Shown here: in pieces, positions 1 through 64,000 of the stretch
Layout of the letters: every line of letters starts with the position of its first letter
Position numbering within the stretch: the first letter of the stretch is position 1
From: a virus
Lineage: Duplodnaviria > Caudoviricetes
DNA: 64,000 bases
Virus record (IMG/VR): IMGVR_UViG_3300049742_000009
Location: 1,927-65,926 of that record
Reading direction: 5' to 3' (one strand)
The notes under the pieces: generated by a model
Databases searched by the model: none
Seen by the model: the letters and a program-made list of their open reading frames with translations, nothing else
Told to the model about the DNA's origin: nothing
Translations under genes and position numbers: made by a program

Positions 1-131
1 AAACCTATTGGTAGAAGTAGTCCGAGTATGAAACCTAGCCACCACGCGTGCACCCGGGAGTAGTGGTATATAAGCTCCGCCACGCCGAGCCCGACCAGCC
101 ATGCGGCGAACGAGACTACGAGCGCCTTCAC
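1..131 (-). CDS. membrane protein, truncated at window edge
   Basis: GTG at 131 overlaps the stop of the upstream gene; reads MKALVVSFAAWLVGLGVAELIYHYSRVHAWWLGFILGLLLPIG, with two hydrophobic stretches. Confidence 0.6.
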   Translation of the reverse strand, partial: MKALVVSFAAWLVGLGVAELIYHYSRVHAWWLGFILGLLLPIG

Positions 132-316
132 TTGAAGTCCCCCCATGACTGAGTGCGCGGTATATCGACGCGCTTGCCGTTACTGTTGGCGTAGTCCATG
201 GCTTCCTGCCATGTGAAGAACAGCCAACCCCTGTCCAGGCGTAGAGCGTGATCCTCGGGGTACGCCTCCCATATCCCCGTGGGGCGCCGCTTGACCACCC
301 ATCGCCGCTCAGCCAT
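128..316 (-). CDS. hypothetical protein (MAERRWVVKRR...)
   Basis: Start moved to ATG 316, giving an 8 bp ATGGCTGA overlap with the upstream stop. Confidence 0.65.
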   Translation of the reverse strand: MAERRWVVKRRPTGIWEAYPEDHALRLDRGWLFFTWQEAMDYANSNGKRVDIPRTQSWGDFK

Positions 317-599
317 GGTGGTCCGGGTGGTGCGGCTCGTCGGCCCCGTGGCTGTGTCCTGCGCCGTGGTCATGCCCCTTGTGATTCAGCATGTCCTCTA
401 TCTCCTGACGGCTGGTGTCCTTGCCGATGGCCACGAATCCCTTGAGGCCGCAGAAGTCCTTGAGTGCCCCCGTTAGATCCGCAACCTTCTGCGGGTCTAT
501 GAAGGTCTCAACCCCTATGCTGTGCAGGTCCACTGCTACGAGCATGTCCCCCGGCCGTACGATGACGACGCGCGGGTCTGCCTTACGACGCTTGAACAT
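309..599 (-). CDS. hypothetical protein with His-rich C-terminal tail
   Basis: 96 aa ORF in the tightly packed operon; ends HKGHDHGAGHSHGADEPHHPDHHG. Confidence 0.65.
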   Translation of the reverse strand: MFKRRKADPRVVIVRPGDMLVAVDLHSIGVETFIDPQKVADLTGALKDFCGLKGFVAIGKDTSRQEIEDMLNHKGHDHGAGHSHGADEPHHPDHHG

Positions 600-897
600 C
601 GGTACCTGCCTCGTACTCGGCGGCCCACGCTGCCAGGTCGAACGGAGCTTCCGGTGTGTACTCGCCGACGTTGGCGATGCCCTCGATGATCATCCCTAGG
701 GCGCCCTTGATGCCGACGAACAGCGGTTGATCCCATGCGAGTTGAGGACCATGCTCGTCCACGACGGCGGAGGCGTACAGCGGGAGCGGCCACGTCACGC
801 GGTAGGCGTTGCCCGCTGTGTCCTGCGGGGCGCCCAGCACTGTCCAGCCGCCGCCGGGCTTGCGAGCCAGCATCCATTCATCTGCCTTGTAGCTCAC
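583..897 (-). CDS. hypothetical protein
   Basis: 104 aa; overlaps both neighbours in the operon. Confidence 0.65.
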   Translation of the reverse strand: MSYKADEWMLARKPGGGWTVLGAPQDTAGNAYRVTWPLPLYASAVVDEHGPQLAWDQPLFVGIKGALGMIIEGIANVGEYTPEAPFDLAAWAAEYEAGTDVQAS

Positions 898-1889
898 AGG
901 CCCTTTTCCTTCCGGTAGTCCTTAACCGCGTTGCTGCATACGAACTTTGATGCGTTGTGCCTGTAGAGCTTCACCGTCTCCCGGCAGAAGTCACAGTACG
1001 CGGTAAGTGCCAGTTTGTCCAGACTTGAGAGCGCATGAGTTCGCCGCTCCTCTCTCCTGAGGTACTGGGCGTACTGGGAGTACAAGTCCTTGTCTATGCC
1101 CAGGAGTTGGGCCGACTCGACGTGCGACTTGCCCAGCTTGTGCACTCCATACAGCTTGTAGATGTCCACCACGTTCCGAGGATTGTCGGCACGGGCCTGA
1201 CACGCGGCGCAGAGCGGCTGTCCCTCGCGCAGATGGATCAGGGCACCGGTCAGCCTCCCACACAGCCCCGTGGCGTCAGGCAGAGCGTCTGCGCGGTGCA
1301 CGGTGTCAAGGTCCCATGCTCCGATGTCGATCCAGCCCTGCGCTCTGGCCTTCCCCCTGATGACGTTCGGCCCCTTGCCGGGGATAAGGTCGTGAGGGTC
1401 TTGCGTTTCCAGCTTGCATGCCACCTTGACGAGTTCGTCGTACGTGTCAGGGCTTATGGTGTGGTGCGTCTTAGCGCCATCGCAGACGACGTTCTTGAGT
1501 GCTCCCGCCGAGATGTCCAGGCTTTCGCAAATGATCTGTGCGGTAAACCCGCGCACGGCAAGGCCCCGGTAGATACGCTGCGCGCCACGGATGCGTTCAT
1601 CCGGCGTCATGATACCGAGCGGCAGTTCATACGCCATGATGCGATCGTAGTATGTCCTATGTACCCACTTGCCCTCACCCTTGTGTTCCTTGGTGAACCA
1701 GTTCTGTATGGTGCTAATGGGTATGCCGGTGTCTTTGGCGATGCGGACGAGGGAAACGTGGCGCCTAAGCTCCTCAATGCGCTTGATTACGGGGCCCCTT
1801 GGAGCCATGACACCAAGCCCCTGCCTGCGAAGCTTGGCACCGTCGCTCTTACGCTTCCTAGTTTCAAAGGAAGTCTTGAATTCCGTCAC
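894..1889 (-). CDS. helix-turn-helix DNA-binding protein with Cys/His zinc motif
   Basis: HTH-like segments SLVRIAKDTGIPISTIQNW and AQIICESLDISAGALKN; motif GLCGRLTGALIHLREGQPLCAAC. Confidence 0.7.
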   Translation of the reverse strand: MTEFKTSFETRKRKSDGAKLRRQGLGVMAPRGPVIKRIEELRRHVSLVRIAKDTGIPISTIQNWFTKEHKGEGKWVHRTYYDRIMAYELPLGIMTPDERIRGAQRIYRGLAVRGFTAQIICESLDISAGALKNVVCDGAKTHHTISPDTYDELVKVACKLETQDPHDLIPGKGPNVIRGKARAQGWIDIGAWDLDTVHRADALPDATGLCGRLTGALIHLREGQPLCAACQARADNPRNVVDIYKLYGVHKLGKSHVESAQLLGIDKDLYSQYAQYLRREERRTHALSSLDKLALTAYCDFCRETVKLYRHNASKFVCSNAVKDYRKEKGL

Positions 1890-2047
1890 GTCTCCTCCGG
1901 CATCTCATCAGGCTTAAGTCCTGTGCCACTACATGCGCGTTGGTACCATTTGCCGTACTCAGTGTACCAGACGGTGTGCTTCGCTATGGTGCCATCTTCC
2001 GCTATGGCCACTAGTCGTTGACACGGCGCGCAGAGCCCTTCATCCAT
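1886..2047 (-). CDS. small zinc-finger protein (53 aa, not in ORF track)
   Basis: Manual translation MDEGLCAPCQRLVAIAEDGTIAKHTVWYTEYGKWYQRACSGTGLKPDEMPEET; stop overlaps GTG of the next gene. Confidence 0.6.
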   Translation of the reverse strand: MDEGLCAPCQRLVAIAEDGTIAKHTVWYTEYGKWYQRACSGTGLKPDEMPEET

Positions 2048-2160
2048 CGTCGCCTCTTCTCTTCATGGCGCTTGAACACAGCCGCACAGTAGACACAGAT
2101 CCAACGCCTGCGCCACGGCCAGAGCATCATGGGCACGCAGTTGTGGTCGCAGTCACTCAC
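2011..2160 (-). CDS. small Cys/His protein (49 aa, not in ORF track)
   Basis: MSDCDHNCVPMMLWPWRRRWICVYCAAVFKRHEEKRRRWMKGSARRVND; GTGA overlap with upstream stop. Confidence 0.5.
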   Translation of the reverse strand: MSDCDHNCVPMMLWPWRRRWICVYCAAVFKRHEEKRRRWMKGSARRVND

Positions 2161-2303
2161 CTAAGAGTCCCCCGCGTGTAGTTCTGGATTGTGTACCTAC
2201 TGACTCCGAACTCTTTAGCGAGATCAGTAGCCCGCTCACCGGCCTCGCGTCGCCGCCTGATCTCTTGTATCTGAGCCGTGCTCAGCTTCCTACCGAACGG
2301 CAT
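2157..2303 (-). CDS. small HTH DNA-binding protein (48 aa, not in ORF track)
   Basis: MPFGRKLSTAQIQEIRRRREAGERATDLAKEFGVSRYTIQNYTRGTLR; classic KL..Q..EIR / LAKEFGVSR.TI HTH pattern. Confidence 0.75.
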   Translation of the reverse strand: MPFGRKLSTAQIQEIRRRREAGERATDLAKEFGVSRYTIQNYTRGTLR

Positions 2304-2332
2304 GTGTCCATCGTTGTTTCGCCAGGGTGAAG

Positions 2333-2530
2333 TCACGGCCGCTGCCTCCCGTACTTGTCTTTGCAGTCAACGCACATCATGCGCGGCGGGTGACCAGCAG
2401 CTTCCGTCCACTGGCCGGGCCACGGGCTCTTCTTACACAGGGACTTGACCGAGCCGTCCAGGAACTCCCCGTACTTGATGATGTGGTCGAGCTTGTCTTC
2501 TGCGATGCGAACTCGCTTGTAATTGCTCAC
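2333..2530 (-). CDS. hypothetical protein (His/Cys motif)
   Basis: 65 aa ORF; H...LC...CVDC; GTGA overlap. Confidence 0.6.
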   Translation of the reverse strand: MSNYKRVRIAEDKLDHIIKYGEFLDGSVKSLCKKSPWPGQWTEAAGHPPRMMCVDCKDKYGRQRP

Positions 2531-2694
2531 GAGTTGGAGACCTCTCCGGTCAGGAAGGCCGCGACCATGAGCAGGTCGTCGGCATCGTACTCGGACACCC
2601 CCGAGTCTTTCAGTAGACTGATAGCTGCCTTGTAGGCGTCAACTCGTTCTGCCAGGAACTCACTTGCGGAGCAGTTAGAACAGTTAGCGCTCAT
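2527..2694 (-). CDS. hypothetical protein (55 aa, not in ORF track)
   Basis: MSANCSNCSASEFLAERVDAYKAAISLLKDSGVSEYDADDLLMVAAFLTGEVSNS; ATGA overlap. Confidence 0.6.
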   Translation of the reverse strand: MSANCSNCSASEFLAERVDAYKAAISLLKDSGVSEYDADDLLMVAAFLTGEVSNS

Positions 2695-2786
2695 CGCTTA
2701 AACAACGCCTTCCATATGAGAAGGACCGCAATGCAGTACATTGCGGCCGCTAGATAGATTCCGATCATGATCCCAACGATCTTCAC
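2691..2786 (-). CDS. single-pass membrane microprotein (31 aa)
   Basis: MKIVGIMIGIYLAAAMYCIAVLLIWKALFKR; 4 bp overlaps at both ends. Confidence 0.55.
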   Translation of the reverse strand: MKIVGIMIGIYLAAAMYCIAVLLIWKALFKR

Positions 2787-3190
2787 GACTTGGCACGCTT
2801 TTCTATCGTGTCTATGATCAAGCGCAGGGTGTCGTATACGTCAAGGTCCGCACTGGCGTCTTTCAGTTCCTCTACGAACTTCTCTATCCGCTCTATTGTC
2901 TCGAAACTGACGAACAGTACGTCAGGCTTAGGGCAGACGTGCTCCTCGGGCATGACTACCTCGACCGGCGGCGGCGGGGCCATCGGCCACCTTAGGTTGT
3001 GGTTCTGGTGAAGGGTACCGCCATGTCCGGTAGGTTTCAGACACGTGCGATAGTTCGGCGAGTGTGAGTTGTAGCCGTTGCCCACGCCGCATGCTTTCTT
3101 GTTCTTGAAAGCACAGTCCATGTGACGACACGTAGTGCCTAGGTCTATGAGGCAGACGTAGTTCCGGTCTATCTCGTCGTTGTAGCTCAT
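2783..3190 (-). CDS. hypothetical Cys/His-rich protein
   Basis: Start moved to ATG 3190 (MSYNDEIDRNYVCL...), ATGA overlap with upstream gene. Confidence 0.6.
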   Translation of the reverse strand: MSYNDEIDRNYVCLIDLGTTCRHMDCAFKNKKACGVGNGYNSHSPNYRTCLKPTGHGGTLHQNHNLRWPMAPPPPVEVVMPEEHVCPKPDVLFVSFETIERIEKFVEELKDASADLDVYDTLRLIIDTIEKRAKS

Positions 3191-3423
3191 TCTTCTTTCC
3201 CCATTAGACAAAGGGGGCCGTGCAGCACACACACCCCGTCGTTCTTGTGCGATGACTCAGGACACGGGCACACGATGCACCGATAGATAGCGCTCAACCC
3301 TGGTGCTATGACGCCACCCTCACCAACGGTGTGCCCGATGGTCCATAGTCCTGTCTTCTCATTGAAAGAGAAGGTTTCATCTACGATGACGTGCTCAGCA
3401 CGGGCGCCCTTGTGCTCACTCAT
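3187..3423 (-). CDS. hypothetical protein with zinc motif
   Basis: 78 aa; CIVCPCPESSH...CVLH. Confidence 0.6.
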   Translation of the reverse strand: MSEHKGARAEHVIVDETFSFNEKTGLWTIGHTVGEGGVIAPGLSAIYRCIVCPCPESSHKNDGVCVLHGPLCLMGKEE

Positions 3424-3598
3424 AAGTCATGGCTATCTGCGTCAAGTTGCGGTAGTCCTCCGCCTGTTGCAAGTACCGCTTCCGCAGCGCCCAGGCCCTT
3501 CGCTGCTGTACCCCCGGAATGTCCAGGTTCAGCGCCTCGGCCTGTCGCTCCAACTCGGCGGCGCGGGACTTGAGTTCAGCTATGGTGAGTGAGTTCAC
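3416..3598 (-). CDS. hypothetical helical protein
   Basis: Start moved to GTG 3598 (MNSLTIAELKSRAAELERQ...). Confidence 0.55.
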   Translation of the reverse strand: MNSLTIAELKSRAAELERQAEALNLDIPGVQQRRAWALRKRYLQQAEDYRNLTQIAMTYE

Positions 3599-3903
3599 GG
3601 TGCCTTGTCTTTCTTCGGATCGATCCGCCCGCCGGGGCAACGCTCGTAGTAGTAGTCGTGGCGCCCCTCGGCCGGTAGGCATCGGGTGTGGCTCTCGACT
3701 ACCCATCCCCGTACGGGACTATGGAAGCCGTAGCCAACTTCCCCACAGGCTGGGCAGTAGTATCGCGACGCCTTCCGTGCCTCACGCTGTAGGCGTGCCT
3801 CGCGTGCGCGGTCGTTCAACTCCTCGACGCTGCACCACCGTTCTTGTTCCTCCCCCCATAGTTGAGGTGAGTCCCAAGGGTCGCGCCATTCGTAATCAGA
3901 CAT
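3595..3903 (-). CDS. zinc-ribbon protein
   Basis: 102 aa; YYCPACG...SH...CPGG. Confidence 0.6.
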   Translation of the reverse strand: MSDYEWRDPWDSPQLWGEEQERWCSVEELNDRAREARLQREARKASRYYCPACGEVGYGFHSPVRGWVVESHTRCLPAEGRHDYYYERCPGGRIDPKKDKAP

Positions 3904-4111
3904 GAGTCAGGATCAGCCACGTCATCGCGAAGATGAATCCGAGGATCAAAGCGATGGCCACAACGCCCACACAGCTACGCATGGCGGAAGCATCTTCCCT
4001 GCGCCGCCCGAAGTCCGCAGGTGCACGCAGGCCCGTAGCCGACCTCTTCCGCCCAAAGCCCTGGTTCATGTCGTTCAAGATCCTCTCGAATTCGTCCAAG
4101 GGTCCACTCAT
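3896..4111 (-). CDS. membrane protein
   Basis: MSGPLDEFERIL...CVGVVAIALILGFIFAMTWLILTHV; C-terminal TM helix. Confidence 0.6.
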   Translation of the reverse strand: MSGPLDEFERILNDMNQGFGRKRSATGLRAPADFGRRREDASAMRSCVGVVAIALILGFIFAMTWLILTHV

Positions 4112-4116
4112 CGATC

Positions 4117-4362
4117 TCATTCGCTTTCTGCGTACGGGACTTGCCCATTCTCGCCACCCTTGACGATATGCCAGGCGAACCAGGCTGCGAAGCTCATCCA
4201 TCCCACTGTGAACACAGCGGCCCCTACGGGGTGGTGAGTCCGGAACCAACGTCGGGTAGTGCGCGACGCGGTACGGTCGAATTCCTTGCGCCATATGGCG
4301 TATGCTTCGTAAGTCAGCCCGGCTGCAAAGAGTGCCGCCCACGCCGCGTCTTCACCTGACAT
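4117..4362 (-). CDS. membrane protein
   Basis: 81 aa; AW..L..AG..YE...T.SR.TR.WFRTHHPVG..VF..GW pattern, two TM segments. Confidence 0.7.
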   Translation of the reverse strand: MSGEDAAWAALFAAGLTYEAYAIWRKEFDRTASRTTRRWFRTHHPVGAAVFTVGWMSFAAWFAWHIVKGGENGQVPYAESE

Positions 4363-4367
4363 AGGTT

Positions 4368-4568
4368 CTACTCCATGCTAGAGAGGTGAAGACAGAGCGC
4401 GTCCTTTATGGCCCGAGCTGCATCCGCTATGGAGATTTCTCCGCTACGGATCTGCTGAGCCACTTCGTAGCTGACCTCCAGTGACATTGCTCCACTGCCA
4501 ACGGGAAGGAAGACGTGTAGCGGTCGGTCGCCCAGTCGTTCAGTCTCGTACTCGCGAACTGCGTTAAT
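4368..4568 (-). CDS. hypothetical protein, possible ATT start or damaged start
   Basis: 66-codon open frame INAVREYETERLGDRPLHVF...HLSSME fills the gap; AGGAG lies 6 nt before ATT; alternative ATG would give 39 aa. Confidence 0.45.
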   Translation of the reverse strand: MNAVREYETERLGDRPLHVFLPVGSGAMSLEVSYEVAQQIRSGEISIADAARAIKDALCLHLSSME

Positions 4569-4923
4569 TTTTGACTCCTAGATAGCTGTTGATTGTCTCG
4601 GCGTGACGTTCGTACCAGCCGAGTTTCAGATTGCATCCGTGACACAGAATTCCGCGCTCACACTTGCCACATCTATCTTTCCAATTGGTAGTCATTGAAC
4701 AGCAGTTGTGGTCGTGATCGAAGCGCGATTGCTTTACGGTAAGCGGCTTCTTGCAGATTGCGCAAGCGTGGTCCTGTGAGTCCAGCACGGCGACACGCGC
4801 CCGGTCTTGGCGTTCTATCTCCCGAAGGTACTTGGCTCTCTTCTGACACTTCGGGTCACAGAATCGCTTGAGACCATTTTTGTCACCGGGGAAATCAGAT
4901 CCGCAGTTTTCGCAAACCATCAC
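4564..4923 (-). CDS. endonuclease VII family (His-Me finger) nuclease, likely homing-type
   Basis: CAICK...FDHDHNCC...CGKCERGILCHGCNLKLG; N-terminal CxxC...RFCDPKC finger. Confidence 0.85.
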   Translation of the reverse strand: MMVCENCGSDFPGDKNGLKRFCDPKCQKRAKYLREIERQDRARVAVLDSQDHACAICKKPLTVKQSRFDHDHNCCSMTTNWKDRCGKCERGILCHGCNLKLGWYERHAETINSYLGVKN

Positions 4924-5117
4924 CCGAGGGTGGACCCGCCAGCATCCACAGACTCAACCTTGGCGTTGGGGTATTCCTTCGCGAAGGCGTTCAGTGCTGC
5001 CGCGTTGGCTTCCCCGCGTGTCTTCTGGCCGGAGGTGACACACTGCCAGAGCTTGCCCCCGTCGTAACGTACGTCTGTCTGCCAGATGTTCATCTTGACT
5101 CTTCCTATGACTCTCAT
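4920..5117 (-). CDS. hypothetical protein
   Basis: 65 aa; ATGA overlaps at both ends. Confidence 0.55.
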   Translation of the reverse strand: MRVIGRVKMNIWQTDVRYDGGKLWQCVTSGQKTRGEANAAALNAFAKEYPNAKVESVDAGGSTLG

Positions 5118-5989
5118 GCCTTGTTTCCTTGGAGCCGATACGCTGATCGGATCGTATCCCGAGTTTCTATCTCTGTCAACCCTGCCGTACGCGCCGCTTC
5201 GCCGAGAACTTCCATTGCCTCTTCCTGCGTGGCACCGTCAGAACACATCGAACGGGCAGCCCAGAGGAGGCAGTTGTTGCGGTTGCCCTCCTGGGCGTAG
5301 GCGACTGATTCTGCGAGTCCGCCATAGTTTACGGAGCCTCCCTTCTCGTATGGAGAGGCAGCCGGTTGCGATGGTCGCGCCCTTTCCTTGCACAGTTCCA
5401 CCAGCCAGTCAGGGGCGTCCAGTACGTCAACTCCCTTGGAGCGTCGCACATATGGCCCCTTGGTGGTTTCGCTTCCCTCGCCGAGCACATAACCGCCTCG
5501 TTCGCCGCCGTTGCAGCGGATGTCCAATACGCCTTTGACGATTGAAGCTTGAGACGCTTGAAGCCAGCTCGGCCACCGGAAGTAGTAGTGAAGTCCACCG
5601 GAGCCAGTGGAAACGCAATATGTGCTCTCCACCTCTGCCCAGTCTCCCCCGTATCGGTGACACACTTCATTGAATACGGACTCGCCGTCAACCAACGGAC
5701 CGAACGCCTCGTGCATGTAGGCGAGTTTGGTTTTGGATAGGGCGTACTGCGTCTTAGGTATGTCGCAATCCACAACCAGCAGTCCAGAGGGCTTACATGC
5801 AACTCCGACGTTGGCTTCCGGCCACTGATTCCACAGACGCAACACCACGTTGAGATCGTTCGTTGCAACGTCGCTCCACTTGATCGTATACGGCGGTGTG
5901 GTGGTGTGCGGTGTCTTGCCGAAGTCCTCGACGGGGAAGATGTGGAAGCCCTTTTGAACTGCCTTCACCGCGTCAGGTAGTAGCTTCAC
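5114..5989 (-). CDS. bifunctional DNA primase/polymerase (Prim-Pol)
   Basis: GFHIFPV...GKTP, W..WPEANVGVAC..SGLLVVDCD, TGSGGLHYYF, LDIR..GGYV; C-terminal EGNRNNCL helical domain. Confidence 0.9.
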   Translation of the reverse strand: MKLLPDAVKAVQKGFHIFPVEDFGKTPHTTTPPYTIKWSDVATNDLNVVLRLWNQWPEANVGVACKPSGLLVVDCDIPKTQYALSKTKLAYMHEAFGPLVDGESVFNEVCHRYGGDWAEVESTYCVSTGSGGLHYYFRWPSWLQASQASIVKGVLDIRCNGGERGGYVLGEGSETTKGPYVRRSKGVDVLDAPDWLVELCKERARPSQPAASPYEKGGSVNYGGLAESVAYAQEGNRNNCLLWAARSMCSDGATQEEAMEVLGEAARTAGLTEIETRDTIRSAYRLQGNKA

Positions 5990-6158
5990 GGGGCCTCCAC
6001 TTTACGTACCAGATGCGATGTGAACTGCGTTCATCGCAATGCCACTTGGAGTGGCCCGCGTGCCAGTACGGCCAGGTGCAGCGGACGGGGCGCCAGCCTT
6101 TCCAGCGCCACGACAGGCAGCGGGTTGACTTGCGGTACTTGTTCAGCCAGTACAACAT
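5973..6158 (-). CDS. Trp-rich small protein
   Basis: 61 aa with 9 Trp; ATG overlaps the upstream stop (TGATG). Confidence 0.5.
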   Translation of the reverse strand: MLYWLNKYRKSTRCLSWRWKGWRPVRCTWPYWHAGHSKWHCDERSSHRIWYVKWRPREATT

Positions 6159-6331
6159 CAGTAGTGGTCCTCGTCACCGCGCCTCCATCTCACGTGCAGT
6201 CGCCCGATGTCCAGGGCGAACGCCTTACCCATCTCCGCCTCATTGGTGGTGATGTAAAGATTCACCCCCGGCCAGAACTCGACGCCTCGACTCTGCGTGA
6301 AGTTCCACGTATAGACCAGCCTGTTTCTCAC
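6158..6331 (-). CDS. hypothetical protein (57 aa, not in ORF track)
   Basis: MRNRLVYTWNFTQSRGVEFWPGVNLYITTNEAEMGKAFALDIGRLHVRWRRGDEDHY; overlaps at both ends. Confidence 0.6.
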   Translation of the reverse strand: MRNRLVYTWNFTQSRGVEFWPGVNLYITTNEAEMGKAFALDIGRLHVRWRRGDEDHY

Positions 6332-6462
6332 CGGCGAGTCCTAAAGAAGTGGGGCAGCGACAGGAACGCTGCGATGAGTACGGAGATCATCCATGAGTTC
6401 CACGGCTCTACCTGCGGAGTGCCGTAGCAGAGCCAGACGATAAGCCAGATTACGAGTGCCAC
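6328..6462 (-). CDS. two-TM membrane microprotein (44 aa)
   Basis: MALVIWLIVWLCYGTPQVEPWNSWMISVLIAAFLSLPHFFRTRR; TAGTG and GTGA junctions. Confidence 0.6.
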   Translation of the reverse strand: MALVIWLIVWLCYGTPQVEPWNSWMISVLIAAFLSLPHFFRTRR

Positions 6463-6659
6463 TAGGACTCAACCCTCCACGTAAGATTGCCGATATCTTC
6501 CACCCGAGCCTGTATGCCGTACTTGCCCTCAAGGGCGAGTCCGTCCCTAGCCGTGTATACGATTAGTCCGTGTTCTTCGCTGCTGTCTATCTCGGTTAGC
6601 AGGTCGGCGAGCCGCTGTGCGTAGCCCATAGCTAGCTCGCGTTCTTCCTGGGGTGTCAC
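6462..6659 (-). CDS. hypothetical protein
   Basis: 65 aa ORF in the operon. Confidence 0.6.
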   Translation of the reverse strand: MTPQEERELAMGYAQRLADLLTEIDSSEEHGLIVYTARDGLALEGKYGIQARVEDIGNLTWRVES

Positions 6660-6662
6660 TCG

Positions 6663-7715
6663 TCAATGCCCCTTCACGTAAACCAAGTTGGACTTCTTGA
6701 GTCGGAGTGGAACTAGAATCAGCTCAGTCACTATGGCCTTGAAGTCGTAGTAGGCGTTGAACGCCTTAAGGATATAGAAGGATGGCCAGCAGCGAAGCAC
6801 TCGCCACACACTTAGCTTACGTTTACGGATCGCATAAGCCAAGCTAGGGCCGAAGAGAAGTACCTCACTAGAAGCCATCCATGCGGCCACTACTAGCGGG
6901 GAGCCACCGTCCGCCATCCACCACACGGGCAGTGCCACCATGAGCGGTGAAAGTAGTATCTCTACAAGGGAGATGGCCACCCATAGCGCGAGCATGGGCT
7001 TACGTCGGACCATGTTCCAGCCATGCTGTCGGACGTTCTGGAAGTAGCCGGTCTTCCAGCGGTTGAGCTGGGCGCACATGAAGTGGCGTGAGGTCGGCTC
7101 GGCGGCGTAAGCCACCGCGTCGGCGACGTACGCCGCGCCGTGTCCGGCTATCTGCTGAGACCAGGTGTAGTCGATGTCCTCGACCAGTGTACGGTCGGGG
7201 AACCCCCCGAACTCGCGCAGCGCGTCGAGCCGGAAGGCAGAGCAGCAGCCAGAGCATACCAGCGGCGCCCCGTAGTGGTCCTGGACGGGCCGGAACCAGT
7301 GGAAGCCAGAAAGGTACTCCATCTGCCGCGCCCGCTCCCACAGCGTGTCCTGAAACCGCGTGAGCACGCAACCGGCCGCGATGACCGTGCGGGGATCTGA
7401 GAACGGCCCCTTGATCAACTCCACGTAGTCAGGCGCCAGAACGGTGTCTGCATCGACCGGAAGTACCAGGTCCGTTGAGCAGTGGTCTAGCGCGAAGTTC
7501 TGCGCCTTGGCTTTGCTGCCCAGGTTGACCCCGGGACTGAGTACGGTCACACGCTCAAAGCCTCGGGCCACGTTCGCCGTGCCGTCTGTGGAGCCGTCGT
7601 CAACGACGATGATGGCTTCGGGTGGGGTGCTCTGCGTGACCAGGGCAGCTAGCGTTTCGCCTATCCCCTCAACTTCGTTGTAAGCGGGGATGATTACCGT
7701 AAGACTAGCTGTCAC
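6663..7715 (-). CDS. processive membrane glycosyltransferase family 2 (IcaA/PgaC/cellulose-synthase-like)
   Basis: IPAYNE, VVDDGSTD, VDAD, QMEY, LVEDID and QLNRW (QxxRW), followed by about three TM helices. Confidence 0.9.
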   Translation of the reverse strand: MTASLTVIIPAYNEVEGIGETLAALVTQSTPPEAIIVVDDGSTDGTANVARGFERVTVLSPGVNLGSKAKAQNFALDHCSTDLVLPVDADTVLAPDYVELIKGPFSDPRTVIAAGCVLTRFQDTLWERARQMEYLSGFHWFRPVQDHYGAPLVCSGCCSAFRLDALREFGGFPDRTLVEDIDYTWSQQIAGHGAAYVADAVAYAAEPTSRHFMCAQLNRWKTGYFQNVRQHGWNMVRRKPMLALWVAISLVEILLSPLMVALPVWWMADGGSPLVVAAWMASSEVLLFGPSLAYAIRKRKLSVWRVLRCWPSFYILKAFNAYYDFKAIVTELILVPLRLKKSNLVYVKGH

Positions 7716-7821
7716 GGTTGCGCCTTGCCTTGATCTTCACGAGGATGCCGGATACCAGTGCCAGCAGGGCAAGCACACCGTAGATGATGAACGAGAAACC
7801 GGTGTGTGCTAGCATATACAT
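7705..7821 (-). CDS. 38 aa peptide consisting of a LAXTG sortase-type sorting signal (not in ORF track)
   Basis: MYMLAHTGFSFIIYGVLALLALVSGILVKIKARRNRDS: LAHTG, about 20 hydrophobic residues, basic tail; overlaps the GT2 start. Confidence 0.7.
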   Translation of the reverse strand: MYMLAHTGFSFIIYGVLALLALVSGILVKIKARRNRDS

Positions 7822-7822
7822 T

Positions 7823-8245
7823 TTATAGGAGACTTTCTCTTAGATCGCGTGAGGCTTCATTGTGCCAACGTTCGATGCAATCAAGGCACTTGTTTTGTGA
7901 CATGTGAGTTACCTTGGCCTTGCATCCGTAGCACGCATGGGTGTCGTGCTGGCACTCTAGACAGTACAGGTAACGGCGCGCGTCTGCATCGGACTTGAGG
8001 CGGCCGAGGTCGTTCTTGAGTAGGATCATGGGCTGGTCGTGGCTAGGGCCACCTGACCGATCTCGGGCCATTCTCCCCTGGACTCGGACGATTTGTGCGG
8101 CAGGCTCTAGGTCGTCAACACTCTCTCCGGGGTTGGCGGTTGGATCGTACATGGGAAGCGTCTTGTAGACCCATGTGTCGTACTCAGCTTCCACGGCCAG
8201 AACGGCGGGGTTGACGTGGTGTGTGCAGCGCGTCCCCTCGCACAT
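7823..8245 (-). CDS. Cys/His-rich hypothetical protein
   Basis: 140 aa; CLECQHDTHACYGC...CLDC. Confidence 0.6.
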   Translation of the reverse strand: MCEGTRCTHHVNPAVLAVEAEYDTWVYKTLPMYDPTANPGESVDDLEPAAQIVRVQGRMARDRSGGPSHDQPMILLKNDLGRLKSDADARRYLYCLECQHDTHACYGCKAKVTHMSQNKCLDCIERWHNEASRDLRESLL

Positions 8246-8530
8246 CTACTCCCCCTCATCTTCCAAGTGCCATAGAGTGCTGAACACTTCACTCAGCTTG
8301 TCGGCATCGGCCCACTCGTCCCTGCCGCTGTAGTCGTACGGCAGGATCTTGCGGAGCTTGGCTATGAGTCCCCTGTCTAGGGTCCTGATACCAAGCGTGC
8401 AGTTGTGGGAACCCGACCAGCCGCAGGCGCAGTTGACTTGAACGTGTGTGAGTGCCACTAGAGTTTCCTTATGATCAGGTAGGACACTATGATGATGGCT
8501 ACCGCCAAGATGAAATCCTCTGCGAACCAC
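8246..8530 (-). CDS. hypothetical zinc-finger protein
   Basis: 94 aa; H...VNCACGWSGSHNC. Confidence 0.55.
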   Translation of the reverse strand: MVRRGFHLGGSHHHSVLPDHKETLVALTHVQVNCACGWSGSHNCTLGIRTLDRGLIAKLRKILPYDYSGRDEWADADKLSEVFSTLWHLEDEGE

Positions 8531-8752
8531 TTAGCCATCTTCACACTCACACATTGCGGGGAACACCTTGTTACCGGGGCACTGGCAGTCGGGTGGGCAT
8601 GCACCGCACCCGCAGTGGCAACCGATGGGATCTTCGTTACCTACAAGGTAGGCAGCTTCAAGGACGCGCGCGTATCGCCTGTCACAGTAGGCGCATTCGC
8701 CTTCCTTCTGGTGGGCGACCGTCAGGCGCCGCAGGTCAGTGGCGGCGCTCAT
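8531..8752 (-). CDS. metallothionein-like Cys-rich protein
   Basis: CAYC...GCHCGCGACPPDCQCPG...CECEDG; 10 Cys in 73 aa. Confidence 0.55.
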   Translation of the reverse strand: MSAATDLRRLTVAHQKEGECAYCDRRYARVLEAAYLVGNEDPIGCHCGCGACPPDCQCPGNKVFPAMCECEDG

Positions 8753-8954
8753 CCCTGCCCCCCTGGACGTAGCCGCGACCGTAACTCGCCTTGCCGTAGC
8801 CGTCGATGAGATCCAGCATCTTCGCGTACTGGATCTTGCCGATTACAGGAAGGACGTTCTCCTGTATGAACTCGTCAAGCTGGATCTCCAGTCCACTGCG
8901 GTCGGACTCTTCTACGATGCCCTCAGGCTTAGCCAAGTTACGGCCGCGACCCAT
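8736..8954 (-). CDS. hypothetical protein
   Basis: 72 aa; YGKASYGRGYVQG tail typical of small phage proteins. Confidence 0.6.
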   Translation of the reverse strand: MGRGRNLAKPEGIVEESDRSGLEIQLDEFIQENVLPVIGKIQYAKMLDLIDGYGKASYGRGYVQGGRDERRH

Positions 8955-8957
8955 GTT

Positions 8958-9116
8958 TTACTCCTCGCGATAGTTGAACTGGCAGCAGGGGGCCGCCATT
9001 ACGATATGGAGCGCCTGGTGTTCGGTAAACCCTTCGGCCACGAGTGAGGCGTACAGCTCGTGCATGAGCGCTGCCTGTTCCTGTAGCGTCTGCGCTTCCG
9101 GTGGTTCCCAAGTCAT
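8958..9116 (-). CDS. hypothetical protein (52 aa, not in ORF track)
   Basis: MTWEPPEAQTLQEQAALMHELYASLVAEGFTEHQALHIVMAAPCCQFNYREE. Confidence 0.65.
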   Translation of the reverse strand: MTWEPPEAQTLQEQAALMHELYASLVAEGFTEHQALHIVMAAPCCQFNYREE

Positions 9117-9164
9117 CTTAGCGTCTTCCTTGTCGGGTTTGTAGGGTTTGGGGTGTGGCGTGCG

Positions 9165-10031
9165 TCACTTAGCCCCGGCTACCTCGGCCCCGCAGGCTGC
9201 GTAACCAGCAACGTCAATCCAACTGTCTCGCTTGCCGGATGACCACATGAGCCGAGACAGCTTGAGAACGATCATGATGACAGCCACGTCGTGGTCGTCC
9301 AGGACTTCGCAGCCCGAGCCGTCGCGTCCTTCCTTGCCGAAGCCCAGCGAAGTAAGCGCCTGGGCGGCCCTGTTGAAATCCTTGCCAGGCGGGCCGTACT
9401 GGTTGTTGCGGTCGCCGCAGATCAACCGCTTGGCTTCGTCCAGAGTGGCCGCGCGCACGGAATCGGGCGGGAACGACTCGGCAGGCTTGATGGTCCCCGC
9501 GTCAGCGAACCCCTCGGCTATGCGCGTCTCTTGGAGTGTGTCGATGGGATCGTCGTTAAACACCTTGCGCCGCTTGAGGCGTTCCATGGCTTCGCGCAGG
9601 GCGGCTTCGCGCAGGGCGTCGGTGGTGGATACCTCCGGGTGCGCTTCGTTCTTGCCAGGGATGAGGCGGCAGTCGGTTTCCCAGTGTGGATCAAACACAC
9701 AGTTCAACTCGTACACAGGAAGGCCAAGTTCATGCGCTAGTGCAACCTCAAGGCAGGCCCCCGCCGAGTCGTACCAACCGTCCAGGACTGAGACCAGGCA
9801 GTCTGTACCGCTGGAGTACATGTACTTCGCAAGGCCCTGGATCTGATCCACGCTCTTGTCAATGTACGTCCAGCGGGGGCGAGTTGTATCCCCGTCGAAG
9901 TTCTCGGCAGGGTTTATGACTGAGTGCCTGGCGTCACGCAGCAGCTCAGCGGCGCTGTTGAACGCCTCGTAATTGTAGTTCGGATAGCCGGTCATCGGAC
10001 CGGCAAGATAGATACGCCTAGTCACTCTCAC
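9165..10031 (-). CDS. DUF4406 (nucleoside deoxyribosyltransferase-like) fused to DUF6378-like domain
   Basis: N-term IYLAGPMTG..NYNYEAF...VINPAEN...GW..S.GA.LE...A..LG; C-term LDEAKRLI.GDR..QYG...F...LKLSR...DSW.D.AGYAACG. Confidence 0.8.
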   Translation of the reverse strand: MRVTRRIYLAGPMTGYPNYNYEAFNSAAELLRDARHSVINPAENFDGDTTRPRWTYIDKSVDQIQGLAKYMYSSGTDCLVSVLDGWYDSAGACLEVALAHELGLPVYELNCVFDPHWETDCRLIPGKNEAHPEVSTTDALREAALREAMERLKRRKVFNDDPIDTLQETRIAEGFADAGTIKPAESFPPDSVRAATLDEAKRLICGDRNNQYGPPGKDFNRAAQALTSLGFGKEGRDGSGCEVLDDHDVAVIMIVLKLSRLMWSSGKRDSWIDVAGYAACGAEVAGAK

Positions 10032-10191
10032 ACCTTTCGTGCTCTGCGTCGGTCATGAGGTCACACTCCCATGCCTTGGTCACGATCCCATCGTCCCAAT
10101 CGACGGTCACGGTTTGCATGTCCCGCGTCTGCGCGCTGACAACGCCATGATTGTCGTCGTACCACACGCTATCGCCTACTTGGAACCTCAC
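10018..10191 (-). CDS. SH3/KOW-like small beta protein (57 aa, not in ORF track)
   Basis: MRFQVGDSVWYDDNHGVVSAQTRDMQTVTVDWDDGIVTKAWECDL... Confidence 0.6.
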   Translation of the reverse strand: MRFQVGDSVWYDDNHGVVSAQTRDMQTVTVDWDDGIVTKAWECDLMTDAEHERCESD

Positions 10192-10364
10192 GTCAACTCC
10201 GTACGCTTACATGTGCAGTTGCAGTCCCATGACACGAAATCCTTGTGTCCATCGCCATCATCCGCCCACCAGCCGGTATTGCAGCATGGCTCCCAGCATT
10301 CGCAATAGCCTTCATCGTTATCGCGGCAGGTACGGGAGAGCCAGCCAGTGCAGCGACACTTCAC
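10188..10364 (-). CDS. Cys-rich small protein (58 aa, not in ORF track)
   Basis: MKCRCTGWLSRTCRDNDEGYCECWEPCCNTGWWADDGDGHKDFVSWDCNCTCKRTELT; GTGA overlaps at both ends. Confidence 0.6.
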   Translation of the reverse strand: MKCRCTGWLSRTCRDNDEGYCECWEPCCNTGWWADDGDGHKDFVSWDCNCTCKRTELT

Positions 10365-11416
10365 GCCAACTCAACCCCATATGAGGCAGTAACACGGCCC
10401 GCCGCAGGATCGACAAACAGCAGCCATTGAGTTGGCCTCGACTGCGCCGCAAGAGTCTCGGCAGCAAATGTGTTTGTGGATTCCGTCGAACCGTTCGCCC
10501 ACGCGGAGCGATGGTTCAACGGCACACGCGCCAGGGAGTGATAGTGGCCCATCATCACGTCCTGAAAGTCGCTGTCTTGACCAAGGCCACCGGAGCCCCA
10601 TGAATGCACCTTCTTGCCGAGTCCGTACCAGGGAAAGCCCATTGACCCTCGGATCTGATCGCCATGGATCAGAAGTGCCTTGTACTCGCCGATAGTTGCT
10701 ATCTTGTACCAGGCGCGTTCCCCCACCGGGTCAGCCATGTTGAACTGGAGCCTCGGCTCATCCCTGAGCATGAGTTGGATGACTCGGTAGACCATGCGGT
10801 CCGAATTGTCTTCCGGTCCAAACATGCCCTTGCGGCCGATGCGTCCGTGATTACCCTGGACAGCTTCGACAGTGACGGTTTCGAAGTTGGCGAGCAGATA
10901 GCGAAGAAAGTCCACGACGATCCCGGGTGTTGACTCGAACACCTGCCGGTAAAGCGTAGAATCGATGAGCCACTGTTGTCCTGGGAAGATATCCACGCCT
11001 TCCACCATGTCCCCGAGCATTGGTACGACACAGTGACGAACAGGGTGGTCGGCTCGTTGCACATTGGCAATCCGTACGATCTTCTCGGCGTAGCGCATGA
11101 CGCGCGTGCGGCAAACGTCCGTGTTGTAGTCGGGAGTTATCTTGCCTGTCTGTAGGTCAGACAGAAGAGGGACGCACACCTCTTCCGGGCCGTCCCCCTT
11201 TGGCTTGAGTAGTCTGGGCGATTTCACAGGATGGATAGCTACACCGGCCAGAGCGTCCTGGACGGCCTCCCATACCGTTGACAGGTAGTCGGCCCGCTTG
11301 TGCTTCACCTCGTACAACTGGCGCTGCAAGTTGTCCCGTTGGGTCTTGAGCCTGCTGATCTCTGCCTGCATCTCGGCTTCGTTGTGCAGGTCCGCGAAGT
11401 CTCCGCCGTCATTCAT
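10361..11416 (-). CDS. calcineurin-like metallophosphoesterase with N-terminal coiled coil
   Basis: LSDLQTG, LGDMVEG, GNHG, IHGD, GHYH motifs; start moved to ATG 11416. Confidence 0.85.
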   Translation of the reverse strand: MNDGGDFADLHNEAEMQAEISRLKTQRDNLQRQLYEVKHKRADYLSTVWEAVQDALAGVAIHPVKSPRLLKPKGDGPEEVCVPLLSDLQTGKITPDYNTDVCRTRVMRYAEKIVRIANVQRADHPVRHCVVPMLGDMVEGVDIFPGQQWLIDSTLYRQVFESTPGIVVDFLRYLLANFETVTVEAVQGNHGRIGRKGMFGPEDNSDRMVYRVIQLMLRDEPRLQFNMADPVGERAWYKIATIGEYKALLIHGDQIRGSMGFPWYGLGKKVHSWGSGGLGQDSDFQDVMMGHYHSLARVPLNHRSAWANGSTESTNTFAAETLAAQSRPTQWLLFVDPAAGRVTASYGVELA

Positions 11417-11687
11417 CGTTCCGCTCCTCACAGCTACACGCGCCCTTGCGGTGCCTGCCCAGCGAATATGCGGATGGCAGGTAGTCAGGCTCCACGCGTG
11501 ACTTAAGAGCCTTATGGATGGAGGCGGTTGTAAGCCTGACGTTCCTAAAGGTGCGCACGATGCTAAGCACGGCTGCCTCGCCGTGCTCTTCGCGTACCAG
11601 TTCAAGCATTACGCCAACTCCGCATCGTGGGCCGCGACTTACAGATGCGGCCCTAGCGTCGTCCTCCAGATCGTCCCAGTCATTCAC
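11409..11687 (-). CDS. small HTH-like/zinc protein upstream of the metallophosphoesterase
   Basis: GPRCGV...SAYSLGRHRKGACSC; start moved to GTG 11687. Confidence 0.65.
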   Translation of the reverse strand: MNDWDDLEDDARAASVSRGPRCGVGVMLELVREEHGEAAVLSIVRTFRNVRLTTASIHKALKSRVEPDYLPSAYSLGRHRKGACSCEERNDE

Positions 11688-11836
11688 AGCAGTACCTTTC
11701 CACAGCGTGGGCAGTAGGAGTAGGTTACGGTAGACACCGGACTTACCTCCCACTCCTCGGCCCACCCGACATTAAGCACGAGTTGAACAAACCTCTTGGA
11801 CCAACTGTGCTTACCGCCATCGGACTTACAGCTCAT
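11684..11836 (-). CDS. small zinc-ribbon protein (50 aa, not in ORF track)
   Basis: MSCKSDGGKHSWSKRF...YSYCPRCGKVLL. Confidence 0.6.
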   Translation of the reverse strand: MSCKSDGGKHSWSKRFVQLVLNVGWAEEWEVSPVSTVTYSYCPRCGKVLL

Positions 11837-11839
11837 TGC

Positions 11840-12085
11840 CTAGCCTTTGGTGATGTTGACGACGTTGCGCTGGCAGTGATGGCAATACCTAGGGCTTGCC
11901 CCTTCGCCCTTCTTAGGTGCGTACATGAGGGGCCATAGCTCGAACGAGTGCCCACCATGCTCCGTAGTGCAGAACTTGGCTGCGCAGTAGATACACTCAT
12001 AGTCTTCGTAGAAGTGGCCGAGCGCTTCACATGGAGCGTCCACGGGCTCAGGCTCCCTTCCTAGTGGAATGAAGATATTCCACAT
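11840..12085 (-). CDS. Cys/His-rich hypothetical protein
   Basis: 81 aa, two C-x4-H...CxxC units; RBS AGGAG upstream. Confidence 0.65.
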   Translation of the reverse strand: MWNIFIPLGREPEPVDAPCEALGHFYEDYECIYCAAKFCTTEHGGHSFELWPLMYAPKKGEGASPRYCHHCQRNVVNITKG

Positions 12086-12237
12086 GATCTCTCCTAAGTA
12101 CGGGGTACCACTCCCGCTCCCGAACTACGTCCGCAATGCTGACTGTTACCCGACCCGCTTTCTTCACGGCTGCTACGTACGCGCATGGTGGGTACGCTGT
12201 CGTCCGCTTAGGCTAAGTCGTTCGGCCCAACTCATGA

Positions 12238-12279
12238 CGAACGGGTGACCGTGCTGTCAGGTCAACGGCCACCCGTTCG
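12238..12279 (-). terminator. stem-loop, putative terminator or processing site
   Basis: CGAACGGGTG...CACCCGTTCG inverted repeat immediately after the 12284 stop. Confidence 0.55.
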
Positions 12280-12283
12280 CGTC

Positions 12284-12634
12284 TTACTGGTCCGCCCCGT
12301 CGCCCTCGGCGTCGTTGGTGCGGTTGAGAAGAGCGGTGAGCCGCGCCAGAGCCTCGGCCTCGGCCGCCTCGTTCGCCTCAAGGGCGTCGATCTGCGGACG
12401 GTACCGGGCAGCCGCCTTACGCGACTTCTCGGCAGCCTTGTGCGCCTTCTCGTAGTCACGAGTCGCCTTGACCAGCGGGGAGCCGGGACGGCTCTTCTTT
12501 ACGGGGGCCTCGGTCGTCTCTTCCTGCACGTCAGTCACGGGGACTCCATCCCAGTCGTCATCGTCATCGAACGGTTCTGCGTTGATCTCTACAAGGTCTT
12601 CCGCCGGGGGCGGTGTTGCCTTCTTACGAGGCAC
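12284..12634 (-). CDS. hypothetical protein (acidic N-terminus, helical C-terminus)
   Basis: 116 aa; GGAAGGAAG RBS. Confidence 0.65.
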   Translation of the reverse strand: MPRKKATPPPAEDLVEINAEPFDDDDDWDGVPVTDVQEETTEAPVKKSRPGSPLVKATRDYEKAHKAAEKSRKAAARYRPQIDALEANEAAEAEALARLTALLNRTNDAEGDGADQ

Positions 12635-12854
12635 TAGCTTCCTTCCTTATTCCTTTGGGGCAAACTCCGTTGGGGTGATGCCCATGGCAAGCGTCCGTAG
12701 CGCGATGCTTGGGCAACAGGCCAGGGAGTTCTACCACTTTGGCTATCTCACGCAAGTCATAACCTGACTGCCATAGCCAAAGAGCAGCCTGCGCCTTGTT
12801 CATGAGGATATGAGATTGGGTCAAGGGTGAAAGGAAATCCTCGGCCTTAGTCAT
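12624..12854 (-). CDS. hypothetical protein
   Basis: Start moved to ATG 12854 (MTKAEDFL...), AAGGA RBS upstream. Confidence 0.5.
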   Translation of the reverse strand: MTKAEDFLSPLTQSHILMNKAQAALWLWQSGYDLREIAKVVELPGLLPKHRATDACHGHHPNGVCPKGIRKEASAS

Positions 12855-12864
12855 CTTCCGTTCC

Positions 12865-13548
12865 TTACTGGAGAGTTGCGGCGATCTGACGCGCCTGCGC
12901 CTCGTCCATACCCTCTGTGTTGATACCACGTGAGGTCAGGAACTCGCGCAGCCCGTCAGGCCACGGTGCGGGCGGAGGCGGTGCAGCAGCAGCCGGGGGC
13001 GGCCCCCACTGGTTCGCAGGCGGCGCGGCAGGCTGTGCGCCCCCCCACTGCCCGGCGAACTGGCTCTGCGCTGGCGCACTCTGGGCCGGGGGGCCTGCCT
13101 GCCACTGCTGGGCGGGCGGAGGCTGATTGCCCGAGCCGCTGTCGTACTGCGCGCGCGGGAACGCTGCCTCGTACTGCTCAGCGGTCTGTACGTCCTGCGG
13201 CGAGAAATCGGCCAGGAAGTAGGCGCCGGACTTCTGACCCTGCGCCGGGGTCTGGTTCAGCCTGCCCAGAACCTTCTTACCGATCTTCTTTTTGAGCTGC
13301 GGAACGAGGGCAGATCCCCCGATTCGCGCACCCTGTAGGAAGGTTGGCTTACCCTGGTTCTGAGGGTCCGGCAGGTCGATAATGGCAACGTCAGCCGTTA
13401 CCATGTCTGTAGGGTCCAGAGTCCCGTCAGGACGATTGAAGTTCACAGTCTCCACTGACTCCGGGAAGATGAGGAACAGCTTCCCCAGCCACTCGGGATG
13501 ATCGCGCGGCGTGAACTTAGCCCCGTGATCGGGCTGATCGTAGCTCAC
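12865..13548 (-). CDS. probable single-stranded DNA-binding protein
   Basis: Beta-rich N-terminal domain plus Q/P/A-rich tail; sits next to the exonuclease. Confidence 0.55.
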   Translation of the reverse strand: MSYDQPDHGAKFTPRDHPEWLGKLFLIFPESVETVNFNRPDGTLDPTDMVTADVAIIDLPDPQNQGKPTFLQGARIGGSALVPQLKKKIGKKVLGRLNQTPAQGQKSGAYFLADFSPQDVQTAEQYEAAFPRAQYDSGSGNQPPPAQQWQAGPPAQSAPAQSQFAGQWGGAQPAAPPANQWGPPPAAAAPPPPAPWPDGLREFLTSRGINTEGMDEAQARQIAATLQ

Positions 13549-13730
13549 TTACTCCCCTTCGGGTTGATAAGGGCTTCTACTTCGGAAGCCTTGAACCTGC
13601 GGTGTCCGCCGAGCGTCTTGAACGATGACAGCTTACCTGCGTTTGCCCAACGGGTCACGGTCTTAGGGTCAACCTTGAAACGTCGAGCTACCTCGCTTGG
13701 AGTCAACAGGTCGTCTTGTTCATCACTCAA
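13545..13730 (-). CDS. bldC: BldC-like MerR-family DNA-binding protein
   Basis: LLTPSEVARRFKVDPKTVTRWANAGKLSSFKTLGGHRRF closely matches Streptomyces BldC as recalled; TTG start 8 nt after GGAGG. Confidence 0.9.
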   Translation of the reverse strand: MSDEQDDLLTPSEVARRFKVDPKTVTRWANAGKLSSFKTLGGHRRFKASEVEALINPKGSK

Positions 13731-13747
13731 CTCTGACACCTCCCTTC

Positions 13748-15088
13748 TTAGACACGCCCGTTGCAGAACCCGTTGGACAAGTCCTTTGCGTCCGGCATGT
13801 AATAGGGGCAGTAGCGGCAATCATCCGAAAACGCTGCCGCCGCTGCCGTCTCCTGCACTGACTTCCCCTCGGCGATCTGTGAGTCAGCCCACGCCTTAAG
13901 GTCGTCAACTCGCTGTAGAGCATTGCGAGCTATCTGCGGGTCATATGGTTCTGACCACACATACAGATCATCTAGATTGGATTTGTCGCGCGGCCAACTG
14001 ATCAAGGCCACACGTTCGATGCGTTCGCCCTTTTGGCGTGCACCCATACCATATACGTGGAGTTGGGTACGATACAAGTCCCCTGGGCCAGATGTCCGAA
14101 GTTTGTCGGCGGCCCACTGGCCCTGCACCTTGTGATCATCGATCATGAACAGCGTACGGTCGATGAGGTCGGCGGTGCCCCGAGGCACGAGACCGGACGG
14201 GAACTGTAGCCGCTGCTCCACGGCAAACCGTCCCTGGCCCGCGTCGGCCCACTTGAACATCTCCTCAAGGCCCTTGTGGACCTGCGTGCCCACCCATGCC
14301 GCCCAGCCGTCGCCGCCAGGGTTGACGCGCGGTGCGCCCAGAAGGTGCATGACGAGACGCCGATCACACGGGGTGCCAACCTGACTCGGCCCCAGGTGCG
14401 TCTGCTGAGAACGCCTCGACCTGTTGGTGTATTGGTAGAAGATCTCTTTCAGCATAACCGCGATGCCGTTTTCGAACTCATCCATGGGACGCGCGGCCTT
14501 GACTGCACGGTTCAGCTTCGCAGGCTGGTCATAGCCTGGCGGTGCCTCGCTAGGCATAGGGTCGGGCTGTTCATAACTCACCAAAGCGTGCCTTGCCTCG
14601 CATCCTTGGCACTGTTCGTTGTTCGGTTCGCAGGTGAAGTCGCAGGCTTGGAATCCCGTTCCGATGCGAAAATAGGGCCTACCCTCACCCTCGACCACCT
14701 TCCCCTTGTATGCTTCCAGCTGACGCTTAGCTAGGTCAGTTGCATACTCGTCAGAGCCCGGAATAGCCTCGGTAGTCGTCTGGCTTGAATCCGAGGTGAT
14801 CGGGGTTGTGTCCGTCGTCGGGGTGGTGCCCGAGTCCGAGCTTGTCGTAGAGGTCGCAGATCTTACAGGGGCCGTCGCATCGTTCAAGCTCGGGTTCGTC
14901 TCGGGGGATGCTTCCTTCTGACATGGGGGCGCCTCCGGCGGTAGTGGCTTCTGTAGTTCCGCCGGAATGAAACAGCCAGACATCTCGCACGGCTCATCCC
15001 TAGGGCCGTGCTGCCTGAACTTACCGGCTACGGTGAGCTTTTGGGTCTTGCCGCACGAAGGGCACTTGACCTCATTCGCAAGGGTCAT
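13748..15088 (-). CDS. PD-(D/E)xK (RecB/Cas4-like) exonuclease with N-terminal zinc finger
   Basis: LGPSQVGTPCDR...GTQVH...GTADLID...DDHKV...QLHVYG...C-terminal CRYCPY...C. Confidence 0.85.
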   Translation of the reverse strand: MTLANEVKCPSCGKTQKLTVAGKFRQHGPRDEPCEMSGCFIPAELQKPLPPEAPPCQKEASPETNPSLNDATAPVRSATSTTSSDSGTTPTTDTTPITSDSSQTTTEAIPGSDEYATDLAKRQLEAYKGKVVEGEGRPYFRIGTGFQACDFTCEPNNEQCQGCEARHALVSYEQPDPMPSEAPPGYDQPAKLNRAVKAARPMDEFENGIAVMLKEIFYQYTNRSRRSQQTHLGPSQVGTPCDRRLVMHLLGAPRVNPGGDGWAAWVGTQVHKGLEEMFKWADAGQGRFAVEQRLQFPSGLVPRGTADLIDRTLFMIDDHKVQGQWAADKLRTSGPGDLYRTQLHVYGMGARQKGERIERVALISWPRDKSNLDDLYVWSEPYDPQIARNALQRVDDLKAWADSQIAEGKSVQETAAAAAFSDDCRYCPYYMPDAKDLSNGFCNGRV

Positions 15089-15230
15089 GCGCCCCGTCCC
15101 CACTGACGCGCTGTAGCTTGTAACCGCGCTTGCGGAACTCCGCCGCCTTCTCGTCGGTGAGCGGAGCGGCGCCCAGGAACTTCATCCAGTTCCGGGAGTA
15201 GACCCAATACCTTCGCTTAGTCTCACTCAT
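15072..15230 (-). CDS. hypothetical protein (52 aa, not in ORF track)
   Basis: MSETKRRYWVYSRNWMKFLGAAPLTDEKAAEFRKRGYKLQRV... Confidence 0.55.
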   Translation of the reverse strand: MSETKRRYWVYSRNWMKFLGAAPLTDEKAAEFRKRGYKLQRVSGDGAHDPCE

Positions 15231-15669
15231 CGTAGGGTCGTCCTTCCTTGTATCGCTTGTAAGGTGGATCGCCTAGGTACGCTATGCCGCGTCGGAAGAA
15301 CGCTATAGCGTCTCGTGCGTGGCCGAGAAGCGTGTTACAAGGGCGACACAAGAGGCCGCGTACCTCGCCCGTCGCATGGTCATGGTCCACAGAGAGGCGG
15401 CGGGTTGCCCCGGTTGCCCTACGGCAGATAGCGCATGTTCCGCCCTGGAATTCGTAGAGCTGGGCATACTCACCCTCGCCGAGTCCATAGGTTCGCTGCA
15501 CTGCACGTTCATGGTTCGCTTCACGCCTGCGTTTCTTCTCTATGCGCCAATGCGTGGCGCACCGGCCGCCTGACTTCTCAACGATCGGGCGCCACACCTT
15601 CGGGGGTCCAAGGTGCGGAAGGTCCTCAAGGGCTTTCACGCAATCCTTGCACCGCTTCTCATCCGTCAA
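15223..15669 (-). CDS. recombination endonuclease VII (Holliday junction resolvase)
   Basis: YGL...EY..L...QGGTCAIC...LSVDHDHATGEVRGLLCRPCN..LG. Confidence 0.9.
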   Translation of the reverse strand: MTDEKRCKDCVKALEDLPHLGPPKVWRPIVEKSGGRCATHWRIEKKRRREANHERAVQRTYGLGEGEYAQLYEFQGGTCAICRRATGATRRLSVDHDHATGEVRGLLCRPCNTLLGHARDAIAFFRRGIAYLGDPPYKRYKEGRPYDE

Positions 15670-15850
15670 CTCCCCACCGCCCCCTAGCGATGTAAGCCTC
15701 TACCCGTTCGGTGAACTGCTGGAACGCAGGGGACGGTATGACCCTGTAGCCAGAGTCGGTATCAACGGTGTTCCAGGCTTCTCGCCCGAGCGCCTGTGCG
15801 GCTGCCTGGACGGCAGCGGCGCGGACCTCTTCATTCTCGTACAGACTCAT
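15659..15850 (-). CDS. hypothetical protein
   Basis: MSLYENEEVRAAAVQAAA...; ATGA overlap. Confidence 0.6.
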   Translation of the reverse strand: MSLYENEEVRAAAVQAAAQALGREAWNTVDTDSGYRVIPSPAFQQFTERVEAYIARGRWGVDG

Positions 15851-15999
15851 GGGCGTGCCCATGCCTCCCTGTCACTGGAGTTGGCACGCTCGAAACGCCA
15901 ACCCCTCTGCTCGTAACGCCTCTTGGCTTCATGCGTCAGCTCTACCAGCTTGTGCGGTCCACCGTCCGGCGGATAGGCGCGGTACTTACTTGTGATCAA
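15847..15999 (-). CDS. hypothetical protein (50 aa, not in ORF track)
   Basis: TTG start; MITSKYRAYPPDGGPHKLVELTHEAKRRYEQRGWRFER... Confidence 0.5.
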   Translation of the reverse strand: MITSKYRAYPPDGGPHKLVELTHEAKRRYEQRGWRFERANSSDREAWARP

Positions 16000-16234
16000 G
16001 TCTCTTCCCTTCCCCAACTGCCTTCATGAAGGCTTTCAGTGCATCGTCAATGCCCTCTAGTTCTTCGGTGGTTGCGACGCGCCCTACCGGCCATACGATC
16101 TCGAAGCTGTATTCCTTCGGGGTGCCACGGCTGCGCAGGCGCCTGTATATCCACTTGCCCAGCTCGTACGCCAGCGAACCGATGAGCAGCCCGGAGACGA
16201 GACCCCAAAGGGTGGTGTGTATCTCGGGGTTCAC
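15986..16234 (-). CDS. membrane protein
   Basis: 82 aa with N-terminal TM helix LWGLVSGLLIGSLAY. Confidence 0.6.
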   Translation of the reverse strand: MNPEIHTTLWGLVSGLLIGSLAYELGKWIYRRLRSRGTPKEYSFEIVWPVGRVATTEELEGIDDALKAFMKAVGEGKRLDHK

Positions 16235-16566
16235 TTGGCACCGAGCCTTATCAGCGCTTCCGCGTGAAACTGCTTGTACTGTTCGTACGTGTACTTCGTT
16301 GTCTTCGGCTTCTTACCCGCGTTCGCCACCGTGAGCCCGGCAAGTTCCTTGAGGGCGCGACCGAGCGCCAGATCAAAGCCAGTTTGCAGGTCGAAGTCAT
16401 CCGCAGCGTTGCGCTTGGCAACCCCAACTCCGGTGTAGCGCTCACCGCTTACGACCACAACGGTATACGTCTCGGTGGGGTCTACGTACACCTGGGCGTC
16501 AAACTCCATCTTCTGGTACTTGGAGAGCCCGTGCTTACCGGCGAGCTTCTTATAGAATTCGATCAC
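16231..16566 (-). CDS. dsRBD-fold (DUF1876-like) protein
   Basis: GVGVAKRNAADDFDLQTGFDLALGRAL matches the G.G.A.R.P.D......G..LA..RAL pattern. Confidence 0.6.
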   Translation of the reverse strand: MIEFYKKLAGKHGLSKYQKMEFDAQVYVDPTETYTVVVVSGERYTGVGVAKRNAADDFDLQTGFDLALGRALKELAGLTVANAGKKPKTTKYTYEQYKQFHAEALIRLGAK

Positions 16567-16733
16567 TTGTAAACTTCCTGTGTGGGGTCTTCGTAACCGG
16601 GCCTAGGTTGGCCACAGTTAATGCACCAGTCGTACGTTACCACCTTCATGCGTGGCGGTATATCGCTGTTCCAGAAGTGGCGCCCCGTTACTTGGCTTCG
16701 CTTGCATCCTTGATGCTGATCGGATACGTCCAC
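16563..16733 (-). CDS. small zinc-ribbon protein (tentative)
   Basis: C...GRHFW...WCINCGQPR; start uncertain, overlaps the upstream gene by 46 bp. Confidence 0.4.
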   Translation of the reverse strand: MDVSDQHQGCKRSQVTGRHFWNSDIPPRMKVVTYDWCINCGQPRPGYEDPTQEVYK

Positions 16734-17020
16734 TTCTCACACTCCGCGTAGACATCAGGGTGCTTCGCTCGGAGGTACTTGATGTCAAGTCCCTTGCGGC
16801 TGCCGACCCTTACGGAGAACAGCGGTTCCCCTGTCTCCTCATCCACCGCGTCAAGCCCAACAGGCTTGGGGTCGTCAGGGTCATAGCCTAGGTCTTTCAT
16901 GAGAGCTTCCTTGGCTGCCTTCTCCTCAGCCGTCCAACGAGACTTAGCTTCCTTGGCTCGCTTGTAGCGCTCCCATTTATCGCGGGTCTCGGGGCTGACC
17001 TCCCGCTCGTCCTCAGCCAT
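16688..17020 (-). CDS. hypothetical protein (charged helix plus beta C-terminus)
   Basis: 110 aa; GGAGG RBS. Confidence 0.7.
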   Translation of the reverse strand: MAEDEREVSPETRDKWERYKRAKEAKSRWTAEEKAAKEALMKDLGYDPDDPKPVGLDAVDEETGEPLFSVRVGSRKGLDIKYLRAKHPDVYAECEKWTYPISIKDASEAK

Positions 17021-17366
17021 CCTCCGCCTCCCTCTTGCCGGTCACCATCAGGTAAGGATCTCCGCCGAACGTCGAATCAGGCACTTCGAGTTGAACTATG
17101 AACCGAGACTCCAGGACTGTCTTCAAGCCCCTGACCCTCTCGCAGACAAAGGATCTTTTCCAATCCTCGCTCTCATTTCGAACCTCATCGCCTAGCATCC
17201 ACGAAACGCGCACCGCCGGACGATGGTTGAAGTCGGCGAAATCCTCGCACTTGTAGCCGCTGCTCTGATGTCCCCAGCCCCGCACCTGGGCGGAGGGAGT
17301 CCACTCGGCGCGAGTAAGTCCCTTCCCGCCCAGATAGCGGCTGACGGACGATGCCTTGAGACTCAC
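17013..17366 (-). CDS. hypothetical protein
   Basis: Start moved to GTG 17366 (GTGA overlap). Confidence 0.6.
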   Translation of the reverse strand: MSLKASSVSRYLGGKGLTRAEWTPSAQVRGWGHQSSGYKCEDFADFNHRPAVRVSWMLGDEVRNESEDWKRSFVCERVRGLKTVLESRFIVQLEVPDSTFGGDPYLMVTGKREAEDG

Positions 17367-17533
17367 GCCGTGGCCCCGCAGTCCGGGCACTCGCCCAGCT
17401 TCTCAAGGGCCACGCGATGACGCTTGGTCCGCTCGTGCAGGGCGTCACCCTGCCGCGCCTGGGCGCGCTCGCGCTTCGCCTCCCTGACCAGGCGTGCGGC
17501 ACCCTTGCCCATCTTGCCGTGCCAGTTGCTCAT
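17363..17533 (-). CDS. basic hypothetical protein (56 aa, not in ORF track)
   Basis: MSNWHGKMGKGAARLVREAKRERAQARQ...ECPDCGATA; GGAGG RBS. Confidence 0.65.
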   Translation of the reverse strand: MSNWHGKMGKGAARLVREAKRERAQARQGDALHERTKRHRVALEKLGECPDCGATA

Positions 17534-17534
17534 G

Positions 17535-17753
17535 TCAGTCCTCCACGAGTGTTATGAGTAGAGCGCCGTTGTGGCCCCTGCGGAACCTGATCTCGAATCC
17601 GTCCCCTAGTACGTCGTACGTGGCGACCAAGGGATCATCGTTGAGAAAACGCTTCATCAGATCCACCCAATGGCGTTTCAGGTGCGCGTCGTACTGCTTG
17701 CGTCGTACGGGGGTCGGAAGGGCGCGGGCAGTGTGCTTACAGGGTTTGCTCAC
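17535..17753 (-). CDS. hypothetical protein
   Basis: 72 aa; GTGA overlap. Confidence 0.6.
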   Translation of the reverse strand: MSKPCKHTARALPTPVRRKQYDAHLKRHWVDLMKRFLNDDPLVATYDVLGDGFEIRFRRGHNGALLITLVED

Positions 17754-17851
17754 GCGGGCACCTCTTCCGGAGTCTTGGCGGGCTCGGCCGGAACCTCTTC
17801 GGGGAACGGCTCGAACTCGATTTCCTTTTCGATCTCTCCGATGTCTGCCAT
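17750..17851 (-). CDS. acidic Pro/Glu-rich peptide (33 aa, not in ORF track)
   Basis: MADIGEIEKEIEFEPFPEEVPAEPAKTPEEVPA; AGGAG RBS. Confidence 0.7.
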   Translation of the reverse strand: MADIGEIEKEIEFEPFPEEVPAEPAKTPEEVPA

Positions 17852-17852
17852 G

Positions 17853-18647
17853 TCAACTCTCCTGATTCTTGAGCAGGTTGGACAGGTCGGGCTGCGGGAA
17901 TGCCTCTACCATGGATGATATGTACGAGAACACCGGGACGCCGTAGTTCTTGCCTATGCGGTCAAGATCGATTGTGCCCCAGTTCAGAGCGTTAGAGAAG
18001 TGCGAGTGTTCGTAGTCGAACGCCAGCGCCTTGACCTCCATGCGCTCCGACCTAACTCCCTTGCTCCCCATGAGGACTCGGCCGCTCGCCTCGACCACAG
18101 CGAAGATAGGCGGTAGGTCGTAGTTCCTATACAGACCGTCGGTGAATCGATGAACACCGTTCAGCCTATCCCTCTGTGCCTCACATAGCTGCCGCTCGAA
18201 GAAATTCGTCTCTGGGCTGTACGACGCATAGAAGCCGCAATTGCATTCTACGTTGGGGGACTTGCACTCTTCCGTGACGCAAGGGCAGTGATCTTCTACC
18301 AGGCGATAGTCGCTTAGGTAGGACTCGAACGAGCCCTCTAGAAACGACTTGTAGTCTACGTAGTCTATCGACTGCGGGGCGCGTCGCACAATCCTGCCCG
18401 TGCCGCCGCAGTCTGAACACGCCGCCCTAGGGATGCGATACCTTGTGCCGGGGCCATAGAAGTTGTACCTATAGCCACGGTAACCCGCATAACAGGAAGC
18501 CGCGTTGACGCCAGGCTCGAACGGGCCCGAGGAAATAACAGTCGGCGCCAGCATGCCATCTTGCGTGACCTTGAAGTGCCGGTAGACGCGCAGCCCCGAG
18601 GGGACTAGTTCGCTGCGGCCCCTGCCGTAGTCGTCTGCGTTGCTCAC
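17853..18647 (-). CDS. hypothetical protein with CxCGFYA motif and CxxCxGxG insert
   Basis: RVYRHF...AASC...CSDCGGTG...ECNCGFYA...VEASGRV..G.KGVRSE; start moved to GTG 18647. Confidence 0.7.
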   Translation of the reverse strand: MSNADDYGRGRSELVPSGLRVYRHFKVTQDGMLAPTVISSGPFEPGVNAASCYAGYRGYRYNFYGPGTRYRIPRAACSDCGGTGRIVRRAPQSIDYVDYKSFLEGSFESYLSDYRLVEDHCPCVTEECKSPNVECNCGFYASYSPETNFFERQLCEAQRDRLNGVHRFTDGLYRNYDLPPIFAVVEASGRVLMGSKGVRSERMEVKALAFDYEHSHFSNALNWGTIDLDRIGKNYGVPVFSYISSMVEAFPQPDLSNLLKNQES

Positions 18648-18853
18648 TCGTTCCACTCCAGGATGGTGTTCTCCCACAGCCACGGGTCGTAGATCTCCCT
18701 GCGCCGCTCGGCCCTCTTCCGCTTTATGCGTTCCTTCGCGTCCGCCGGGCAGTAGTCAGGGTGGCGCCCCGGGCCTTTGACGGTGTAGGGGAACTCGCTT
18801 CCGCACTCAAGGCACGTGCGGACGATGGTGGTTCCAGCGCGAACGTGGCTCAT
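18644..18853 (-). CDS. small zinc-finger protein
   Basis: TCLECGSEF...GPGRHPDYC; start moved to ATG 18853. Confidence 0.6.
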   Translation of the reverse strand: MSHVRAGTTIVRTCLECGSEFPYTVKGPGRHPDYCPADAKERIKRKRAERRREIYDPWLWENTILEWNE

Positions 18854-19017
18854 GCTTCCGACTCCTGAGCGTTGACGATTCGTACGGCATTCTTCGGCCG
18901 CTGTTCCCGGTACTTGGTCACGAGCGCTTCGGCGGCGGGACGAGTGAGCACGCCCAGGTGCGCGGGCACCCAAGCCTTGCCAACCTTGACCTGGACCTTC
19001 GCCTTCTTTGTTGCCAT
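18850..19017 (-). CDS. basic hypothetical protein (55 aa, not in ORF track)
   Basis: MATKKAKVQVKVGKAWVPAHLGVLTRPAAEALVTKYREQRPKNAVRIV... Confidence 0.6.
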   Translation of the reverse strand: MATKKAKVQVKVGKAWVPAHLGVLTRPAAEALVTKYREQRPKNAVRIVNAQESEA

Positions 19018-19235
19018 CAGATCTCATCTTTCGTCAGGTACACAATGCGGGCTTCCGCATCCGGATACATGAGCTTGTGTCGGTTGGACTCAAGCCAGTT
19101 GAACGCATCCGCTTCTGTCTTGAACGGCCCAGCCTCGGGGGTCCATGGGGTACCCCAGCGGGTAGACGTACGCGCGTCGGTTTCGATGAAGTAGCCCTCA
19201 TCTGCGCTGTATTCGCCGCTCAATGTTCGCTCCAC
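19017..19235 (-). CDS. hypothetical protein
   Basis: 72 aa; WTPEAGPFKTEADA motif. Confidence 0.6.
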   Translation of the reverse strand: MERTLSGEYSADEGYFIETDARTSTRWGTPWTPEAGPFKTEADAFNWLESNRHKLMYPDAEARIVYLTKDEI

Positions 19236-19444
19236 TTCCTTCGTACGTACGCCTCATCAGTGTACGCAAGCGGGATGACGGGCGGTATGTCATCTATGCC
19301 ACAGTGGTCAGCTTGTACGCACTCGTCCGAGCAGTACGACGCCGAGGTGACCGGCGGGGCTACCTCAACGCCGCACCACACGCACCCGCTGTGCGTCTTG
19401 GATCTCAAGTTGCGCCTATAGTCGCGCCTTTGGGGAGGCGTCAC
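19220..19444 (-). CDS. small zinc-finger protein
   Basis: GCVWCG...YCSDEC...H. Confidence 0.6.
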   Translation of the reverse strand: MTPPQRRDYRRNLRSKTHSGCVWCGVEVAPPVTSASYCSDECVQADHCGIDDIPPVIPLAYTDEAYVRRKWSEH

Positions 19445-19602
19445 GGCAGTTGCGCAAGGGCCGTCAGAAGCTCAGCAGACGCCCTGAGAAGCCCTTCCCG
19501 CTCAGGGTGGTAGCCATCCATGGTGGCGCCGCTCCTACGCAGGCACGGGAAGCCTGCGCTCGCCTTGCACTCTGGGCAGGCTACGGCCTTTGGGTTGTTC
19601 AT
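19441..19602 (-). CDS. phage zinc-finger protein (53 aa, not in ORF track)
   Basis: AVACPECKASAGFPCLRRSG....YHPER matches the CPxCxAxxGxPC...HxxR motif. Confidence 0.7.
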   Translation of the reverse strand: MNNPKAVACPECKASAGFPCLRRSGATMDGYHPEREGLLRASAELLTALAQLP

Positions 19603-19606
19603 GATC

Positions 19607-19690
19607 TCACTTCCCAAACACAGAGATGATCGTTACGACCACCAGCGTTACGCAGATGATCAGTGCGTAGATGTGACCTTTGGTCAACAT
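19607..19690 (-). CDS. membrane microprotein (27 aa)
   Basis: MLTKGHIYALIICVTLVVVTIISVFGK; GGAG RBS. Confidence 0.5.
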   Translation of the reverse strand: MLTKGHIYALIICVTLVVVTIISVFGK

Positions 19691-19694
19691 CGGT

Positions 19695-19844
19695 TCAGCT
19701 CCCTTGTGCTTCACGGGTCCTGGACACCTCTAGGATCAGGGCGCGACGTTCGATCTGTCGGAGCAGGGCTTCCGGCCACCTGGCGGCAGGGTTCTCACGC
19801 TGGGCTCGCATGAATCGGTCGTGTACCTCTTCAAAGTGAACCAT
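19695..19844 (-). CDS. hypothetical protein (49 aa)
   Basis: MVHFEEVHDRFMRAQRENPAARWPEALLRQIERRAL...; GAGGA RBS. Confidence 0.55.
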   Translation of the reverse strand: MVHFEEVHDRFMRAQRENPAARWPEALLRQIERRALILEVSRTREAQGS

Positions 19845-19867
19845 GGCGTATGTGTCCTCTTCTCTGT

Positions 19868-20053
19868 TCATCGGATCGGCAGCTTCCTGCGTGCCTCTTC
19901 GTACGTGTTGGCTCGGATCATGTAGACCGGCAGTCCCTCACGCCCGTTGAGCATCTTGATAGCACGCGACCGCGCGCCCAGTTCGTCGGGATGGTACGGC
20001 CCCAGCACCTTGCCTCGGGGGGTGCCGTAGAAGATCAGTGGGGTGTCCGTCAC
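19868..20053 (-). CDS. hypothetical protein
   Basis: 61 aa; GTGA overlap. Confidence 0.6.
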   Translation of the reverse strand: MTDTPLIFYGTPRGKVLGPYHPDELGARSRAIKMLNGREGLPVYMIRANTYEEARRKLPIR

Positions 20054-20202
20054 TGCGTGCGCTCCTCGTTCATCTCGTACACCAGCGCGGGGAGAACGTG
20101 CCGCTCGGCGGCAGCCTGCGCCTTGTCGTCACCCAGCACCTCGACCAGATGCTCAAGCTCGGTTTCTTCCTTGACAGCTTCGATAGCGTCATTGATCGAC
20201 AT
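20050..20202 (-). CDS. acidic hypothetical protein (50 aa)
   Basis: MSINDAIEAVKEETELEHLVEVLGDDKAQAAAERHVLPALVYEM... Confidence 0.6.
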   Translation of the reverse strand: MSINDAIEAVKEETELEHLVEVLGDDKAQAAAERHVLPALVYEMNEERTQ

Positions 20203-20244
20203 TGTTCCTGGCACCCTTCCGTGCGTGTGTGTTTGATGAGAGGA

Positions 20245-20625
20245 GGGACGGGGCGGGCCGAGTTGTCCAGCTCCGGCAGTGTTGCCGTAAGCCCGGCCCC
20301 GTCCTATTCAATTGTGAGTCCCCCGGGGGAAGCGAGTCGGCGGGAGTCAAAGCCACACGGGTCTAGGCTCTTTGCCACCCGCGTATTACGCGTCGTCCCT
20401 TGGTCGCGTGTCCCCCGGGAGTTTGGGGGGTGCATGCCTCAAAGCCCTATCGCATGCTTGCCAAGTCCCTATGTTCGTAACTTGGTTTCCCACGTCCTCA
20501 AGGTCCGTCCCACCTTGAGGGTTCCCCCGCCGTACGCGGCACCACAACGCCTACGGCGGGGAGCTAGGCCCCTGTCGAGTCATTAGCGGTCGGACCGTGA
20601 AAGGGTCGGCCCTACTCGACAGGGG
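20245..20625 (-). other. non-coding array of at least seven inverted repeats
   Basis: Stems at 20246-20304, 20355-20384, 20432-20457, 20461-20485, 20496-20520, 20525-20561 and 20569-20625. Confidence 0.7.
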
Positions 20626-20630
20626 AGCAC

Positions 20631-21650
20631 TTACCGGCGGGCGAGCTTGCGGATGCGGGTAACGATCTCTTCATCCGCCTTCTCAACCTGGCCGGTGACG
20701 GTACGGATCATGTTCCGCTCTACGCGGTTACCGCCCTTGATCGGACCCTCATGGTGCCCGTACGTGTTGAACGCCTGCCAGGCACCAAAGGCGGTGCCTC
20801 GCCACGTCACGACACGTTCGTCCGACGCCCACAGGTCATGCAGCTTGTCACGCTTGCGCATGGCCATCGTTTCGCCCCGGCTGCTCTTAGCATCCGGATC
20901 GTACGGCGTCATGTCCTCGACCAGCTTCGCGAACTTCTGGTCAGTAAAGTCCAGTTCACACAGTTCCTTGACTTCCTGTGCGAAGTCGTCGGCGATGCTG
21001 TGAACGATGCCCAGCGCGGCGCGAGCGTCCATCAGACGGCCCATGCTGTGACGGGTGGACTTGACCTTGAACTCCTGTCCCTGCTCTCGCAGACCGGCAT
21101 TCATGGTGTTGTCACAGACGACGGCTGTAGCGACGCGCTTGTATGTGGTCGCCAGCGTTCCATCGAACGAGGATACGGCCAACAGGTTGGGTCGGAACTC
21201 GACACCCTCAGGGGTGGTGATGGTGTCGGGCACCTCCACGCTCACCCAAGCCTGACGACCACCCTTGAGCAGTCCCGCCGACCCAATGGACAAGTCATCG
21301 TCCAGGATGCTGGCAACGTTCTTGAGCAGCCATTCTCCGTACTGATGAGGGACGTACCCGTCACCGAAGATGCCTAGCACATCGCCCGTGTCAGACCGCG
21401 TGATGGCCTTGAAACCGGGCACCTCACCATAGACAGTGCGACCAACGCAGACTTCCTGCGGCTTGTTCGCCACGTACAGCGGGTGTTCCTCGGCCGTCCA
21501 GTTGAACAGGCGCCGCTTCACGTCCTCCATGGGGACGGCCCCGGCATAGTGATTGTTGGCACCCTCGCGGTAGTGCCATGCGTGGCCGCGCTTGTCAGTG
21601 AAGCCAATGAGGGTGTTGTTGTTCAGCCATTCGAGCGTTTCGCGCGACAT
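20631..21650 (-). CDS. DUF932 / phage-plasmid TIGR03299-like protein
   Basis: MSRET..W...IG...RG.AWH; G...Y.P.Q; SAG.L.GGR; VVCDNT; RGTAFGAWQA.N. Confidence 0.85.
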   Translation of the reverse strand: MSRETLEWLNNNTLIGFTDKRGHAWHYREGANNHYAGAVPMEDVKRRLFNWTAEEHPLYVANKPQEVCVGRTVYGEVPGFKAITRSDTGDVLGIFGDGYVPHQYGEWLLKNVASILDDDLSIGSAGLLKGGRQAWVSVEVPDTITTPEGVEFRPNLLAVSSFDGTLATTYKRVATAVVCDNTMNAGLREQGQEFKVKSTRHSMGRLMDARAALGIVHSIADDFAQEVKELCELDFTDQKFAKLVEDMTPYDPDAKSSRGETMAMRKRDKLHDLWASDERVVTWRGTAFGAWQAFNTYGHHEGPIKGGNRVERNMIRTVTGQVEKADEEIVTRIRKLARR

Positions 21651-21757
21651 GTGGTGCCTACCTTTCCGAAGGTGTCGGACAGTTGAGAACCGTAAGGTTC
21701 AGCCATGGCACCCCCTAGGTCAAGGGGGAACGGGGGTGCCATGGAGTACCCGGCGGA

Positions 21758-21883
21758 TCAAGCGGCTTTGCACTCGCCGCTATTGGGGTCGCACCCTGCG
21801 TCTTCGCACTCCGCACATAGGGGACCATCACCATAGGTAACCCACATGCAGTAGAGACAAGCGCAGGGCTTGACGCCAGACAT
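21758..21883 (-). CDS. Cys-rich microprotein (41 aa, not in ORF track)
   Basis: MSGVKPCACLYCMWVTYGDGPLCAECEDAGCDPNSGECKAA; 7 Cys. Confidence 0.6.
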   Translation of the reverse strand: MSGVKPCACLYCMWVTYGDGPLCAECEDAGCDPNSGECKAA

Positions 21884-21885
21884 GA

Positions 21886-22044
21886 TCACTTTCCCTTGCG
21901 ACGCTTGAGCAGCGCCTTACGCGCGGCGCGCGCCTCGGGGCTTTCCGGCCACTGAGTACGACGGTTGTTCCAGAAGCGCTCTTCCGCTTCCAGCTCATCC
22001 GGGGCGCCGTACGAGAGGGCAGCTTCCTTGCGGTGCGTAGTCAT
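21886..22044 (-). CDS. hypothetical protein (52 aa, not in ORF track)
   Basis: MTTHRKEAALSYGAPDELEAEERFWNNRRTQWPES...; ATGA overlap. Confidence 0.6.
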   Translation of the reverse strand: MTTHRKEAALSYGAPDELEAEERFWNNRRTQWPESPEARAARKALLKRRKGK

Positions 22045-22235
22045 GAGATCACCCATCCTTGTGCCAGCAGCGCGGGGCCGTGCTGGGCCGAGTGGTGGCC
22101 GCAGAACAGAAGCTCTGAGCGGTCCTTGTACGGCCTCTCGGCGCGAACCTGGGCAGCTGCACCACAGGCGTCACAGCGGTCGGCCAGAGACAGCGGAGCG
22201 GACGATTCGGGGACAGTTTCGACGGGAGTAGCCAT
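22041..22235 (-). CDS. actinobacterial small zinc protein (DRCDxCG...LLFCGHH family)
   Basis: LSLADRCDACGAAAQVRA...LLFCGHH..QH..AL. Confidence 0.75.
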   Translation of the reverse strand: MATPVETVPESSAPLSLADRCDACGAAAQVRAERPYKDRSELLFCGHHSAQHGPALLAQGWVIS

Positions 22236-22260
22236 GGTGAGTCACCGTTCCTTGATCAAG

Positions 22261-22431
22261 TTAGTGAGCCGAAGCGGCAGCCGGGGCCATCTCAACGCCC
22301 GGACGGTAGTACCGCGCGGCTACGGGGGTGGTGTCGTAGACCGGAGCGTGATCCTTCATCCACTGCTCATCGGCGGCGCGGTCGGCGGCGCGGTCGGCGG
22401 CGGACTTCTCTTCGTAAGGGACGTAGGCCAT
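22261..22431 (-). CDS. first ORF of the leftward early operon (56 aa, not in ORF track)
   Basis: MAYVPYEEKSAADRAADRAADEQWMKDHAPVY... Confidence 0.55.
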   Translation of the reverse strand: MAYVPYEEKSAADRAADRAADEQWMKDHAPVYDTTPVAARYYRPGVEMAPAAASAH

Positions 22432-22561
22432 GGCTAGATCATCTTCTCTGATGACTTAGGGGGGACGGGTGGACAAGCGTTCCGTGAGTTTCTGGTTACT
22501 CTCGGGCAGATCCCGCGCGGCTTTAGTATCCGCTGTGAGCAGGGGCAGTCTCGAAACGCAG

Positions 22562-22629
22562 TGCCAGCTACGGGAGTCGAACCCGTACGCGGTCATGATG
22601 CCGATGCCACCGGCTGTGTATTGCTGGCA
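22562..22629 (-). ncRNA. tRNA-like element (acceptor stem plus T-arm, no canonical D-arm)
   Basis: UGCCAGC...GCUGGCA stem stacked on UACGGG-UUCGACU-CCCGUA. Confidence 0.55.
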
Positions 22630-22913
22630 TGTGTGGGGGCGACGTGCGCCCCCGGTTTTCCTTGTGCGCTCTCTGTGGAGTTCTGAACGATCATTCAGTC
22701 ACAATGGGCAGAAGAGCCGCTACACTCTGTAGAGATCATAACCTCGTACCTCAAGATCAACGATCTTGCCGGAAGCTCCCTAGAACGAGGTCAAGTTCGG
22801 AACTCCGTAACGGAGTTGGGAGCGTTGGGCGCGGTGGTCCAACTAGCCGGAACCTCTATGGGATCGGAACCGTAGTCCCTGTCCTCTCTGCCCTGTTTTG
22901 TTCTGATGCCTCA

Positions 22914-22942
22914 AGACTGGCTCTTTCTTGCGTGCGTGTCAA
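22914..22942 (-). promoter_or_regulatory. putative leftward housekeeping-sigma promoter
   Basis: TTGACA-N17-CAGTCT on the minus strand, facing the early operon. Confidence 0.5.
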
Positions 22943-23207
22943 CCGTCACACCAAGAAAATCCGGACGATCTTCGCATCTGTACGCCCAGGGATGGGCGAA
23001 CTCGACCTAGGCTAACCGAAGTTGAGGTCTTTCGGGTGCGTCAAGAAAATCTTGGAGCACGATGGGTGATGTCGCAATGCGTAGGGGCGCGAGTGCGGTC
23101 CGTGTCCATATGCGCCGCTCGGGGCTTGCGAAGAGCTTGAGATCCACGCATCGCAACGCATGCACGGCAGTTCAGTGTTGCGGGCCACTCAATCGCGCCT
23201 AGTGGCT

Positions 23208-23237
23208 TTGACCTCGCAAGGTTGCACCCGTAAGACT
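23208..23237 (+). promoter_or_regulatory. putative rightward promoter of the repressor
   Basis: TTGACC-N17-TAAGACT about 60 bp before the repressor ATG. Confidence 0.4.
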
Positions 23238-23295
23238 TGTGAGTGTCAGGAAGGAACGCGACGCACCACGACTCGGGAGGCAGTGAAGACATAAG

Positions 23296-23679
23296 ATGAC
23301 TACTAGCGGACAAGACCGGTTCGCACAGTGGCTAAACATGACGATGGAGAACAGAGGCATACGCGCAACAGAGCTAGCCAAGAAGCTCAAGGTCACGGAC
23401 TCGGCGGTAAGCCGTTGGAGGTCTGGCGCAGGACTGCCCAGCATGGACGCGTGCCTGCGTATGGCTAAGGTACTCCGCGTGGAAGATCCCATGAGGCTAG
23501 CCGTAACGGCCGGGCTTGTGGACGGGGACTTGATCGGCAAGGCCCCCCTGCCTCTGCCAGAGCCGACCGCTAGGCGTAACCGAGTAAAGGATCAGTTGGC
23601 CAACATCAAGGGCCTTACTGCAAAGGAACGTCAACACCTGTTGGACGCTTACGACGAGAGGATTGAAGAGGCATCATGA
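23296..23679 (+). CDS. XRE-family HTH repressor (putative immunity repressor)
   Basis: ELAKKLKVTDSAVSRWRSGAGLPS; divergent from the early operon. Confidence 0.85.
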   Translation: MTTSGQDRFAQWLNMTMENRGIRATELAKKLKVTDSAVSRWRSGAGLPSMDACLRMAKVLRVEDPMRLAVTAGLVDGDLIGKAPLPLPEPTARRNRVKDQLANIKGLTAKERQHLLDAYDERIEEAS

Positions 23680-24032
23680 ACGAGACTGTTCGACGCGTCA
23701 TCCTGTGGATCGTCTCCCTAGGCGGTTGGAGTTGGGCCATAGGCGCGGCCACTTGGGCGGTACTCGAATTCGATCCGTCCGAAGGGCACTTCGCACCTCA
23801 GTGGCTGTCCCTGTCGGTCTTCCTGTCCATGGGGTTCGCTATCGCCGCTGGCGTCACCATAGGACGCCTCAACAGTGTTCGCACCCTGTCTGACATCTTC
23901 CGGGCTGGCACCCTCAGTGAGCGAATCGAGCGCAACACGAAGATGATCGATGAGCTGTATGACGGCCAACGGGACAAGATCGAACGCAACACTAAGTCGA
24001 TCGAAACCCTCAAGGAAGAGATCAAGAAGTGA
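23676..24032 (+). CDS. two-TM membrane protein with coiled-coil tail
   Basis: Two hydrophobic helices, then a repeated KIERNTK; ATGA overlap with the repressor. Confidence 0.75.
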   Translation: MNETVRRVILWIVSLGGWSWAIGAATWAVLEFDPSEGHFAPQWLSLSVFLSMGFAIAAGVTIGRLNSVRTLSDIFRAGTLSERIERNTKMIDELYDGQRDKIERNTKSIETLKEEIKK

Positions 24033-24208
24033 ACTCCTGTCTACTGCACCACACTTACCATGAGTTCGCCCGGGAGTGTTGGACGTACCACCTGACTTGG
24101 ATGCGTGAGCGCACGCACATCCCTGACAAGTGGCGGGCCGAGTTCTACGAACAGGCAGTAGAATCCGCAATCCTGGGCGATACATGGGAGGTTAGGCATG
24201 GACATTGA
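24029..24208 (+). CDS. hypothetical protein (59 aa, not in ORF track)
   Basis: MNSCLLHHTYHEFARECWTYH...; GTGA overlap. Confidence 0.55.
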   Translation: MNSCLLHHTYHEFARECWTYHLTWMRERTHIPDKWRAEFYEQAVESAILGDTWEVRHGH

Positions 24209-24368
24209 CCCCTACAACCCTGTAGAAGTACACGACTCGCGTCGCGCTGCTGATAGCCGCGCACTGCACATCTACGGGAAGCACGCTAAGGCATTGGGGT
24301 ACACTGTAACTGTTCGCCGAACGCCCGGACGGAAGGGCTTCGGGATCTACCTAGTTAGGAAGTCATGA
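24198..24368 (+). CDS. hypothetical protein (56 aa, not in ORF track)
   Basis: MDIDPYNPVEVHDSRRAADSRALHIYGKHAKALGY...; GGGAGG RBS, ATGA overlap. Confidence 0.6.
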   Translation: MDIDPYNPVEVHDSRRAADSRALHIYGKHAKALGYTVTVRRTPGRKGFGIYLVRKS

Positions 24369-24706
24369 CTGTCCAGGAACGGGAAAGCACATGGGGCCAG
24401 GAGTGGCGGCAGCAGCGCATCGCTCGCCCTCGATACGGCGTGCTGGACTTTGACGCATGGCGCCCGTACTTTGTGACGCCACGCATGATCGCCTACATGA
24501 ATCGCCCTAGGGCGCGGCGCACTTGGGTCGTGTTCGGTGGCTTCTGGTTCATGCTCCTCGCGTTCTTTGCGTGGGCCATAGGCTTCTGGATGGTGCTCAC
24601 GATGGCTGCTACGTGGGACTTCCTTCTGCTCTCGGTGTTCGCCATGGTGTGGACCGTTGGGACCGTGGTGCAGAGGCTTCGAGCCCGGCGGCGTGCCCGC
24701 CACTGA
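24365..24706 (+). CDS. membrane protein
   Basis: Hydrophobic C-terminal half (2 TM) with basic tail. Confidence 0.7.
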   Translation: MTVQERESTWGQEWRQQRIARPRYGVLDFDAWRPYFVTPRMIAYMNRPRARRTWVVFGGFWFMLLAFFAWAIGFWMVLTMAATWDFLLLSVFAMVWTVGTVVQRLRARRRARH

Positions 24707-24709
24707 AAC

Positions 24710-24760
24710 AAAAAAGCGCCCCCCTCTCGGTACAGGGCAGTACCGGGAGGGGGGTCTTTT
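24710..24760. terminator. bidirectional intrinsic terminator
   Basis: AAAAAA-GCGCCCCCCTCTCGGTAC-loop-GTACCGGGAGGGGGGT-CTTTT between convergent genes. Confidence 0.85.
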
Positions 24761-24761
24761 G

Positions 24762-24965
24762 TCATGCGGCGTGCTTATCGTCCGAAGCCTTGTTTGGAAC
24801 GACGTAGGTCACGCCGAGCGCGCCCAGCACCGCGAGGACGACGGAAACCGCGTCCCCCGTGTTGAAGCCACCGTCAGCGATCGCCACGCCGAGCGCAGTG
24901 CCACCAGCCGCAAGACCGGCCGCCACTGCCTTGGCGTACACAGAGACCTTACCGAGTACGTTCAT
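24762..24965 (-). CDS. holin
   Basis: 67 aa, 2 TM; YAKAVAA...LGALGVTYVVPN pattern, directly after the endolysin. Confidence 0.75.
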   Translation of the reverse strand: MNVLGKVSVYAKAVAAGLAAGGTALGVAIADGGFNTGDAVSVVLAVLGALGVTYVVPNKASDDKHAA

Positions 24966-25010
24966 TTTCGTTGCCTTTCAACGGAGTTGCCCGGCTGGTT
25001 CGTCGGGACA

Positions 25011-26039
25011 TCAGGGGGCCGGGATGAGAAGCCCGGTCTTGCTTGCGAGAAGGTTCAGCACGTCGAAGTTGGGCGTACCCGTACCCGCCCAGCCCTGGAG
25101 CTGCTGGAACTTCTTACATGCGGCCGTAGTTGCCGGACCGTAGATCCCGGGGCCGCTGCTGTAGTCGAGCCCGACGACGCGGGCTAGCGCCTTCTGGAAC
25201 GCCAGCACGTCGGATCGATGCGCGCCCGGGTGAGCCTTCGCGTACTGGAGATTGAACAGGGACACGTACGGCGGCGGCGGGACCGGTGTGGGCGTCGGAG
25301 CGGGCGCGGGCGCCGGGGCTGGCTCGTCCGGCGCCTGGTCGGTCGCCGCAGGAACGTTGATCACCTGGCCGACATCGATCTCGTCAGGGTTGGTGATCTG
25401 AGGGTTCACGGCCAGCAGCGCGTCAAGGGACACGCCCAGGCTGCGCGCAATGGCAGACAGGGTGTCGCCCGCCTTGACGGTGTACGTGTCCGTACCGGCC
25501 GCAGGCGGCGTCGGCGTGGTGTCCGGCGGGGGCGGCGCGGATGCGGTACTGTACTTCGGCCGACCGTAGCCTACGATGTAGTTCGAGTGCCGAACCATGC
25601 GCTTGCATACGTTGTCGATGTTGCCTTCGATGGTGTGCACGTCGGAACCTGATACGCTCTCAACTATACCCACGTGGTCGATAGCTGAGATGGAATTGGT
25701 ACCGTTCCAGTCGAAGAACACGATGTCTCCGCGCTGGATTCCGGCGGTGTCCGTGTGCCACTGGCCACGGCTCTGGAACCACTGTGCGTGATTCACGGTG
25801 TAGTCACGCTTCGTACCACCACACACGTTCTGCGAGTTACCGGAGTGCCAAGCCGCGTATGTGATGGTCATGTTGCACCACGGCTCACCATCCTCGCCGT
25901 ACCAGTGCGTGATGAAGTTGACGTTGTTGCCGTTCGTCTCGTCCGCGCCGATACAATAGATCATCCATGCGATCATGGAGTCCACCGATCCGTTAGCCGG
26001 AACGGACGGCTTAGGAAGCGGCTCAACTGTGCTGCTCAT
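25011..26039 (-). CDS. endolysin (CHAP + LysM + peptidoglycan-binding domain)
   Basis: PWCNM...GDIVFFDW...HVGIVE...TIEGN; YTVKAGDTLSAIA...NPQI; QKAL...GIYGPAT..A.KKFQ. Confidence 0.9.
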   Translation of the reverse strand: MSSTVEPLPKPSVPANGSVDSMIAWMIYCIGADETNGNNVNFITHWYGEDGEPWCNMTITYAAWHSGNSQNVCGGTKRDYTVNHAQWFQSRGQWHTDTAGIQRGDIVFFDWNGTNSISAIDHVGIVESVSGSDVHTIEGNIDNVCKRMVRHSNYIVGYGRPKYSTASAPPPPDTTPTPPAAGTDTYTVKAGDTLSAIARSLGVSLDALLAVNPQITNPDEIDVGQVINVPAATDQAPDEPAPAPAPAPTPTPVPPPPYVSLFNLQYAKAHPGAHRSDVLAFQKALARVVGLDYSSGPGIYGPATTAACKKFQQLQGWAGTGTPNFDVLNLLASKTGLLIPAP

Positions 26040-26283
26040 AAGGCGAGCTACCTTTCGTCCAAGTGCGGGGAGGCTCTATAGATGCGCCTCGGATTATGGC
26101 CCTATACGCCTGATCACGAGTAACCGGAAGGTCGCTGTTGACGCCACCCCTGTCTATGTAATAGACAGGTTCGCCGATATAGGCTGTGTGAATCCATCCA
26201 CACAACACCTCACAGTCGCAGGGAACTATCTTAGTCTCCCTGACAACTCTTACAGTAAAGGGCGATTCCTGATACTCAGTCAC
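26023..26283 (-). CDS. hypothetical protein
   Basis: 86 aa between the NlpC/P60 gene and the endolysin; overlaps both. Confidence 0.55.
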   Translation of the reverse strand: MTEYQESPFTVRVVRETKIVPCDCEVLCGWIHTAYIGEPVYYIDRGGVNSDLPVTRDQAYRAIIRGASIEPPRTWTKGSSPYEQHS

Positions 26284-26969
26284 AACACTCTCCGAGCGAA
26301 GTTGGGTCGGTAGTAACTCATGGACACCTGCACAACTCCCGAGCTGGGGTTCTGTGCTGCGATGTACTGCCCGTTGCCTACGTAGATAGCAACGTGGTAA
26401 GCCGCGCCGGGCAGACCCCAGAAGAGCAGGTCGCCAACTTCCAAGTGGGACAGGCTCACAGACCTACCCTGTAGCGACTGCATCTCAGATGTACGATGCA
26501 GGGTTATGCCGATCTTGGCATATGCCGCCTTGGTCAGGCCCGAACAGTCGTATGCGGAAGGTCCGTTACCGCCCCATGAGTAGCGCTTCCCAAGCTGGGC
26601 GCGCAGGAAGGCCACCAGAACCGATGTCGGCTTAGTGGGCTTGGGTGCGGGGTGGACCTTCTTAACCTCAGCCTTGGGCTTAGGCTTTGACTTGTGCTCC
26701 TCGACCTTCTTAGGTGGCTTCGGCGGCGAATCGTGCTGCGTGTTACCAGGCACGGCCGCCATCGGCCAGGTAGGGAACTCGTGTCCCTCGAAGATGGGAG
26801 CGGGAGCTATGAACTCATCCTCGTCGTCGTCGTGTTCGCGAGGCTCACCGACAGAGCCCCCGGTCGTGAAGGGTATCCACGCACCGGCTGTCACAACAGA
26901 GACAGTCAGCGCTAGGGCCTTTCTCCACGACCGGAGGCCAGCAACGGCCGCGCCGTGCTTACCTGTCAT
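26280..26969 (-). CDS. secreted or membrane-anchored NlpC/P60 peptidoglycan endopeptidase
   Basis: N-terminal basic plus hydrophobic leader, K/P linker, QLGKRYSWGGNGPSAYDCSGL...GDLLFW...HVAIY. Confidence 0.9.
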   Translation of the reverse strand: MTGKHGAAVAGLRSWRKALALTVSVVTAGAWIPFTTGGSVGEPREHDDDEDEFIAPAPIFEGHEFPTWPMAAVPGNTQHDSPPKPPKKVEEHKSKPKPKAEVKKVHPAPKPTKPTSVLVAFLRAQLGKRYSWGGNGPSAYDCSGLTKAAYAKIGITLHRTSEMQSLQGRSVSLSHLEVGDLLFWGLPGAAYHVAIYVGNGQYIAAQNPSSGVVQVSMSYYRPNFARRVL

Positions 26970-27502
26970 GCCGCAGGATCTCCAAGCTGTGCGAGTGCGG
27001 ACTTGAGCTTGTTCACAGCCTCGGCGTGCGTCGCAGTCAAGGCGTCCACCTTACTCTGCAACTCGCTTCGCTTGACCTCAAGTTCGCCGACGATCTCGTT
27101 CCGCTTGGTGTTCCCGTCTGCGATCACCTGCGCCGCCTTGGAGTTGGCGTCCGCGATGATCTGGTCACCAGCCGCGTGAGCATTGGCGATCACCTTGTCA
27201 GCAGCGGCCTTTGCCTCGGCGGCCTGCTGATCTGCGGCCTGCTGAGCAACGGCCAGGAGACGCGCAACGTCGCCAATCGGGTTGCTAGGCGCAGGCGGTG
27301 CAGCGGGAACCGGAGGGAGCTGCGCTGTCACGGCACCGCTCCGGTAGCGCGACAGATCGCCGTTAGCGGCTGCGAGCTGCGTAAGAGCGCTGCTGTAGTC
27401 AGCGACGATCCGGTCTAGGAAGTCGTCAACCTCGTGCGGATCGTAGCCCCGTAGCGACTTGACCGTAAATGTCTTCTTAGTGATGTCGTCAGGGGTCAGC
27501 AT
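26966..27502 (-). CDS. divIVA: DivIVA/Wag31-like protein
   Basis: MLTPDDITKKTF...LRGYDPHEVDDFLD signature, Pro linker, then LL..AQQ.AD...A coiled coil. Confidence 0.9.
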   Translation of the reverse strand: MLTPDDITKKTFTVKSLRGYDPHEVDDFLDRIVADYSSALTQLAAANGDLSRYRSGAVTAQLPPVPAAPPAPSNPIGDVARLLAVAQQAADQQAAEAKAAADKVIANAHAAGDQIIADANSKAAQVIADGNTKRNEIVGELEVKRSELQSKVDALTATHAEAVNKLKSALAQLGDPAA

Positions 27503-27514
27503 GAGTCACCTCGT

Positions 27515-28501
27515 TTAGTACGGGCTTCCGGGGACTATCCCGAAGTACCCGTGCGCCTCATCATTCTGGATATAGTTCAGTGCCGCAGCGACGTTCGCCA
27601 ACGGGTCGTAAATGTTCAACGATGTTCCGGCAACGTGATAGTAGTCGAACGTTGCCTTGATCGTCTGCATTAGGCCCCGACTGGGATCGCCATTCGCTGC
27701 GTTAGAGTCATCCAAGTTTATTGCGTTCGGATCGCCGGAAGACTCTGCCTGTATTAGGGCGAGTATCTGGTCTATCTGCGGCCCTCCAGAGAGTGGCACC
27801 AACTGCTCAGCCTGCTGGATGATGGGTATCCAGAACGATACGTCAGAATGCTGACAATATCCAGATACCGTCCCTGGGCAATCCGGCGCGATGGCCGGTG
27901 TGATCAGGCTGCCATCGCTGGGCGGCGTGACGACCGGCGGGGGATTGTCCACGGGCGGCGTCACGACCGGCGGAGCGGGCGGCCACGGCCCCTCACACGC
28001 CTTCCCGTCGCCGTCCATGTCCAGGGCGTGCCGGTAGCCCGGCTGGCCCCTGTGCAGCCCGGCAGGCGCGTCCGTGCAGTCTCGATACCAGACCCTGACG
28101 TGGTGTCCGTGGCCGCCATCGTGACGGCCGACCGGCGGGACCGGTACGGTGCCAGCGGGGGTGCAGTGGCCATCCGGCAGGTGGACGTGTCCGCCTCGGA
28201 AGATGAGGCTGTAGTCGTCCGGCCGGTCGCCCGCGATGATGCCAGGGTTGATGGCCTCAAGGTCTGCCAGCGCCACGCCGTAACGCGCCGCGATGGTCGA
28301 GAGGTTATCGCCACGGTTGACGATGTAGTCCTCACACGCGGTAGGAGTAGCAGGAGTCGTTACATCGCCACCAGCGGGCGCAGTAGTAGGGGCAGCGTTC
28401 GCCGGGCCAGCGAACACAATCGGAATAGAACCGGTGGTGCCAACTGCCAGTGCGGCAGCGGCAATCCTCTTCTTGTTCGGACTCGGCTTTGCGTGCTTCA
28501 T
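27515..28501 (-). CDS. secreted lytic transglycosylase (signal peptide, LysM, excalibur, SLT)
   Basis: Leader ending PANA/AP; YIVNRGDNLSTIA; YRDCTDA...GQPGY...LDMDGDGKACE; AESSGDPNAIN...GLMQTI..TF. Confidence 0.88.
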   Translation of the reverse strand: MKHAKPSPNKKRIAAAALAVGTTGSIPIVFAGPANAAPTTAPAGGDVTTPATPTACEDYIVNRGDNLSTIAARYGVALADLEAINPGIIAGDRPDDYSLIFRGGHVHLPDGHCTPAGTVPVPPVGRHDGGHGHHVRVWYRDCTDAPAGLHRGQPGYRHALDMDGDGKACEGPWPPAPPVVTPPVDNPPPVVTPPSDGSLITPAIAPDCPGTVSGYCQHSDVSFWIPIIQQAEQLVPLSGGPQIDQILALIQAESSGDPNAINLDDSNAANGDPSRGLMQTIKATFDYYHVAGTSLNIYDPLANVAAALNYIQNDEAHGYFGIVPGSPY

Positions 28502-28517
28502 CCTTGATCATCTCCAC

Positions 28518-28754
28518 TCAGTGGGTATCTGCCCATACAGCTACTACTGCCACTACGAGCGACAATATCGCTATAATCGTTGCTACTTGCTGCATCGGGA
28601 AGCGTCGCTCCTCCGAAGCACGCAAGCGCTGTTCATGATCCTTGTCGTGCTCTTCCAGGTCCTCAACTCGCGAGTGCAGTTCTATGTTTGACTCGCTAAG
28701 GCGCCTGATCTCGGACCAAATAGCCTTCTCTCGACCGCCGTTGTCTATGGGCAT
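28518..28754 (-). CDS. coiled-coil membrane protein (lysis-associated)
   Basis: Heptad N-terminus and C-terminal TM VATIIAILSLVVAVVAVW. Confidence 0.7.
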   Translation of the reverse strand: MPIDNGGREKAIWSEIRRLSESNIELHSRVEDLEEHDKDHEQRLRASEERRFPMQQVATIIAILSLVVAVVAVWADTH

Positions 28755-28763
28755 GGCGGGCTC

Positions 28764-29687
28764 CTATACGAAGTATTCAATCCCATTGAAGCTGATCCAA
28801 GTTGGGTCAGCGACGGCGCCCGTCGGCGTGAAGGTGTGCGTATGGCTTCCCATGGTGTGAGTGTGGTTACCCACCACCGTAGTGTTGTGCGCGTGACACA
28901 GGTCGGAACCGGCCTGCGACAGATAACCACAGATCTGATAGTCACTGAGGTCAGTCGCGTTAATGCTAGTAGCTCCGGTGCTACCGCCTGAGGCCGTGCC
29001 CGTGTTACCGCCGTTGACGTTACCGAACGTTGTAGGACCGACCAGGACTACGGAGCCATCCGTATTGAACTGGAGTCCTACGGCGGTTGATCCACCAGTG
29101 ATGTCACGAGCCGTAAGAAGATTGCGAGTTGACGTAGGGCGGTACGGTGCCGGTACCTGGGCCGCTGCGAAGATCGCAGTATTGGTACCCGTGTGCGCCA
29201 CTGAGCCCTTCCACTGGATCTTCAAATCGCCATGATCTACGACGAGTCGATAGGCAGGGTTGCCACCACCGTTGCCGTTGTTGGTGAACCCGCTACTCGG
29301 CGTCGGAGTCTGCCAGCCACCGTTAGCGCCTAGGCTGCCGTCGTGGATCTGGCCGAGTACCACAATGTCCGTGCCCTGTTTGACTATCAGCACCGTGTCG
29401 CCGACCACGGGCGAGTAGCTGTCCAGGTAACGCACAGCGGATATGGTCGTAGTGTCATCGCCCGAGATCGTCAGATCCACGCTGGGCGGATCGGCTGTCG
29501 GGTTGTATGCGGTGATGGTTCCCTTGCGAATCGTCGCAGGATCGAACGGCAGCGGGGGCGCGGCGAGCTGATCGACCAGGGCTGCTACCTCGGTAGACTG
29601 CTGGCCTGTTGCTACCTGGGCCACCTGAGCGGAAGCCGTAGGCGCACCCTCGGCGGGTGGCGGCGGAGACGATGCGGGTGTGGTCAT
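28764..29687 (-). CDS. minor tail protein
   Basis: GT.T...V...G......RYL.SY.P.VGD.V OB-like N-terminus; G/T-rich C-terminus; position after the tail hub. Confidence 0.75.
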   Translation of the reverse strand: MTTPASSPPPPAEGAPTASAQVAQVATGQQSTEVAALVDQLAAPPLPFDPATIRKGTITAYNPTADPPSVDLTISGDDTTTISAVRYLDSYSPVVGDTVLIVKQGTDIVVLGQIHDGSLGANGGWQTPTPSSGFTNNGNGGGNPAYRLVVDHGDLKIQWKGSVAHTGTNTAIFAAAQVPAPYRPTSTRNLLTARDITGGSTAVGLQFNTDGSVVLVGPTTFGNVNGGNTGTASGGSTGATSINATDLSDYQICGYLSQAGSDLCHAHNTTVVGNHTHTMGSHTHTFTPTGAVADPTWISFNGIEYFV

Positions 29688-30808
29688 TAGCCAACGCTCC
29701 TATTCTCGCGAAGGGTTAGCTGCTGAGTTCCAGTGGCCAGCAACGGGACATTGAACGAGTCCAGGACGTAGAGCCCAGACACGTGCGACCTAGACCGCTC
29801 CACCTGGATAACGTCGTTGGCTTCGTACGCCGAGTTGACACCGGCGGTGATGGTGAGCTGCGACGAGAAGCCAAGCTGCGCGTTCAGCAGTGAAGTTGCC
29901 ATCGCCGTGGCGTCATCTTCGCTCGTAACAACCTGATCCGTTACGAACATCGGCACCTGGCCATATGGTCCGTATCGGTACGTCGGAGACGACGGCTCCA
30001 TGTCCCACGCCTCGCCGCGCACAGGCGGCAGCTCATCCCCTGGAGACTCGCCCGTCACGATGACGCCGTTATACCCGGGCTCGTCCGTGAAGACGCGGGA
30101 CAGGCTCATCATGGTGCAGCCGTGACCCTCTATGTAGGTGAACTCGGGGCTTGGCAGCGCGGCCAGGTCGGGGGGCGGTGCGATCACCAGCACGCCATGT
30201 GCGTCGAAATACGCCTGGCAGCCGAGCGATGAAGCAAGCGTGGTGATCGCATCCCATGGGTTACTTGAGATGTCGTACACCTGAGGCGAGCTTGTAGTGA
30301 TGCTAGTTGAGATAGTGTCGTAGTCAACGTCTGGCAGAGTCAGTGCAACTATGCCCTTGATGGCGTCAATTACGTTGGTGTCAGCGTCAACCGTATAGAC
30401 GCTGGTGAAACTGTTCCGTCCTATGGTGCGGGACAGGTCAGACGCTTCTATGCTGATAGCGGGGGAGCCGCCTACAGAGTCGTCAACGGTTGTCTTTGAC
30501 AGGCGGAAGACGCCGAGCGGGTAAACCTCATAGGTGCCATCGTCATAGACGACACCCCGGTAAGGGCGCAGCTCCGTCCCGAACGGGGTAAGGATGCTAG
30601 CCGCATTCTTCGGCGTCAACTCTCCTGTTGGGTCAACGCACTTGACGGTAAGCGCACGACGAGTAGCAGACTTACCGTCAACGCTGACCTCACCATCTAT
30701 CGCAGTGAGCCGGAACTGCTCCTGAGTGGGCCCCGTGATATCGATGTAAGAGATCGAACGGTGCGACCGCTTGATCTCGTTTATGTACCTATCAGTACCA
30801 CGGGGCAT
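29687..30808 (-). CDS. minor tail protein (DUF5047-like hub)
   Basis: PFGTEL..YRGV...PLGVFR; position downstream of the TMP. Confidence 0.75.
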   Translation of the reverse strand: MPRGTDRYINEIKRSHRSISYIDITGPTQEQFRLTAIDGEVSVDGKSATRRALTVKCVDPTGELTPKNAASILTPFGTELRPYRGVVYDDGTYEVYPLGVFRLSKTTVDDSVGGSPAISIEASDLSRTIGRNSFTSVYTVDADTNVIDAIKGIVALTLPDVDYDTISTSITTSSPQVYDISSNPWDAITTLASSLGCQAYFDAHGVLVIAPPPDLAALPSPEFTYIEGHGCTMMSLSRVFTDEPGYNGVIVTGESPGDELPPVRGEAWDMEPSSPTYRYGPYGQVPMFVTDQVVTSEDDATAMATSLLNAQLGFSSQLTITAGVNSAYEANDVIQVERSRSHVSGLYVLDSFNVPLLATGTQQLTLRENRSVG

Positions 30809-30817
30809 GTCAACTCC

Positions 30818-33800
30818 CTAGACTTCCGGCTTGACTTGAGCGAACGTGACCTTGAAGAACCTAAGCGGATTCACCTTGCGCCTACCGGTCGGCAGGAGAT
30901 CGGCGTCCAAGTCGCTGACTGCCCGAACCCACCAGGCATTGTCAACGTCGGTTTGCAGGTACAGAGTCCGCCCGTTGTTGAGCAGGGCACGCAAGTCCGC
31001 GTACTCGTTCTTATCCACAACGAACGTGAGAGTGAACGTGTCGCCCTTGAATCCCTCGGTCACCACATACGGAAAGTCCTCGCCAAGCGGCTGGAACACC
31101 GTAGCTGTGTTGGTAGTCGTGACATCCATCTCTGGGCGCACGCGAAGGATCATGTTGTTTTCAGGGTGGCCAATGTCCTTGATCCACCAGTTGGCAGCGG
31201 ACAGACCGACCTCCTCGCTGGCCGGGCCGTAACCCGAAACGAACACATCGCCCGCCAAGCCGTAGCTTACGGTCTGAATGCGATAACGTCGCTTCACCAG
31301 AGGGATAATGGTCTGATCCACGTAGACACACGCACCGCTCAGCGGGTCGTATGACGGTGGATTAAATCCCTGCCCAGGGAGGTCGATCCAATCGCCGTAC
31401 CCGGTACCGTCATCCTCTTGGTACTGGATCTGAGCCTTGGACCATATAGGGTGCGCGTCTCGACCGGTGCCGGGACGATACGTATCCGTGTCGCCTAGCA
31501 TGATGCCAACGTTCTTGAACGACACCGTATCGTTGATCGCCCGGTCCTTCGCGCCTAGGATGGGGCGAAGCCTGGTAATCACGGCGTCAGTTGGCATCGT
31601 GAAGGTAGCCGCCGACTTTACCCACGTGGACGAGTTGAATACCGTACCTTCGGCCACTTGACTGGATATGAGTTCATTTCCGTTGTAGAACTCCATGGTC
31701 AGGTACGGAGTGCCACTCGTGGAGCCCAGGAACGAACTCACCAACGACACCTTGCCGCCCGCTAGTTCGAGTACGGCCGGATCGATCGTAGACAGGCTGA
31801 TGGCCGATGTCAACTTGGACTCTACCGTTCCCTCGACCACAGGATCGGCGGGCTTGATGATGCCTATCCAGGACACCACCGAGTCGGCGGCCGAGCCCGA
31901 GCCCGGGGTCAGTACGCCAGTGACCGACGTGTTACCCGTACTGATGACGCCGTTCGAGTCGTACACGGCGAGCGTCTGCCACGGGTTCGAGCTGCCATTG
32001 GTGTTGTCCAGGCGCTCTGTCTCGTTCGCGCCGGGGGCCGGTGCCGTGGGCAGTGGCTTGAGCAAACCGATCCACGACGCCGCCGCGTACCAGCTCGCCG
32101 ACAGGTTCGCCGTGCGAGAGTGAGTACCGGTTGAGACAGGGCCGTTGGAGTCGTACACGGCCGCACTGAGGGCGCGTGCGCCCGAGCTGTGATAGCCGCT
32201 ACCCACATAACTCGCGTAGTCGTCTGCCCTTTCGATCACCTCAGATGAAGAGAAGTTAGGAGCAGAGTCGAGCGTCTGTCGAGAAGCCATAAACGAACAC
32301 ACGCGCCACGCACCGGAGTTGTCGTTCACCACGGAAGCCGTAGTGATAGAACTGCCGCCGGACTTTGTGGACGTGTCATCATCTATGAACTGGTTCGCCG
32401 CAGTGTCGCAGTTCCGATAAGCGACACACTCGGTCATGATCGGCAGCGACGACGACGACAGGGAACCTGTCCAGGACGTTGGCTCGGAGCTGCCAGCCGT
32501 CCTCTTGAGGATCGCCATGCGCCCGTCAATGGTTCCGTCTGTAGTGAACTGAGTAACTACAGACCATCCGGACGGTGCCGTTACTGTCGGGGAGTTGTCC
32601 GAGATCGCAACCGTAGCGATCATCAAGTCACCCGACACAACGCCCGAGGGGCGGTTGATCACATAGGAACTGGTGGACGAGCTTGTAGAAGTCCACCTAG
32701 TAGCCGTACCAACGAACGCAATGGGCGGGACGGTTGACGGCGGTGCGATGTTCGCCACCGACGTTCCACCAGAAACGTTGTCCCTGTACGCGAAGGCACA
32801 CAGACGCCACGCATTACCAACAGTGTTATTCACGGTGGCAGTTGTGTGGACGAGGTTACCGGAGGAATCAGCCTTGACGTTCTCAGCTACAAACTGAGAG
32901 TCGATGTCAGCAGCACCAGAGTACGCAACAACAACCGCACTGCGGCGAGTTGTGGCAGTGCCCAGAAAGCCGTCCGTCCAGGTAGATGGGTCGGCAGCCG
33001 CACCGTTGTGCTTGAGGACGAACAGAGATTCACCCGTAGACGTACTCACAATGGCCGAGTTGACGAGAGTCCAGTCAGCCGGGGGATGCATCACATTGGC
33101 GCCCGTGCAGGTGACGTACGCAATGAGCAGGTCACCATCAGTCGTACCAGCGGGCTTGTTAAGCGTGAAGTTCGTTCCGCTCGTCGGCGACGTGAAGACT
33201 GAACTCGTAGCCCTATATGCGATGGTGGGCGAAATGCCTATGTACTTCATCTGCGACATGCTCGAACCGTTGGCACCCGTACCCGTAACTGCCACGCGGG
33301 AATACGTGGTGGCCGAGTTAGCCGTGATCCACGGGTTGGACGAGTCGGCAGTGTCCATGTTTGACTGGGCGGCCGAGAGCAGATTACGGCTCATGTGGCC
33401 ACCATCGGACCACGCAGAGGAGTCGCCGTACATCAGGCCAACGCGGTCAATGTTGTGAACCTCAAGGCTCGCCGGTGACACAACTTCCTTTGTGACGGTG
33501 GCGAATTGAGTCCCGATCGGCGTAGTCCCTGTCGCGCTGATCTCCGTCCAGGAGTCGGTGACATCCGACCCGCTGGCGGTGATGGAGTCCAGAAGCGTGA
33601 AGGTCGAATCGTAGAAGTTGGCCGTCAAGTTCACATCGCGCCCGGTCGTAGCCGCCTTGAACTGCGCCCGTACCGTGATCGGTGTCTGCTCTGCTACCTC
33701 GACGTAGGAAGTAGTATCAGACATAGTAGCCGCGCTGGAAGCCGTGAGCTTGAGCGAAGCCTGCCCCGAGCCAAACGCAGTGCTAGCGTCGCGCGCCGCA

Positions 33801-34804
33801 CTACAGTTGACCTGAGTTGATTCCGTCGAGTCCGTCAGCGTCTCGAAGTCTGCCTGTTGCACAGAGAGCAGGTTGGACGCATCTCGGAACGTCAAGGATG
33901 CAGACGAGTTGTAAGAGTCTGGCACGACCAGGATGGTGCCCACCCCGGGGGTGCCAGACTCGCCACCGTCGTCATTGCCGGGCACGGCAGGCGCCGGACC
34001 CTGCACGGTAAACGACTTCCCAACCCACAGGCTCTTAGCGTCGAACGTAGACCAAACCCGAACGTATACTGCGTAGTTATCCGGGTTGATCGACGTAGGC
34101 AGGACCACAGAGCTAAGGTCGCCGTTCACCGTAGCAGCGTAGACCGGTGGCGCGGTGTCAGGATCAAAGCTTGCGCTAGCAGCCTGCACCGCCGTGAAGA
34201 TCCGATACTCGGACTTCTTTTGCGGGTCGCCGTCCGTCTGGCTGTAGACCCAAGAGATGGTCGGAGATGAAGTGTAGACCGTGCCAGAAGGCGCGGTCAC
34301 CTCAACTGTCGGGCGGAGCCGATAGTTGATAACACAGTAGAGCCGGTAGCACCGGATGCGGTCCGCGTGTCCGCCGTAGCAGAACGCGCGGCACATGATC
34401 TTATTCAGCCGGTGCCGATCCCACGGCCGACCCGTAGCGTCACACTGATACGTAGCGATCTCGATATCCTCGATATCCTGCGTAGGCGTGACGGTACGGG
34501 TCGTCCAACGGGACGTGTCGTCCGAACACGTAAGCTGAATCGTAATAGAATCAGGGTCACTTGTAGTGCGGTTGCACCGACACCGGATGGTGATGGACGT
34601 GATGACCGCACCATCCGGTATCGATGAGATGTCCACAGGGAACGAGACGGTACCCGCGCCCTTGCTAGCCGGACATGAGGCGTACTTAGTGTCATCCACA
34701 CTTGAGCGGCCCCAGCAATCGTGGAGCTGCTGAACGCCACTTCCGGACAACGACCAACCATCGTTGCGATACTCGCCGTTGCAGTAGTGGTTAACAGACC
34801 CCAT
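30818..34804 (-). CDS. large minor tail protein with carbohydrate-binding-like inserts
   Basis: 1328 aa right after the TMP; two P.G...GDL.IA modules; S/T-rich. Confidence 0.8.
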   Translation of the reverse strand: MGSVNHYCNGEYRNDGWSLSGSGVQQLHDCWGRSSVDDTKYASCPASKGAGTVSFPVDISSIPDGAVITSITIRCRCNRTTSDPDSITIQLTCSDDTSRWTTRTVTPTQDIEDIEIATYQCDATGRPWDRHRLNKIMCRAFCYGGHADRIRCYRLYCVINYRLRPTVEVTAPSGTVYTSSPTISWVYSQTDGDPQKKSEYRIFTAVQAASASFDPDTAPPVYAATVNGDLSSVVLPTSINPDNYAVYVRVWSTFDAKSLWVGKSFTVQGPAPAVPGNDDGGESGTPGVGTILVVPDSYNSSASLTFRDASNLLSVQQADFETLTDSTESTQVNCSAARDASTAFGSGQASLKLTASSAATMSDTTSYVEVAEQTPITVRAQFKAATTGRDVNLTANFYDSTFTLLDSITASGSDVTDSWTEISATGTTPIGTQFATVTKEVVSPASLEVHNIDRVGLMYGDSSAWSDGGHMSRNLLSAAQSNMDTADSSNPWITANSATTYSRVAVTGTGANGSSMSQMKYIGISPTIAYRATSSVFTSPTSGTNFTLNKPAGTTDGDLLIAYVTCTGANVMHPPADWTLVNSAIVSTSTGESLFVLKHNGAAADPSTWTDGFLGTATTRRSAVVVAYSGAADIDSQFVAENVKADSSGNLVHTTATVNNTVGNAWRLCAFAYRDNVSGGTSVANIAPPSTVPPIAFVGTATRWTSTSSSTSSYVINRPSGVVSGDLMIATVAISDNSPTVTAPSGWSVVTQFTTDGTIDGRMAILKRTAGSSEPTSWTGSLSSSSLPIMTECVAYRNCDTAANQFIDDDTSTKSGGSSITTASVVNDNSGAWRVCSFMASRQTLDSAPNFSSSEVIERADDYASYVGSGYHSSGARALSAAVYDSNGPVSTGTHSRTANLSASWYAAASWIGLLKPLPTAPAPGANETERLDNTNGSSNPWQTLAVYDSNGVISTGNTSVTGVLTPGSGSAADSVVSWIGIIKPADPVVEGTVESKLTSAISLSTIDPAVLELAGGKVSLVSSFLGSTSGTPYLTMEFYNGNELISSQVAEGTVFNSSTWVKSAATFTMPTDAVITRLRPILGAKDRAINDTVSFKNVGIMLGDTDTYRPGTGRDAHPIWSKAQIQYQEDDGTGYGDWIDLPGQGFNPPSYDPLSGACVYVDQTIIPLVKRRYRIQTVSYGLAGDVFVSGYGPASEEVGLSAANWWIKDIGHPENNMILRVRPEMDVTTTNTATVFQPLGEDFPYVVTEGFKGDTFTLTFVVDKNEYADLRALLNNGRTLYLQTDVDNAWWVRAVSDLDADLLPTGRRKVNPLRFFKVTFAQVKPEV

Positions 34805-37800
34805 TACTTGCCCCTCTTCTGGTTGAGCATGCGTCGGATCTTCGGAACAAGCTCACCCTCGACGCGCTGGTAAACGCCGTGATCCATGTTGCCGTGTACC
34901 GTGATCGGGATGGACAGGTTGATATCGCCGTTACCACCCTGAGTGGGAGGCAACGTGCCGTTAGGAAGAACCTCTTCGCCGCCACGGAACTTAACCCACT
35001 CGGGACCGCGCTCACCAACAGTGTGCCAACCCGACTGTGCACCGCGCGTTCCCGCGTAGTAAGGCAGGTAGCCACCGCCGGAGTTAACCGACCGGACACC
35101 AGGCACGTTGTTGATGCTGCCGTAGACAGACACGATGTAGTTAATCGCGGCTGCCACGTTAGCGATCGGGTCGAGAATATTCGTACTCGTGCCCGCAACG
35201 TGGTACGCAGAGAACGTAGGCGGAATAACCTGCGCGAGACCCTGAGAGGGCACGCCGTTCTGAGCGTTGATGTCATAGTTGTTGATCGCGTTCGGGTCCC
35301 AACCAGACTCATTCGTGATGATGAGGTTAAGGCCCGATTCCCACGCTGCCTGACTGTCGGGCGGCGGAACACCAGCCGCAGCCATAGCAGCATCGATGAT
35401 TGCCAGGTGGTTCGAGTCCGTAACAGCGGCCCCAACTGCGGCCTCAATTGACGGACGGAAGCCGTACCAGTCCTGGAACATCGGGTCATTGTAGCCACGC
35501 GCACTCGGACCGGATCGAACTGCGGGCGGAGTCGCTTCGTAGTTCGTACCGTTGAGGGTACCGGCCGTGTGGCCAACACCGACGTTGGTAATACCGATCA
35601 TGAAGGGAGCTTCCAACTCCCGCTCAAAACCTGCGGGCGCAGTGTCACCACTGAACGCGAAGGTAGTGAACCAGGGGGCAGGAGTCTCGCCCAGGATCGC
35701 GCGCGCGATACCGGACATGTACTGCGAACAGTCGAACGTGACGCCGAAGTTACCACCGAGCGCATACGGCTTACCAACCTGGGCGTCTGCCCAAGCCTGA
35801 GCCGCAGCGTCGTTGGCGCCACCCATTGTCGGAGCAACGTCGTTCGCCGTAATGTACGACGTGACCGTGCCGACCATCTGGTCAACCATGTTGTTCAACA
35901 GGGTCTTGTAACCAGAGTCGTTCGGCATAAGGGCCGCGATGGCATCCTTACCAGCCTGTCCGGCAGCTTCGATGAACGGGTTCGAAATGTCCTTGATCGA
36001 ACCGAGAGCAGCACCGGCCGCCTGCGAGATCGGATCGCCCCCCGCGCCTGCCGTCGCAGCGGCCTGCGTGGCGGACGTACCGCCCTGCGGGGCGCCGACG
36101 AGCCCGGTGGTGTCGGTGACGCCACCGCCGAGCGCAAAGTGCCCGTTGTAGCCCATCTGACGGACGCCAGCGCCACCCATGGCGGCGGACCGCATGGCAG
36201 CGACCGCGCCATGGCCACCGGCCGCCGACACCTCGGCAGCGGTCCACACGTGCTCGCCATTGGAGAGCCGCGCGGTGATGCTGTCGGAGGTTCCAGTACC
36301 GGCGCCCTGGACGGGGCCACCAGAGGCGTACGCGGGCATAGTGAAGGTGTCCAGCGTCGGGGCGTCGAACGTCCCGGCGATGGCGTTCCACATGGCCACG
36401 ATGCCCTGATTGAACACCACGTCAACAACGGCCGCCACAGGCTCGCGTACCGCAGTCTTGAGGTTTGTCCATCCGGTGCTGATGGCGGTTACCGACGCGT
36501 TGAACGCGTTCGGCAGGTCGGTGTCCATCATGGTCGTAACGGGAGCGACGAGCCCCGTTTGCATGTCCGTGACACCCTGCGTGTACTGGGCCTTAGTGTC
36601 AGACCAATACTTAGTTGTGTCGGCAGTCGCAGTTGTAAGAGTGTTCTTCCAACTCGTCCCTACTTCCGTACCCATGTCGGTGTAGGTCTTCTGTAGGTCC
36701 GTGCTGAACTGCGCTGCCTGCACCTTCTGGTCCGTCCAGGTCTTCTGAGTGAAGTCCTTGTTTTCGGTCCAGTCGGTGGCCCACTTGGTCTGAATGGCGT
36801 TACCGGTGTCGGCGAACGTCTTCTGTAGGTCGGTGTTGTAGTTAACAGCAGCAGCCCTCTGGGAACTCCACGCGTTCGAAGAGGTAGAAGTCGCACTAGA
36901 CCACGTGTTCTTGGTACTGCTGATGATGGCATTGCCCGAATCGCTGATGGCCTTAGCAAGTCCACTTGCGAACGGAACGACGGACGACTGCATACCGGAC
37001 CAACTGGTGTTGGCGGTGTCGCTAACGTCCTTCCATGCAGTATCAGACGTAGTCTGAATGGTCTTCATGTACTGCTTCCATAGGGCAGCGTTCTGCGCAA
37101 GCTTCTGCTGATCTATGGGGTTAGCTGCGGTCGTTGGGTCCTTACCGGCCCCCATCATGGCGGCCGTATCCTTGGCGTTCTTAACCTCTTCGCCACCGCC
37201 GAACAGAACCATTTCAGGCCCGTTCTCACCGACGAGGTGAACACCGGGTGTGGCGCTGGGAGTTCCGGACGCGTAAGGCGAACCGGGCACGTGCCCATAG
37301 CGAGCCTGAATGTAGTTAATGGCTGCGGCGATGTTGGCAATTGGGTCAAGGATGTTGTTCGACGTACCCGGCTGATGGTAAGCGGTGAACGTCGGACCAA
37401 TGACCTGCATAAGACCCATGGACGGGTGACCGGCGGCAGCGTTGGAGTCCCAACCGTTAACTGCGTTCGGGTTACCGCCCGACTCGTGAGCCATCAGGGA
37501 CAGGATGCCCGGAAGCCACGATGCCGGGGCACCGGCCAAGGCAAGGGCCTGGAGAACCACTGGCGCCCATGCCTGGACTGACTGGGCGCCAGCGACAGAC
37601 ATGGCCATGTAGTTCTGGTGGGCCTTGTTGTCCTCATCAATGAGCCGTTGCTTAAGGCCGTCAAGGATCTTGTGGACACCGGCATCCATAACGTTACCGA
37701 CGTTGCCGAACTTGCCCTTAAGTCCCTTGTCTGCGAAGTCCTCAAGGATCTTGAAGCCCGCACTAATGGCCTTCTCGCCGATGAAGCCCAGGACCGTACC

Positions 37801-40800
37801 GGCAGCGCCACCGCCCAGGAAGCCGAGCGCCGCATGGGCAATGCCTCCGACGATCTTGCCGAGGGTGCTGTCCTTTCCGCCGGGTATGGCGATGCCAAGA
37901 GCGTTGGCGATAAGCTCACCAATGCTCTTACTGGACCCCTTGCCCATCATCGCGTTCTGCGAATCAACGGACGTACCGGCAGCCGGACTGCTGGCAGTAC
38001 CAACACTGTTAGGATCAACGGGCTTTACGGGCTTACCGCCGTTGCCGAAGAACTGGACATTGCCCAACACTCCGCCGTTGGCAAACTGGGGCATAGGTAC
38101 CGCAGGCGTAGAGCCCGGGAACATGCCAGACTTCCCGCCTCGACCACCACTGAACTCGTTGTTAGCCCAGTGAATCCAATCGGAGCCACCAAGGGCGCGC
38201 ACGGCCTCGGGGACCAATACGCCCTCGCCAGGCGACAGCATGGCGGGAACGGTGTCCCTGCCGGGCTTGTATCCGCCCAGCGCTCCGCCGCCGGTCATGT
38301 CACCGAAGATCGGTCGCCCGCCTGTGAGTTGGTTATTGCGAGCAGCGAACGTCTTGGTTACGCCGCCGTCCTCGTAGTTCACCGGAACGACAATGCCACC
38401 GCCTGCGAACTTAGGAACACTCACGTGACCAACGGTGCCGAGGTGAAGGCTCTTAAGGCCAACGGCGTCAACAACTGCGTTCCACGCCTTGATGATTCCG
38501 TTGACGACGGTAATACAGGCGTTGACACCATCGCCGATGATTCCAGCGATGCCGTTCCAGATGGACTTAGCGGTGTTCTTGATGCCGTTCCAGACCGTGG
38601 ACCAAGCCTTACTCAGCGCGTCGCCAGCCGTATTCCAGGCAGAGCGAAGGGCGTTGAGAACAGCAGACCAGGTTGACTTGAGTGCATCCCAGACCGCATA
38701 GGCTCCGTTCTTCATGGCCAGCCAGACGGCCGACCATGCTGCCGACAGGGCAGAGCTGACCGTGTTCCAAATCGAGTGCATGGCGTTGCCCCACGCCTGC
38801 CAGGCAGCCTTAAGGGCGTCCCATACGGCGTAGGCACCGTTCTTCATGGCGAGCCAGACAGCGGACCAGGCGGCCGAGAGGGCAGAGCTGACCGTGTTCC
38901 AGATCGAGTGAAGCGCGTTGAGGAACGCCTGCCATGCGGCCTGCATGGCGTTCCAAACTGCCTCAGCGGCAGTCTTCATGGCGTTCCACACGGCATTCCA
39001 CGCAGCAGACAGAGCGCCAGAAACAGCGTTCCACGCAGTAACAAACGCCTGGCATACGGCGTTCCACGCAGCCTGCATTGCGGACCAAATGGCCTGCGCC
39101 GCAGTGGACATGGCGTTCCACACAGCATTCCACGCCGTGGTGAGCGCAGCGGAGACCGTATTCCACACCAGGGCAAGGCCGTTGACGAACGCGTTCCAGG
39201 CAACGGTAAGAGCGTTCCATATCGCCTGCGCAGCAACGGACAGGCCGTTCCACACGGCATTCCACGCAGTAACTAGCGCACCAGAAACGGCAGTCCACGC
39301 GATACTAAGACCCGTGACAAACGCCTGCCAGGCAACCTGGAGAGCTGCCCAAATCACCCTGACCGCAGTGGACATACCGTTCCAGACGGCATTCCACGCC
39401 ACAACGAGCGCACCGGAGACAGCGTTCCAGGCGATCGTCAGGCCATTAACGGTAGCCGTCCAGGCTGCCTGTAGACCGGTCCAAATCGCCCTCACTGCAA
39501 TGGACATGCCATTCCAGACGGCATTCCATGCAACGACAAGGGCAGCAGAAATGGCAGTCCATGCAATCCTCATGCCATCAAGGAAGGCGCGCCACGCTAT
39601 ACCAAGTGCGGTCCAGATTGGGCCACTTCCCTGCATGAACTGCATCCACGCCTTCCAGCCAATCTCAAGGAACTGGAGGACGGTGACGACACCTCGGAGG
39701 ATAACCACCAGACCGAGCCAAATGACCCCGTTGATCTGAATGATCGGGACCAACAGCTGCATAACCTGGGCTATCAACTTGAGAGTTTGGATCAGGAGTT
39801 GACCGTGATCAGCCGATACGACCTGGACGATGACGCTAGCGAACGACAAGAGAACCTGGCCCGCTGCGCCCATGACCTGGTTCATGATCTGGCCGAGGCC
39901 AGGAATCCTGGCCAGCATGTTAGCTGCCTGACCGAGCGCAGAGCCCAGGAGAGTTGCGCCCTTGCCGAGCCCGTCAAACAGCGGCCCCATGGCGCGCATG
40001 GCAGAAGTGAGTCCGGGCAGCGCTGCCCCAGCCAAGTGCTCTACGACATCAAGCATGGGACGCACAAGGGATGCCGCCGCAGAGAACGCACCCTTGATCG
40101 CGGGTCCTATCAGGTGAAGCCAACCGTTAACCTGAGACAGACCGTCCTGGAGAGCCTTGATCGCTGGCATGGCCAAAGGCAGGATGGTCTTCTGGAGCTG
40201 GCCGAACGCGTCAGCGAAGGAAGACTTAAGCTTTTCGTTCGTTGCGATAAGCGCGCCAGCGGCCCCAAGGAACGCAACGGGAATGAGCGCAACTGATGCG
40301 GCCATTAGTGGTGCCGCAGCCGTGAACGCTGCCATGGCAACCGAGGCCGCAACTATGGCAGTTACGAAACCGCCCATCGAACTACCGGCGCTCGCCGCAG
40401 AACTTCCCACGTTACCTACGGCAGAAGCTCCACCACCGGCAGCGCTCGCCATTCCACCTATAGCCGACCCTGCGCCACCGGCCGCGCTACCCAACAACGC
40501 GAGATCATGCATGGAGTTGTTGCTGTCGTTGCTTAGCTGCCCAAGGTGTATATGAGCGTTGTTGACATCAACATCTGCCGTAGCGGTTACATGCGTAGCA
40601 CCGAATGCAGCCAGGCGCGCCTGTACCTCTGCCAGATTCGCAGCGTTGACATTCACGTCGGCTGTAGCCGTGGCGTGAGTCGCGGCGAACTGCGCAAGGC
40701 GAGCCTGCAAAGCCTCAAGCGCTCCGCTCTGCGCGTTGACATCAGCGGTGGCCGTGCTGTGGATCGTACCGAACTGAACGACCCTGGAGCGGATCGCATC

Positions 40801-41220
40801 AAGCTGCCCAGACTGCGCGTTGACATCAGCAGTAGCAGTCTCGTGCATCGTTCCGAACTGGTTGAGTCGCGCCTGTAGGGCCTCAAGGGCAGTCGAGTTT
40901 GTGTTCACATCTGCCGTGGCGGTGACGTGAGTTGCGGCTATCCTGTCAAGCTGAGCACTGAGCGCCGTGAGCTTCGCAGCGGCATCAGCAGTGTCAGCGT
41001 TGACCGTTATTGTGGCGGTCTGATCCGTTATCATCGCGCGAAGATTTTCAAGCTTCGCAACTGCTGCCGAATCGTCAACGTCGGCAGTGATCCTCAAGTT
41101 CGTACCGTCGATCGAAGACAACGACTTCTTGAGGGTGTCGAGTTGAGCCTGTGCCGTGCGCAGACCGGTCCCATCCCACTTGGCCGTAATGTTGAATCCC
41201 AAGCTGGTCACTGTAGCCAT
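34804..41220 (-). CDS. tape measure protein with two SLT and one NlpC/P60-like domain
   Basis: 2138 aa, 11-residue Trp-periodic repeats; HESGGNPNA...GLMQ and NESGWDPNA...GLAQ; GKPY.LGG...FDCS...GHTAG. Confidence 0.95.
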   Translation of the reverse strand: MATVTSLGFNITAKWDGTGLRTAQAQLDTLKKSLSSIDGTNLRITADVDDSAAVAKLENLRAMITDQTATITVNADTADAAAKLTALSAQLDRIAATHVTATADVNTNSTALEALQARLNQFGTMHETATADVNAQSGQLDAIRSRVVQFGTIHSTATADVNAQSGALEALQARLAQFAATHATATADVNVNAANLAEVQARLAAFGATHVTATADVDVNNAHIHLGQLSNDSNNSMHDLALLGSAAGGAGSAIGGMASAAGGGASAVGNVGSSAASAGSSMGGFVTAIVAASVAMAAFTAAAPLMAASVALIPVAFLGAAGALIATNEKLKSSFADAFGQLQKTILPLAMPAIKALQDGLSQVNGWLHLIGPAIKGAFSAAASLVRPMLDVVEHLAGAALPGLTSAMRAMGPLFDGLGKGATLLGSALGQAANMLARIPGLGQIMNQVMGAAGQVLLSFASVIVQVVSADHGQLLIQTLKLIAQVMQLLVPIIQINGVIWLGLVVILRGVVTVLQFLEIGWKAWMQFMQGSGPIWTALGIAWRAFLDGMRIAWTAISAALVVAWNAVWNGMSIAVRAIWTGLQAAWTATVNGLTIAWNAVSGALVVAWNAVWNGMSTAVRVIWAALQVAWQAFVTGLSIAWTAVSGALVTAWNAVWNGLSVAAQAIWNALTVAWNAFVNGLALVWNTVSAALTTAWNAVWNAMSTAAQAIWSAMQAAWNAVCQAFVTAWNAVSGALSAAWNAVWNAMKTAAEAVWNAMQAAWQAFLNALHSIWNTVSSALSAAWSAVWLAMKNGAYAVWDALKAAWQAWGNAMHSIWNTVSSALSAAWSAVWLAMKNGAYAVWDALKSTWSAVLNALRSAWNTAGDALSKAWSTVWNGIKNTAKSIWNGIAGIIGDGVNACITVVNGIIKAWNAVVDAVGLKSLHLGTVGHVSVPKFAGGGIVVPVNYEDGGVTKTFAARNNQLTGGRPIFGDMTGGGALGGYKPGRDTVPAMLSPGEGVLVPEAVRALGGSDWIHWANNEFSGGRGGKSGMFPGSTPAVPMPQFANGGVLGNVQFFGNGGKPVKPVDPNSVGTASSPAAGTSVDSQNAMMGKGSSKSIGELIANALGIAIPGGKDSTLGKIVGGIAHAALGFLGGGAAGTVLGFIGEKAISAGFKILEDFADKGLKGKFGNVGNVMDAGVHKILDGLKQRLIDEDNKAHQNYMAMSVAGAQSVQAWAPVVLQALALAGAPASWLPGILSLMAHESGGNPNAVNGWDSNAAAGHPSMGLMQVIGPTFTAYHQPGTSNNILDPIANIAAAINYIQARYGHVPGSPYASGTPSATPGVHLVGENGPEMVLFGGGEEVKNAKDTAAMMGAGKDPTTAANPIDQQKLAQNAALWKQYMKTIQTTSDTAWKDVSDTANTSWSGMQSSVVPFASGLAKAISDSGNAIISSTKNTWSSATSTSSNAWSSQRAAAVNYNTDLQKTFADTGNAIQTKWATDWTENKDFTQKTWTDQKVQAAQFSTDLQKTYTDMGTEVGTSWKNTLTTATADTTKYWSDTKAQYTQGVTDMQTGLVAPVTTMMDTDLPNAFNASVTAISTGWTNLKTAVREPVAAVVDVVFNQGIVAMWNAIAGTFDAPTLDTFTMPAYASGGPVQGAGTGTSDSITARLSNGEHVWTAAEVSAAGGHGAVAAMRSAAMGGAGVRQMGYNGHFALGGGVTDTTGLVGAPQGGTSATQAAATAGAGGDPISQAAGAALGSIKDISNPFIEAAGQAGKDAIAALMPNDSGYKTLLNNMVDQMVGTVTSYITANDVAPTMGGANDAAAQAWADAQVGKPYALGGNFGVTFDCSQYMSGIARAILGETPAPWFTTFAFSGDTAPAGFERELEAPFMIGITNVGVGHTAGTLNGTNYEATPPAVRSGPSARGYNDPMFQDWYGFRPSIEAAVGAAVTDSNHLAIIDAAMAAAGVPPPDSQAAWESGLNLIITNESGWDPNAINNYDINAQNGVPSQGLAQVIPPTFSAYHVAGTSTNILDPIANVAAAINYIVSVYGSINNVPGVRSVNSGGGYLPYYAGTRGAQSGWHTVGERGPEWVKFRGGEEVLPNGTLPPTQGGNGDINLSIPITVHGNMDHGVYQRVEGELVPKIRRMLNQKRGK

Positions 41221-41235
41221 TGGGACAACCCTCCG

Positions 41236-41712
41236 TTACGCGCGCCCGGCATTATCGATTCGCTCAGCGGCATTCTCAAGCTGCTGTTCCAGCCCGTTAC
41301 CCACGAGGTCTTCACCTTCCTGCATGGTGTCCATGAACCATGAGAAGTCCGTGATTCCCTCGACCACCCAAGTACCCTTGTTTCCGAACACCGGGTGCCG
41401 CCATCCATGTTGGTCCATACCGCGAGGGATGGCGGCTTCATTGACATTGGGCATAGACGTTGTGATGCGGTAGCCATCAGGGAGTTCCTGTAGTCCAACT
41501 CCCTTAGCAACTCGGGCCCTTAGGCCAGTGTGCTTAAGGCCGTGCGTTGGCTCAAGTATCACGCGGAGGGACGCCCGATCCCCGAGCGTCCCAGCCGAAT
41601 CCTTGATTGAGTTTTTGAGTTCCTTTGGGATGTCCTCGTTCTCAATGGCCATCGCACGTGTGATGTCGTCAAGTTTGCCTATGCCACTGACACTTATGTC
41701 AATCCCGGGCAT
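41236..41712 (-). CDS. HK97 gp10-like tail completion protein
   Basis: I.V.G...L......L; TG.LR; WRHPVFGN..W motif. Confidence 0.6.
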   Translation of the reverse strand: MPGIDISVSGIGKLDDITRAMAIENEDIPKELKNSIKDSAGTLGDRASLRVILEPTHGLKHTGLRARVAKGVGLQELPDGYRITTSMPNVNEAAIPRGMDQHGWRHPVFGNKGTWVVEGITDFSWFMDTMQEGEDLVGNGLEQQLENAAERIDNAGRA

Positions 41713-42007
41713 TTTCCTTCGCCACCTTAGCCGCCTCGGTCATCTCCCAAGGGAAGGGCATTTTACTAGGCTCGGGTATGGGGTTCTCGATGCCCTCTTC
41801 TTCGTCAGTGAAGTTAGCGGCACCGAACATGTAATTGAGGGTTTGAAGTTGATAGTGGATCTCGTTCAGGAGAATGCGCTCATACGTGCTGTCGATGGGA
41901 CCGTGCGCAGTCTCGAACGCCACCCATTCGGCCAGATCCTCAGAGCTGATCCGGTCTAGCACCTCGCGTGGAGTGCACCCCCACGCGAGGGCTAGCCGGA
42001 ACACCAT
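41699..42007 (-). CDS. tail assembly chaperone, frameshift extension (GT part)
   Basis: FRLALAWGCTP.E.L.RISS..LAEW.AF...GP; in the -1 frame of the upstream chaperone. Confidence 0.85.
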   Translation of the reverse strand: MVFRLALAWGCTPREVLDRISSEDLAEWVAFETAHGPIDSTYERILLNEIHYQLQTLNYMFGAANFTDEEEGIENPIPEPSKMPFPWEMTEAAKVAKENARD

Positions 42008-42405
42008 TACTCGGTCTGGCCGTCCTCGAAACCCTCGGTCAGCTCCTCAACGTCCTGCTGAGTCATGCCGTTGAGCTTCTGGGCCGCAGTGAACAGCCGG
42101 TCCAGGACGGACGCGGACTTGCTGCCCAGGAGAGTGACTTCCTTGTCTCCGAACATCCGCTGCCCGCTCTCGTCCACGGCGCACAGGGCGACGAGCCGCG
42201 CGCGCAGGTTGACGAGGTTCATCTTGTTGGACTTGCCGCGCTGGTCGATCATGTCCGACTCGAACTTGTCGCGCTCCCCACCCGTCAGAGTGCGGAGGCG
42301 AACAGACGCGACTTCCTGACCTTCCGGAGTCCATTCCGGAACCTCGACGTCGATGGTCTTCATGTCGTCGGCGGCGAGGATAAGGTCTCGGTTGAGAATA
42401 GCCAT
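42007..42405 (-). CDS. tail assembly chaperone (G)
   Basis: ILNRD.IL.ADD...V.VPEW...V.LR.LTG.ERD.FE; between the major tail and TMP genes. Confidence 0.88.
   Translation of the reverse strand: MAILNRDLILAADDMKTIDVEVPEWTPEGQEVASVRLRTLTGGERDKFESDMIDQRGKSNKMNLVNLRARLVALCAVDESGQRMFGDKEVTLLGSKSASVLDRLFTAAQKLNGMTQQDVEELTEGFEDGQTE
42028..42034 (-). other. programmed -1 frameshift slippery site G GGT TTC
   Basis: X XXY YYZ heptamer; the -1 frame reads FRGRPDRVMVFRL with no stop into the 41699-42007 ORF. Confidence 0.85.
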
Positions 42406-42502
42406 GGTGTGTCAGTTTCCTTTTCTCGATGCGCGGTTCGATGCGGTTAGAACCGGACGAGCGACCCCGCATCGTAAGTCGCTCGCCCGGCTGCTAGTTG
42501 GG

Positions 42503-42928
42503 TCAGGAAGTGGTGGAGCGGGTAACGCCATCCCGCTGCGTCACGAACTTGACCTTCGTGTCGGACAGCTTACCGACAGCACCGTCAAGCGGGCTGTACT
42601 CCAACAGAAGGCAGGTGGCGGAGTAGGACGGGTTGTCCGCTCCGACAGGCTTGCTCTGCGTCGGGAGGATGTAGACGTAGAACTCAACCTCCGTGTCGTA
42701 CAGGGGGAACAGAACGGAGTCCACCGAGGCAGCGTTGAAGTCCTGCTGCATCGTGACCTCGAACTGGTCGTCCTTGAGGCCATGCTGGTGCTCACGGCCA
42801 CCGCCAGAGAAGTTGGTGGTGTCGATGTCGTCCTTGGACAGAGTGACGGTGACTGCGGAAACGTGCGAGGACAGGTCCACGCCGTTCACCTCGATGTAGC
42901 AGTCACGCAGAATAAGCTTCTTGGACAC
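42503..42928 (-). CDS. major tail protein
   Basis: 141 aa; NGVDLSSHV..VT...D.TTNF..GG.E...GLKD; upstream of the chaperones. Confidence 0.85.
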   Translation of the reverse strand: MSKKLILRDCYIEVNGVDLSSHVSAVTVTLSKDDIDTTNFSGGGREHQHGLKDDQFEVTMQQDFNAASVDSVLFPLYDTEVEFYVYILPTQSKPVGADNPSYSATCLLLEYSPLDGAVGKLSDTKVKFVTQRDGVTRSTTS

Positions 42929-43221
42929 TAGAACTCATCCCTTCGGGGGTTATCGGTAGGCGCCTCTTCCGGTGCCTCACTTGGCGCATCCTCTGACACG
43001 CTAGGTTCTGCCGGGAGCGATACCGTAGCCTCAAATGCCGAAGTAAACCCCGACAGTTGAGCGCCGATGGTGACGCTCGGTTCTACTGGGAGGGGAGCAC
43101 GGACTATGAATCCGCCCCCGATGAGATGGCGCTCTTGCGCCTCGGGAAGATTACGCTCGAAGAACTCTCCATGCGACTTCCCGAATACTCGGTGGTTCTT
43201 ACCTACTACCTGATAGCGCAT
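42928..43221 (-). CDS. hypothetical virion-region protein
   Basis: 97 aa between the tail terminator and major tail genes. Confidence 0.65.
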   Translation of the reverse strand: MRYQVVGKNHRVFGKSHGEFFERNLPEAQERHLIGGGFIVRAPLPVEPSVTIGAQLSGFTSAFEATVSLPAEPSVSEDAPSEAPEEAPTDNPRRDEF

Positions 43222-43652
43222 CAGGGATCAGCCTCCACTTTCACTCTGAGGATGGCCCCCACATGCTGGATCTGAGCCGTCGTGTACTGACCGCCGTATC
43301 CATCCATGCCCGTGCACAGAGCCGTCACTGCACCATCAAGTCCCAGTTCCATATTGCCGTTTATTGCAGTAGGAATGCTGTTGGGACCGTAGTGGCTCAC
43401 CAGTTCGTCTAGGTCATCCTGCGCTACGCCAGTTTCGCGACGAGATGTCAAGACGTAGACCTGGAAATTGTATGTGGCGTCATCGCCCATGTTGACAACG
43501 TAGTTGGCGCTCATGGGCCTTACCACCACGGCGGGAAGCTGAGCAACGTCAGGCACGTTGGCGTACTCGAAGATCTCAACTTCCACATTCGCCTTGATGG
43601 TCTCAACCAGAGCCGTCCTGATCTCGGCTAGAGTGGGAGTCGTCATAGTCAC
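43221..43652 (-). CDS. tail terminator
   Basis: IR.AL...I...PD....P.VVV...AQ..LD; synteny. Confidence 0.7.
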   Translation of the reverse strand: MTMTTPTLAEIRTALVETIKANVEVEIFEYANVPDVAQLPAVVVRPMSANYVVNMGDDATYNFQVYVLTSRRETGVAQDDLDELVSHYGPNSIPTAINGNMELGLDGAVTALCTGMDGYGGQYTTAQIQHVGAILRVKVEADP

Positions 43653-44254
43653 CCCACCAGGAATCTGTCACGCACATAGGGCCCCAACTTGCTTACCGCT
43701 ATGGCGTTGTCGCGGACCCTCATGGGTGAGCCAAAGGCGTCCATGCCGGTTATGCCAAACGGCGAGTCCTTGAGCTGGAACGTCTCCGCTGCCATAATCA
43801 GGCAGGCTTGCTTAATGGGCGCGGGAACATCGTTCCATCCCCAACGAGCAGTCACAGTGAGCGGTGCGCCGTTCTGGTTGTCCCACTTGGGGAAGCACCT
43901 GCCACCGAGTAGCTTGACCTTCCAGAACGGCCAGCCGGGGCGGTTGTCAACTATCCCGTCAAGTGGCTGTAGTTCAAAGTCGGTGCCCTCGGTAAGCGTG
44001 GTGCCCTTCCACGTGACTACGAGATCTTCCGTAGTGTAGAAGTCGTGCACCTTTGCCATGTAGCGCGTGGTCGGGTAATAGGACCTCTGAGATGCCGAAG
44101 TCGCCTTGTTGAACTGACGGTTGCACCTTCCCTCTATCTCCATGGTTACGGAGTTGAGGGCATCTTGCAGGGCATCGTCATAAGAAGCCTTGCCGGTCAT
44201 CTTGAGGTATTCCTTGAGTTCATCAAGGCTGACGTACGGATCTCCGATCGCCAT
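43649..44254 (-). CDS. head-to-tail adaptor
   Basis: Y..LDELK.YL...D..L..AL......I...CNR.F; VTARWGW..VP..IKQAC. Confidence 0.85.
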   Translation of the reverse strand: MAIGDPYVSLDELKEYLKMTGKASYDDALQDALNSVTMEIEGRCNRQFNKATSASQRSYYPTTRYMAKVHDFYTTEDLVVTWKGTTLTEGTDFELQPLDGIVDNRPGWPFWKVKLLGGRCFPKWDNQNGAPLTVTARWGWNDVPAPIKQACLIMAAETFQLKDSPFGITGMDAFGSPMRVRDNAIAVSKLGPYVRDRFLVG

Positions 44255-44526
44255 TACTCCTCCTCAGCGGCGGGCTCCGGTGTCGCATCTGCCTTTGCGG
44301 AAGCGGTCTTTGCCTGAGCGACCTTCGCGGGTGCAGGGGCAGGCGCAGGGGCCACGGGCGGCCTCGGCCTCTCGCACTCGAAGTGGACGTGGAGCCGCTT
44401 GAACAGATGCTCGCGACCCTCCATAATGGCGTGACCCCCACGGACGATCGTCTCGTCCTTGATGATCTTCACTCGCTTTCCGGCGTGCTCTATGAACGCC
44501 GTCTGAGCAGCTACGAACAGACTCAT
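44254..44526 (-). CDS. small head-associated hypothetical protein
   Basis: 90 aa; ET.V..GH.I....E.LF with an A/P-rich tail. Confidence 0.65.
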   Translation of the reverse strand: MSLFVAAQTAFIEHAGKRVKIIKDETIVRGGHAIMEGREHLFKRLHVHFECERPRPPVAPAPAPAPAKVAQAKTASAKADATPEPAAEEE

Positions 44527-45203
44527 TTGCTCTCAACTCCCTCTCCGACGAGCGCTCTCATAGCGGGTCGGTTGTGGTTTGCGCGCCTGTATCGTTCCCA
44601 CAGTGCGCGACTTTCCTTAGATCCGACAACGCGATTATCACGCTTCATCGGCGGATGCCATAGGTGCCACAGAGGATCAACTCCCCTCCATGGCAACCCG
44701 TACAGTGTCGTCCAGGCCATGTCTGCCGACTGGTCCTCCTGCCCCCATCCACGGAACCTGCGGTCCAACGGAGCAGCCTCGTACAGCTCTCGGCGCATGA
44801 CGAACATGCCACCCGCAGGCACCCCCTCGTACGGAGGCTCGTCAAGGTCTTCTATCCATACGTGTGCATGCACCTTGAATAGCGCGGTACCCTCTGGGGT
44901 TAGCCTGTGAACTGCAAGATGGGGGATCGCCCATGGCTTGCCGTGATCGACCCTCAGAACAGCCTCTTCCACGGCCGCCGATGAACACCACACGTCGGCG
45001 TCTGCCATGACGATGATGTCGCCGCTTGCGCGACTTAGAGCGTCCGCTATCGCGTCAGCCTTGATCCATTCATCCGACGAGCAATCACCCGTGACGAGTT
45101 CCCAGTTAGGGAAGTTCCTGCGCCATCCATCTTGCAGGACACGCCAGTTATCTTCACGCTCCGCACCGTCTGGGCGGTAAGGAACTACGACTGAGACAGT
45201 CAC
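44523..45203 (-). CDS. glycosyltransferase (GT-A, GT2/GT7-like)
   Basis: VSVVVPYR, MADAD, F.GWGQED, HLWH. Confidence 0.88.
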   Translation of the reverse strand: MTVSVVVPYRPDGAEREDNWRVLQDGWRRNFPNWELVTGDCSSDEWIKADAIADALSRASGDIIVMADADVWCSSAAVEEAVLRVDHGKPWAIPHLAVHRLTPEGTALFKVHAHVWIEDLDEPPYEGVPAGGMFVMRRELYEAAPLDRRFRGWGQEDQSADMAWTTLYGLPWRGVDPLWHLWHPPMKRDNRVVGSKESRALWERYRRANHNRPAMRALVGEGVESK

Positions 45204-45865
45204 CTGTAACCCTTCGTTGCCGGATGCCGTTCAAAGTCTTCCGGGTAGTCGATGTCATCCGTCCAGTCGTTGATCTGAGTGAAGTAACGAGGCTTGACTA
45301 TGTGCCGGTCTAGCGGGTCACCCTGGAAGCTGCGCAGTAGCATCCATCCATGAGGACGCAAGATACCTTGTGCGCGAGCCTGTTCGACGTGGGCTAGATG
45401 CTGCTCTATCTCGTGGATATGCTCGGGCCACCAGGTGTGTGCGAACAGCTCACCGTATGGGGTGTGAGTTATATTCGATCCACCATGGCGACCAAACGCC
45501 CTGTACTCTCGGCCCGCCGTGGGGGTAAGTATCTTGCGCATGGCCAGATCGCTAAAGTACACATCCCCGAGCAAAAGCACGGTTCGTTCACTTCTACTCC
45601 ACAGGCTACGAGTTGAGTCAAACTCACTCTTTCCCTCGCCGGTGCAGACCGTCACGCCGCCGATCCAGTATCTACCATCGCCAGCGGGTGCCGTTAGTAC
45701 AACCTCTTCGCGTGTTGTGTACCTAGCGACCTGACGGAGTGTCCTATGCAGCAGAGGTTCCCGCTCGTCCGAATCATCCAAGCGAACTGGTGCGAAGTGA
45801 CTAGGTATCCCAAGATAGTTGTTCCACTTAACCTGAGGACCCGCGCATGCGATTATGACTCGCAT
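45200..45865 (-). CDS. sugar nucleotidyltransferase-like (NTP transferase, GT-A fold) protein
   Basis: RVIIACAG...W.NY.G.P.H..P...EPLL.RT..Q; LLGDVYF; DDID; start moved to ATG 45865. Confidence 0.7.
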   Translation of the reverse strand: MRVIIACAGPQVKWNNYLGIPSHFAPVRLDDSDEREPLLHRTLRQVARYTTREEVVLTAPAGDGRYWIGGVTVCTGEGKSEFDSTRSLWSRSERTVLLLGDVYFSDLAMRKILTPTAGREYRAFGRHGGSNITHTPYGELFAHTWWPEHIHEIEQHLAHVEQARAQGILRPHGWMLLRSFQGDPLDRHIVKPRYFTQINDWTDDIDYPEDFERHPATKGYR

Positions 45866-45866
45866 T

Positions 45867-46868
45867 TCACCACCTCCCGCACCAACAGCCACCTAGGCGA
45901 CGCTTACCACTTCGCCGACAGAGGCAGTTTCCGTCCGACGTGACGATATCCTGTAGCTCTTGCATGCGTTGCTTCCAGGTGTGGCGCTCTCGAACCAACT
46001 CGTATGCAGCTTGCCTTCGTTGCTCCATCTCGGAGTGCGTTAGTGAGTCGATCTTCTCGCCGAGCGTCGCCAGATCCCCACGTGGGTAGGTGATCATGAC
46101 TTCATCGGTGAAGCCGTTCTCGGCCATCCCCTCAACTTCCGGATGGGACATCAATGCGCCGCGTCCCAGGGTGCAGGGGATGCGATCCGACCAGTAGCGG
46201 GGGGAAGGTGCCGAGTCGCCGAGAACGAACCCCGTGCGGGCGTACAGCGCGTTCAGCCTGTGGCCGTAGAGCTGTCCCCTCGACCCCTCTCCGCGCCCGT
46301 ACAGCGCGAAGCCTTCATCCCAGCGCTCACGCCCGTACTGGACAAGCGCGGCGCGGTCAGGCCCGTGGATTCCGGGCACATAGCCACCGACGAACACTGC
46401 TGCATGAGTGCCGTCATATGACCTCTCGGCACGGTAGTTGTACTGAGAGCCGATGGCGGGAGGCATCCAAAAGTGATTGACTCCGCGCATAAAAAACTCA
46501 CGCTGGTGTCCGCCATCAGCCGTGAAGACATACTGGCAAGTCCACCAGGGGTGACGACCTATCTTGCGCTCACGAGCCTGGATTCCCCAGTAAAGATCCA
46601 TGTGTAGCGCAACCGTTCGGGTGCCACCAGCTTCTATCTGACGCAGCATGCCCTCTACGCTGGACGGTGGCTTAGGCATATGCCCGTGAGTCATCGCCCA
46701 GAGGAGGATGTCTGCACCTTTGCAGAGCCGGATGACCTCGGCTGGGAGAATTCCCTTGGCTGCTACGTGCGTTACGTCCCAACCAAGGGATTCCCCATCC
46801 TCGCACATGTCGTCTTTCCAGCGGTTGTCACCCGGCGGCAGCGGTATCCCCAGAACAACAACCTTCAC
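45867..46868 (-). CDS. GT-B glycosyltransferase (CgeB/Glyco_trans_1_2-like)
   Basis: YWSDR...LG.G...; RQAAYELVRERHTWKQR; start moved to GTG 46868. Confidence 0.8.
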   Translation of the reverse strand: MKVVVLGIPLPPGDNRWKDDMCEDGESLGWDVTHVAAKGILPAEVIRLCKGADILLWAMTHGHMPKPPSSVEGMLRQIEAGGTRTVALHMDLYWGIQARERKIGRHPWWTCQYVFTADGGHQREFFMRGVNHFWMPPAIGSQYNYRAERSYDGTHAAVFVGGYVPGIHGPDRAALVQYGRERWDEGFALYGRGEGSRGQLYGHRLNALYARTGFVLGDSAPSPRYWSDRIPCTLGRGALMSHPEVEGMAENGFTDEVMITYPRGDLATLGEKIDSLTHSEMEQRRQAAYELVRERHTWKQRMQELQDIVTSDGNCLCRRSGKRRLGGCWCGRW

Positions 46869-47508
46869 CGCAGCACCCTTCGTTGACGGGCACATAGGCG
46901 ATGTCGAACCAGATCGCCTTGGGTCCGTGTGGCCAGACGTAAACCTCACGCCAGCCGATGGAATCCATGTACTCCGACACGGCCTTCCTCATAGGCTGGC
47001 CGTGATACTTTGCGCGCGTACCGACCTCGACCACGATCAGGTCTAGGTATCGCCGATCGCACCCCTTGATGACATCGATCTCGGAGCCCTGTACGTCAAC
47101 TACAAGAACGTTTACCGGGCTTCTGAACTTACTGCCCGGAATAACGTCCCGCAGGCGCACCATTGGGACCTCAATCTTCTGAGTGGCGCCCAACTCGATA
47201 GGCTCAAGCGTCGAGTTGTACTGCGAGTCTCGCAGCACTCGGTAGAACTCTACGCATCCGCGCTCCGCGCCAGCAGCCACGGGAAGCACCGTAACTCCGT
47301 TGGTGTGACCGTACCTACTCTCAAGGTCCGCAGCTAGATTCGGATCGGCTTCTACTAGGTAGATGTTGTCGAATCTCAATTCGATGTAGAGCGGAACCTC
47401 TTGACCCTCATGCGCCCCCACGTGACAGACCCCGCGCGGCTCTATGTTGTTGTCTGCGAGCAGGCGGGGCCAGTCCATTTGGTCCAACGTGTAGTGATGC
47501 GCCATCAC
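46828..47508 (-). CDS. FkbM-family SAM methyltransferase
   Basis: HVGAHEGQE...VEADP; VVDVQGSE.DVIKG; VEV. Confidence 0.9.
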   Translation of the reverse strand: MMAHHYTLDQMDWPRLLADNNIEPRGVCHVGAHEGQEVPLYIELRFDNIYLVEADPNLAADLESRYGHTNGVTVLPVAAGAERGCVEFYRVLRDSQYNSTLEPIELGATQKIEVPMVRLRDVIPGSKFRSPVNVLVVDVQGSEIDVIKGCDRRYLDLIVVEVGTRAKYHGQPMRKAVSEYMDSIGWREVYVWPHGPKAIWFDIAYVPVNEGCCGEGCCSGDTAAAG

Positions 47509-47804
47509 TTACCCTTCTTGGGGGCCGCCTTCTTCTTAGGCAGCGGGCCCTTTCCCGGCATAGGCTTCTGGCCGGGCTTCTGACCGGGAACCGGAGGCTT
47601 ACCCGGAGCGGGCTTCGCGGGCGCGCCCTTCTTTCCGGGGACGGGCTTGCCGGTCGGCTTCGCGGCAGGCTTGCCGCCGGGCTTCGCGCCGGGCTTACTC
47701 GAACCACCCTGGTTGGGCGCCTTCTTGGCAGGCGCCGCCCCCTTCTTGGGCGCAGGCTTCGCAACCGGCTTCGCGGCGGGCTTTTTCTTTGGTGCAGCAG
47801 CCAT
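47505..47804 (-). CDS. Lys/Pro/Ala/Gly-rich histone H1-like protein
   Basis: 99 aa low-complexity AKP/PGK/KK repeats, no acidic residues; GAGGAG RBS, ATGA overlap with the methyltransferase. Confidence 0.65.
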   Translation of the reverse strand: MAAAPKKKPAAKPVAKPAPKKGAAPAKKAPNQGGSSKPGAKPGGKPAAKPTGKPVPGKKGAPAKPAPGKPPVPGQKPGQKPMPGKGPLPKKKAAPKKGK

Positions 47805-47838
47805 GAGGACTCCTCAGCTAGTATTTGTTCAACTTTCG

Positions 47839-47912
47839 TGGCGGGGGTGGGATTTGAACCCACGACCTTCGGGCTATGAACCCGCTGCGCTACCGAACTG
47901 CGCTACCCCGCT
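47839..47912 (-). tRNA. tRNA-fMet (CAT), CCA not encoded
   Basis: Cloverleaf; 1:72 mismatch, GGG/CCC in the anticodon stem, T-loop TTCAAAT. Confidence 0.92.
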
Positions 47913-47953
47913 AGGTCCCCGGTTACATGACACCCTATGCCCTTCACCGGGGC

Positions 47954-47999
47954 GGAAGTTGTGCGGCCTAGGTTACAGGAACCGTACCGCACAACTTCC
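47954..47999 (-). terminator. stem-loop after the capsid gene
   Basis: GGAAGTTGTGCGG...CCGCACAACTTCC, 13 bp perfect stem. Confidence 0.65.
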
Positions 48000-48068
48000 A
48001 TTCCATCTCTCAACTCACATTAGCCCACCCGTACCCCTGGCACGGGTCGCAAGCTAAGTGAGCCAGGA

Positions 48069-50717
48069 TCAGGAAGCCGTACCCTGCTTGAGGTACTTGA
48101 ACGCGTCGTCCACCAGAACCTTGGACGAGTTGCGCCAGATCGCGAGCAGACCACGCTGACCGGTCGGCGTAGGAACGCTGGCGGTCGGGTTGAACAGGTG
48201 CGGGACCAGCTCAACGTTCATGCCCACGCGGTCAACGATGAGGAACTGCGAGAAGTCACCGAAGAGCAGGTAGCGAGCGCCACTGTCGTCGGAAGCACCC
48301 ATGGTGCTGATCTCGCGAGCGTCGTAGCCGATAAGCTGCGACGGGTTCCGGTCGGCCAGGCGCACCCACAGGTCCGCACCGTCAGTGGTGCCGAGCTGTC
48401 GGATGTCGTTGTAGACCGACTTGTTGCCGAGGAACTGAGCACGCGCGCGCCAGCGCGGGGCAAGAGCCTCTTCCAGTGCGTACACGTCGGCAGTGGTCAG
48501 GCTGCCACCGTCCGGCACGGCGCCGTAGTGCGAGAGCGTCGCGACGACACCGCCGGGGTTGTTGCCGGTCCCGTCGCCGTTGACGAACGAGCTTGCCTCT
48601 TCGGTGTCCTTCGCGTCCTGGAGGAGACGAGTAACCTCAGAGCGCATCGCGGTCCAGTCGGCGTCGATCTCGACGGAGAACGGGATAAAGCCCGTCACAC
48701 GGGTCGGGCGAACGGTCGGCTGCTCAAGGGTCGGCGAAACGACGTTGACGTTCGCGGCCTCAGAGGAGCGGGTGACCGAGATACCGGCGGAGGTGACACC
48801 CTGCCATTCCTTGCCAGTGATCTGAACGACGCGCGCCATGGAGCGGAGCGGGTTGATCACACCGTCAGAAGTCAGGATGACGGTGGGGTCAAGCTGGAAC
48901 GGAACGGCGTAGCCACCGTCAGCGTTCGAACCGAGGGAGAGCGCACGCGCCTCCTCGGCCGTAAGGCCGTTGGTGGAGAGGGCGCGCATGGCCTTGCCGA
49001 ACGCACGCTCGTAGACCGGGGAGCCGGTCGTGAGGATGCGACGAGCCAGCGTACCGGCAGCGTCGTCGTTCTCCTGGAGCAGACGCTCCACGTTCTCCTG
49101 CGCGGCTTCCTTGCGGACGCCGCCACCGAAGCGACCCTGTTCGATCGCGCGCATGGCATTGTCGCGGCAGAGGGCGCCCATCTCGTCCAGGCTGCGGGCC
49201 TGGTTACGCAGGTTCGAGATGTCGTAGATGTCGGACGGGCGGCGGATGTGGTTCGGCGCGGTGCCGCGCTCGACCTGACGGCCGTTGCCCTGGGCGTTGT
49301 CCTCGGCGAGAGCACGAAGCTGCTCAGCGCGCTTGGTGGCCGCGTCGATGGCGCGGTCATGCTCGCTGAACTCGACGTTGAGGCCGTCCCACTCGCGCTG
49401 CGTGTCCTCGGGGAGAGTACCGCCGCTGTACTCGGTGTCGATCTCGGAGAGACGCGCCTTGATCTCGCTCTGGCGAGCAACGCGCTCTTCCACGGTCATC
49501 GGTTCCATGTCACTTTCCTTTCGAACCGTTTTGTTCCTTACGGGAGTTACTGCTTCCGGGGTGACCGTGGGGTCGGCGCCGGATTCCTCTGGGGTGGATG
49601 ATACGTCATCAGCCGCCTTGGCCTCAACGTCCACACCAAACTTCTTGAGTGCTGCCTGGATCTTGTTCTTGATCTCGGCAAGCTGTTCCGCTGTGTACTC
49701 TGACGCATTGCCAGCCTGGTTGATATAAGACCAGGCGGCCTTAGCGTGCTCTTCGGTGTCGATCGGGTAACGCTTCTTACCGTCCTTCTGGTAACCAGGG
49801 TCGGCGTAAGTCACGTCACCGTAGGGCTTGTTGTCGCCGCTGCTCTTGTCCTTAGCCTTTGGCTTGGCGACGTTGGGCGTGCCCTGAGTGGTCAACGCGC
49901 GCTCATGAAGCTCCGGGTGCTCGCAGCCCTCTTCGGCGTCTTCCTTGCCCCGGCATCGGCCCTCGACATGCACTTCGAGAAGCGGGAGGTCGTCAGACTC
50001 GACCGCGCGGGCGACCGACTCCGGCGTGAAGCCAGCCTCGACAAGCTCTGGGCCGTGTTCGCCGACAAGCTCCCCCTCGACCTCTTCGGTCATCGACCGC
50101 GCGTACTCGTCAATGAGAGCCTGTCGGTCCTCATCTGAGATCTCGTCCAGGGAACGAACGGCGACCGAAGTCTGCTCGTACGCAGGGAACACCACAGGAC
50201 CAGCCTCAAAGAGCTGAACTTCCTTCAAGGTGCGCTTGAGTGGCCCGCGCGAGCCAGCGTTGTAAAGCATCTCACCGAGCTGACCGGGCTTGATGACGTT
50301 ATCCTCGCCGTCGCGCCACTCGTCGCGAACGGCGCGGAAGCGGAAGGACATCCCGCTGATGGCGCCGCCCTCGATAGCCTGTCGGATAGGCTCAACGACC
50401 GGATTGTCAAAGAGCCTTGCCTTCACGTAAAGACCCTGCGGATCTTCGCGCATCTCGACAATCTTGCCGATCGGCACGCTTCCCGTACGGACATCCTTGC
50501 CGTGATCGAACTGCAAGACAGGCTTGCGCTCACTGATGGTCTTCCGGAAGGCTCCCGGTGCGATCTCCTCTGAGAAGCGGCCCTCGAAAGAGTCAATCTC
50601 AGTAGGCGCGTTGAAGACTGCGGCATAACCCTCAAGGGTTCGGCCGTCGTTGTTCTCTCCGGTGTCTGCAACGCGAAACTCAACAGACCGCAGACAGAGC
50701 TTAGATGGACTGGTCAT
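48069..50717 (-). CDS. HK97-type major capsid protein fused to prohead protease and scaffold
   Basis: LEGYAAVFN...QFDH...GMSFRF...L.EAGPV.FPAY protease; coiled-coil scaffold; GGYAVP..LDPTVI capsid core. Confidence 0.93.
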   Translation of the reverse strand: MTSPSKLCLRSVEFRVADTGENNDGRTLEGYAAVFNAPTEIDSFEGRFSEEIAPGAFRKTISERKPVLQFDHGKDVRTGSVPIGKIVEMREDPQGLYVKARLFDNPVVEPIRQAIEGGAISGMSFRFRAVRDEWRDGEDNVIKPGQLGEMLYNAGSRGPLKRTLKEVQLFEAGPVVFPAYEQTSVAVRSLDEISDEDRQALIDEYARSMTEEVEGELVGEHGPELVEAGFTPESVARAVESDDLPLLEVHVEGRCRGKEDAEEGCEHPELHERALTTQGTPNVAKPKAKDKSSGDNKPYGDVTYADPGYQKDGKKRYPIDTEEHAKAAWSYINQAGNASEYTAEQLAEIKNKIQAALKKFGVDVEAKAADDVSSTPEESGADPTVTPEAVTPVRNKTVRKESDMEPMTVEERVARQSEIKARLSEIDTEYSGGTLPEDTQREWDGLNVEFSEHDRAIDAATKRAEQLRALAEDNAQGNGRQVERGTAPNHIRRPSDIYDISNLRNQARSLDEMGALCRDNAMRAIEQGRFGGGVRKEAAQENVERLLQENDDAAGTLARRILTTGSPVYERAFGKAMRALSTNGLTAEEARALSLGSNADGGYAVPFQLDPTVILTSDGVINPLRSMARVVQITGKEWQGVTSAGISVTRSSEAANVNVVSPTLEQPTVRPTRVTGFIPFSVEIDADWTAMRSEVTRLLQDAKDTEEASSFVNGDGTGNNPGGVVATLSHYGAVPDGGSLTTADVYALEEALAPRWRARAQFLGNKSVYNDIRQLGTTDGADLWVRLADRNPSQLIGYDAREISTMGASDDSGARYLLFGDFSQFLIVDRVGMNVELVPHLFNPTASVPTPTGQRGLLAIWRNSSKVLVDDAFKYLKQGTAS

Positions 50718-50742
50718 TTACTAACCTCCTCTGCGGAGTTGA

Positions 50743-52476
50743 TTAACCGGGACCGTCGCCCTTCTTATGGGCGAGCTTCATATACCCGGGTAGGACATGG
50801 TTGATGATATTGGTCGTGAGACCCTTAGCTTCATGTGCGGGTACGCCGTGCGACACCAGCAGCGCATGCAAGGTTGTCCACTTATGCTCTGCGCCGATCC
50901 ATTCAGCCGCCCCCTTGCCGTGCGTCCAGTAGTCCCAGAGAGCATGACCCTTGCCTATCTGGAGCTTGGATACGTCACGCCCCGGGGCTGGGGCTTTTGG
51001 GGCGGCAGGCTTCGCAGGGTTCTTGTTACCCGACGAGCCAGGCTGTGGCTGAGGACTCGGCCTAGGCGTCCCGGTCGGCGCAGCCTTCTGCGTGCCACCA
51101 CCGCCACTCGGCGTAGCAGGCGGATTCGGGATGTCCGAGTTGGCGCCAGCCTGTGCCTTCTGGAGAGTGCCAGGCGGTTGCAACTGCACAGAGAACAGAC
51201 CGGTGTGCTTCAACAGGTCCCAGTCCTCTTGCTTGATGGCCTTGACTATTGAGTCAGGCTCATATCCGGACTGGATTAGCACAGAGATCGTACCAGCCTC
51301 AGTCTTGCGCAGCTCGGCAATCGTGTTGCGGTCATCGCGCAGGAAGGCAATGTCCCTGTCGTCGTACCAGAGACGAGCGTCCTTCGGCATGCCCTTAAGA
51401 AGCGGCTGATACGCAGCGCAGATCGAACGCCACAGTGGACGCATGGTCGAGTCGCCGAACATGTGCTTAGCGGCAACGAAGTTGCCAGCGTTCAGCGACG
51501 AGCCCTGCATGCCTTCGGAGAGGCCGACGAACACCGGAGGGATACGAGCGGCAGCGGCGATTCGCGTTTCACCGGCGCCCTGAGTGGCCTTGAAGTCCAA
51601 CTGCCGTAGGTCCGTACCGACTACGGTCACGTCAGCACCGCCACCGAGGTACAGAGTCTCGTACGCGTGCTCAACTCCACCCTTGGCAGCGTCCATCGTC
51701 TCCATGAACTCCTGGAACTGCTCATTGGTGACGGTTTCCTTGAAGGACACCGCAAGGTTGGGGGTCGCGGCATTCTCGAAGAACTTGGCCTTGTGGATCG
51801 TCGCAGCCTTGTCTGCCTGTATCTCGCGAATAACAGGCGACAGCCAAGACATGCCACGGTAGAGAGCGTCGGGGTCCGGGATGGGCGACCAGTGAGAGAC
51901 TACGCCGTTGCTGCCATCGATCGGGTAAATCTCCCAGTTGTCCGGATTCGAGCCCCGACCTCCCGGCATGTAGACGTACCCGGCAACGTCGGAGTCAACA
52001 GCCTTGTCCGGAGGGGCCGTCAGGATGATGTCCACCCAGTCTGGACGGAGCCTACGGAGCCTGTTTCCTTCGCGCACCACGTAGTGATTACCACCAAGGT
52101 CGGCGTCCTGGATCGCGCGCGACAGAAGCTCACCAGTCGTAGCGTTCGGCCATGGGTTCTCGAAGATGCTCAAGTCCTGGATACCGAAAAGGTCCCCGGG
52201 GCGCCCCTGCCTGATGCGCTGTAGCTGGAACCGAGCCTCAGTGAAGACGAGCTGACGAGCGTACATACAAGCAAATACAATGCCGTCTGACTTGTAGCAG
52301 TTGTAGATGTTGTACTGGAACTCCTCGTCATACTCCTTGTCTTCGTTGTAGCCAGACCTGTTGATGAACCCCATGGGGAAGTTCATCGGGTTGGCAAGGT
52401 TCAGATAGTCATCGATCGTCAGACTGCGCTGTTCTGACTTACCTCGGAGTCGAGACCAGAGAGACGCCATGATCAC
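50743..52476 (-). CDS. portal protein with C-terminal extension
   Basis: GNHYV, H....PDP...YRGMSWL, FENAATP, ETRIAAAARIPP. Confidence 0.9.
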   Translation of the reverse strand: MIMASLWSRLRGKSEQRSLTIDDYLNLANPMNFPMGFINRSGYNEDKEYDEEFQYNIYNCYKSDGIVFACMYARQLVFTEARFQLQRIRQGRPGDLFGIQDLSIFENPWPNATTGELLSRAIQDADLGGNHYVVREGNRLRRLRPDWVDIILTAPPDKAVDSDVAGYVYMPGGRGSNPDNWEIYPIDGSNGVVSHWSPIPDPDALYRGMSWLSPVIREIQADKAATIHKAKFFENAATPNLAVSFKETVTNEQFQEFMETMDAAKGGVEHAYETLYLGGGADVTVVGTDLRQLDFKATQGAGETRIAAAARIPPVFVGLSEGMQGSSLNAGNFVAAKHMFGDSTMRPLWRSICAAYQPLLKGMPKDARLWYDDRDIAFLRDDRNTIAELRKTEAGTISVLIQSGYEPDSIVKAIKQEDWDLLKHTGLFSVQLQPPGTLQKAQAGANSDIPNPPATPSGGGGTQKAAPTGTPRPSPQPQPGSSGNKNPAKPAAPKAPAPGRDVSKLQIGKGHALWDYWTHGKGAAEWIGAEHKWTTLHALLVSHGVPAHEAKGLTTNIINHVLPGYMKLAHKKGDGPG

Positions 52477-52634
52477 TCCTCCTTATCTGTCTTGTCAGTG
52501 TCAACGAACAGCAGCAGAACGAGCGCAACGGCACTCGAACCCATGAGACCGTAGTCTCCAAACTTCCACGTCAGCCCGGCAGTTAGCATCAGGTAACACG
52601 CGACCGCCAGGGCGAGCGCTTCATGCCTTTTCAT
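52473..52634 (-). CDS. small membrane protein between terminase and portal (53 aa, not in ORF track)
   Basis: MKRHEALALAVACYLMLTAGLTWKFGDYGLMGSSAVALVLLLFVD... Confidence 0.65.
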   Translation of the reverse strand: MKRHEALALAVACYLMLTAGLTWKFGDYGLMGSSAVALVLLLFVDTDKTDKEE

Positions 52635-52641
52635 ATCGCCC

Positions 52642-54201
52642 CTATCGACGTGCCATCCAAGGCGCGGAGTTTTTCTTCTCGTTCGCTATCTTCTTATATC
52701 CCCATGTCGCCAACGTGCAAGCGACGAGCGGTGAGATGTCAACGGAAGACGTACGCCTCGACCACGCCCAGCAGTCGGCGAGATCGCGCGTATCCGCACC
52801 AGCAACCGCCGAGTTGAGCGGCCTTTGATTGATGTGTGTAACGTTGGGCACGTTCCCCCTACGGGGAACTACGCCCGTGTAAAACTCACCACAGGATTGA
52901 GCAAACTCTGCGGCCGTAGGGTGTATCAACTTCACACCGGCCGCCTCAAGTTCTTCTATGAACATGCCTGCCTGACTGCGCTTGTCGATTACGACTCCTA
53001 CGGGGCGCTGAGCCTTCCATATCTCAAGTACCCGATCAACAACCCACGATGTACCAGGACGGCAGTCGTAGGTCTCGTAGCCGGTGATCTCAACGTGTAC
53101 GGCACCCTCGTCATTACGACCCGCTGCCGCAATGGAAGTAGTGGGGTTGAGTCCCGGCGATGTGTCAACCGCGAGTACGAACGGGTCCAAAAGATACGAC
53201 GTTTCATCAGAGCGTCGCATCCAAGACTCTTCGCTGATTACCGACCACGAGTCCTCTTCGACGGGCCAGTCACCGACCCCGAGCCGTTCCTGGAGAAACG
53301 TCTCCGGGTCCATCGATCGACGCTCCGATTCGACATGCTCCACCGAAATGCGAATGCCCAATCCGGGATTCGCTTTGGCATATGACTCAACGGTGTCCGT
53401 CTGATCATGTTCGTCACAGTCCTTCGGGCAGAAGTCCGAGCAACCATCAATAGACCACTCGGCGTAGAACAGCCTGGGGTCGCCGCCCTTGATTGCACGC
53501 GCGCGTACACGCCCGAGCTGCGTTGACTCCTGGTCACCCGCAGAACCGGTGTACCAAATCTGCGGACCACCTGGGGTCACCTCAGTACGAGCGGACAGCG
53601 TTGGCATCAGGGCACCAACTTGCTGCGATCCAAGGTACATTGCCTCGTCCAGAATGAGGCAGTCACAGGAGAAACCACGCCCGCCACCCTTGGTCCGAGT
53701 ACGAAACCGCAGGCGGTTTCCGTTCTTAAGCTCGATACCCTCTTCACCGTGCGAACGAGATACCCGAGCAACTTCCGCGTCTAGGTCGGGAGTTTGCTCT
53801 ATGAGCATCAGGATGCGGCCGAACGCTTCCTTGGAAGTGTCGAACTGGTGAGCAGAGTGGATGATCAGCTTCTCGTCCAACAGATACAGACCGGCAAGCT
53901 CCCGAGCCTCAAGGATCGACCCCTTGCCGTTCTGCCTACTGACCACCAACCCCACTTCAAACGCTGCCCACTTACCGTCCTCGCGTTTGGCCATGGCCTG
54001 CTCCATGGTCCAAATCTGCCAGGGGTCCAAGTCCAGCCCCGCTAGACTTGATAGATCGGCTACCTCGCGCCCCAAGCTACCGACGCTAGGCGGAAGATGC
54101 TGGATTCGGGGGCGTTGACTTCCGCGTACCGCTAGGGTGGCGGCCACCCTGCTGTCGAGTGACTGCCCGGGGTGTTCCGGCTCGATTACGTATCTTTTCA
54201 A
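52642..54201 (-). CDS. terL: terminase large subunit
   Basis: LDPWQ, Walker A SRQNGKG, GRGFSCDCLILDEA, ANPGLG, ERLG, DISPLVA; exact start uncertain. Confidence 0.95.
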   Translation of the reverse strand: MKRYVIEPEHPGQSLDSRVAATLAVRGSQRPRIQHLPPSVGSLGREVADLSSLAGLDLDPWQIWTMEQAMAKREDGKWAAFEVGLVVSRQNGKGSILEARELAGLYLLDEKLIIHSAHQFDTSKEAFGRILMLIEQTPDLDAEVARVSRSHGEEGIELKNGNRLRFRTRTKGGGRGFSCDCLILDEAMYLGSQQVGALMPTLSARTEVTPGGPQIWYTGSAGDQESTQLGRVRARAIKGGDPRLFYAEWSIDGCSDFCPKDCDEHDQTDTVESYAKANPGLGIRISVEHVESERRSMDPETFLQERLGVGDWPVEEDSWSVISEESWMRRSDETSYLLDPFVLAVDTSPGLNPTTSIAAAGRNDEGAVHVEITGYETYDCRPGTSWVVDRVLEIWKAQRPVGVVIDKRSQAGMFIEELEAAGVKLIHPTAAEFAQSCGEFYTGVVPRRGNVPNVTHINQRPLNSAVAGADTRDLADCWAWSRRTSSVDISPLVACTLATWGYKKIANEKKNSAPWMARR

Positions 54202-54430
54202 GATCGGACACCTCCGCGTCGTATACCGGGATCTTCTCTATCTGCTCCAGTACGGTTTGCAGACGGAGGATCAATGAAGCCTGATCTCCGGTACGTAGGC
54301 GCGAGTTCAGGCACGTGTTACACAGGTTGGCCTCAAGTTGATGTGCAATGTAGTCGCGGATCGCTTCCAACGACTCCCGCATGTTCTCCTCTTGGACAAC
54401 TTCGGTTAGCTTCTTACGATTTGCTGTCAT
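54086..54430 (-). CDS. terminase small subunit (probable)
   Basis: LEA.RD.IA..L...ASL...L...L..I...VSDLEKIR pattern; directly upstream of terL; start moved to ATG 54430. Confidence 0.7.
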   Translation of the reverse strand: MTANRKKLTEVVQEENMRESLEAIRDYIAHQLEANLCNTCLNSRLRTGDQASLILRLQTVLEQIEKIPVYDAEVSDLEKIRNRAGTPRAVTRQQGGRHPSGTRKSTPPNPASSA

Positions 54431-55383
54431 CGTGGCCCCGGATTCAACGGCTCGTCGGGCGGTACTCGCCACGTTCGGTAGGGGGGTGCTCCGTAGTAGA
54501 CGTGGGCAACACGTTCATTCACGACTGCGGCAGCCGCACTGGGGTGAGCCCTGCGTCCAACGTCCTTGATACTCACGCTCACGTTGGCAACACCGGGCTT
54601 AGCCAACTGCCCATACAACACTGTTGGGTTCTTAGCCGATGCGGTAGCGGTTGCCTTGCCAGCACTAGGGCCAATTCCGTATACAGCGGCAGCGTTGTTA
54701 GCTACGACCGCCGTGTCCCCAGCGAAACCAGCGGCAGCGTTTACGATTCCGCCACCTGCCTGATTTAGCAGGACGATGGCCGTTGCACCGCCAGATGCAG
54801 CACTTGATCGCGTCTGCGTCCTGGAGAACGAGCCAGCCGATAGCGTACCGGCTGAGTCGGTCACAGCGCAGTTGGTGTTGTCCGGACTACCTGAGTTAGA
54901 TACCGAGAAATCCGCCCGCTCTGTGCCTGATCCCTCTGTCCAAGTGCGAGTTGACGAACTTCCATACTCGTAAGCCATGGCAAACGACAAGCCCCACTGC
55001 GTTGTGGCTGCCGTCACCGATGCCGTGTTGAAGTTAGAGCTTGCACCAACAGGCGATATATCGAAATGAGCAGTATCTACAGGGATCGTACTACTAACAC
55101 CCCGATAGGACACGATCGAAGCGCACGCTATGGAAGACTGAATGCTGAATGTGTAGCTTGATCCCTCGCCCGATGCAACCTTCCTGAACACGCGAACCGT
55201 GCGCAGGGAGTTGGTGCCAGAGTCAGCACTACCGAGAAGCGTCCAACCCGAGGGCGTGGAGGGTGTACCGCCGCAGATAGCGATCATCACATCGCCATCT
55301 ACCGTGCCACTGGGCTTACTTACGGAGATCGACGTGGTGTAGTTGGCCGTGCCATGAGCTTCGGCGACGAACGAGATAGCCAT
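54427..55383 (-). CDS. fibre-like virion protein (binding module plus about 4 Ala-rich repeats)
   Basis: KPSGTVDGDVMIA module; AG.A.A.A repeats. Confidence 0.7.
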   Translation of the reverse strand: MAISFVAEAHGTANYTTSISVSKPSGTVDGDVMIAICGGTPSTPSGWTLLGSADSGTNSLRTVRVFRKVASGEGSSYTFSIQSSIACASIVSYRGVSSTIPVDTAHFDISPVGASSNFNTASVTAATTQWGLSFAMAYEYGSSSTRTWTEGSGTERADFSVSNSGSPDNTNCAVTDSAGTLSAGSFSRTQTRSSAASGGATAIVLLNQAGGGIVNAAAGFAGDTAVVANNAAAVYGIGPSAGKATATASAKNPTVLYGQLAKPGVANVSVSIKDVGRRAHPSAAAAVVNERVAHVYYGAPPYRTWRVPPDEPLNPGPR

Positions 55384-55397
55384 GTCGTCTCCTCAAC

Positions 55398-55676
55398 TCA
55401 CCTACTGGTTACGCGAATCGTCATGGAGCGGTCAACGGTACGGTCTTGGTTGGTGACTATTCGATGAGTCACTGTATAGGGCGAACCAGCAACGCCACCT
55501 GAGAGCCAAGTCGTAGTCACCGTAGTGGTGTTCGACGTTGAATCAATGGTGATACCGGGCGTCGCAATGGCAGTAAAGCTTACAATCTGCTCATTGGTGG
55601 TCAGCCAATCCGACCAGTCGAACGAGTAGTCAAGGACATCATCGGGGTCCTTGAGAAAATCAGGGGATGATGTCAT
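55398..55676 (-). CDS. fibre-adaptor-like protein, paralogue 2
   Basis: KDPDDVLDYSFDWSDWL...WLSGG..G..Y.VT..I.T...RT..RS..IRV. Confidence 0.75.
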   Translation of the reverse strand: MTSSPDFLKDPDDVLDYSFDWSDWLTTNEQIVSFTAIATPGITIDSTSNTTTVTTTWLSGGVAGSPYTVTHRIVTNQDRTVDRSMTIRVTSR

Positions 55677-55677
55677 A

Positions 55678-57498
55678 TCAACTCTCCTCAACCATCAGGG
55701 TCCGCTCTTCCCAAGGTACAAATATGAAGCGATCTTCAAAACCGACCTTGATGGTTCGACTCGATCCAAAGTACGAAACAACAGGGTGAACCATAGCGAA
55801 GGCACTAGCCACACCGATGGACATAGCCAGGCCCGGAGCGGCGGTCTTTCCAGAGGCGTTCACCTGGGCTGTGCCAGCCGGTACGGCAAATCCAATCGCC
55901 GGTCCGTAGGCTGCTGCGGTTGAAAATGCAGTACCAGCGCGGTTTCCCACAGACTCGGAAAGCAGCCATGCGGCGGCAGTTGCGGCCGCCTTCCCTGCGG
56001 GCGCGTACTGCATGCGAGTCTGTTTAACCGATACGACCACAGTCGCTATACCGGCGGGCGCGTTATTGAATGGCGTTGTGGCTACGTCAACTTGCTTAAC
56101 GGAGGCAGAGGCTGTTGCACAGCCCGCCTGCGCACCAACTGCCGCAACTGGCGTCTTTGCGCTAGCTGTTGACGCTACTACATCTGGCGCGGGACTCAAC
56201 TCAAGGTCAGGTGCAGGCGAGTTTCCTGCGGCCGTTGCCGTGGCTACGCCAGCGTTCGCATTGACGGCTACGATCAACGTCCGAAGCGCGACGGTCGTAA
56301 CGATGGAGTCCGTCATACTCGTCGTGCTGTTTGCGGTGATCGAAGTGCCTGAAATAGAGCCGGGGTCAGTCTCAACTCCCGCGTCATACATGGCAGCAGA
56401 GTAGCTTGTACTAGCGCCGTGGTTCCCGCCCTCGAACCGCTCGTGCGCAACCCCAGAGGTGAAAGTATTAAAGCTGGTCGTAGTCCTACGTGTCGCACGG
56501 TGCGAAAGCACCATACTTGAATGTGTAGTTGTAACAGAAGGAGTCGTATGAGAAGTAGCGCTGCCAGACGCGGAAGATCCTGAGGCGTCTATCGGGTTGC
56601 TCGTATTGACGCCACGGTAGGCCGAGATGGTCGCCCAGAAGGGTGAGCTAGAGTCCCCGTTGTTCCATACATAGCTAGAGGCCGCCACGTCCGTAGATGT
56701 CGCGACCCTGTACCAAACCTCAACCCGGAACAAGTTACCCGTACTTGAATCCTGCGAAAGAACCCTGGTCCAAGCGCTCCCGGATGGCTGCGACATGCCA
56801 GCTTCGTTACCAACCAGGTATGCGATCATCACATCACCAACAGCAAGCCCCGCTGGCTTAGCGACGGTTGACGTTGACGTGTTGGAACCTGTAGGCGTTC
56901 CCTCGCTGGTGGCAATATGAGTGATGTTGCCGGAGCCACCACCACCTGCGCCCGACGACGTAACCGAAACGTCTACCCAATAGTTAGACCCGAGCGTGCT
57001 AGTCGGAAACGCAGCGGTAGCGGAAGGTTCGTTATACGCGCACTGCGCGCCGTTGAGGGCGGTTGACGTACCGGGCGCAGTGATCGGCCCAGCAGTGATC
57101 CCCGAGGCGCCGCCGCCGCTACTCCAGTAATTCGCAGACGATACATACGAGTTGGCGCTACCGGAGTAGTGAACAACGGCAACGTAGCTCGTACCATTGG
57201 TCAGCGACACAGGAGTCGTCAACGCCTGGTAGTTCCAAGCGTTTTGAGTCAGGTCAACGGCTAGGTTTACCGTAGTACCTGAGATCAGCGTACCCGTAGT
57301 TCCGTTGGTTGTACTGTAGAGGCGAAACGAGTATTTCGTGTGGTCAGTATCGAAGGTTCCGCTAGGCGCCCAGAAGTAGAAGCCGTTGAAGGTTACCCCA
57401 TCTTCATTGACCTTGAACTGAACGCCTAGATCGTGACTGAATCCACCGCTCGTAGTTCCGCTACCGTTGGTTGATGGCCACAGCCGATAGTCCGTCAT
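55678..57498 (-). CDS. fibre-like virion protein (DUF4082-like domain, binding module, about 8 Ala-rich repeats)
   Basis: DLGVQFKV...F..FYFW..LTQNAWN..LTTPV.L...YVAVV; KPAGLAVGDVMIA; start moved to ATG 57498. Confidence 0.7.
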   Translation of the reverse strand: MTDYRLWPSTNGSGTTSGGFSHDLGVQFKVNEDGVTFNGFYFWAPSGTFDTDHTKYSFRLYSTTNGTTGTLISGTTVNLAVDLTQNAWNYQALTTPVSLTNGTSYVAVVHYSGSANSYVSSANYWSSGGGASGITAGPITAPGTSTALNGAQCAYNEPSATAAFPTSTLGSNYWVDVSVTSSGAGGGGSGNITHIATSEGTPTGSNTSTSTVAKPAGLAVGDVMIAYLVGNEAGMSQPSGSAWTRVLSQDSSTGNLFRVEVWYRVATSTDVAASSYVWNNGDSSSPFWATISAYRGVNTSNPIDASGSSASGSATSHTTPSVTTTHSSMVLSHRATRRTTTSFNTFTSGVAHERFEGGNHGASTSYSAAMYDAGVETDPGSISGTSITANSTTSMTDSIVTTVALRTLIVAVNANAGVATATAAGNSPAPDLELSPAPDVVASTASAKTPVAAVGAQAGCATASASVKQVDVATTPFNNAPAGIATVVVSVKQTRMQYAPAGKAAATAAAWLLSESVGNRAGTAFSTAAAYGPAIGFAVPAGTAQVNASGKTAAPGLAMSIGVASAFAMVHPVVSYFGSSRTIKVGFEDRFIFVPWEERTLMVEES

Positions 57499-57514
57499 GC
57501 GTGGCCACCACCCT

Positions 57515-57790
57515 CTAGCGCTCCGTAACCCGTATATTGATCGAACGATCGTCCGTACGAGCCGCACTCGTAACTATGTGACACGTAACTCGGTACACAC
57601 TCCCGGCAGTTCCACCGGATACCCAAATAGTCGCAACGGTGTCATCATGACCCGTTGAGGTCACCGTCAGCCCGTCGTCAACAGTGAAGGTGGCGGTTGA
57701 GATCGTCTCACCAACCGCCAACCAGTCTTCCCAGTTGAACTGCCAGTCTAGATCCGCGTTAGGGTCCTTGATGAAGTTGAACCTAGCCAT
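57515..57790 (-). CDS. fibre-adaptor-like protein, paralogue 1
   Basis: KDPNADLDWQFNWEDWL...WVSGG..G..Y.VT..I.T...RT..RS..IRV. Confidence 0.75.
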   Translation of the reverse strand: MARFNFIKDPNADLDWQFNWEDWLAVGETISTATFTVDDGLTVTSTGHDDTVATIWVSGGTAGSVYRVTCHIVTSAARTDDRSINIRVTER

Positions 57791-60700
57791 TACGACCCTC
57801 CGTTGCTCACAACGTACGCAAACACCTCGCGAACCTCAGGGTCGATCGGATCAACCCGCTTTTCTTTAGCGATCGTTACGGATCGACTCTTAGCCGGGAT
57901 ATCAACAACCCGATTAAGAGCGTGGGCAGTTACGATCCTGTCCTCATGCACGATGTCAACTCGACGGCTATCGGGTGTACTTCCCTTAGTAACATCGAAT
58001 CCCATGCAGCCCGCTATCGCGCAACCCGCATGAGCGAGATGGAACACCGTCGCAGTCTCGACCCTTGGATCAAGAGCAGCAGCAACAATAACACCAGAAG
58101 CGTTGGCATCAACGTCCAACGTGCCAAATGTCGTTGCATCCTCGACCTCGACGGCAGCCGTAGCCCTACCGGCCGTGACGGAATACCCCGATATAACCTC
58201 GGGCGCATATCCACTCGCAACCGCCTCGGCCACACCAGCCGACACGCTCAGGTGAAGGCTGACCGTGGGCTTGAACGCAGCGGAAGTGACGGCAGCCCTG
58301 CCGGGTGCCGGATGACTGACTGTCGATGCCGAGACACCCTCGACCTCGACCACAGCCTCGGCCACGCCAGCCTGAGCACCTACGGCAGCAAATGCACCGT
58401 GCGCAGAGGCGGTTGTGGTTACATTTCCCGCACTCGGCTGTATCACACCCGTCGTCATTGCGCCGAGCGCTTCACCGACAGCCTGCGCAGTTCCAGGGTT
58501 GGGCCGCGTGGCGTTCGAGATCGTCGGATCGCCAGCGACACCCTCGACCTCGACGGCCCCAGCCTCAGGACTACAGGTCAACTCAAGCGCCAGGGCGCCT
58601 ACAGATGCACTGGAACTCGCAACGCCAGCATGCGCGTTGGTCATTCCGACTATCTCAACGTCGGCGCCGTAAGCCGTACCTGCGACTTCCGCAGTTCCGG
58701 CGGCGGGGCTGTCCACAAGGGCAGCCGTCGCACCGAGGGATTGCCCCGCCACCGTAGCCGACCCTGCGGTAACGGCTAGCGCCGGGGTCGGATTCTTAGT
58801 GGAAACGGTGACCGCAGCCACACCGGCATGAGCGTTTGAAGTCTCGGTAAGTGTAGGCGCGTTGGCTACAGCGGTAGCCTGCGCCAAACTAGCGCTGATG
58901 TTCGACGCTGCGGAGACCATAGCGCCCAGGGCAAGCGCCGAAACCTCGGCAGCCACCGCGTTCGGCGAGGCGCTATCGGTCACGGTCGGTCCGGCCGCCG
59001 TTGCCGTAACCGCCGCAGTACCCGCAGGCGCTTCATTGGTGGCCGAAGTCGCTACCGTAGGCGAGTAAGCCGCCGCCGTAGCTTCCGCGTTGTCTGCGGG
59101 AGAGGCCAGATCCAGATCAGGGCTGGGGCCATAGCTATCGGCGGCAACGCTCGCTGCCCCGGCATCAACGCCCAGTGTGTCAGCGATGGTTGGGCCGTAT
59201 GCGGCTGCTGATGTCGCAGCGCTTCCAGCATCAGGAAACTCAGCAGAGCTGGAAACAGGATCTTCAACTGCCGTAGCGGCAGCGGCAGATCCAGCCCGCG
59301 CGCCGATTGCAACCGTTGGATCAAGAGCAGATCCAGTGGTATCGGCAGCCCCGGCGTCGGGGGAGTCCAGCAGTGCGGTAGTTACGCCTATCGCGGCAGC
59401 GGTCGCAGTGGCTCCCCCGGCGTCCGGAGATACCGTAAGCGTAGACCCTGGACCGGCCGTTGTCACTACCGCCGTGGCAACTCCTGCCGCAGCCTCCACG
59501 TTGCTTACGACCGTGACCGAGGGATCGTACACCTCGGCCGCCCCCGTGGCCTGTGCGACCTGCACAGAGGCGCTGGACGTGACCTGAGGGGCGTCAACCC
59601 CGACGCCAGCTTCCGCAAGTCCAGCTTCCGGGGATGAAGTTACCAAAACGGACGAATTGCCAGCGGCAGCCTCGACCTCGGCCACGCCAACAACGACCTC
59701 GACGGATTCGCCTAGCGATGGAGCCGAAACGCCTACTAGCGCAGCAGCAACACCAGCTATGGGTGAACAAGTCAGCGTATCCGTAGGCGACTTACCAGAT
59801 GCAGTTGCCTGGGCAACGCCAGCTGATGCGTTGGTAGAATCGATCACACGCTTATAGGCAACGCCAAGCATGTTGGACCATACGTTACTTGTTCCGGACC
59901 ATGCGTGGAACTGGGAGACGGACGCACCTTCAGTCAGTCCCAAAACCTGATAGACAGGAGAACCAGTAGTCACCCCGCCCGTCGTTGACTTCATCTGCGC
60001 GGTGTCGAACGATGCGTAAGTTCCTACCGTACCAGTAGCGTTGTTTGTCAGCGTGTCTGTATTGCTGAAATGATCAATGTACGCAACCGCCATGTCACCG
60101 TTCTGGTTTGGAACGATAGCAGGTGATACATAAGGCGATGTCGTATCGCCGTGAATCGGCGTAGGCGCACTATCTGCCTCGGCTAGATTGCGAAACTCCT
60201 CAACCCAATAGAACGTAGGGCGAGTATGCGTCGATCCAGTGAGCGTTACCGTTATAGTATCGCTGGTCGTGAGTCGGGCTACATCCTGCCTAGTTGATGC
60301 TATGAACGCGTACTGAGAGCCTTGTATGTCCTGAGAGTCTATCGTCCAGGTGTTGCCTTGGGAATCGGTAACCGCCATGCTACGCGTACCGGTTGTGTCA
60401 GTCGTTGTGCGATACACTAGGACGAGCGTGTTGCCCAGTAGCGGGGAGGCAGTAAGTGGTATCGAAGTAGTCGCTACCCCGAAGTCCGTATTCTCACCGT
60501 TGGCAAGCTCCTTGACGTAGTGAATCAACTCCCCTACGTCAAATGCGCCTACAACATCTACTCGCGCCGAAGCAACCCCCGCATTTGCGTTCGTAGCAGG
60601 AGGGGCGTACTTCTTATAGCCACCAATGATGATGTCAGACCACGTACTGCTGCTAGTCGTCCAGGCGTGCTTCTGGCCAACTCCGTTACCAGATGAGAGG

Positions 60701-61281
60701 ATCTGATATACGGGCACCATCTTGCGAGCCGTCGTGCCAGATATCTGCGCCGTAGTGAACGACGAGTAAGTTCCCACGGTACCAGTGCCGTTGATGGTCA
60801 CCGTATCGGTAGTGGTCTGGTGGTCTTGCATGGCGATGATCAGGTCGCCGTCAGCAGTTGGAGTGTAAATTGGTGAAAGCTGCGGCGATGTGGTCTGATG
60901 GTTCGTCTGCATCGCACCATCGACGTACGACGTAACCGCTATGCCGGAGAACTCCTGCAAGCATGCAAGGAATTGCCCGCTGGTGTTAGCGGTTGTCGTA
61001 ATCGTAACGGTGTCAGATGTCGTCAGTGCGCCTACATCTTGGCGAGTTGACGCAATGATCAAGTCCTGGAAGTTTTCGTGATACTCGCCATCAATGGTCC
61101 AAGTGTTGCCCTTTGAGTCCGTAACCGTTGGGGTGGTATACGACTGCGTTGACATTGTGATGCGAGCTATAAGTATAAGCGTGTTTCCGGCTGTTGAGGC
61201 AGCAGAAACAGATAGTGCGTGCGTAGTCGAAACTGAAGCAGTTGTGAGGGTGCCGTTTTCTCGAACGTAAGCGATAGTCAC
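57790..61281 (-). CDS. long fibre-like virion protein (two tandem modules plus about 28 Ala-rich repeats)
   Basis: Two GNTL.L...VTDS.GNTWTID modules, then 22-25 aa AG.A.A.A.A..P repeats. Confidence 0.7.
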   Translation of the reverse strand: MTIAYVRENGTLTTASVSTTHALSVSAASTAGNTLILIARITMSTQSYTTPTVTDSKGNTWTIDGEYHENFQDLIIASTRQDVGALTTSDTVTITTTANTSGQFLACLQEFSGIAVTSYVDGAMQTNHQTTSPQLSPIYTPTADGDLIIAMQDHQTTTDTVTINGTGTVGTYSSFTTAQISGTTARKMVPVYQILSSGNGVGQKHAWTTSSSTWSDIIIGGYKKYAPPATNANAGVASARVDVVGAFDVGELIHYVKELANGENTDFGVATTSIPLTASPLLGNTLVLVYRTTTDTTGTRSMAVTDSQGNTWTIDSQDIQGSQYAFIASTRQDVARLTTSDTITVTLTGSTHTRPTFYWVEEFRNLAEADSAPTPIHGDTTSPYVSPAIVPNQNGDMAVAYIDHFSNTDTLTNNATGTVGTYASFDTAQMKSTTGGVTTGSPVYQVLGLTEGASVSQFHAWSGTSNVWSNMLGVAYKRVIDSTNASAGVAQATASGKSPTDTLTCSPIAGVAAALVGVSAPSLGESVEVVVGVAEVEAAAGNSSVLVTSSPEAGLAEAGVGVDAPQVTSSASVQVAQATGAAEVYDPSVTVVSNVEAAAGVATAVVTTAGPGSTLTVSPDAGGATATAAAIGVTTALLDSPDAGAADTTGSALDPTVAIGARAGSAAAATAVEDPVSSSAEFPDAGSAATSAAAYGPTIADTLGVDAGAASVAADSYGPSPDLDLASPADNAEATAAAYSPTVATSATNEAPAGTAAVTATAAGPTVTDSASPNAVAAEVSALALGAMVSAASNISASLAQATAVANAPTLTETSNAHAGVAAVTVSTKNPTPALAVTAGSATVAGQSLGATAALVDSPAAGTAEVAGTAYGADVEIVGMTNAHAGVASSSASVGALALELTCSPEAGAVEVEGVAGDPTISNATRPNPGTAQAVGEALGAMTTGVIQPSAGNVTTTASAHGAFAAVGAQAGVAEAVVEVEGVSASTVSHPAPGRAAVTSAAFKPTVSLHLSVSAGVAEAVASGYAPEVISGYSVTAGRATAAVEVEDATTFGTLDVDANASGVIVAAALDPRVETATVFHLAHAGCAIAGCMGFDVTKGSTPDSRRVDIVHEDRIVTAHALNRVVDIPAKSRSVTIAKEKRVDPIDPEVREVFAYVVSNGGS

Positions 61282-61308
61282 GGCACACCTCTCAACAGTG
61301 CCTAACCG

Positions 61309-61821
61309 TCAGACGGTTACAGTGAAGATGCCAGACGCGTTCCACACGATGGTGAACGTACCGGCGGTCACGCTCTGGCCGGAGCCGAACGAGTTGAAAC
61401 ACACGCCGAGCTTTGCGACGCCACCCGTGCCAGCAGCAATGCTGTTGTCGTACACCAGGCAGCCGTACGCGTTCGAGATCGTGACGTTACCGCCACCGGC
61501 AAGGTCCGCAGCGTCGAACGTGAAGACGTTAGACGAAACCGTTGCGGTCTTCGACGCCAACGCACGACCACCAGCAACCCAGTTGGTCGCGTCAGTGACC
61601 TCATTGGAAGTCACCCACGGACCACCGGTACCGTTGTAGGCTGCGTGTGCGGCTGTGTCAGTCTCGGACGGCGTGCCGGTGTTGTTGTAGAGCGCCACGT
61701 TGATGGTGTCGTTCACCAGGCCAGTGTACGAGTTGGGGATCTTGACGGGGGTTGTCTGATCTCCGTTACCCATGACGCCCTGCGCCCAGGTAACGAACAT
61801 CTTGCTTCCAGACCAGGTCAT
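61309..61821 (-). CDS. putative fibre shaft subunit
   Basis: DTINVALY...NEV....Y/W.AGG.AL...FDAAD...LVYD...GTFTIVW.ASGIF; AAGGAAGG RBS. Confidence 0.65.
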   Translation of the reverse strand: MTWSGSKMFVTWAQGVMGNGDQTTPVKIPNSYTGLVNDTINVALYNNTGTPSETDTAAHAAYNGTGGPWVTSNEVTDATNWVAGGRALASKTATVSSNVFTFDAADLAGGGNVTISNAYGCLVYDNSIAAGTGGVAKLGVCFNSFGSGQSVTAGTFTIVWNASGIFTVTV

Positions 61822-61873
61822 TTTAAGTCACCTTCCTTGTTACTGCGTTGACCCAAATTTCCGGGTCTGCTGA

Positions 61874-62185
61874 TCAGAACTCCATCTTCACTACGGCAGC
61901 ACCAGGGAACACAACAACATCGTTGCCATCTTCCCGGGTGACGCTGATAGCCGATACCGGCTTGCCATCCTCGTCCTTACGAACTGCCCAGTCGTAGCGA
62001 ACGTAGTCTTCCCAATCGGTCGCCTCGACCTTGCACTTGGTGCCTGCTGGCACCATCGGAGCCGTAAGGCCCTTAAGGCCAGGGCAGTTGTGCATCCTAC
62101 TCTGGCCCGGCTTCACCGAACAGACATCCTGCGTATCGCAGTTGGGGCATTCCCAGCGCGTCTCTCCGGAGAGTATCACTGTCAT
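61874..62185 (-). CDS. hypothetical zinc-binding protein in the fibre cassette
   Basis: WECPNC...MHNCPGLKGLTAPMV. Confidence 0.7.
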   Translation of the reverse strand: MTVILSGETRWECPNCDTQDVCSVKPGQSRMHNCPGLKGLTAPMVPAGTKCKVEATDWEDYVRYDWAVRKDEDGKPVSAISVTREDGNDVVVFPGAAVVKMEF

Positions 62186-63819
62186 GTTCTCTTTACCTTA
62201 ATCTCTCTTATTTCGTGGGGAATAGTATAGCTTCGGTCTGCGGTCAACGAAACGCGCAGCACGCGTACTACGTCTGACGTTCCGCCAGTAGCGTGCCCGA
62301 TGGCGTCGTAAGCGTTACCTTGTGCATTGCCGAAGCCCGATAGGCCAGCTCCGATGCGCAAGCCCGCGTTGTATGCGGTAGTAACTATCGCAGACTTAGC
62401 AACACTTGGGTTACTAGTTGAATGAATCTGCGTTAGGTACAGATCAACCGTAGCGACCGGCATTCCGTCAATTGCAGCCGTAGCTACGGGCTGCGAGTCT
62501 ACGACCCCTACATCACCCTCGACCTGTGCTGTGCCAGCGTTCGCACTTATGCCGACCTGCACAACTGCATCGAAAGCCTGCGCAGTTGAGGCGATGGGAT
62601 CAACGTAGACTATCGCCTCGGTGTCATATGCGTCCAACCTGACAACCGCTGGGATGGCGTGCGCCGTTCCAGGCTGGATCGTAATGTTCGCTATAGCGAA
62701 CATGTGGGCAACATCAGGAAAAACATTGGTATTTGATGAGCTAGAGTCAAACGCAGTCGCCGTAACGCTAGCAAGTCCCGCGCTTACGTTGGACTCTACG
62801 GATACATCTGCACCGTAAGCAATCGCCGCAGCATCCGCAGCACCAGCCGCACCCGTTACTCCGCTCGTCACCGTAGCCGAGTAGACAGCAGCAGTCGCGG
62901 CGGCCGAACCGATCGGCGCGCTGTCGGCGTCCGTGATCGTCGGACCCTGGACGGCAGCGGTCGCGGAAGCCGCACCGGCCGGGACCCCGGTCGCCACAAT
63001 CGGCGCCAGAGCGGCGGCATTTGCCTGCGCACGCCCAGGTTGGGCGGTTGCCATCGGCGCAGAGAGCGCAGCGGCAGTCGCAGCGGCCTTGCCAGCCGTA
63101 GGCGCCACGGTCTTGGTCGTGGTCGGCGTCTGGGCCGTGGCGGTTGTCATGGCCACGCCAGCAGACGCATTGACGGCCGTAGCGGCAGGCGCGAGGAACA
63201 GAAGCCCGTCGCCACCGTACCAGTTGGTGTGACCATCGGTGGCGGTGGTCGAGTAGCTCTGAGATCCAGTGGGCGCGTTCAAGCGATAGAAACTGAAGGT
63301 ACTACCTGTCGTACTGTCGTCTCCGCTTACAACAGCAACAGACATATTAGTGGGCGTACCCTGTCCGTGGCCCGCACCGCCGTTGTAGAAGTTACCTACG
63401 AACACAGCGCAAGCTGAGCTTGTGCCAGTGTTGTTGACGGAAGGGGATGTCACGGTTGCGTGACTGACTCCGCCCCACCTTGTACCGCTATGCGCTATAA
63501 CGGGGTTGCTAGTGTTTGCGCCAGTGAACACAGTAGTAGCGCCAGCGCCAAAGCAACCCGAGCCGTCGCTAGTTGCGGTGATGGAACCCTCGCCGCCGGT
63601 TGCCACCTTGTAGAAGATCCAGTGGCTACCGGTATTGCTCATTCCACCGTCAAGCTGCGTCCAACCGGAGCCAGATAGCGAAAGTGTCGTCGTCCCAAAG
63701 AATCCGCCCAGGGATACGATGATAATTGCGCCCGCAGGAATGCTAGCCGGGGTCGGAATTACCGGAGTTGAGGTACCGGAATACTGCGCCGAAGCGGAGC
63801 CGAAATACGCTATAGCCAC
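62182..63819 (-). CDS. fibre-like virion protein (binding module plus about 13-14 Ala-rich repeats)
   Basis: P.SIPAGAIIIV module; AG.A.A.A repeats; GAAGGGG RBS. Confidence 0.7.
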   Translation of the reverse strand: MAIAYFGSASAQYSGTSTPVIPTPASIPAGAIIIVSLGGFFGTTTLSLSGSGWTQLDGGMSNTGSHWIFYKVATGGEGSITATSDGSGCFGAGATTVFTGANTSNPVIAHSGTRWGGVSHATVTSPSVNNTGTSSACAVFVGNFYNGGAGHGQGTPTNMSVAVVSGDDSTTGSTFSFYRLNAPTGSQSYSTTATDGHTNWYGGDGLLFLAPAATAVNASAGVAMTTATAQTPTTTKTVAPTAGKAAATAAALSAPMATAQPGRAQANAAALAPIVATGVPAGAASATAAVQGPTITDADSAPIGSAAATAAVYSATVTSGVTGAAGAADAAAIAYGADVSVESNVSAGLASVTATAFDSSSSNTNVFPDVAHMFAIANITIQPGTAHAIPAVVRLDAYDTEAIVYVDPIASTAQAFDAVVQVGISANAGTAQVEGDVGVVDSQPVATAAIDGMPVATVDLYLTQIHSTSNPSVAKSAIVTTAYNAGLRIGAGLSGFGNAQGNAYDAIGHATGGTSDVVRVLRVSLTADRSYTIPHEIREIKVKRT

Positions 63820-64000
63820 GACTCAACCGCCCCTTCCGATGCGACCCCTCCGCCATGCTGTTACAACTCAGGTCAGTCGATAGAGACGACGTTTCCGCAG
63901 GTCAGAGGCTAAATGGGCACCGGTCGAGCCAAGCTCAATTCGCCTTAGCCGCGCGACATTTGAACTAGAGAGAGAAAACCGGACTGCGGGGTCCGTGGGC

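Follow-up and report, generated by a model that had tools for sequence, protein, structure and literature searches.

Why would a phage genome encode what looks like a cell-wall sorting signal with nothing attached to it, directly ahead of a gene for a processive glycosyltransferase? The question is raised by a 38-aa ORF (7705..7821, minus strand, ending in a TAG stop codon) in the window analysed here, i.e. the whole stretch of 64,000 nucleotides, which represents nearly all of a 65.9-kb IMG/VR virus record and carries its genes on the minus strand. The ORF, which was defined by its translation, its homologues and profile searches, encodes MYMLAHTGFSFIIYGVLALLALVSGILVKIKARRNRDS, a product (hereafter the microprotein) that consists, from N- to C-terminus, of a tip, MYM-LAHTG (with LAHTG representing residues 4-8), a hydrophobic helix of ~20 residues (approximately F9-V28) and a basic tail, KIKARRNRDS. 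An earlier sequence-only reading of this DNA had listed MYM, LAHTG, a hydrophobic helix and KIKARRNR as the elements of this ORF, all of which are present, and had described the product as a sorting signal without a passenger, in agreement with the order of pentapeptide, helix and basic tail and with the presence of only three residues before the motif. LAXTG is the class E sortase motif of Streptomyces chaplins. Sorting signals of the TIGR01167 and PF00746 families, including the class E LAXTG signals of chaplins, likewise combine such a pentapeptide with a hydrophobic segment and a positively charged tail, within a length of about 30-35 residues; however, such signals form the C-terminal domain of a protein with a signal peptide and a passenger, whereas the microprotein constitutes an entire gene, has neither of these and is tied to a family-2 glycosyltransferase (GT2). 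Three roles had been put forward for it: an anchor or acceptor linking the glycan to peptidoglycan, an activating subunit of the IcaD/PgaD type, and a decoy for the host sortase.

The microprotein gene overlaps the gene for the processive GT2 (P0002; 6663..7715, minus strand, 350 aa, GTG start, assigned through Pfam GT2 families) by 11 nt (7705..7715, minus strand), with the TAG of the former at 7707-7705 and the GTG of the latter at 7715-7713, in different frames. On its other side, the ATG of the microprotein gene is located 1 nt past the TAA of a gene encoding a 140-aa Cys-rich protein (7823..8245, minus strand), and no Shine-Dalgarno sequence is present ahead of the window copy. Because of this 1-nt gap to the upstream stop codon, the lack of a dedicated Shine-Dalgarno sequence and the 11-nt overlap with the GT2 gene, translation of the microprotein is probably coupled both to that of the upstream gene and to that of the GT2. 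The 140-aa gene represents operon context only and lies outside the conserved module, as relatives carry other genes upstream of the pair; its product returned zero Pfam matches and, towards the C-terminus, contains a number of Cys/His pairs (CLECQHDTHACYGC...CLDC). On the 3' side of the GT2 gene, the window contains a 65-aa ORF followed by a small hydrophobic ORF of 44 aa (6328-6462, minus strand), and a small hydrophobic ORF of 52 aa (L002:5048-5206) was observed immediately 3' of the GT2 gene of the related contig L002. A scan of positions 5800-9300 for promoters and terminators yielded no signal beyond chance, near-identical phage DNA was not found in INPHARED, and no tyrosine integrase gene was found in the phage.

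The deduced P0002 protein contains the motifs DDG, DAD, VED and QLNRW, with interface and membrane helices at its C-terminus. No membrane helix precedes the catalytic domain, and the protein begins six residues ahead of the sequence IIPAYNE. More than 1600 GT2 homologues were found. Nearly all family members start 4-7 residues before [IV]PA[YH]NE, and the GTG start at 7715 fits these N-termini. P0002 was aligned to positions 42-307 or 46-307 of the PgaC_IcaA profile and to positions 48-318 of the NodC profile; since both alignments begin there, the first ~45 profile positions are missing from P0002, a segment that approximates the length of the microprotein. P0002 scored below the equivalog cut-offs of both models (103.6 versus 422 bits for PgaC_IcaA, and 69.2 versus 550 bits for NodC), its resemblance to PgaC/IcaA and NodC being limited to the fold and to the motifs D,D,D,QxxRW.

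The shortness of the ORF, together with the absence of a Shine-Dalgarno sequence from the window copy, would be compatible with a chance ORF or with a frameshifted N-terminus of the GT2 rather than a separate gene, and this reading was weighed against the arrangement in related loci. The three nearest GT2 homologues (75, 70 and 66% identity) are encoded on phage-like metagenome contigs, and in each of these contigs a called gene of 36-38 aa is situated immediately upstream, overlapping the GT2 gene by 4 nt or 1 nt, which is consistent, as is the 11-nt overlap in the window, with the translational coupling to the GT2 that had been proposed. The products of these upstream genes include MYSTLASTGFSS... 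and MYGLAHTGFSA.... For a broader comparison, 80 loci were fetched from bacterial genomes, one from IMG/VR and 46 from metagenomes. A peptide profile search of the 118 loci that had at least 200 nt of flank identified, in 99 cases, a homologous ORF of 31-60 aa directly 5' of a gene belonging to this GT2 family. Conserved microORFs of the LxxTG-TM-basic type, for which a search next to GT2 genes had been suggested, were thus found, albeit with a motif that depends on the branch of the family. A Shine-Dalgarno core was present ahead of 18 of 21 and 17 of 18 microprotein copies checked, and profile searches with the microprotein reached E-values down to 6e-13. In IMG/VR, a scan with the single protein returned nothing, and a scan with the profile returned one contig. 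Separate stop codons, varied overlaps and individual ribosome-binding sites in ~100 loci, along with these E-values, leave practically no probability for a chance ORF or a frameshift of the GT2, which was ruled out by the comparative data. Conservation in ~100 actinobacterial and phage loci indicates that the 38-aa ORF is a real gene.

Clustering of the flanking ORFs showed that no further neighbour of the pair is conserved, and neither a sortase gene nor a gene for polysaccharide modification was found nearby; the unit consists of two genes only, encoding the microprotein and the GT2. The pair occurs on phage-like contigs as well as in plain chromosomal settings in many bacteria. In Streptomyces cavernae, for example, it is located among metabolic genes. 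A further case is that of L097:2823-4053 and L020: on a metagenome contig, an LPYTG-type pair is located between recR and a DHH-family gene, which is followed by cysS, and the GT2 most closely related to that of this pair is encoded on a contig of 2.2 kb from a Candidatus Saccharibacteria bin. This distribution bears on the suggestion that the microprotein is a phage decoy that saturates the host sortase and thereby strips sortase-anchored receptors from the cell. The encoding of a sorting-signal look-alike by a phage would suit such a role, but ~80 bacterial genomes carry the pair, its surroundings can be ordinary chromosomal ones (the metabolic genes of S. cavernae and the recR-cysS region of L097), and the microprotein is tied to a GT2 for which a decoy has no need. 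The decoy reading is consequently considered very improbable.

The microprotein family was shown to split into a Thr-type branch and a sister branch, which are clearly homologous (hhalign, 97.8%). The Thr-type branch comprises the window, all phage-like contigs and scattered bacteria (Streptomyces spinosisporus, S. cavernae, Asanoa, Sporichthyaceae and Nocardioidaceae), and its N-terminus reads M-Y-x(1-2)-L-[P/A]-x-T-G, as in the nearest phage-like contigs L002 (MYSTLASTGFS...), L004 (MYGLAHTGFS...) and L085 (MYGLAHTGVS...). Two Thr-type alignments (18 and 40 sequences) showed no variation in the L, T and G of the motif or in a Tyr located within the helix. When 1.84 billion cluster representatives were searched with the profile, 95 matches were obtained, ~85 of which represent L[PA]xTG microproteins; x is occupied by 13 different residues and position 2 is restricted to P or A, the two exceptions to the motif being LPNMG and LPFGG. 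Across ~100 distinct sequences of the Thr branch, L-[P/A]-x-T-G is almost invariant, and the underlying codons vary synonymously, with every Thr and Gly codon (four each) and five of the Leu codons in use. Judging from these comparisons, selection on the sortase-tag tip is strong in the branch to which the phage belongs.

The sister branch encompasses 78 loci, mostly from Nonomuraea, Actinoallomurus, Actinomadura and Streptomyces, and its N-termini (MHGG-LPx[IV]G, MPGG-PPTLG or MHG[GA]-[MF]PG[LI]G) contain no cleavable Thr. The motif that the sequence-only reading had singled out is therefore conserved among homologues in the phage's branch only, where L, T and G are essentially invariant; as for its form, LAxTG is present in the window peptide, whereas the family at large exhibits LAxTG or LPxTG according to lineage. 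The division between Thr and non-Thr types corresponds to one branch of the GT2 tree. Midpoint rooting of this tree places the Thr type at the base, whereas a very distant outgroup, attached through very long branches, makes the Thr type derived.

Loci in which a helix is joined to the GT2 itself are informative with regard to the role of the microprotein. In three database proteins (P0062, P0083 and P0086), the microprotein is fused in frame at the N-terminus of the GT2. In addition, members of a metagenome GT2 subclade that has no microORF (nine loci checked: L106, L108, L112, L114, L115, L117, L121, L124 and L127) possess instead an in-frame, two-helix N-terminal extension, with the sequence ...GTVLLLAVS.PLP.LNVKLLGLI.IVAGLVKAR.... 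The AlphaFold model of the fusion protein P0062 had a mean pLDDT of 88, with a value of ~65 (moderate confidence) for the N-terminal helix, residues 9-34. Its best structural match was the hyaluronan synthase of a Chlorella virus (Z 28.9, rmsd 2.9 over 350 residues), with residues 2-379 of the model aligned to residues 41-452 of the chain. PcManGT and BcsA also aligned with the model from the N-terminal helix onwards, whereas soluble GT2s aligned only from residue 47. In this predicted structure, the fused peptide helix is positionally equivalent to the pre-catalytic membrane helix of solved synthases. Since the fused helix must run from the outside of the cell to the cytoplasmic catalytic domain, the motif would be positioned on the sortase side of the membrane.

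It is therefore likely, in our assessment, that the microprotein serves as a dedicated, single-pass small subunit of the adjacent GT2 that is supplied in trans. The microprotein would be a membrane protein with one helix, its N-terminus outside and its basic C-terminus inside, and the adjacent GT2 would be a small synthase of the hyaluronan-synthase, PgaC or NodC type, to which the microprotein would contribute in trans the pre-catalytic membrane helix that the GT2 is missing. The overlapping frames would ensure that both proteins are made together, forming a self-contained two-gene cassette for glycan synthesis that is carried by actinomycete phages and many Actinomycetota. The two proteins would bind each other, the microprotein may be needed for a stable or active channel, and the phage may use the glycan to alter the surface of its host. 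When the microprotein profile was compared with helix 1 of NodC and PgaC, the best score was 0.8 bits, which is not significant, at matching positions of a Paraburkholderia NodC. Furthermore, ~10 loci (including L029, L090, L094, L105, L119, L072, L053 and L125) lack both the microORF and a fused helix, so that the GT2 may on occasion function by itself.

The proposed subunit invites comparison with two kinds of known system. The pre-catalytic helix of the Chlorella virus and Xenopus hyaluronan synthases (8snc and 8smp), PcManGT (6yv7), BcsA (4p00), NodC and PgaC occupies the same place with the same orientation; in those synthases, however, the helix is encoded in cis and has no sortase-type tip, whereas here it is a separate 38-aa product that bears one. 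The small membrane subunits of exopolysaccharide synthases, among them IcaD and PgaD, which accompany the PNAG synthases IcaA and PgaC, are not well understood. Like IcaD and PgaD, the microprotein is a small membrane protein that is co-encoded and translationally coupled with a synthase of the PgaC/IcaA type, and it is probably needed for a working enzyme. PgaD of an E. coli plasmid locus is encoded downstream of pgaC and has ~170 aa, in contrast to the microprotein, which is encoded upstream, has one helix and measures 31-60 aa. No Pfam or NCBIfam match linked the microprotein to the IcaD or PgaD families. Among the three roles originally put forward, that of an IcaD/PgaD-like activating subunit is consequently the best supported as far as function is concerned, the peptide standing in for the missing helix of the GT2; membership of the IcaD/PgaD families did not hold.

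The strict conservation of the tip in the Thr branch raises the additional question of whether the microprotein is processed by a sortase. The window peptide scored just below the cut-offs of the sorting-signal models (14.6 versus 15.9 bits for TIGR01167, with alignment to positions 2-33 of 34, and 16.9 versus 20 bits for PF00746), and its relative P0123 passed TIGR01167 with 23.6 bits. At E<=0.1, TIGR01167 matched 33 of 40 Thr-type members, as compared with two of 47 in the sister clade. When the Thr branch was compared with 16 genuine C-terminal sorting signals encoded in the same host genomes, hhalign gave a probability of 95.8% (E 7e-9, 39 columns), versus 7% for the sister branch. The C-terminal sorting signal of P0243, a protein of 635 aa, is a real one (LAFTGISTPIYISVGLVL...RRSR) and matches the microprotein profile with 35.6 bits, a hint that the sequence resemblance between microproteins and true sorting signals extends past the pentapeptide. 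A word-based search, which constitutes weak evidence on this point, found no longer proteins that contain the microprotein.

Such findings can be accommodated if the microprotein is a sortase substrate without a passenger, the tip of the phage branch being cut by a class E sortase of the host between Thr7 and Gly8. We place the probability of this reading, which is compatible with a subunit role, slightly short of an even chance. If cut, a head of 7-9 residues (seven in the window peptide) would be transferred to lipid II or a wall precursor and the synthase would retain the Gly-headed helix; the effect of cleavage would be to mature the synthase, to gate it or to localise it where the wall is assembled. 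In favour of such processing are the contrasts between the two branches in TIGR01167 and hhalign comparisons, and the invariance of L, T and G in the Thr branch against a background of 13 alternative residues at x and of codons that vary synonymously. In four of four genomes, a small sample, the residue at position 2 of the motif is the one (Ala or Pro) that predominates among the sorting signals of the host itself, and the alternation of P and A fits the specificity of SrtE1 of S. coelicolor, which accepts both LAETG and LPETG, cutting between T and G and favouring Ala two-fold (PMC5148588). Each of the five host genomes checked carries 5-9 sortase genes, the motif is predicted to face outward, and the JGI and NCBI pipelines automatically name some members of the family LPXTG cell wall anchor.

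Against cleavage, the pair in the 78 loci of the sister clade works without a cleavable Thr, and the midpoint and outgroup roots disagree as to which state is ancestral. The microprotein has no signal peptide and just 3-5 residues ahead of the motif, and its helix begins straight after the Gly, leaving little spacer. Moreover, no sortase is encoded in the cassette, in the phage or in neighbouring genes. To our knowledge, such a sortase substrate has no experimental precedent. Combining processing with the subunit role, the microprotein would represent a cargo-less sorting signal that has turned into a synthase subunit, with the sortase-clipped C-peptide as the working part that ties glycan synthesis to wall anchoring; we advance this combined proposal tentatively and consider it somewhat less probable than cleavage as such.

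A related arrangement was encountered in exosortase cassettes. The NCBIfam model NF058583, 'LAXTG motif-containing small protein', was searched for in 301 Actinomycetes genomes (including an unpublished one, G267, on which no individual statement relies), and no match exceeded its 65-bit cut-off. The nearest proteins (~40 bits) have 52-60 aa and the form MY...LA[FMV]TG-helix-RRR. In two loci (L158:3-2868 and L159:3-1695), a small LAxTG protein is followed by a 201-aa exosortase resembling XrtR/XrtP and by an XrtP-type GT2, the latter possessing its own N-terminal helix. Exosortase cassettes thus also pair a small MY...LAxTG-helix-RRR protein with a PgaC-like GT2, and hhalign indicated a resemblance between the small proteins of these cassettes and the phage-branch microproteins (93%, E 2.5e-7); in contrast to the latter, the former carry an extra Gly/Ala-rich head of 12-15 residues. 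The microprotein itself scored at best 16.8 bits against NF058583 (cut-off 65), and P0002 scored 25 versus 520 bits against the XrtP-associated GT2 model NF053846, and belongs to another GT2 subfamily. The exosortase signature TIGR04178 was not found in the phage or in four host genomes.

That other small sorting-signal proteins, such as those of L158 and L159, are linked to GT2 synthases and resemble the phage-branch microproteins lends some weight to the first of the roles proposed earlier, in which a sortase joins the peptide, or a glycan primed on the peptide, to peptidoglycan and so fixes the GT2 product covalently to the wall. However, the piece that would be wall-bound after cleavage is the seven-residue head only, and this head has no evident tie to a polymer synthesised in the cytoplasm and exported via the channel. 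Furthermore, no ligase, LCP or deacetylase gene accompanies the pair. A covalent wall anchor is accordingly regarded as unlikely, and the small subunit supplied in trans is retained as the preferred reading.

The pair had not been recognised as a described system, and this assessment stands: no Pfam or NCBIfam model covers the microprotein family, and no description of a microprotein-GT2 pair was found in the literature. It represents an undescribed two-gene module of actinomycete phages and bacteria, probably a minimal processive glycan synthase. With respect to annotation, microprotein genes are mostly uncalled or automatically named as LPXTG cell wall anchors, which hides their partnership with the GT2. 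As a synthase the module is very simple, and its subunit would replace a helix that relatives carry in cis. If a sortase does cut the microprotein, we would know of no smaller natural substrate of such an enzyme, and the microprotein would establish a direct link between the sorting of wall proteins and glycan synthesis. The reading of the microprotein as a clipped subunit, if true, would, together with the exosortase cassettes, point to a general and undescribed coupling of sorting transpeptidases with processive glycan synthases, in this case as a module that is mobile on actinomycete phages. For the phages themselves, the pair would provide a compact cassette for remodelling of the host surface.

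Follow-up and report, generated by a model that had tools for sequence, protein, structure and literature searches.

Host-like genes of an uncultured actinophage probably belong to three separate modules and do not support a single developmental network

Introduction

Streptomyces BldC, for which structures are available (6AMA and 6AMK; Schumacher et al. 2018, as cited in PMC12266134), is a single-domain MerR-like helix-turn-helix protein, presented in PMC6428758 as a regulator that delays development. Among phages the best functional model for such a protein is Gp36 of mycobacteriophage D29, which is likewise small and MerR/Xis-like; it attaches to direct repeats in the DNA of the phage, controls phage genes, plays no part in excision, and is an earlier example of a lytic phage with a BldC/Xis-like regulator (PMC12266134). 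A phage protein also acts on DivIVA/Wag31, the scaffold of polar growth in the host: gp52 of Fruitloop interferes with Wag31 and impedes superinfection by Rosebush (Ko and Hatfull 2018, as cited in PMC7474061, an account that describes gp52 neither as a DivIVA homologue nor as a lysis-operon gene). Peptidoglycan-cutting lysin domains of actinophages are described from tape-measure proteins and endolysins (Piuri and Hatfull 2006, as cited in PMC4255298), and class E sortase signals, such as that of SrtE1 in S. coelicolor (PMC5148588), combine an LAxTG motif, a hydrophobic helix and a basic tail.

Genome layout and host

We analysed a window of 64,000 nucleotides, from whose first letter all positions are counted, in the 65.9-kb genome of an uncultured siphovirus assembled from a rhizosphere soil metagenome and rated 100% complete by CheckV. 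An initial annotation had proposed six features here, look-alikes of BldC, DivIVA and an Rpf-like secreted SLT enzyme, an NlpC/P60 protein, a tip-glycan-type GT2 glycosyltransferase and a class E sortase signal in a mini-ORF, and had read them as acting in one host-like network. All six were found in place and on the minus strand, spread over three separate genome regions (Table 1). We think it probable, though well short of certain, that they are real genes in three functionally separate modules of an actinophage: an enlarged lysis operon, a regulator among replication genes and an accessory envelope cassette. The single developmental network is not supported.

Table 1. Features of the phage genome, with positions in the window
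Feature	Position	Strand	Description
GT2, 350 aa, membrane, processive type	6663..7715	-	Pfam Glycos_transf_2 E=1e-29; DxD, ED, QxxRW
Presence/absence polymorphism, 1127 bp	6691..7817	.	Removes mini-ORF and nearly whole GT2
Mini-ORF, 38 aa	7705..7821	-	Three residues, LAHTG, one TM helix, basic tail; conserved GT2 partner
phrog_870 protein	12865-13548		Other flank of BldC-family gene
BldC-family MerR-like DNA-binding protein, 61 aa	13545..13730	-	NCBIfam HTH_BldC 93.6 bits; replication/early region
Cas4-like PD-(D/E)XK nuclease	13748-15103		Flanks BldC-family gene
Holin-like membrane protein, 67 aa	24762..24965	-	TM-like segment residues 34-58; last late-operon gene
Endolysin	25011..26039	-	CHAP, LysM, PG_binding_1
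ORF, 86 aa	26023..26283	-	Same operon; overlaps both neighbours
NlpC/P60 endopeptidase, 229 aa	26280..26969	-	PF00877 E=3.5e-25
Mini-DivIVA, 178 aa	26966..27502	-	N-terminal lipid-binding DivIVA domain and short coiled coil
Secreted lytic transglycosylase	27515..28501	-	Signal peptide, LysM, Excalibur, SLT (PF01464)
Coiled-coil protein, 78 aa, C-terminal TM	28518..28754	-	phrog_5225; TM residues 52-78; first gene past tail genes
Tape measure, 2138 aa, two SLT domains	34804..41220	-	Source of secreted SLT paralogue

All the parts described here have a phage-like GC content of 52-65%, against 68-72% in 13 order-sample cellular loci of the GT2 cassette. Sequence evidence on the host is mixed: tail and portal genes resemble those of Rhodococcus phages, the structural genes pointing to Rhodococcus equi phages, whereas the endolysin and the GT2 cassette point to Streptomyces. 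In its CHAP domain the endolysin comes closest to endolysins of Streptomyces phages (53-59% identity to those of Streptomyces griseus and S. scabiei phages). Among the sampled genomes, the closest cellular counterpart of the GT2 cassette (65% identity) lies in G729, a genome whose BldC core is identical to the solved Streptomyces BldC at 52 of 52 residues. Because of this CHAP affinity, and because G729 carries both the cassette relative and a Streptomyces-type BldC, a mycelial, Streptomyces-like host appears plausible. The SLT, NlpC/P60, MerR/Xis-type HTH and GT2 domains are all common in phages (727, 509, 253 and 70 phage records, respectively); the DivIVA domain, the BldC-grade identity and the LAHTG mini-ORF are uncommon.

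A late operon with exported hydrolases and a DivIVA-domain protein

The SLT, DivIVA-domain and NlpC/P60 genes sit together in one tight late operon, after the tail genes and before those for the endolysin and the holin-like protein. Gaps between neighbouring genes, counted from the tape measure as far as the holin-like gene, are -17 to +45 nt, and the NlpC/P60 and DivIVA genes overlap by 4 nt. Running straight on from the tail genes, what would be an enlarged lysis operon encodes in order the TM coiled-coil protein, the secreted SLT, mini-DivIVA, a putatively membrane-anchored NlpC/P60, the 86-aa ORF, the CHAP endolysin and the holin-like protein. Phage Shagrat has the same gene order, with its gene 26 in the position of the 78-aa coiled-coil protein, but its tail genes directly precede the endolysin and holin, and the SLT/DivIVA/NlpC block is therefore an insertion in the lysis cassette. 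The 86-aa ORF matched nothing in Pfam, PHROG or NCBIfam; the 67-aa holin-like protein likewise had no family match, and its position equals that of the Shagrat holin.

The secreted SLT is a paralogue of the tape measure, its SLT domain matching tape-measure residues 1214-1316 at 52% and residues 1967-2041 at 60% identity. The Rpf assignment is rejected, as the domain is PF01464 and the Rpf domain PF06737 was absent from the whole phage genome in a search that was positive in the C. glutamicum control; the secreted SLT enzyme itself stands. In the NlpC/P60 protein, which was borne out as such, the Asp-Cys-Ser-Gly motif and the His are invariant in the alignment (Cys142, His192), and a basic N-tail precedes a weakly hydrophobic, SAR-like anchor rich in Gly, Ala, Ser and Thr. 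It scored below the RipA, RipB and RipC equivalog cut-offs and is a generic NlpC/P60, not RipA. Both enzymes carry peptidoglycan-cutting domain types like those of the tape-measure and endolysin lysin domains described for actinophages (as cited in PMC4255298), but differ from these in that each is exported as a separate protein under a signal or anchor sequence of its own and is encoded in the lysis cassette. At lysis the endolysin and the two exported hydrolases would cut different peptidoglycan bonds.

Mini-DivIVA resembles DivIVA, Wag31 and GpsB in its N-terminal lipid-binding domain (PF05103 E=6e-15; TIGR03544 59.9 against a cut-off of 22) and resembles part of Wag31 in its C-terminal coiled coil (E=8e-14 to the Wag31 model), but it differs from them in its length of 178 aa and its place in a phage lysis operon. 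As it passed only the domain model and scored below the equivalog cut-offs of Wag31 (52 against 260 bits) and GpsB (43 against 91 bits), orthology to DivIVA/Wag31 is rejected, and the earlier DivIVA claim survives at the level of the domain. It belongs to a metagenome-only family of about 18 proteins with 53-99% identity, all 18 of which keep a hydrophobic and basic loop pair, with the next matches at 33% or less and cellular DivIVA proteins at most 33-35% identical. No relatives were found in IMG/VR and no DivIVA gene was matched in cultured actinophages (50,697 records). The cytoplasmic mini-DivIVA may bind curved membrane at poles, tips or septa, where it could place or time wall breakdown, or interfere with host DivIVA. 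In the literature we found no precedent for a cytoplasmic DivIVA-domain protein acting in lysis; a phage-only mini-DivIVA in a lysis operon would be the first hint that a curvature-sensing scaffold is used in the lysis or takeover of polar-growing bacteria.

A BldC-family regulator among replication genes

The BldC look-alike held up, as the phage protein scored 93.6 bits against the NF033787 (HTH_BldC) cut-off of 77, from a gene whose TTG start codon follows a GAAGGGAGG Shine-Dalgarno sequence at a distance of 8 nt, and by these sequence scores it is a genuine BldC-family regulator. It is 65% identical to Streptomyces BldC (34 of 52 core residues of 6AMA, by hand count), with the recognition helix and wing nearly unchanged, and shares with it a single-domain MerR-like HTH and similar size; it differs in being phage-borne, shorter and placed among replication genes. 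The protein falls in a metagenomic clade of proteins of 57-64 aa with 77-89% identity, and its BldC-grade score sets it apart from actinophage Xis/MerR-like proteins taken as a group (about 40% identical). Neither a tyrosine (PF00589) nor a serine (PF00239) integrase was matched in the complete genome, and an excisionase/RDF identity is for this reason unlikely. We suggest that the protein binds direct repeats and tunes phage transcription in the manner of D29 Gp36, also a small protein of a phage that does not use it for excision, and its recognition helix would make cross-talk with host BldC targets possible.

The strongest alternative to three modules, though unlikely, is pure housekeeping: the genes would touch the host only through lysis and phage gene control, and the resemblance to development factors would reflect widespread domain families. 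This fits the frequency in phages of the SLT, NlpC/P60, Xis-like HTH and GT2 domains, the lysis-operon position and the D29 Gp36 precedent (PMC12266134), but it leaves aside a BldC score far above that of phage Xis proteins, the lack of a DivIVA domain in cultured actinophages and the occurrence of the GT2 cassette in host-type chromosomes, where it is linked to class E sortases.

It is quite unlikely, too, that the phage carries two independent devices of host interference, in which its BldC keeps the host vegetative and so counters escape by sporulation, whilst mini-DivIVA co-assembles with or blocks host DivIVA, functionally as Fruitloop gp52 does, stopping tip growth or excluding other phages, and its lysis-operon position is incidental. 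Replication of Streptomyces phages is confined to growing cells, and sporulating faster has been proposed as a way for the host to escape (PMC10276819); the almost unchanged BldC recognition helix and wing, the developmental delay attributed to BldC in PMC6428758, the Wag31-like coiled coil and the targeting of Wag31 by gp52 as cited in PMC7474061 (a parallel drawn from the description of gp52) are all consistent with it. Against it, the phage BldC is closer to its metagenomic phage-type clade than to Streptomyces BldC, and the DivIVA gene lies within a late operon, overlapping its neighbour. A phage clade of BldC-family regulators is relevant to the question whether phages act against the host's escape into sporulation.

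An accessory mini-peptide and glycosyltransferase cassette

The third of the three modules that we favour is a pair formed by the mini-ORF and the GT2 gene. The ATG of the mini-ORF lies one base past the upstream stop codon, so that the gap there is filled, and its end overlaps the GTG start of GT2 by 11 nt. Near-identical contigs lacking exactly 1127 bases were found in runs X16 and X22, from two studies, with the joint 6690->7818 seen in both; record 17 of X22, a 258-nt contig, covers 6533-6690 and 7818-7917 with 0-2 mismatches. The pair is an accessory cassette.

The GT2 has the D, DxD, ED and QxxRW motifs and the membrane helices of processive membrane enzymes, with D40, D88, D90, E179, D180, Q216, R219 and W220 invariant in a 13-homologue alignment and a C-terminal TM segment at residues 240-268. 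Its best PDB match is the membrane GT2 6YV7 and its best NCBIfam models are PgaC/IcaA and NodC. At 103.6 bits against an equivalog cut-off of 422.3, a PNAG synthase of the PgaC/IcaA type is rejected. CslA, the tip-glycan enzyme of the initial annotation, is rejected as well, leaving a GT2 of another kind: the cellulose synthase match is weak (CelA, 35 bits, residues 145-227 only), the cassette has no GlxA neighbour, the only Glyoxal_oxid_N match in each of genomes G779 and G326 sitting on another contig, and the family is present in 13 of 301 genomes of the Streptomyces-like family. CslA is near-universal in Streptomyces, and its gene shares an operon with that of the copper oxidase GlxA. PgaD and IcaD are small partners of PgaC and IcaA, and the phage pair resembles these systems in placing a processive-type membrane GT2 beside a very small membrane protein; the cassette differs in that the small partner, of 35-40 aa, carries a signal of sortase type, and in lacking an adjoining deacetylase or export gene.

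In the phage peptide LAHTG is followed by the TM helix and then by KIKARRNR, the layout of a sorting signal. The window holds nine L[PA]xTG motifs over its six reading frames, close to the chance expectation, so the meaning of the motif rests only on its conservation in other genomes. Chromosomal GT2s from Streptomyces-like genomes share 51-65% identity with the phage enzyme. Named relatives come from Nonomuraea, Actinomadura, Streptomyces and others, and all 19 cellular loci examined have a homologous mini-ORF beside GT2. LAxTG or LPxTG is found in nine of these 19 mini-peptides; the motif Thr (xTG) is thus present in 10 of 20 when the phage is counted, the other 10 having Ile or Leu. Since sortase requires this Thr, its replacement in half of the mini-peptides means that sortase processing cannot be general in the family. 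Class E sortase genes adjoin the cassette in two of the 19 loci (G779 and G967; 213 and 202 bits against a cut-off of 160), in differing gene orders and both beside xTG-type peptides, and none adjoins the 10 Ile/Leu-type loci, a comparison that backs the sortase signal of the initial annotation. The peptides resemble class E sortase signals but differ in having no passenger domain, with 3-6 residues before the motif, and in the Ile/Leu forms. Other sampled neighbours include TetR, HTH, S8 protease, DUF309 and trehalase-like genes, and no sortase gene was found in the phage genome.

We suggest that the cassette, common to Streptomyces-like chromosomes, builds or alters a glycan in the envelope of infected cells, for instance to mask receptors, with the mini-peptide as a small membrane partner of GT2 and its LAxTG/LPxTG forms as a substrate or client of the host class E sortase. 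A bolder version, which we hold to be improbable, makes the LAxTG/LPxTG mini-peptide, processive GT2 and class E sortase an envelope system new to description, the peptide being a handle that couples the GT2 glycan or complex to the wall; the phage would have captured the two-gene core to re-coat infected hyphae through the host sortase, its BldC orthologue independently blocking sporulation escape. In the literature examined we found no earlier account of this conserved pair, which is associated with class E sortases in the genomes of Streptomyces-like bacteria and is mobile in phages.

Against a coordinated developmental toolkit

That one coordinated toolkit copies a single host network (BldC, DivIVA, CslA, Rpf, RipA, sortase) and steers hyphal development is highly improbable, for although the BldC-family member, the DivIVA domain and a plausible Streptomyces-like host speak for it, the GT2 is not CslA, so that the CslA-DivIVA link does not transfer to the phage, the SLT is not Rpf, mini-DivIVA is not an orthologue of DivIVA, the three regions are likely to differ in timing, with the SLT, DivIVA and NlpC genes in the tail-lysis operon, and no cultured actinophage shares the set. 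Independent assortment, one half of what the initial annotation named as refuting it, is seen in the GT2 cassette, present or absent among near-identical phage genomes. That a phage "development toolkit" does not survive tests of family membership guards against over-reading thematic resemblance in phage genomes. Contigs of identical size (39,372; 16,579; 34,082) appear in both the DivIVA-family and the BldC-family matches, so that three or more related contigs seem to hold both genes; this speaks for the toolkit and against separate modules, in a picture that a shared backbone would also give.

Three proposed modules in place of a single developmental network

The initial annotation had combined six look-alikes of host factors (BldC, DivIVA, an Rpf-like secreted SLT, an NlpC/P60, a CslA-like tip-glycan GT2 and a class E sortase signal) into one network acting on host development. 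Searches against Pfam, NCBIfam and PDB confirmed all six features in place, all on the minus strand (see table), but the Rpf, DivIVA and CslA labels failed, and instead of one network the genes would belong to three distinct modules. The first would be a late lysis operon, enlarged and with a phage-specific mini-DivIVA in it, the second a regulator of the BldC family amid replication genes, and the third an accessory mini-peptide/GT2 cassette common to Streptomyces-like chromosomes. The BldC-family regulator and the GT2 cassette could each touch host development or the envelope, independently of one another. A literature search of incomplete coverage found no description of a phage-encoded DivIVA, a phage BldC orthologue or a mini-peptide/GT2/sortase system; phage-triggered sporulation has been described (PMC10276819), and phage action on Wag31 is reported for Fruitloop gp52 (PMC7474061).

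Features of the three proposed modules, in window positions
Feature	Position	Strand	Basis or description
GT2	6663-7715	-	all processive-type motifs, invariant in 13 homologues
Mini-ORF	7705-7821	-	38 aa: three residues, LAHTG, one TM helix, basic tail
BldC-family gene	13545-13730	-	61 aa, strong Shine-Dalgarno sequence upstream
NlpC/P60	26280-26969	-	domain search
DivIVA-domain protein	26966-27502	-	domain search
Signal peptide/LysM/Excalibur/SLT protein	27515-28501	-	domain search

A proposed enlarged late lysis operon

The stretch that starts at the tape measure, passes three minor tail proteins and ends at a holin-like gene has gaps of -17 to +45 nt between its genes. Past the tail proteins the order is a small TM coiled-coil protein, SLT, DivIVA, NlpC/P60, an 86-aa ORF, a CHAP-LysM-PG_binding endolysin and the holin-like gene. 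The annotation of the Rhodococcus equi phage Shagrat matches this gene order, but there the small protein is followed directly by endolysin and holin. By this comparison the late lysis cassette has taken up the SLT/DivIVA/NlpC/orf86 block as an insertion. Its position would favour a role at lysis over early host takeover.

No Rpf-type domain was found in the whole phage genome, and the SLT domain of the supposed Rpf-like protein shares 52% and 60% identity with a pair of SLT domains in the phage's own 2138-aa tape measure; judged by sequence, the secreted SLT is a phage-internal duplication rather than a copied host factor. The DivIVA assignment held at the level of the generic domain model, which the protein passes, but not at that of the Wag31 and GpsB equivalogs (full-length family models), both of which it fails. 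Relatives of this mini-DivIVA are about 18 short metagenome proteins with 53-99% identity, below which identity drops to ≤33% (cellular DivIVA). It had no counterpart in any cultured actinophage among 50,697 phage records, an IMG/VR scan with the DivIVA alignment gave no match, and matches in JGI metagenome contigs were cellular genes only, with ≤35% identity.

The "DivIVA" of Enterococcus phage VEsP-2, the sole annotated phage DivIVA, was set aside as a precedent, as the feature next to it carries the annotation of a transduced bacterial gene. The N-terminal tail of the NlpC/P60 protein (LRSWRK before the anchor) was considered as a GpsB/DivIVA docking motif, an idea given up because a generic basic n-region is all that six full-length homologues have there.

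A BldC-family regulator among replication genes

The BldC label stood: the phage protein scores 93.6 bits against a cut-off of 77 in the curated BldC model, and a hand count on the alignment gives 34 of 52 residues (65%) identical to the solved BldC core 6AMA, a Streptomyces structure (Schumacher et al. 2018, as cited in PMC12266134). It is 65% identical to Streptomyces BldC, 75% to that of Georgenia soli and 77-89% to a clade of short metagenomic proteins. Replication genes surround it, for a Cas4-like nuclease, an exonuclease and a primase/polymerase. Neither type of integrase was found in the phage genome, which makes an excisionase role unlikely; the closest functional model is D29 Gp36, a BldC/Xis-like regulator of phage genes from a lytic phage (PMC12266134).

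On the plus strand of this integrase-free genome, a Cro/CI-type HTH repressor-like gene (23296-23679) precedes two small membrane-protein genes of the same strand; the phage may be lytic or may persist as an extrachromosomal prophage.

An accessory mini-peptide/GT2 cassette

The phage mini-ORF starts one base past the upstream stop codon, and its end runs 11 nt into the GT2. The GT2 had been taken for a tip-glycan enzyme of the CslA type; it matches PgaC/IcaA and NodC models best, far under their cut-offs, and cellulose synthase weakly. Where detectable in the cellular genomes, a GlxA-like gene is on a different contig from the cassette, and this GT2 does not correspond to cslA of the cslA-glxA operon.

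Full-length chromosomal relatives of the GT2 (53-58% identity) occur in Nonomuraea, Actinomadura, Actinoallomurus, Spirillospora, Streptomyces and Arthrobacter crystallopoietes, and a genome-contig scan returned distant GT2s only. Among sampled genomes the GT2 was carried by 4/401 across the phylum, 13/251 in one order and 13/301 in one family, the carriers being 6.5-9.4 Mb in size. BldC cores from two of these genomes (G729 and G779) are identical to 6AMA at 52/52 and 51/53 positions, which points to Streptomyces or close kin. In the sampled loci the cassette lies next to regulators, a protease, a sortase or a trehalase-like gene, and no locus has a passenger domain. The trehalase-like gene, a GH15 member at L168:2596-4038 (Streptomyces-like genome G326), lies just downstream of an LAHTG-peptide/GT2 pair and scores 277 bits with the TreH1 model, under its cut-off.

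A homologous mini-ORF adjoins the GT2 in all 19 cellular loci: directly upstream in 14, on the other side of the GT2, before the next gene, in one, and upstream but divergently transcribed in four. The mini-ORF is therefore a genuine partner of this GT2 family and conserved with it. In the divergent loci (L190-L193, from G1069, G1027, G1011 and G986) the peptide, of MGYGHS-LPKTG type, is on the opposite strand ~350 nt upstream, and their GT2 subgroup has a short N-terminal extension. Complex prediction for GT2 and mini-peptide from paired alignments gave a median of 0.30 against a mark of 0.32, which weighs neither for nor against binding.

Comparison of these loci lends support to the sortase reading of the mini-peptide for part of the family. 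The motif is LAHTG, LATTG, LAYTG or LPKTG in nine cellular loci and the phage, and LPFIG, LPVIG, LPLIG, LPFLG or TPILG in the other ten; the threonine is thus missing in half of the family, for which the sortase reading cannot hold. A class E sortase is the next gene in two of the 19 loci (213 and 202 bits against a cut-off of 160), both among the nine xTG-type loci and none among the ten others. These loci, L183 (G779:C1:1093991-1098028) and L189 (G967:C4:4006700-4010734), are from Streptomyces-like genomes and differ in order, mini-GT2-sortase in one and GT2-mini-sortase in the other. Assuming a handful of sortase genes per ~7000-gene genome, we roughly estimate the chance of two such adjacencies in 19 loci at a few in 10,000.

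The GT2 cassette shows independent assortment. Logan contigs (assemblies of public metagenome runs) from four runs were aligned to bases 6001-26000, and a clean joint 6690 -> 7818 was found in two runs from two studies, one joint contig being 258 nt long with both flanks matched with 0-2 mismatches. The 1127 bases absent across the joint hold the mini-ORF and nearly all of the GT2; near-identical phages therefore exist with and without the cassette. Lower contig depth over the GT2 bins was left out of the evidence, as contig depth cannot rank genes. Three of these four runs gave near-identical contigs over the BldC region. Three exact contig sizes are common to the DivIVA-family and BldC-family match lists, and from identical contig sizes alone we infer that these two genes co-occur in relatives; GT2-bearing contigs have no size in common with either list.

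GC content of phage cassette copies is phage-like at 54-61% (59.5% for the phage as a whole), against 68-72% in 13 order-sample cellular loci, and closer GT2 relatives (66-75% identity) are on short metagenome contigs. On both counts, the cassette seems to circulate among phages rather than to be a fresh capture.

The phage, its relatives and its host

The window covers bases 1927-65926 of a 65,926-bp single contig, which is rated a complete linear virus (IMG/VR, CheckV). Megablast against the 50,697 phage records found no near-identical relative. The contig is present in 24 public runs, each belonging to a different study; the label is rhizosphere metagenome for 23 of them and soil metagenome for one, which makes it a metagenome-assembled phage without a cultured host. 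An IMG/VR scan with the portal returned fragments ≤6.7 kb, one distant contig and nothing else; a genome-contig scan with it gave no match.

A Streptomyces host was assumed in the initial annotation, but the evidence is mixed. Portal and tail genes point toward Rhodococcus/Gordonia phages, with R. equi phages the nearest cultured relatives (portal 58-59% identical; 1328-aa tail protein 44-47%, full length). Toward Streptomyces-like hosts point the endolysin CHAP, whose identity to endolysins from phages of S. griseus and S. scabiei is 53-59%, and the nearest cellular relative of the cassette GT2 among sampled genomes, at 65% in a Streptomyces-like genome. BldC orthologues are reported from most mycelial actinomycetes, with repeated losses including the Corynebacterineae branch (PMC4255298); the phage protein, however, is closer to Georgenia soli BldC and to the short metagenomic clade than to that of Streptomyces. 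In our estimate, a mycelial actinomycete host is about as likely as not, and Streptomyces itself less likely. No cutinase (LysB) was found in the phage genome; its absence was rejected as a host marker, as Shagrat also lacks an annotated lysin B.

Elsewhere on the minus strand, a 288-aa fusion of DUF4406 (nucleoside 2-deoxyribosyltransferase-like) and DUF6378 (9165-10031) may have a role in nucleotide or DNA modification, a 111-aa protein (16231-16566) has an Rv2632c-like domain (Pfam E=5e-7) of a family known from mycobacteria, and a lone tRNA-Met (CAT) gene lies within the structural region (47838-47912). Among the divergent early genes, positions 22365-22403 showed summed contig depth up to ~300 with many loose ends and small joints in all four runs, and are probably a GC-rich simple repeat common to other organisms.

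Follow-up and report, generated by a model that had tools for sequence, protein, structure and literature searches.

Why would a phage place a homologue of the bacterial polarity protein DivIVA among its lysis genes, next to enzymes that attack the cell wall? The locus that raises this question lies in a complete 66-kb genome of an uncultivated actinomycete phage, of which we analyzed a 64,000-nucleotide stretch (the window). The genome lacks an integrase and is best explained as that of a lytic siphovirus-type actinophage; we infer that it probably infects Streptomyces or a close relative. A first-pass annotation of the window had described a seven-gene lysis run that includes SLT, DivIVA, and P60 proteins, and its wording of a "hyphal tip" system depends on this inferred Streptomyces-like host. 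We confirmed the run itself: all seven reading frames were verified, the Pfam matches hold, and the run recurs in relatives. The genes extend on the minus strand from the last tail gene to a hairpin terminator, listed here in their 5' to 3' order:

28518..28754, minus strand: 78-aa protein, candidate holin-like accessory, with a charged N-terminal coiled coil (cytoplasmic) and one C-terminal membrane helix
27515..28501, minus strand: muralytic glycosidase, 328 aa, predicted to be Sec-exported, with a signal peptide, partial LysM, Excalibur, and a C-terminal SLT lytic transglycosylase domain
26966..27502, minus strand: minimal DivIVA homologue, 178 aa, with an N-terminal lipid-binding-type domain, a short Pro-rich linker, and a helix of ~100 residues
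26280..26969, minus strand: NlpC/P60 endopeptidase, 229 aa, with an N-terminal signal-anchor, an acidic stretch, and a Pro/Lys linker (Pfam NLPC_P60, 3.5e-25)
26023..26283, minus strand: orf86, 86 aa, GTG start, in a variable slot
25011..26039, minus strand: endolysin, 342 aa, cytoplasmic (Pfam CHAP, LysM, and PG_binding_1)
24762..24965, minus strand: holin-like protein, 67 aa, final gene of the operon, with two hydrophobic segments by hydropathy
24718..24755, no strand assigned: hairpin, candidate two-way terminator with a 16-bp stem (11 G-C pairs), where the late operon converges with plus-strand genes

The genes form one late, co-oriented block with a terminator at its end, in agreement with their earlier description as a single module. 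The hairpin starts 7 nt after the holin stop codon and is the sole terminator-like site within 23500-29800. The block had also been called an overlapping run, which is accurate for three junctions (DivIVA/P60, 4 nt between the stop of DivIVA and the start of P60; P60/orf86, 4 nt; orf86/CHAP, 17 nt) but not for the others, which are gaps of 9 to 45 nt. As read from this layout, DivIVA is made from the late operon jointly with the wall enzymes.

The DivIVA homologue matches the Pfam family at 6.1e-15 and 55.8 bits (cut-off, 28 bits), can be aligned to B. subtilis DivIVA (2WUJ) and to GpsB, and has no export signal that we could find. An AF2 model places helices at residues 4-8, 22-56, and 75-173, with a linker at 57-74. 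Identity to Streptomyces DivIVA P0275 is 50% in the N-domain and 38% in the coiled coil (residues 184-280). At the level of these alignments, the phage protein retains the membrane-binding N-domain of host DivIVA and also its second coiled coil, and with them both structured regions; absent are the host's long linker and C-terminal tail. Conservation extends to the pair of residues in the membrane loop (one hydrophobic, the other Arg/Lys) and, in the partner-binding groove, to Y20, D26, and D30. Judged by codon comparisons, the gene is under purifying selection (dN/dS 0.09-0.37, with dS mostly saturated).

A truncated DivIVA might act as a poison of the host polarisome, mixing with or displacing host DivIVA late in infection. 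Tip-directed wall synthesis would then stop and damage by the hydrolases and endolysin would go unrepaired, so that lysis is sped by growth inhibition rather than by enzyme targeting. The identities to host DivIVA make mixed oligomers plausible, the gene sits in the late operon, and the missing parts include the C-terminal tail, which in Streptomyces DivIVA carries AfsK regulatory sites. There is also precedent for phage proteins that act on DivIVA/Wag31 and make the poles bulge: mycobacteriophage Fruitloop gp52 binds and inactivates Wag31 (PMC7474061, citing Ko and Hatfull 2018), and so acts on the actinobacterial polar growth machinery. However, gp52 is an unrelated small exclusion protein, whereas here the phage itself encodes a DivIVA homologue in its lysis cassette. 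We consider poisoning somewhat unlikely: the closest cellular relatives of the phage protein are only about 30-38% identical overall, which leaves co-assembly hypothetical, and the tie to an exported hydrolase described below would go unexplained, including in the two contexts (L182 and L183) that lack a nearby endolysin or holin.

Both neighboring hydrolases had been called secreted. For the SLT protein this description stands: its export signal runs from a basic n-region through a hydrophobic core to an A-N-A cleavage site, and about 40 relatives conserve a signal peptide with an A-x-A site. Its Pfam matches are SLT (1.5e-9), Excalibur (2e-8), and LysM (6e-6). The P60 protein instead begins with a conserved, weakly hydrophobic helix that lacks an A-x-A site, and for this reason "membrane-tethered" appears to fit it better than "secreted". 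Across 34 relatives, C142, H192, and N207 of P60 are invariant and its helix (W-R-K ... T-A-G-A-W-I-P-F) is nearly so; the catalytic domain is 54-61% identical to Streptomyces C40 peptidases. A combination of lytic transglycosylase and NlpC/P60 endopeptidase is shared with mycobacterial RpfB and RipA, which are synergistic (PMC2912383), and with Streptomyces Rpf/Swl (PMC5693915). Relatives fuse Rpf, P60, and M23 domains within one exported protein. The mycobacterial and Streptomyces proteins, however, are cellular enzymes of growth, division, and germination, and the window glycosidase is SLT rather than Rpf.

The tape measure protein contains two SLT domains, to which that of the cassette enzyme is 52-60% identical, and in some relatives Rpf-type enzymes replace the SLT protein with the LysM/Excalibur part retained. 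These enzymes bear on the proposal that the genes remodel the host by opening or creating growth poles, or that Rpf-like enzymes wake dormant spores to provide new hosts. DivIVA foci can start new growth zones, and the paired enzyme of relatives does contain true Rpf domains. In Streptomyces, Rpf and Swl hydrolases help in germination, with DivIVA as a marker of germ tubes (PMC5693915). We nevertheless find this proposal highly improbable, the least probable of those considered, as the window enzyme is an SLT paralogous to tape-measure domains, the genes sit in the lysis cassette of a lytic phage, and a cytoplasmic DivIVA would be confined to the infected cell and so could not act on spores.

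The remaining genes surround this hydrolase-DivIVA segment. The 78-aa protein matches phrog_5225 (unknown function; 2.9e-10), and its hydrophobic 19-mers begin at residues 51-60 (maximum KD 2.78). Homologues are 77% identical in L001 and L094 and 41% identical in L095, which lacks DivIVA and where the gene adjoins a 72-aa holin-like gene. The LysF1b class of actinophage lysis proteins has a similar bulk-in, one-helix layout, but with the helix N-terminal rather than C-terminal (PMC13056207, PMC9671378). No Pfam family was found for 28518-28754 or for 24762-24965, and both products have hydrophobic segments. The latter, holin-like protein is kept at 76-90% as the final cassette gene in L001, L008, L094, and L097, and L179 and L180 have look-alike products in the holin position. 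The CHAP endolysin matches PHROG endolysin families (best, 1.3e-30), its gene shares 69-77% DNA identity with Streptomyces phage endolysin genes, and we found no hydrophobic N-terminus or export signal in the protein. The earlier inclusion of the small orf86 in the module did not hold up: neither Pfam nor PHROG gave a match for orf86, none of the relatives has a counterpart, and in L094 its slot is taken by an Ltp-type lipoprotein and a Zn-finger protein.

We compared 14 contexts of DivIVA-like genes recovered from metagenomes and IMG/VR, window included. A peptidoglycan hydrolase gene lies directly before the DivIVA-like gene in all 14, and signal peptides were read in the paired products inspected (L179 is unclear). 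Enzyme types vary:

SLT-Excalibur: window, L001, L094, L008, L009, JGI 60.5-kb contig, L182, L183
P60: L004
Excalibur-P60-SLT fusion: L097
Rpf-LysM-M23: L178
LysM-PGB-M23: L179
Rpf-P60-LysM: L180
Rpf-LysM-P60-M23: L181

One apparent exception to the linkage was rejected, as that context held a divergent DivIVA. In most contexts with recovered coordinates, the DivIVA stop and the next hydrolase start overlap by 4-8 nt. That the arrangement recurs in related phages argues that it is not due to chance. DivIVA and exported wall hydrolases are kept together across diverged phages, contrary to the lack of co-conservation that the first-pass annotation had named as refuting its proposal. A cytoplasmic endolysin and holin come next in 12 of the 14 contexts, and since the block is thus a lysis cassette, focused virion release fits best among the uses first listed. 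In L182 and L183 the SLT-DivIVA pair is kept at a distance from endolysin and holin; the link of DivIVA is therefore to the exported enzyme and not to the holin.

Not all parts of the window cassette share this linkage. Most DivIVA-bearing cassettes have P60 fused into the upstream hydrolase or have no separate P60 gene, and the conserved P60 tail and helix, as well as the 78-aa protein, also occur in phages without DivIVA; L095 and L096, for example, carry tethered P60 but no DivIVA. The original picture of DivIVA between two hydrolases of complementary specificity therefore gives way to a smaller core, best explained from gene neighborhoods as a two-gene unit that enlarges the lysis cassette: a peptidoglycan hydrolase exported by Sec and, directly after it, a shortened DivIVA. 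Protein and DNA queries did not find this unit in 50,697 phage records, nor did we find an isolated phage or a paper with DivIVA directly behind an exported hydrolase. To our knowledge the arrangement has not been reported before, and it may allow a phage to aim wall breakdown at a chosen place.

The same comparison bears on two further readings. DivIVA could be a safety or timing device that protects the infected hypha from early rupture by already exported hydrolases, either by stabilizing the membrane or polarisome at damage or by keeping tethered enzymes inactive until the holin fires. Hydrolases exported ahead of holin triggering do risk early lysis, strict pairing with exported enzymes fits a cognate control factor, and Streptomyces DivIVA foci mark regrowth sites after wall damage (PMC5680176). 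We judge this quite unlikely: the tethered enzymes of L095 and L096 do not need DivIVA, and a cytoplasmic protein would be unable to directly inhibit a cleaved, secreted SLT. Alternatively, DivIVA could be an accessory gene unrelated to lysis in a permissive late-operon slot, used to exclude other phages dependent on host DivIVA or to anchor phage DNA or assembly sites at the poles. The cassette does take insertions (orf86 in the window; the Ltp-type exclusion lipoprotein and Zn-finger gene in L094), and the early genes of Bifidobacterium phage PMBT6 include one for a 72-aa DivIVA N-domain. Fruitloop gp52 excludes Rosebush via Wag31 inactivation (PMC7474061). This reading is very unlikely in our view, given that the position relative to the exported hydrolase is fixed despite swaps of enzyme type and gene order, that the DivIVA gene is translationally coupled to the next gene, that without an integrase there is no lysogen to protect, and that late expression suits exclusion poorly.

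We tentatively favor a model in which phage DivIVA would act as a membrane-curvature adaptor that focuses where the phage wall hydrolases are exported or act. By itself or in mixtures with host DivIVA, it would assemble on the cytoplasmic face of strongly curved membrane, at hyphal tips, branch points, and cross-wall junctions. There it would deliver two pre-proteins, those of the exported glycosidase and of tethered P60, to the translocon, as Listeria DivIVA does for p60 and MurA. The exported enzymes would pre-weaken the wall at defined spots; once the holin fires, the CHAP endolysin and released P60 would complete wall breakdown, with fast, localized rupture of a long, thick-walled hypha as the expected outcome. 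MurA, one of the two Listeria enzymes concerned, is a LysM-bearing autolysin. Listeria monocytogenes DivIVA recruits pre-p60 (NlpC/P60) and pre-MurA for SecA2 secretion, and is needed to bring them to the septal membrane for export (PMC3478244, PMC13471167). Listeria and the phage share a DivIVA together with two hydrolases that bear export signals, one an NlpC/P60 endopeptidase and the other a LysM-bearing glycan hydrolase. In Listeria the genes are cellular and do not cluster, and the system is SecA2-dependent and serves daughter-cell separation (PMC3478244, PMC13471167), whereas the phage unit consists of adjacent, late-expressed genes in a lysis cassette. In other bacteria, B. subtilis DivIVA cross-links to SecA (PMC3924036) and S. 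suis DivIVA binds the transglycosylase MltG (PMC10269899). Several points speak against an adaptor: no cassette partner is confined to phages that carry DivIVA, the Listeria mechanism requires SecA2 while the phage encodes no SecA, and adjacency could reflect co-regulation of two separately acting parts.

Among phages, the nearest counterparts are actinophage holin-endolysin cassettes, some with several holin-like proteins, which occupy the same site after the minor tail genes and share a cytoplasmic multi-domain endolysin followed by a small two-helix holin, as well as a one-helix protein with a large cytoplasmic part (PMC9671378, PMC13056207). In the closest isolate, Rhodococcus phage Shagrat, a single gene for a 587-aa endolysin comes after the tail genes, then those for a holin and a membrane protein; an exported hydrolase and DivIVA are both absent. 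Signal-peptide and SAR endolysins (Oenococcus fOg44 Lys44; the SAR lysins of phages P1 or 21) use host Sec to export wall hydrolases before lysis. SAR domains resemble the P60 helix in being rich in Ala, Gly, Ser, and Thr and in lacking a cleavage site; here, in contrast, exported enzymes stand alongside a classical cytoplasmic endolysin, and we know of no cytoplasmic polarity-protein partner in signal-peptide or SAR systems. Mycobacteriophage Ms6 Gp1, encoded just upstream of lysA, is a chaperone-like protein that aids endolysin export. Like the phage DivIVA, it is a small cytoplasmic lysis-cassette protein whose gene overlaps the next lysin gene and a proposed aid for lysin reaching the wall, but it is unrelated in sequence and is not a membrane-curvature protein.

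The late operon of the phage ends, on the minus strand, in a block of seven genes that comes after the tape measure gene (34804-41220) and three tail genes. In transcription order, with domains taken from Pfam and PHROG and membrane segments from hydropathy, the block reads:

28518-28754, minus strand: 78-aa protein with a charged coiled-coil region, then a single C-terminal membrane helix
27515-28501, minus strand: 328-aa protein with a signal peptide, partial LysM, Excalibur and SLT (Pfam)
26966-27502, minus strand: 178-aa DivIVA homologue (Pfam)
26280-26969, minus strand: 229-aa protein with an N-terminal membrane helix, an acidic stretch and NlpC/P60 (Pfam)
26023-26283, minus strand: 86-aa ORF that matches no family (Pfam, PHROG)
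25011-26039, minus strand: 342-aa protein with CHAP, LysM and PG_binding_1 (Pfam)
24762-24965, minus strand: 67-aa protein with two hydrophobic segments (hydropathy)
24718-24755: hairpin with a 16-bp stem, closing the operon against convergent plus-strand genes

Judged by gene content, the end of the late operon is predicted to be a holin-endolysin lysis cassette, with a CHAP-LysM-PG_binding_1 hydrolase that has no signal (no hydrophobic N-terminus), a small membrane protein and a terminator. Overall, the late operon combines an endolysin-holin pair of the classical type with two hydrolases that are exported or tethered and a DivIVA homologue that is cytoplasmic. The first-pass annotation had described this region as an overlapping run of genes with two secreted hydrolases; the genes are as it stated, but only three junctions overlap, and the P60 protein looks tethered. 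Its 17-residue N-terminal helix is about 53% Ala/Gly/Ser/Thr, lacks an A-x-A site and is nearly invariant in 34 relatives (signal peptides and this SAR-like helix were judged from the sequence by eye and by hydropathy), and we therefore read the protein as probably membrane-tethered rather than freely secreted.

The 178-aa protein matches Pfam DivIVA (PF05103) over residues 2-47 with 55.8 bits against a cut-off of 28 (E 6.1e-15), and over residues 1-42 it can be aligned with the N-domain crystal structure of Bacillus subtilis DivIVA (2WUJ, E 2.8e-6) and with GpsB. L17-R18 stands where B. subtilis DivIVA has the membrane-inserting F17-R18, and nearly all of 27 aligned family members have a hydrophobic residue and then Arg or Lys at this membrane loop. 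Y20, D26 and D30 are invariant in the family alignment, and we take them to correspond to the partner-binding groove of GpsB. A G-Y-D-P-x-E-V-D-D-F-L-D stretch is likewise conserved. An AlphaFold 2 model shows a short helix, a loop, a helix at 22-56, a disordered linker and one long helix at 75-173 (pLDDT 88-96). Sequence comparison thus indicates that the phage protein has retained those parts of cellular DivIVA that bind membrane and oligomerise. Among seven relatives with DNA available, dN/dS is 0.09-0.37, with dS mostly saturated.

Alignment with a 388-aa Streptomyces DivIVA (P0275) shows what the phage protein has lost. Phage residues 2-50 are 50% identical to the host protein and residues 75-170 are 38% identical to its coiled coil (residues 184-280), so the phage protein is a host DivIVA without the ~120-residue Pro/Gln/Gly linker, which is only ~20 aa in the phage, and without the ~110-residue C-terminal tail. 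The phage gene lies in a lysis cassette rather than in a sepF-yggT-divIVA cluster, and a true division-cluster copy (P0019) is only 33% identical to it; with the long linker and tail also absent, we do not regard it as an orthologue of cellular DivIVA. Metagenome and species-genome scans returned only distant cellular DivIVAs from many phyla, at 35% identity or less, with no prophage copy and no clear donor. No cellular protein comes nearer than about 35-38% identity, which argues that the capture is old. A protein trimmed in this way could instead be a dominant-negative poison of the host polarisome, a reading that we consider unlikely, though worth keeping in view, when the trimming is weighed together with the hydrolase pairing described below. 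As a natural minimal DivIVA, with an N-domain and one coiled coil, the protein should be useful for asking which parts suffice for targeting and partner binding.

The close DivIVA family comprises about 18 clusters, all metagenomic. Short DivIVA-like proteins of 150-240 aa make up a wider family, which came to light when a profile was run against 1.8 billion representatives. In IMG/VR, neither the single protein nor the close-family alignment gave a match, and the wider alignment identified five contigs. We read the gene order around the DivIVA-like gene in 14 distinct contexts (the window and relatives that are all uncultivated and mostly on short contigs), and found a peptidoglycan hydrolase gene directly upstream in every one, although several contexts come from one broad phage group and do not count as 14 independent events. 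A signal peptide was read in the hydrolase products inspected; the N-terminus is unclear in contig L179 and unreadable in the JGI 60.5-kb contig.

Hydrolase encoded directly before the DivIVA-like gene, by context
LysM-Excalibur-SLT: window, L001, L094, L008, L009, JGI 60.5-kb contig, L182, L183
Tethered P60: L004
Excalibur-P60-SLT fusion: L097
Rpf-LysM-M23: L178
LysM-PG_binding-M23 (N-terminus unclear): L179
Rpf-P60-LysM: L180
Rpf-LysM-P60-M23: L181

The DivIVA homologue is genetically locked to an exported hydrolase, and the swaps in enzyme type and gene order argue, on sequence grounds, for repeated retention of the pairing. The DivIVA stop and the next start overlap by 4-8 nt in most contexts with recovered coordinates. 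One apparent exception, an exported SLT gene without DivIVA, was dismissed when its unannotated 233-aa neighbour proved to be a divergent DivIVA that the precomputed annotation had missed. Given this repeated retention, we judge it quite improbable that the DivIVA gene is an unrelated accessory, for example one excluding DivIVA-dependent phages in the way described for Fruitloop gp52 (PMC7474061).

Twelve of the 14 contexts continue, directly or one to three genes later, with a cytoplasmic endolysin and a holin; the endolysin is a CHAP enzyme, or GH25 in L178. In L182 and L183, the SLT-DivIVA pair sits apart from any endolysin or holin, which ties DivIVA to the exported enzyme and not to the holin clock. 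We find it improbable that DivIVA serves as a safety or timing device that guards the cell from rupturing too soon. The DivIVA-like form of these two contigs (L182:1680-2381; L183:4989-5702) is longer, at 233-237 aa. It comes after an SLT-Excalibur gene, but its genome neighbourhood differs, and a Gp77-like gene and putative fibre genes lie downstream. Two other contigs, from IMG/VR, encode a very acidic small protein directly after, and overlapping, the DivIVA gene (L179:5488-5649, 53 aa; L180:5531-5806, 91 aa); the two proteins share an (A/M)-F-G-x-P ... G-V-Y motif and match no known family.

The exported glycosidase of the window carries SLT (PF01464) and not Rpf (PF06737), which is present in the equivalent proteins of L004, L178, L180 and L181. 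Pfam places SLT domains in two stretches of the 2138-aa tape measure protein (34804-41220, minus strand; 3.2e-25). Both share 52-60% identity with the exported SLT protein, and we therefore regard the catalytic domains of the two proteins as paralogues. SLT catalytic domains shift among tape measure proteins, endolysin C-termini and the exported protein, so the exported enzymes are ordinary members of the phage's wall-degrading set. We rejected the idea that they are virion parts, since they are marked for export and SLT domains are already present in the tape measure protein. A second idea, that P60 is a copy of a tape-measure domain, failed for want of a BLAST match or a Pfam P60 hit in the tape measure at E 0.001. 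Exported Rpf, SLT, P60 and M23 enzymes of this kind are candidate lytic tools against actinomycetes.

In an alignment of P60 residues 1-60, we observed G-K-H ... C/R-x-W-R-K, a T-A-G-A-W-I-P-F helix, an Asp/Glu run and P-x-P-x-F-E-x-H. Conservation of this N-terminus goes far beyond that of an ordinary signal peptide, whether or not the phage has DivIVA, and suggests that the segment has a particular function, for instance SAR-type (signal-anchor-release) tethering or an interaction with a second membrane protein. Penicillin-binding proteins carry motifs that bind GpsB, and by that model the R-x-x-R-K tail of P60 could have been a DivIVA-specific docking motif; we rejected this because tail and helix are equally conserved in DivIVA-less phages. 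A long basic pre-helix motif, S-H-R-K-P-R-R, is common to the four Streptomyces C40 peptidases inspected (P0086, P0087, P0099, P0114), and a look-alike, K/R-H-A/R-K-P, occurs in the phage exported SLT/Rpf enzymes.

Other genes of the block are less closely bound to DivIVA. P60 belongs to a far bigger family, of about 50 clusters, and also adjoins CHAP endolysins in phages without DivIVA (L095, L096). A 41% homologue of the 78-aa protein lies next to a holin-like gene in DivIVA-less L095, which led us to discard the protein as a DivIVA-specific anchor; its layout, with one helix and the bulk inside, resembles a known class of actinophage lysis proteins (PMC9671378, PMC13056207). The 86-aa ORF has a counterpart in no relative. 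Between P60 and CHAP, L094 encodes a 163-aa lipoprotein with two Lipoprotein_Ltp repeats (6714-7205, 4.9e-40) and a 126-aa Cys-rich Zn-finger-like protein (7215-7595). These insertions mark the position of the 86-aa ORF as a variable slot and show that the cassette accepts accessory genes. The Lipoprotein_Ltp family is known for superinfection exclusion.

The window takes in 64,000 bases of a single IMG/VR virus record, which is 65,926 bases long and complete according to CheckV; G+C content is ~60% throughout. The record encodes no integrase of tyrosine or serine type, so the phage is probably lytic, and we rejected a lysogenic-conversion role on the same ground. Its tail module is nearest to those of Rhodococcus equi phages such as Shagrat and REQ1 (DUF5047 tail protein, 54% identical). 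Despite this, we infer from sequence relationships that the host is Streptomyces or a close relative: nearly all of the nearest organism-named cellular relatives of the NlpC/P60 domain, among the matches listed, are Streptomyces C40 peptidases (54-61% identity), the endolysin gene is 69-77% identical, at the DNA level, to Streptomyces phage endolysin genes, and both domains of the DivIVA homologue align with Streptomyces DivIVA. No mycolate esterase (LysB) is encoded within the lysis cassette, and no SecA by the phage.

The block is of a known kind, a lysis cassette with exported lysins; its DivIVA component and the strict pairing are new. In Shagrat, the closest isolated relative, the tail genes are followed instead by one 587-aa endolysin, a holin and a membrane protein. 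Protein and DNA queries against 50,697 phage records returned no pairing of DivIVA with an exported hydrolase, and a literature search turned up no paper that places a phage-encoded DivIVA within a lysis cassette. Among actinophages, the one annotated DivIVA-domain gene that we found encodes a 72-aa N-domain protein in the isolated Bifidobacterium phage PMBT6 (record 11197-11415), where it sits among early and replication genes: the same domain, in a different use.

Listeria monocytogenes offers the best-grounded analogy for the pairing. The set there consists of DivIVA, an exported NlpC/P60 protein and an exported LysM-bearing glycan hydrolase, all three of which are present and adjacent in the phage; MurA is a LysM-bearing autolysin. 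Loss of DivIVA in Listeria blocks SecA2-dependent secretion of p60 (NlpC/P60) and MurA, whose pre-proteins become diffuse instead of septal (PMC3478244; PMC13471167). Two further reports describe cross-linking of DivIVA to SecA in B. subtilis (PMC3924036) and binding of the transglycosylase MltG by Streptococcus suis DivIVA (PMC10269899), and peptidoglycan hydrolysis by RpfB and RipA is synergistic (PMC2912383). Because of these precedents, we tentatively favour, at somewhat less than an even chance, an adaptor role in which the phage DivIVA would concentrate the export or action of phage hydrolases at curved membrane, and the wall would be pre-weakened at defined places ahead of holin firing. 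With slightly less confidence, we propose that a clade of actinomycete phages captured and trimmed a host DivIVA as a targeting factor for its own Sec-exported hydrolases, possibly aiming lysis at tips, branch points or cross-walls. The first-pass annotation had suggested that the same genes form a system that opens or creates growth poles and might wake spores; we consider that very improbable.

To our knowledge, phage lysis is understood as a timing problem, set by a holin clock, an endolysin and, where needed, spanins, and we know of no lysis component that sets the place of rupture. If the targeting proposal is true, no earlier phage would be known to choose the place as well as the moment at which its host cell bursts. 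The tie between a DivIVA homologue and exported hydrolases in lysis cassettes suggests that, for phages whose hosts are filamentous and grow at their tips, place matters, and it provides a concrete gene to test. It is also an independent hint that the link between DivIVA and autolysin secretion in Listeria may be widespread among Gram-positive bacteria.

The window further encodes a 61-aa MerR/HTH_17 protein (13545-13730, minus strand), likened to BldC on first reading, and a 350-aa family-2 glycosyltransferase (6663-7715, minus strand; Pfam 1.3e-29). The Streptomyces family-2 glycosyltransferase CslA associates with DivIVA at tips, and by analogy a link between the phage glycosyltransferase and the phage DivIVA is conceivable.
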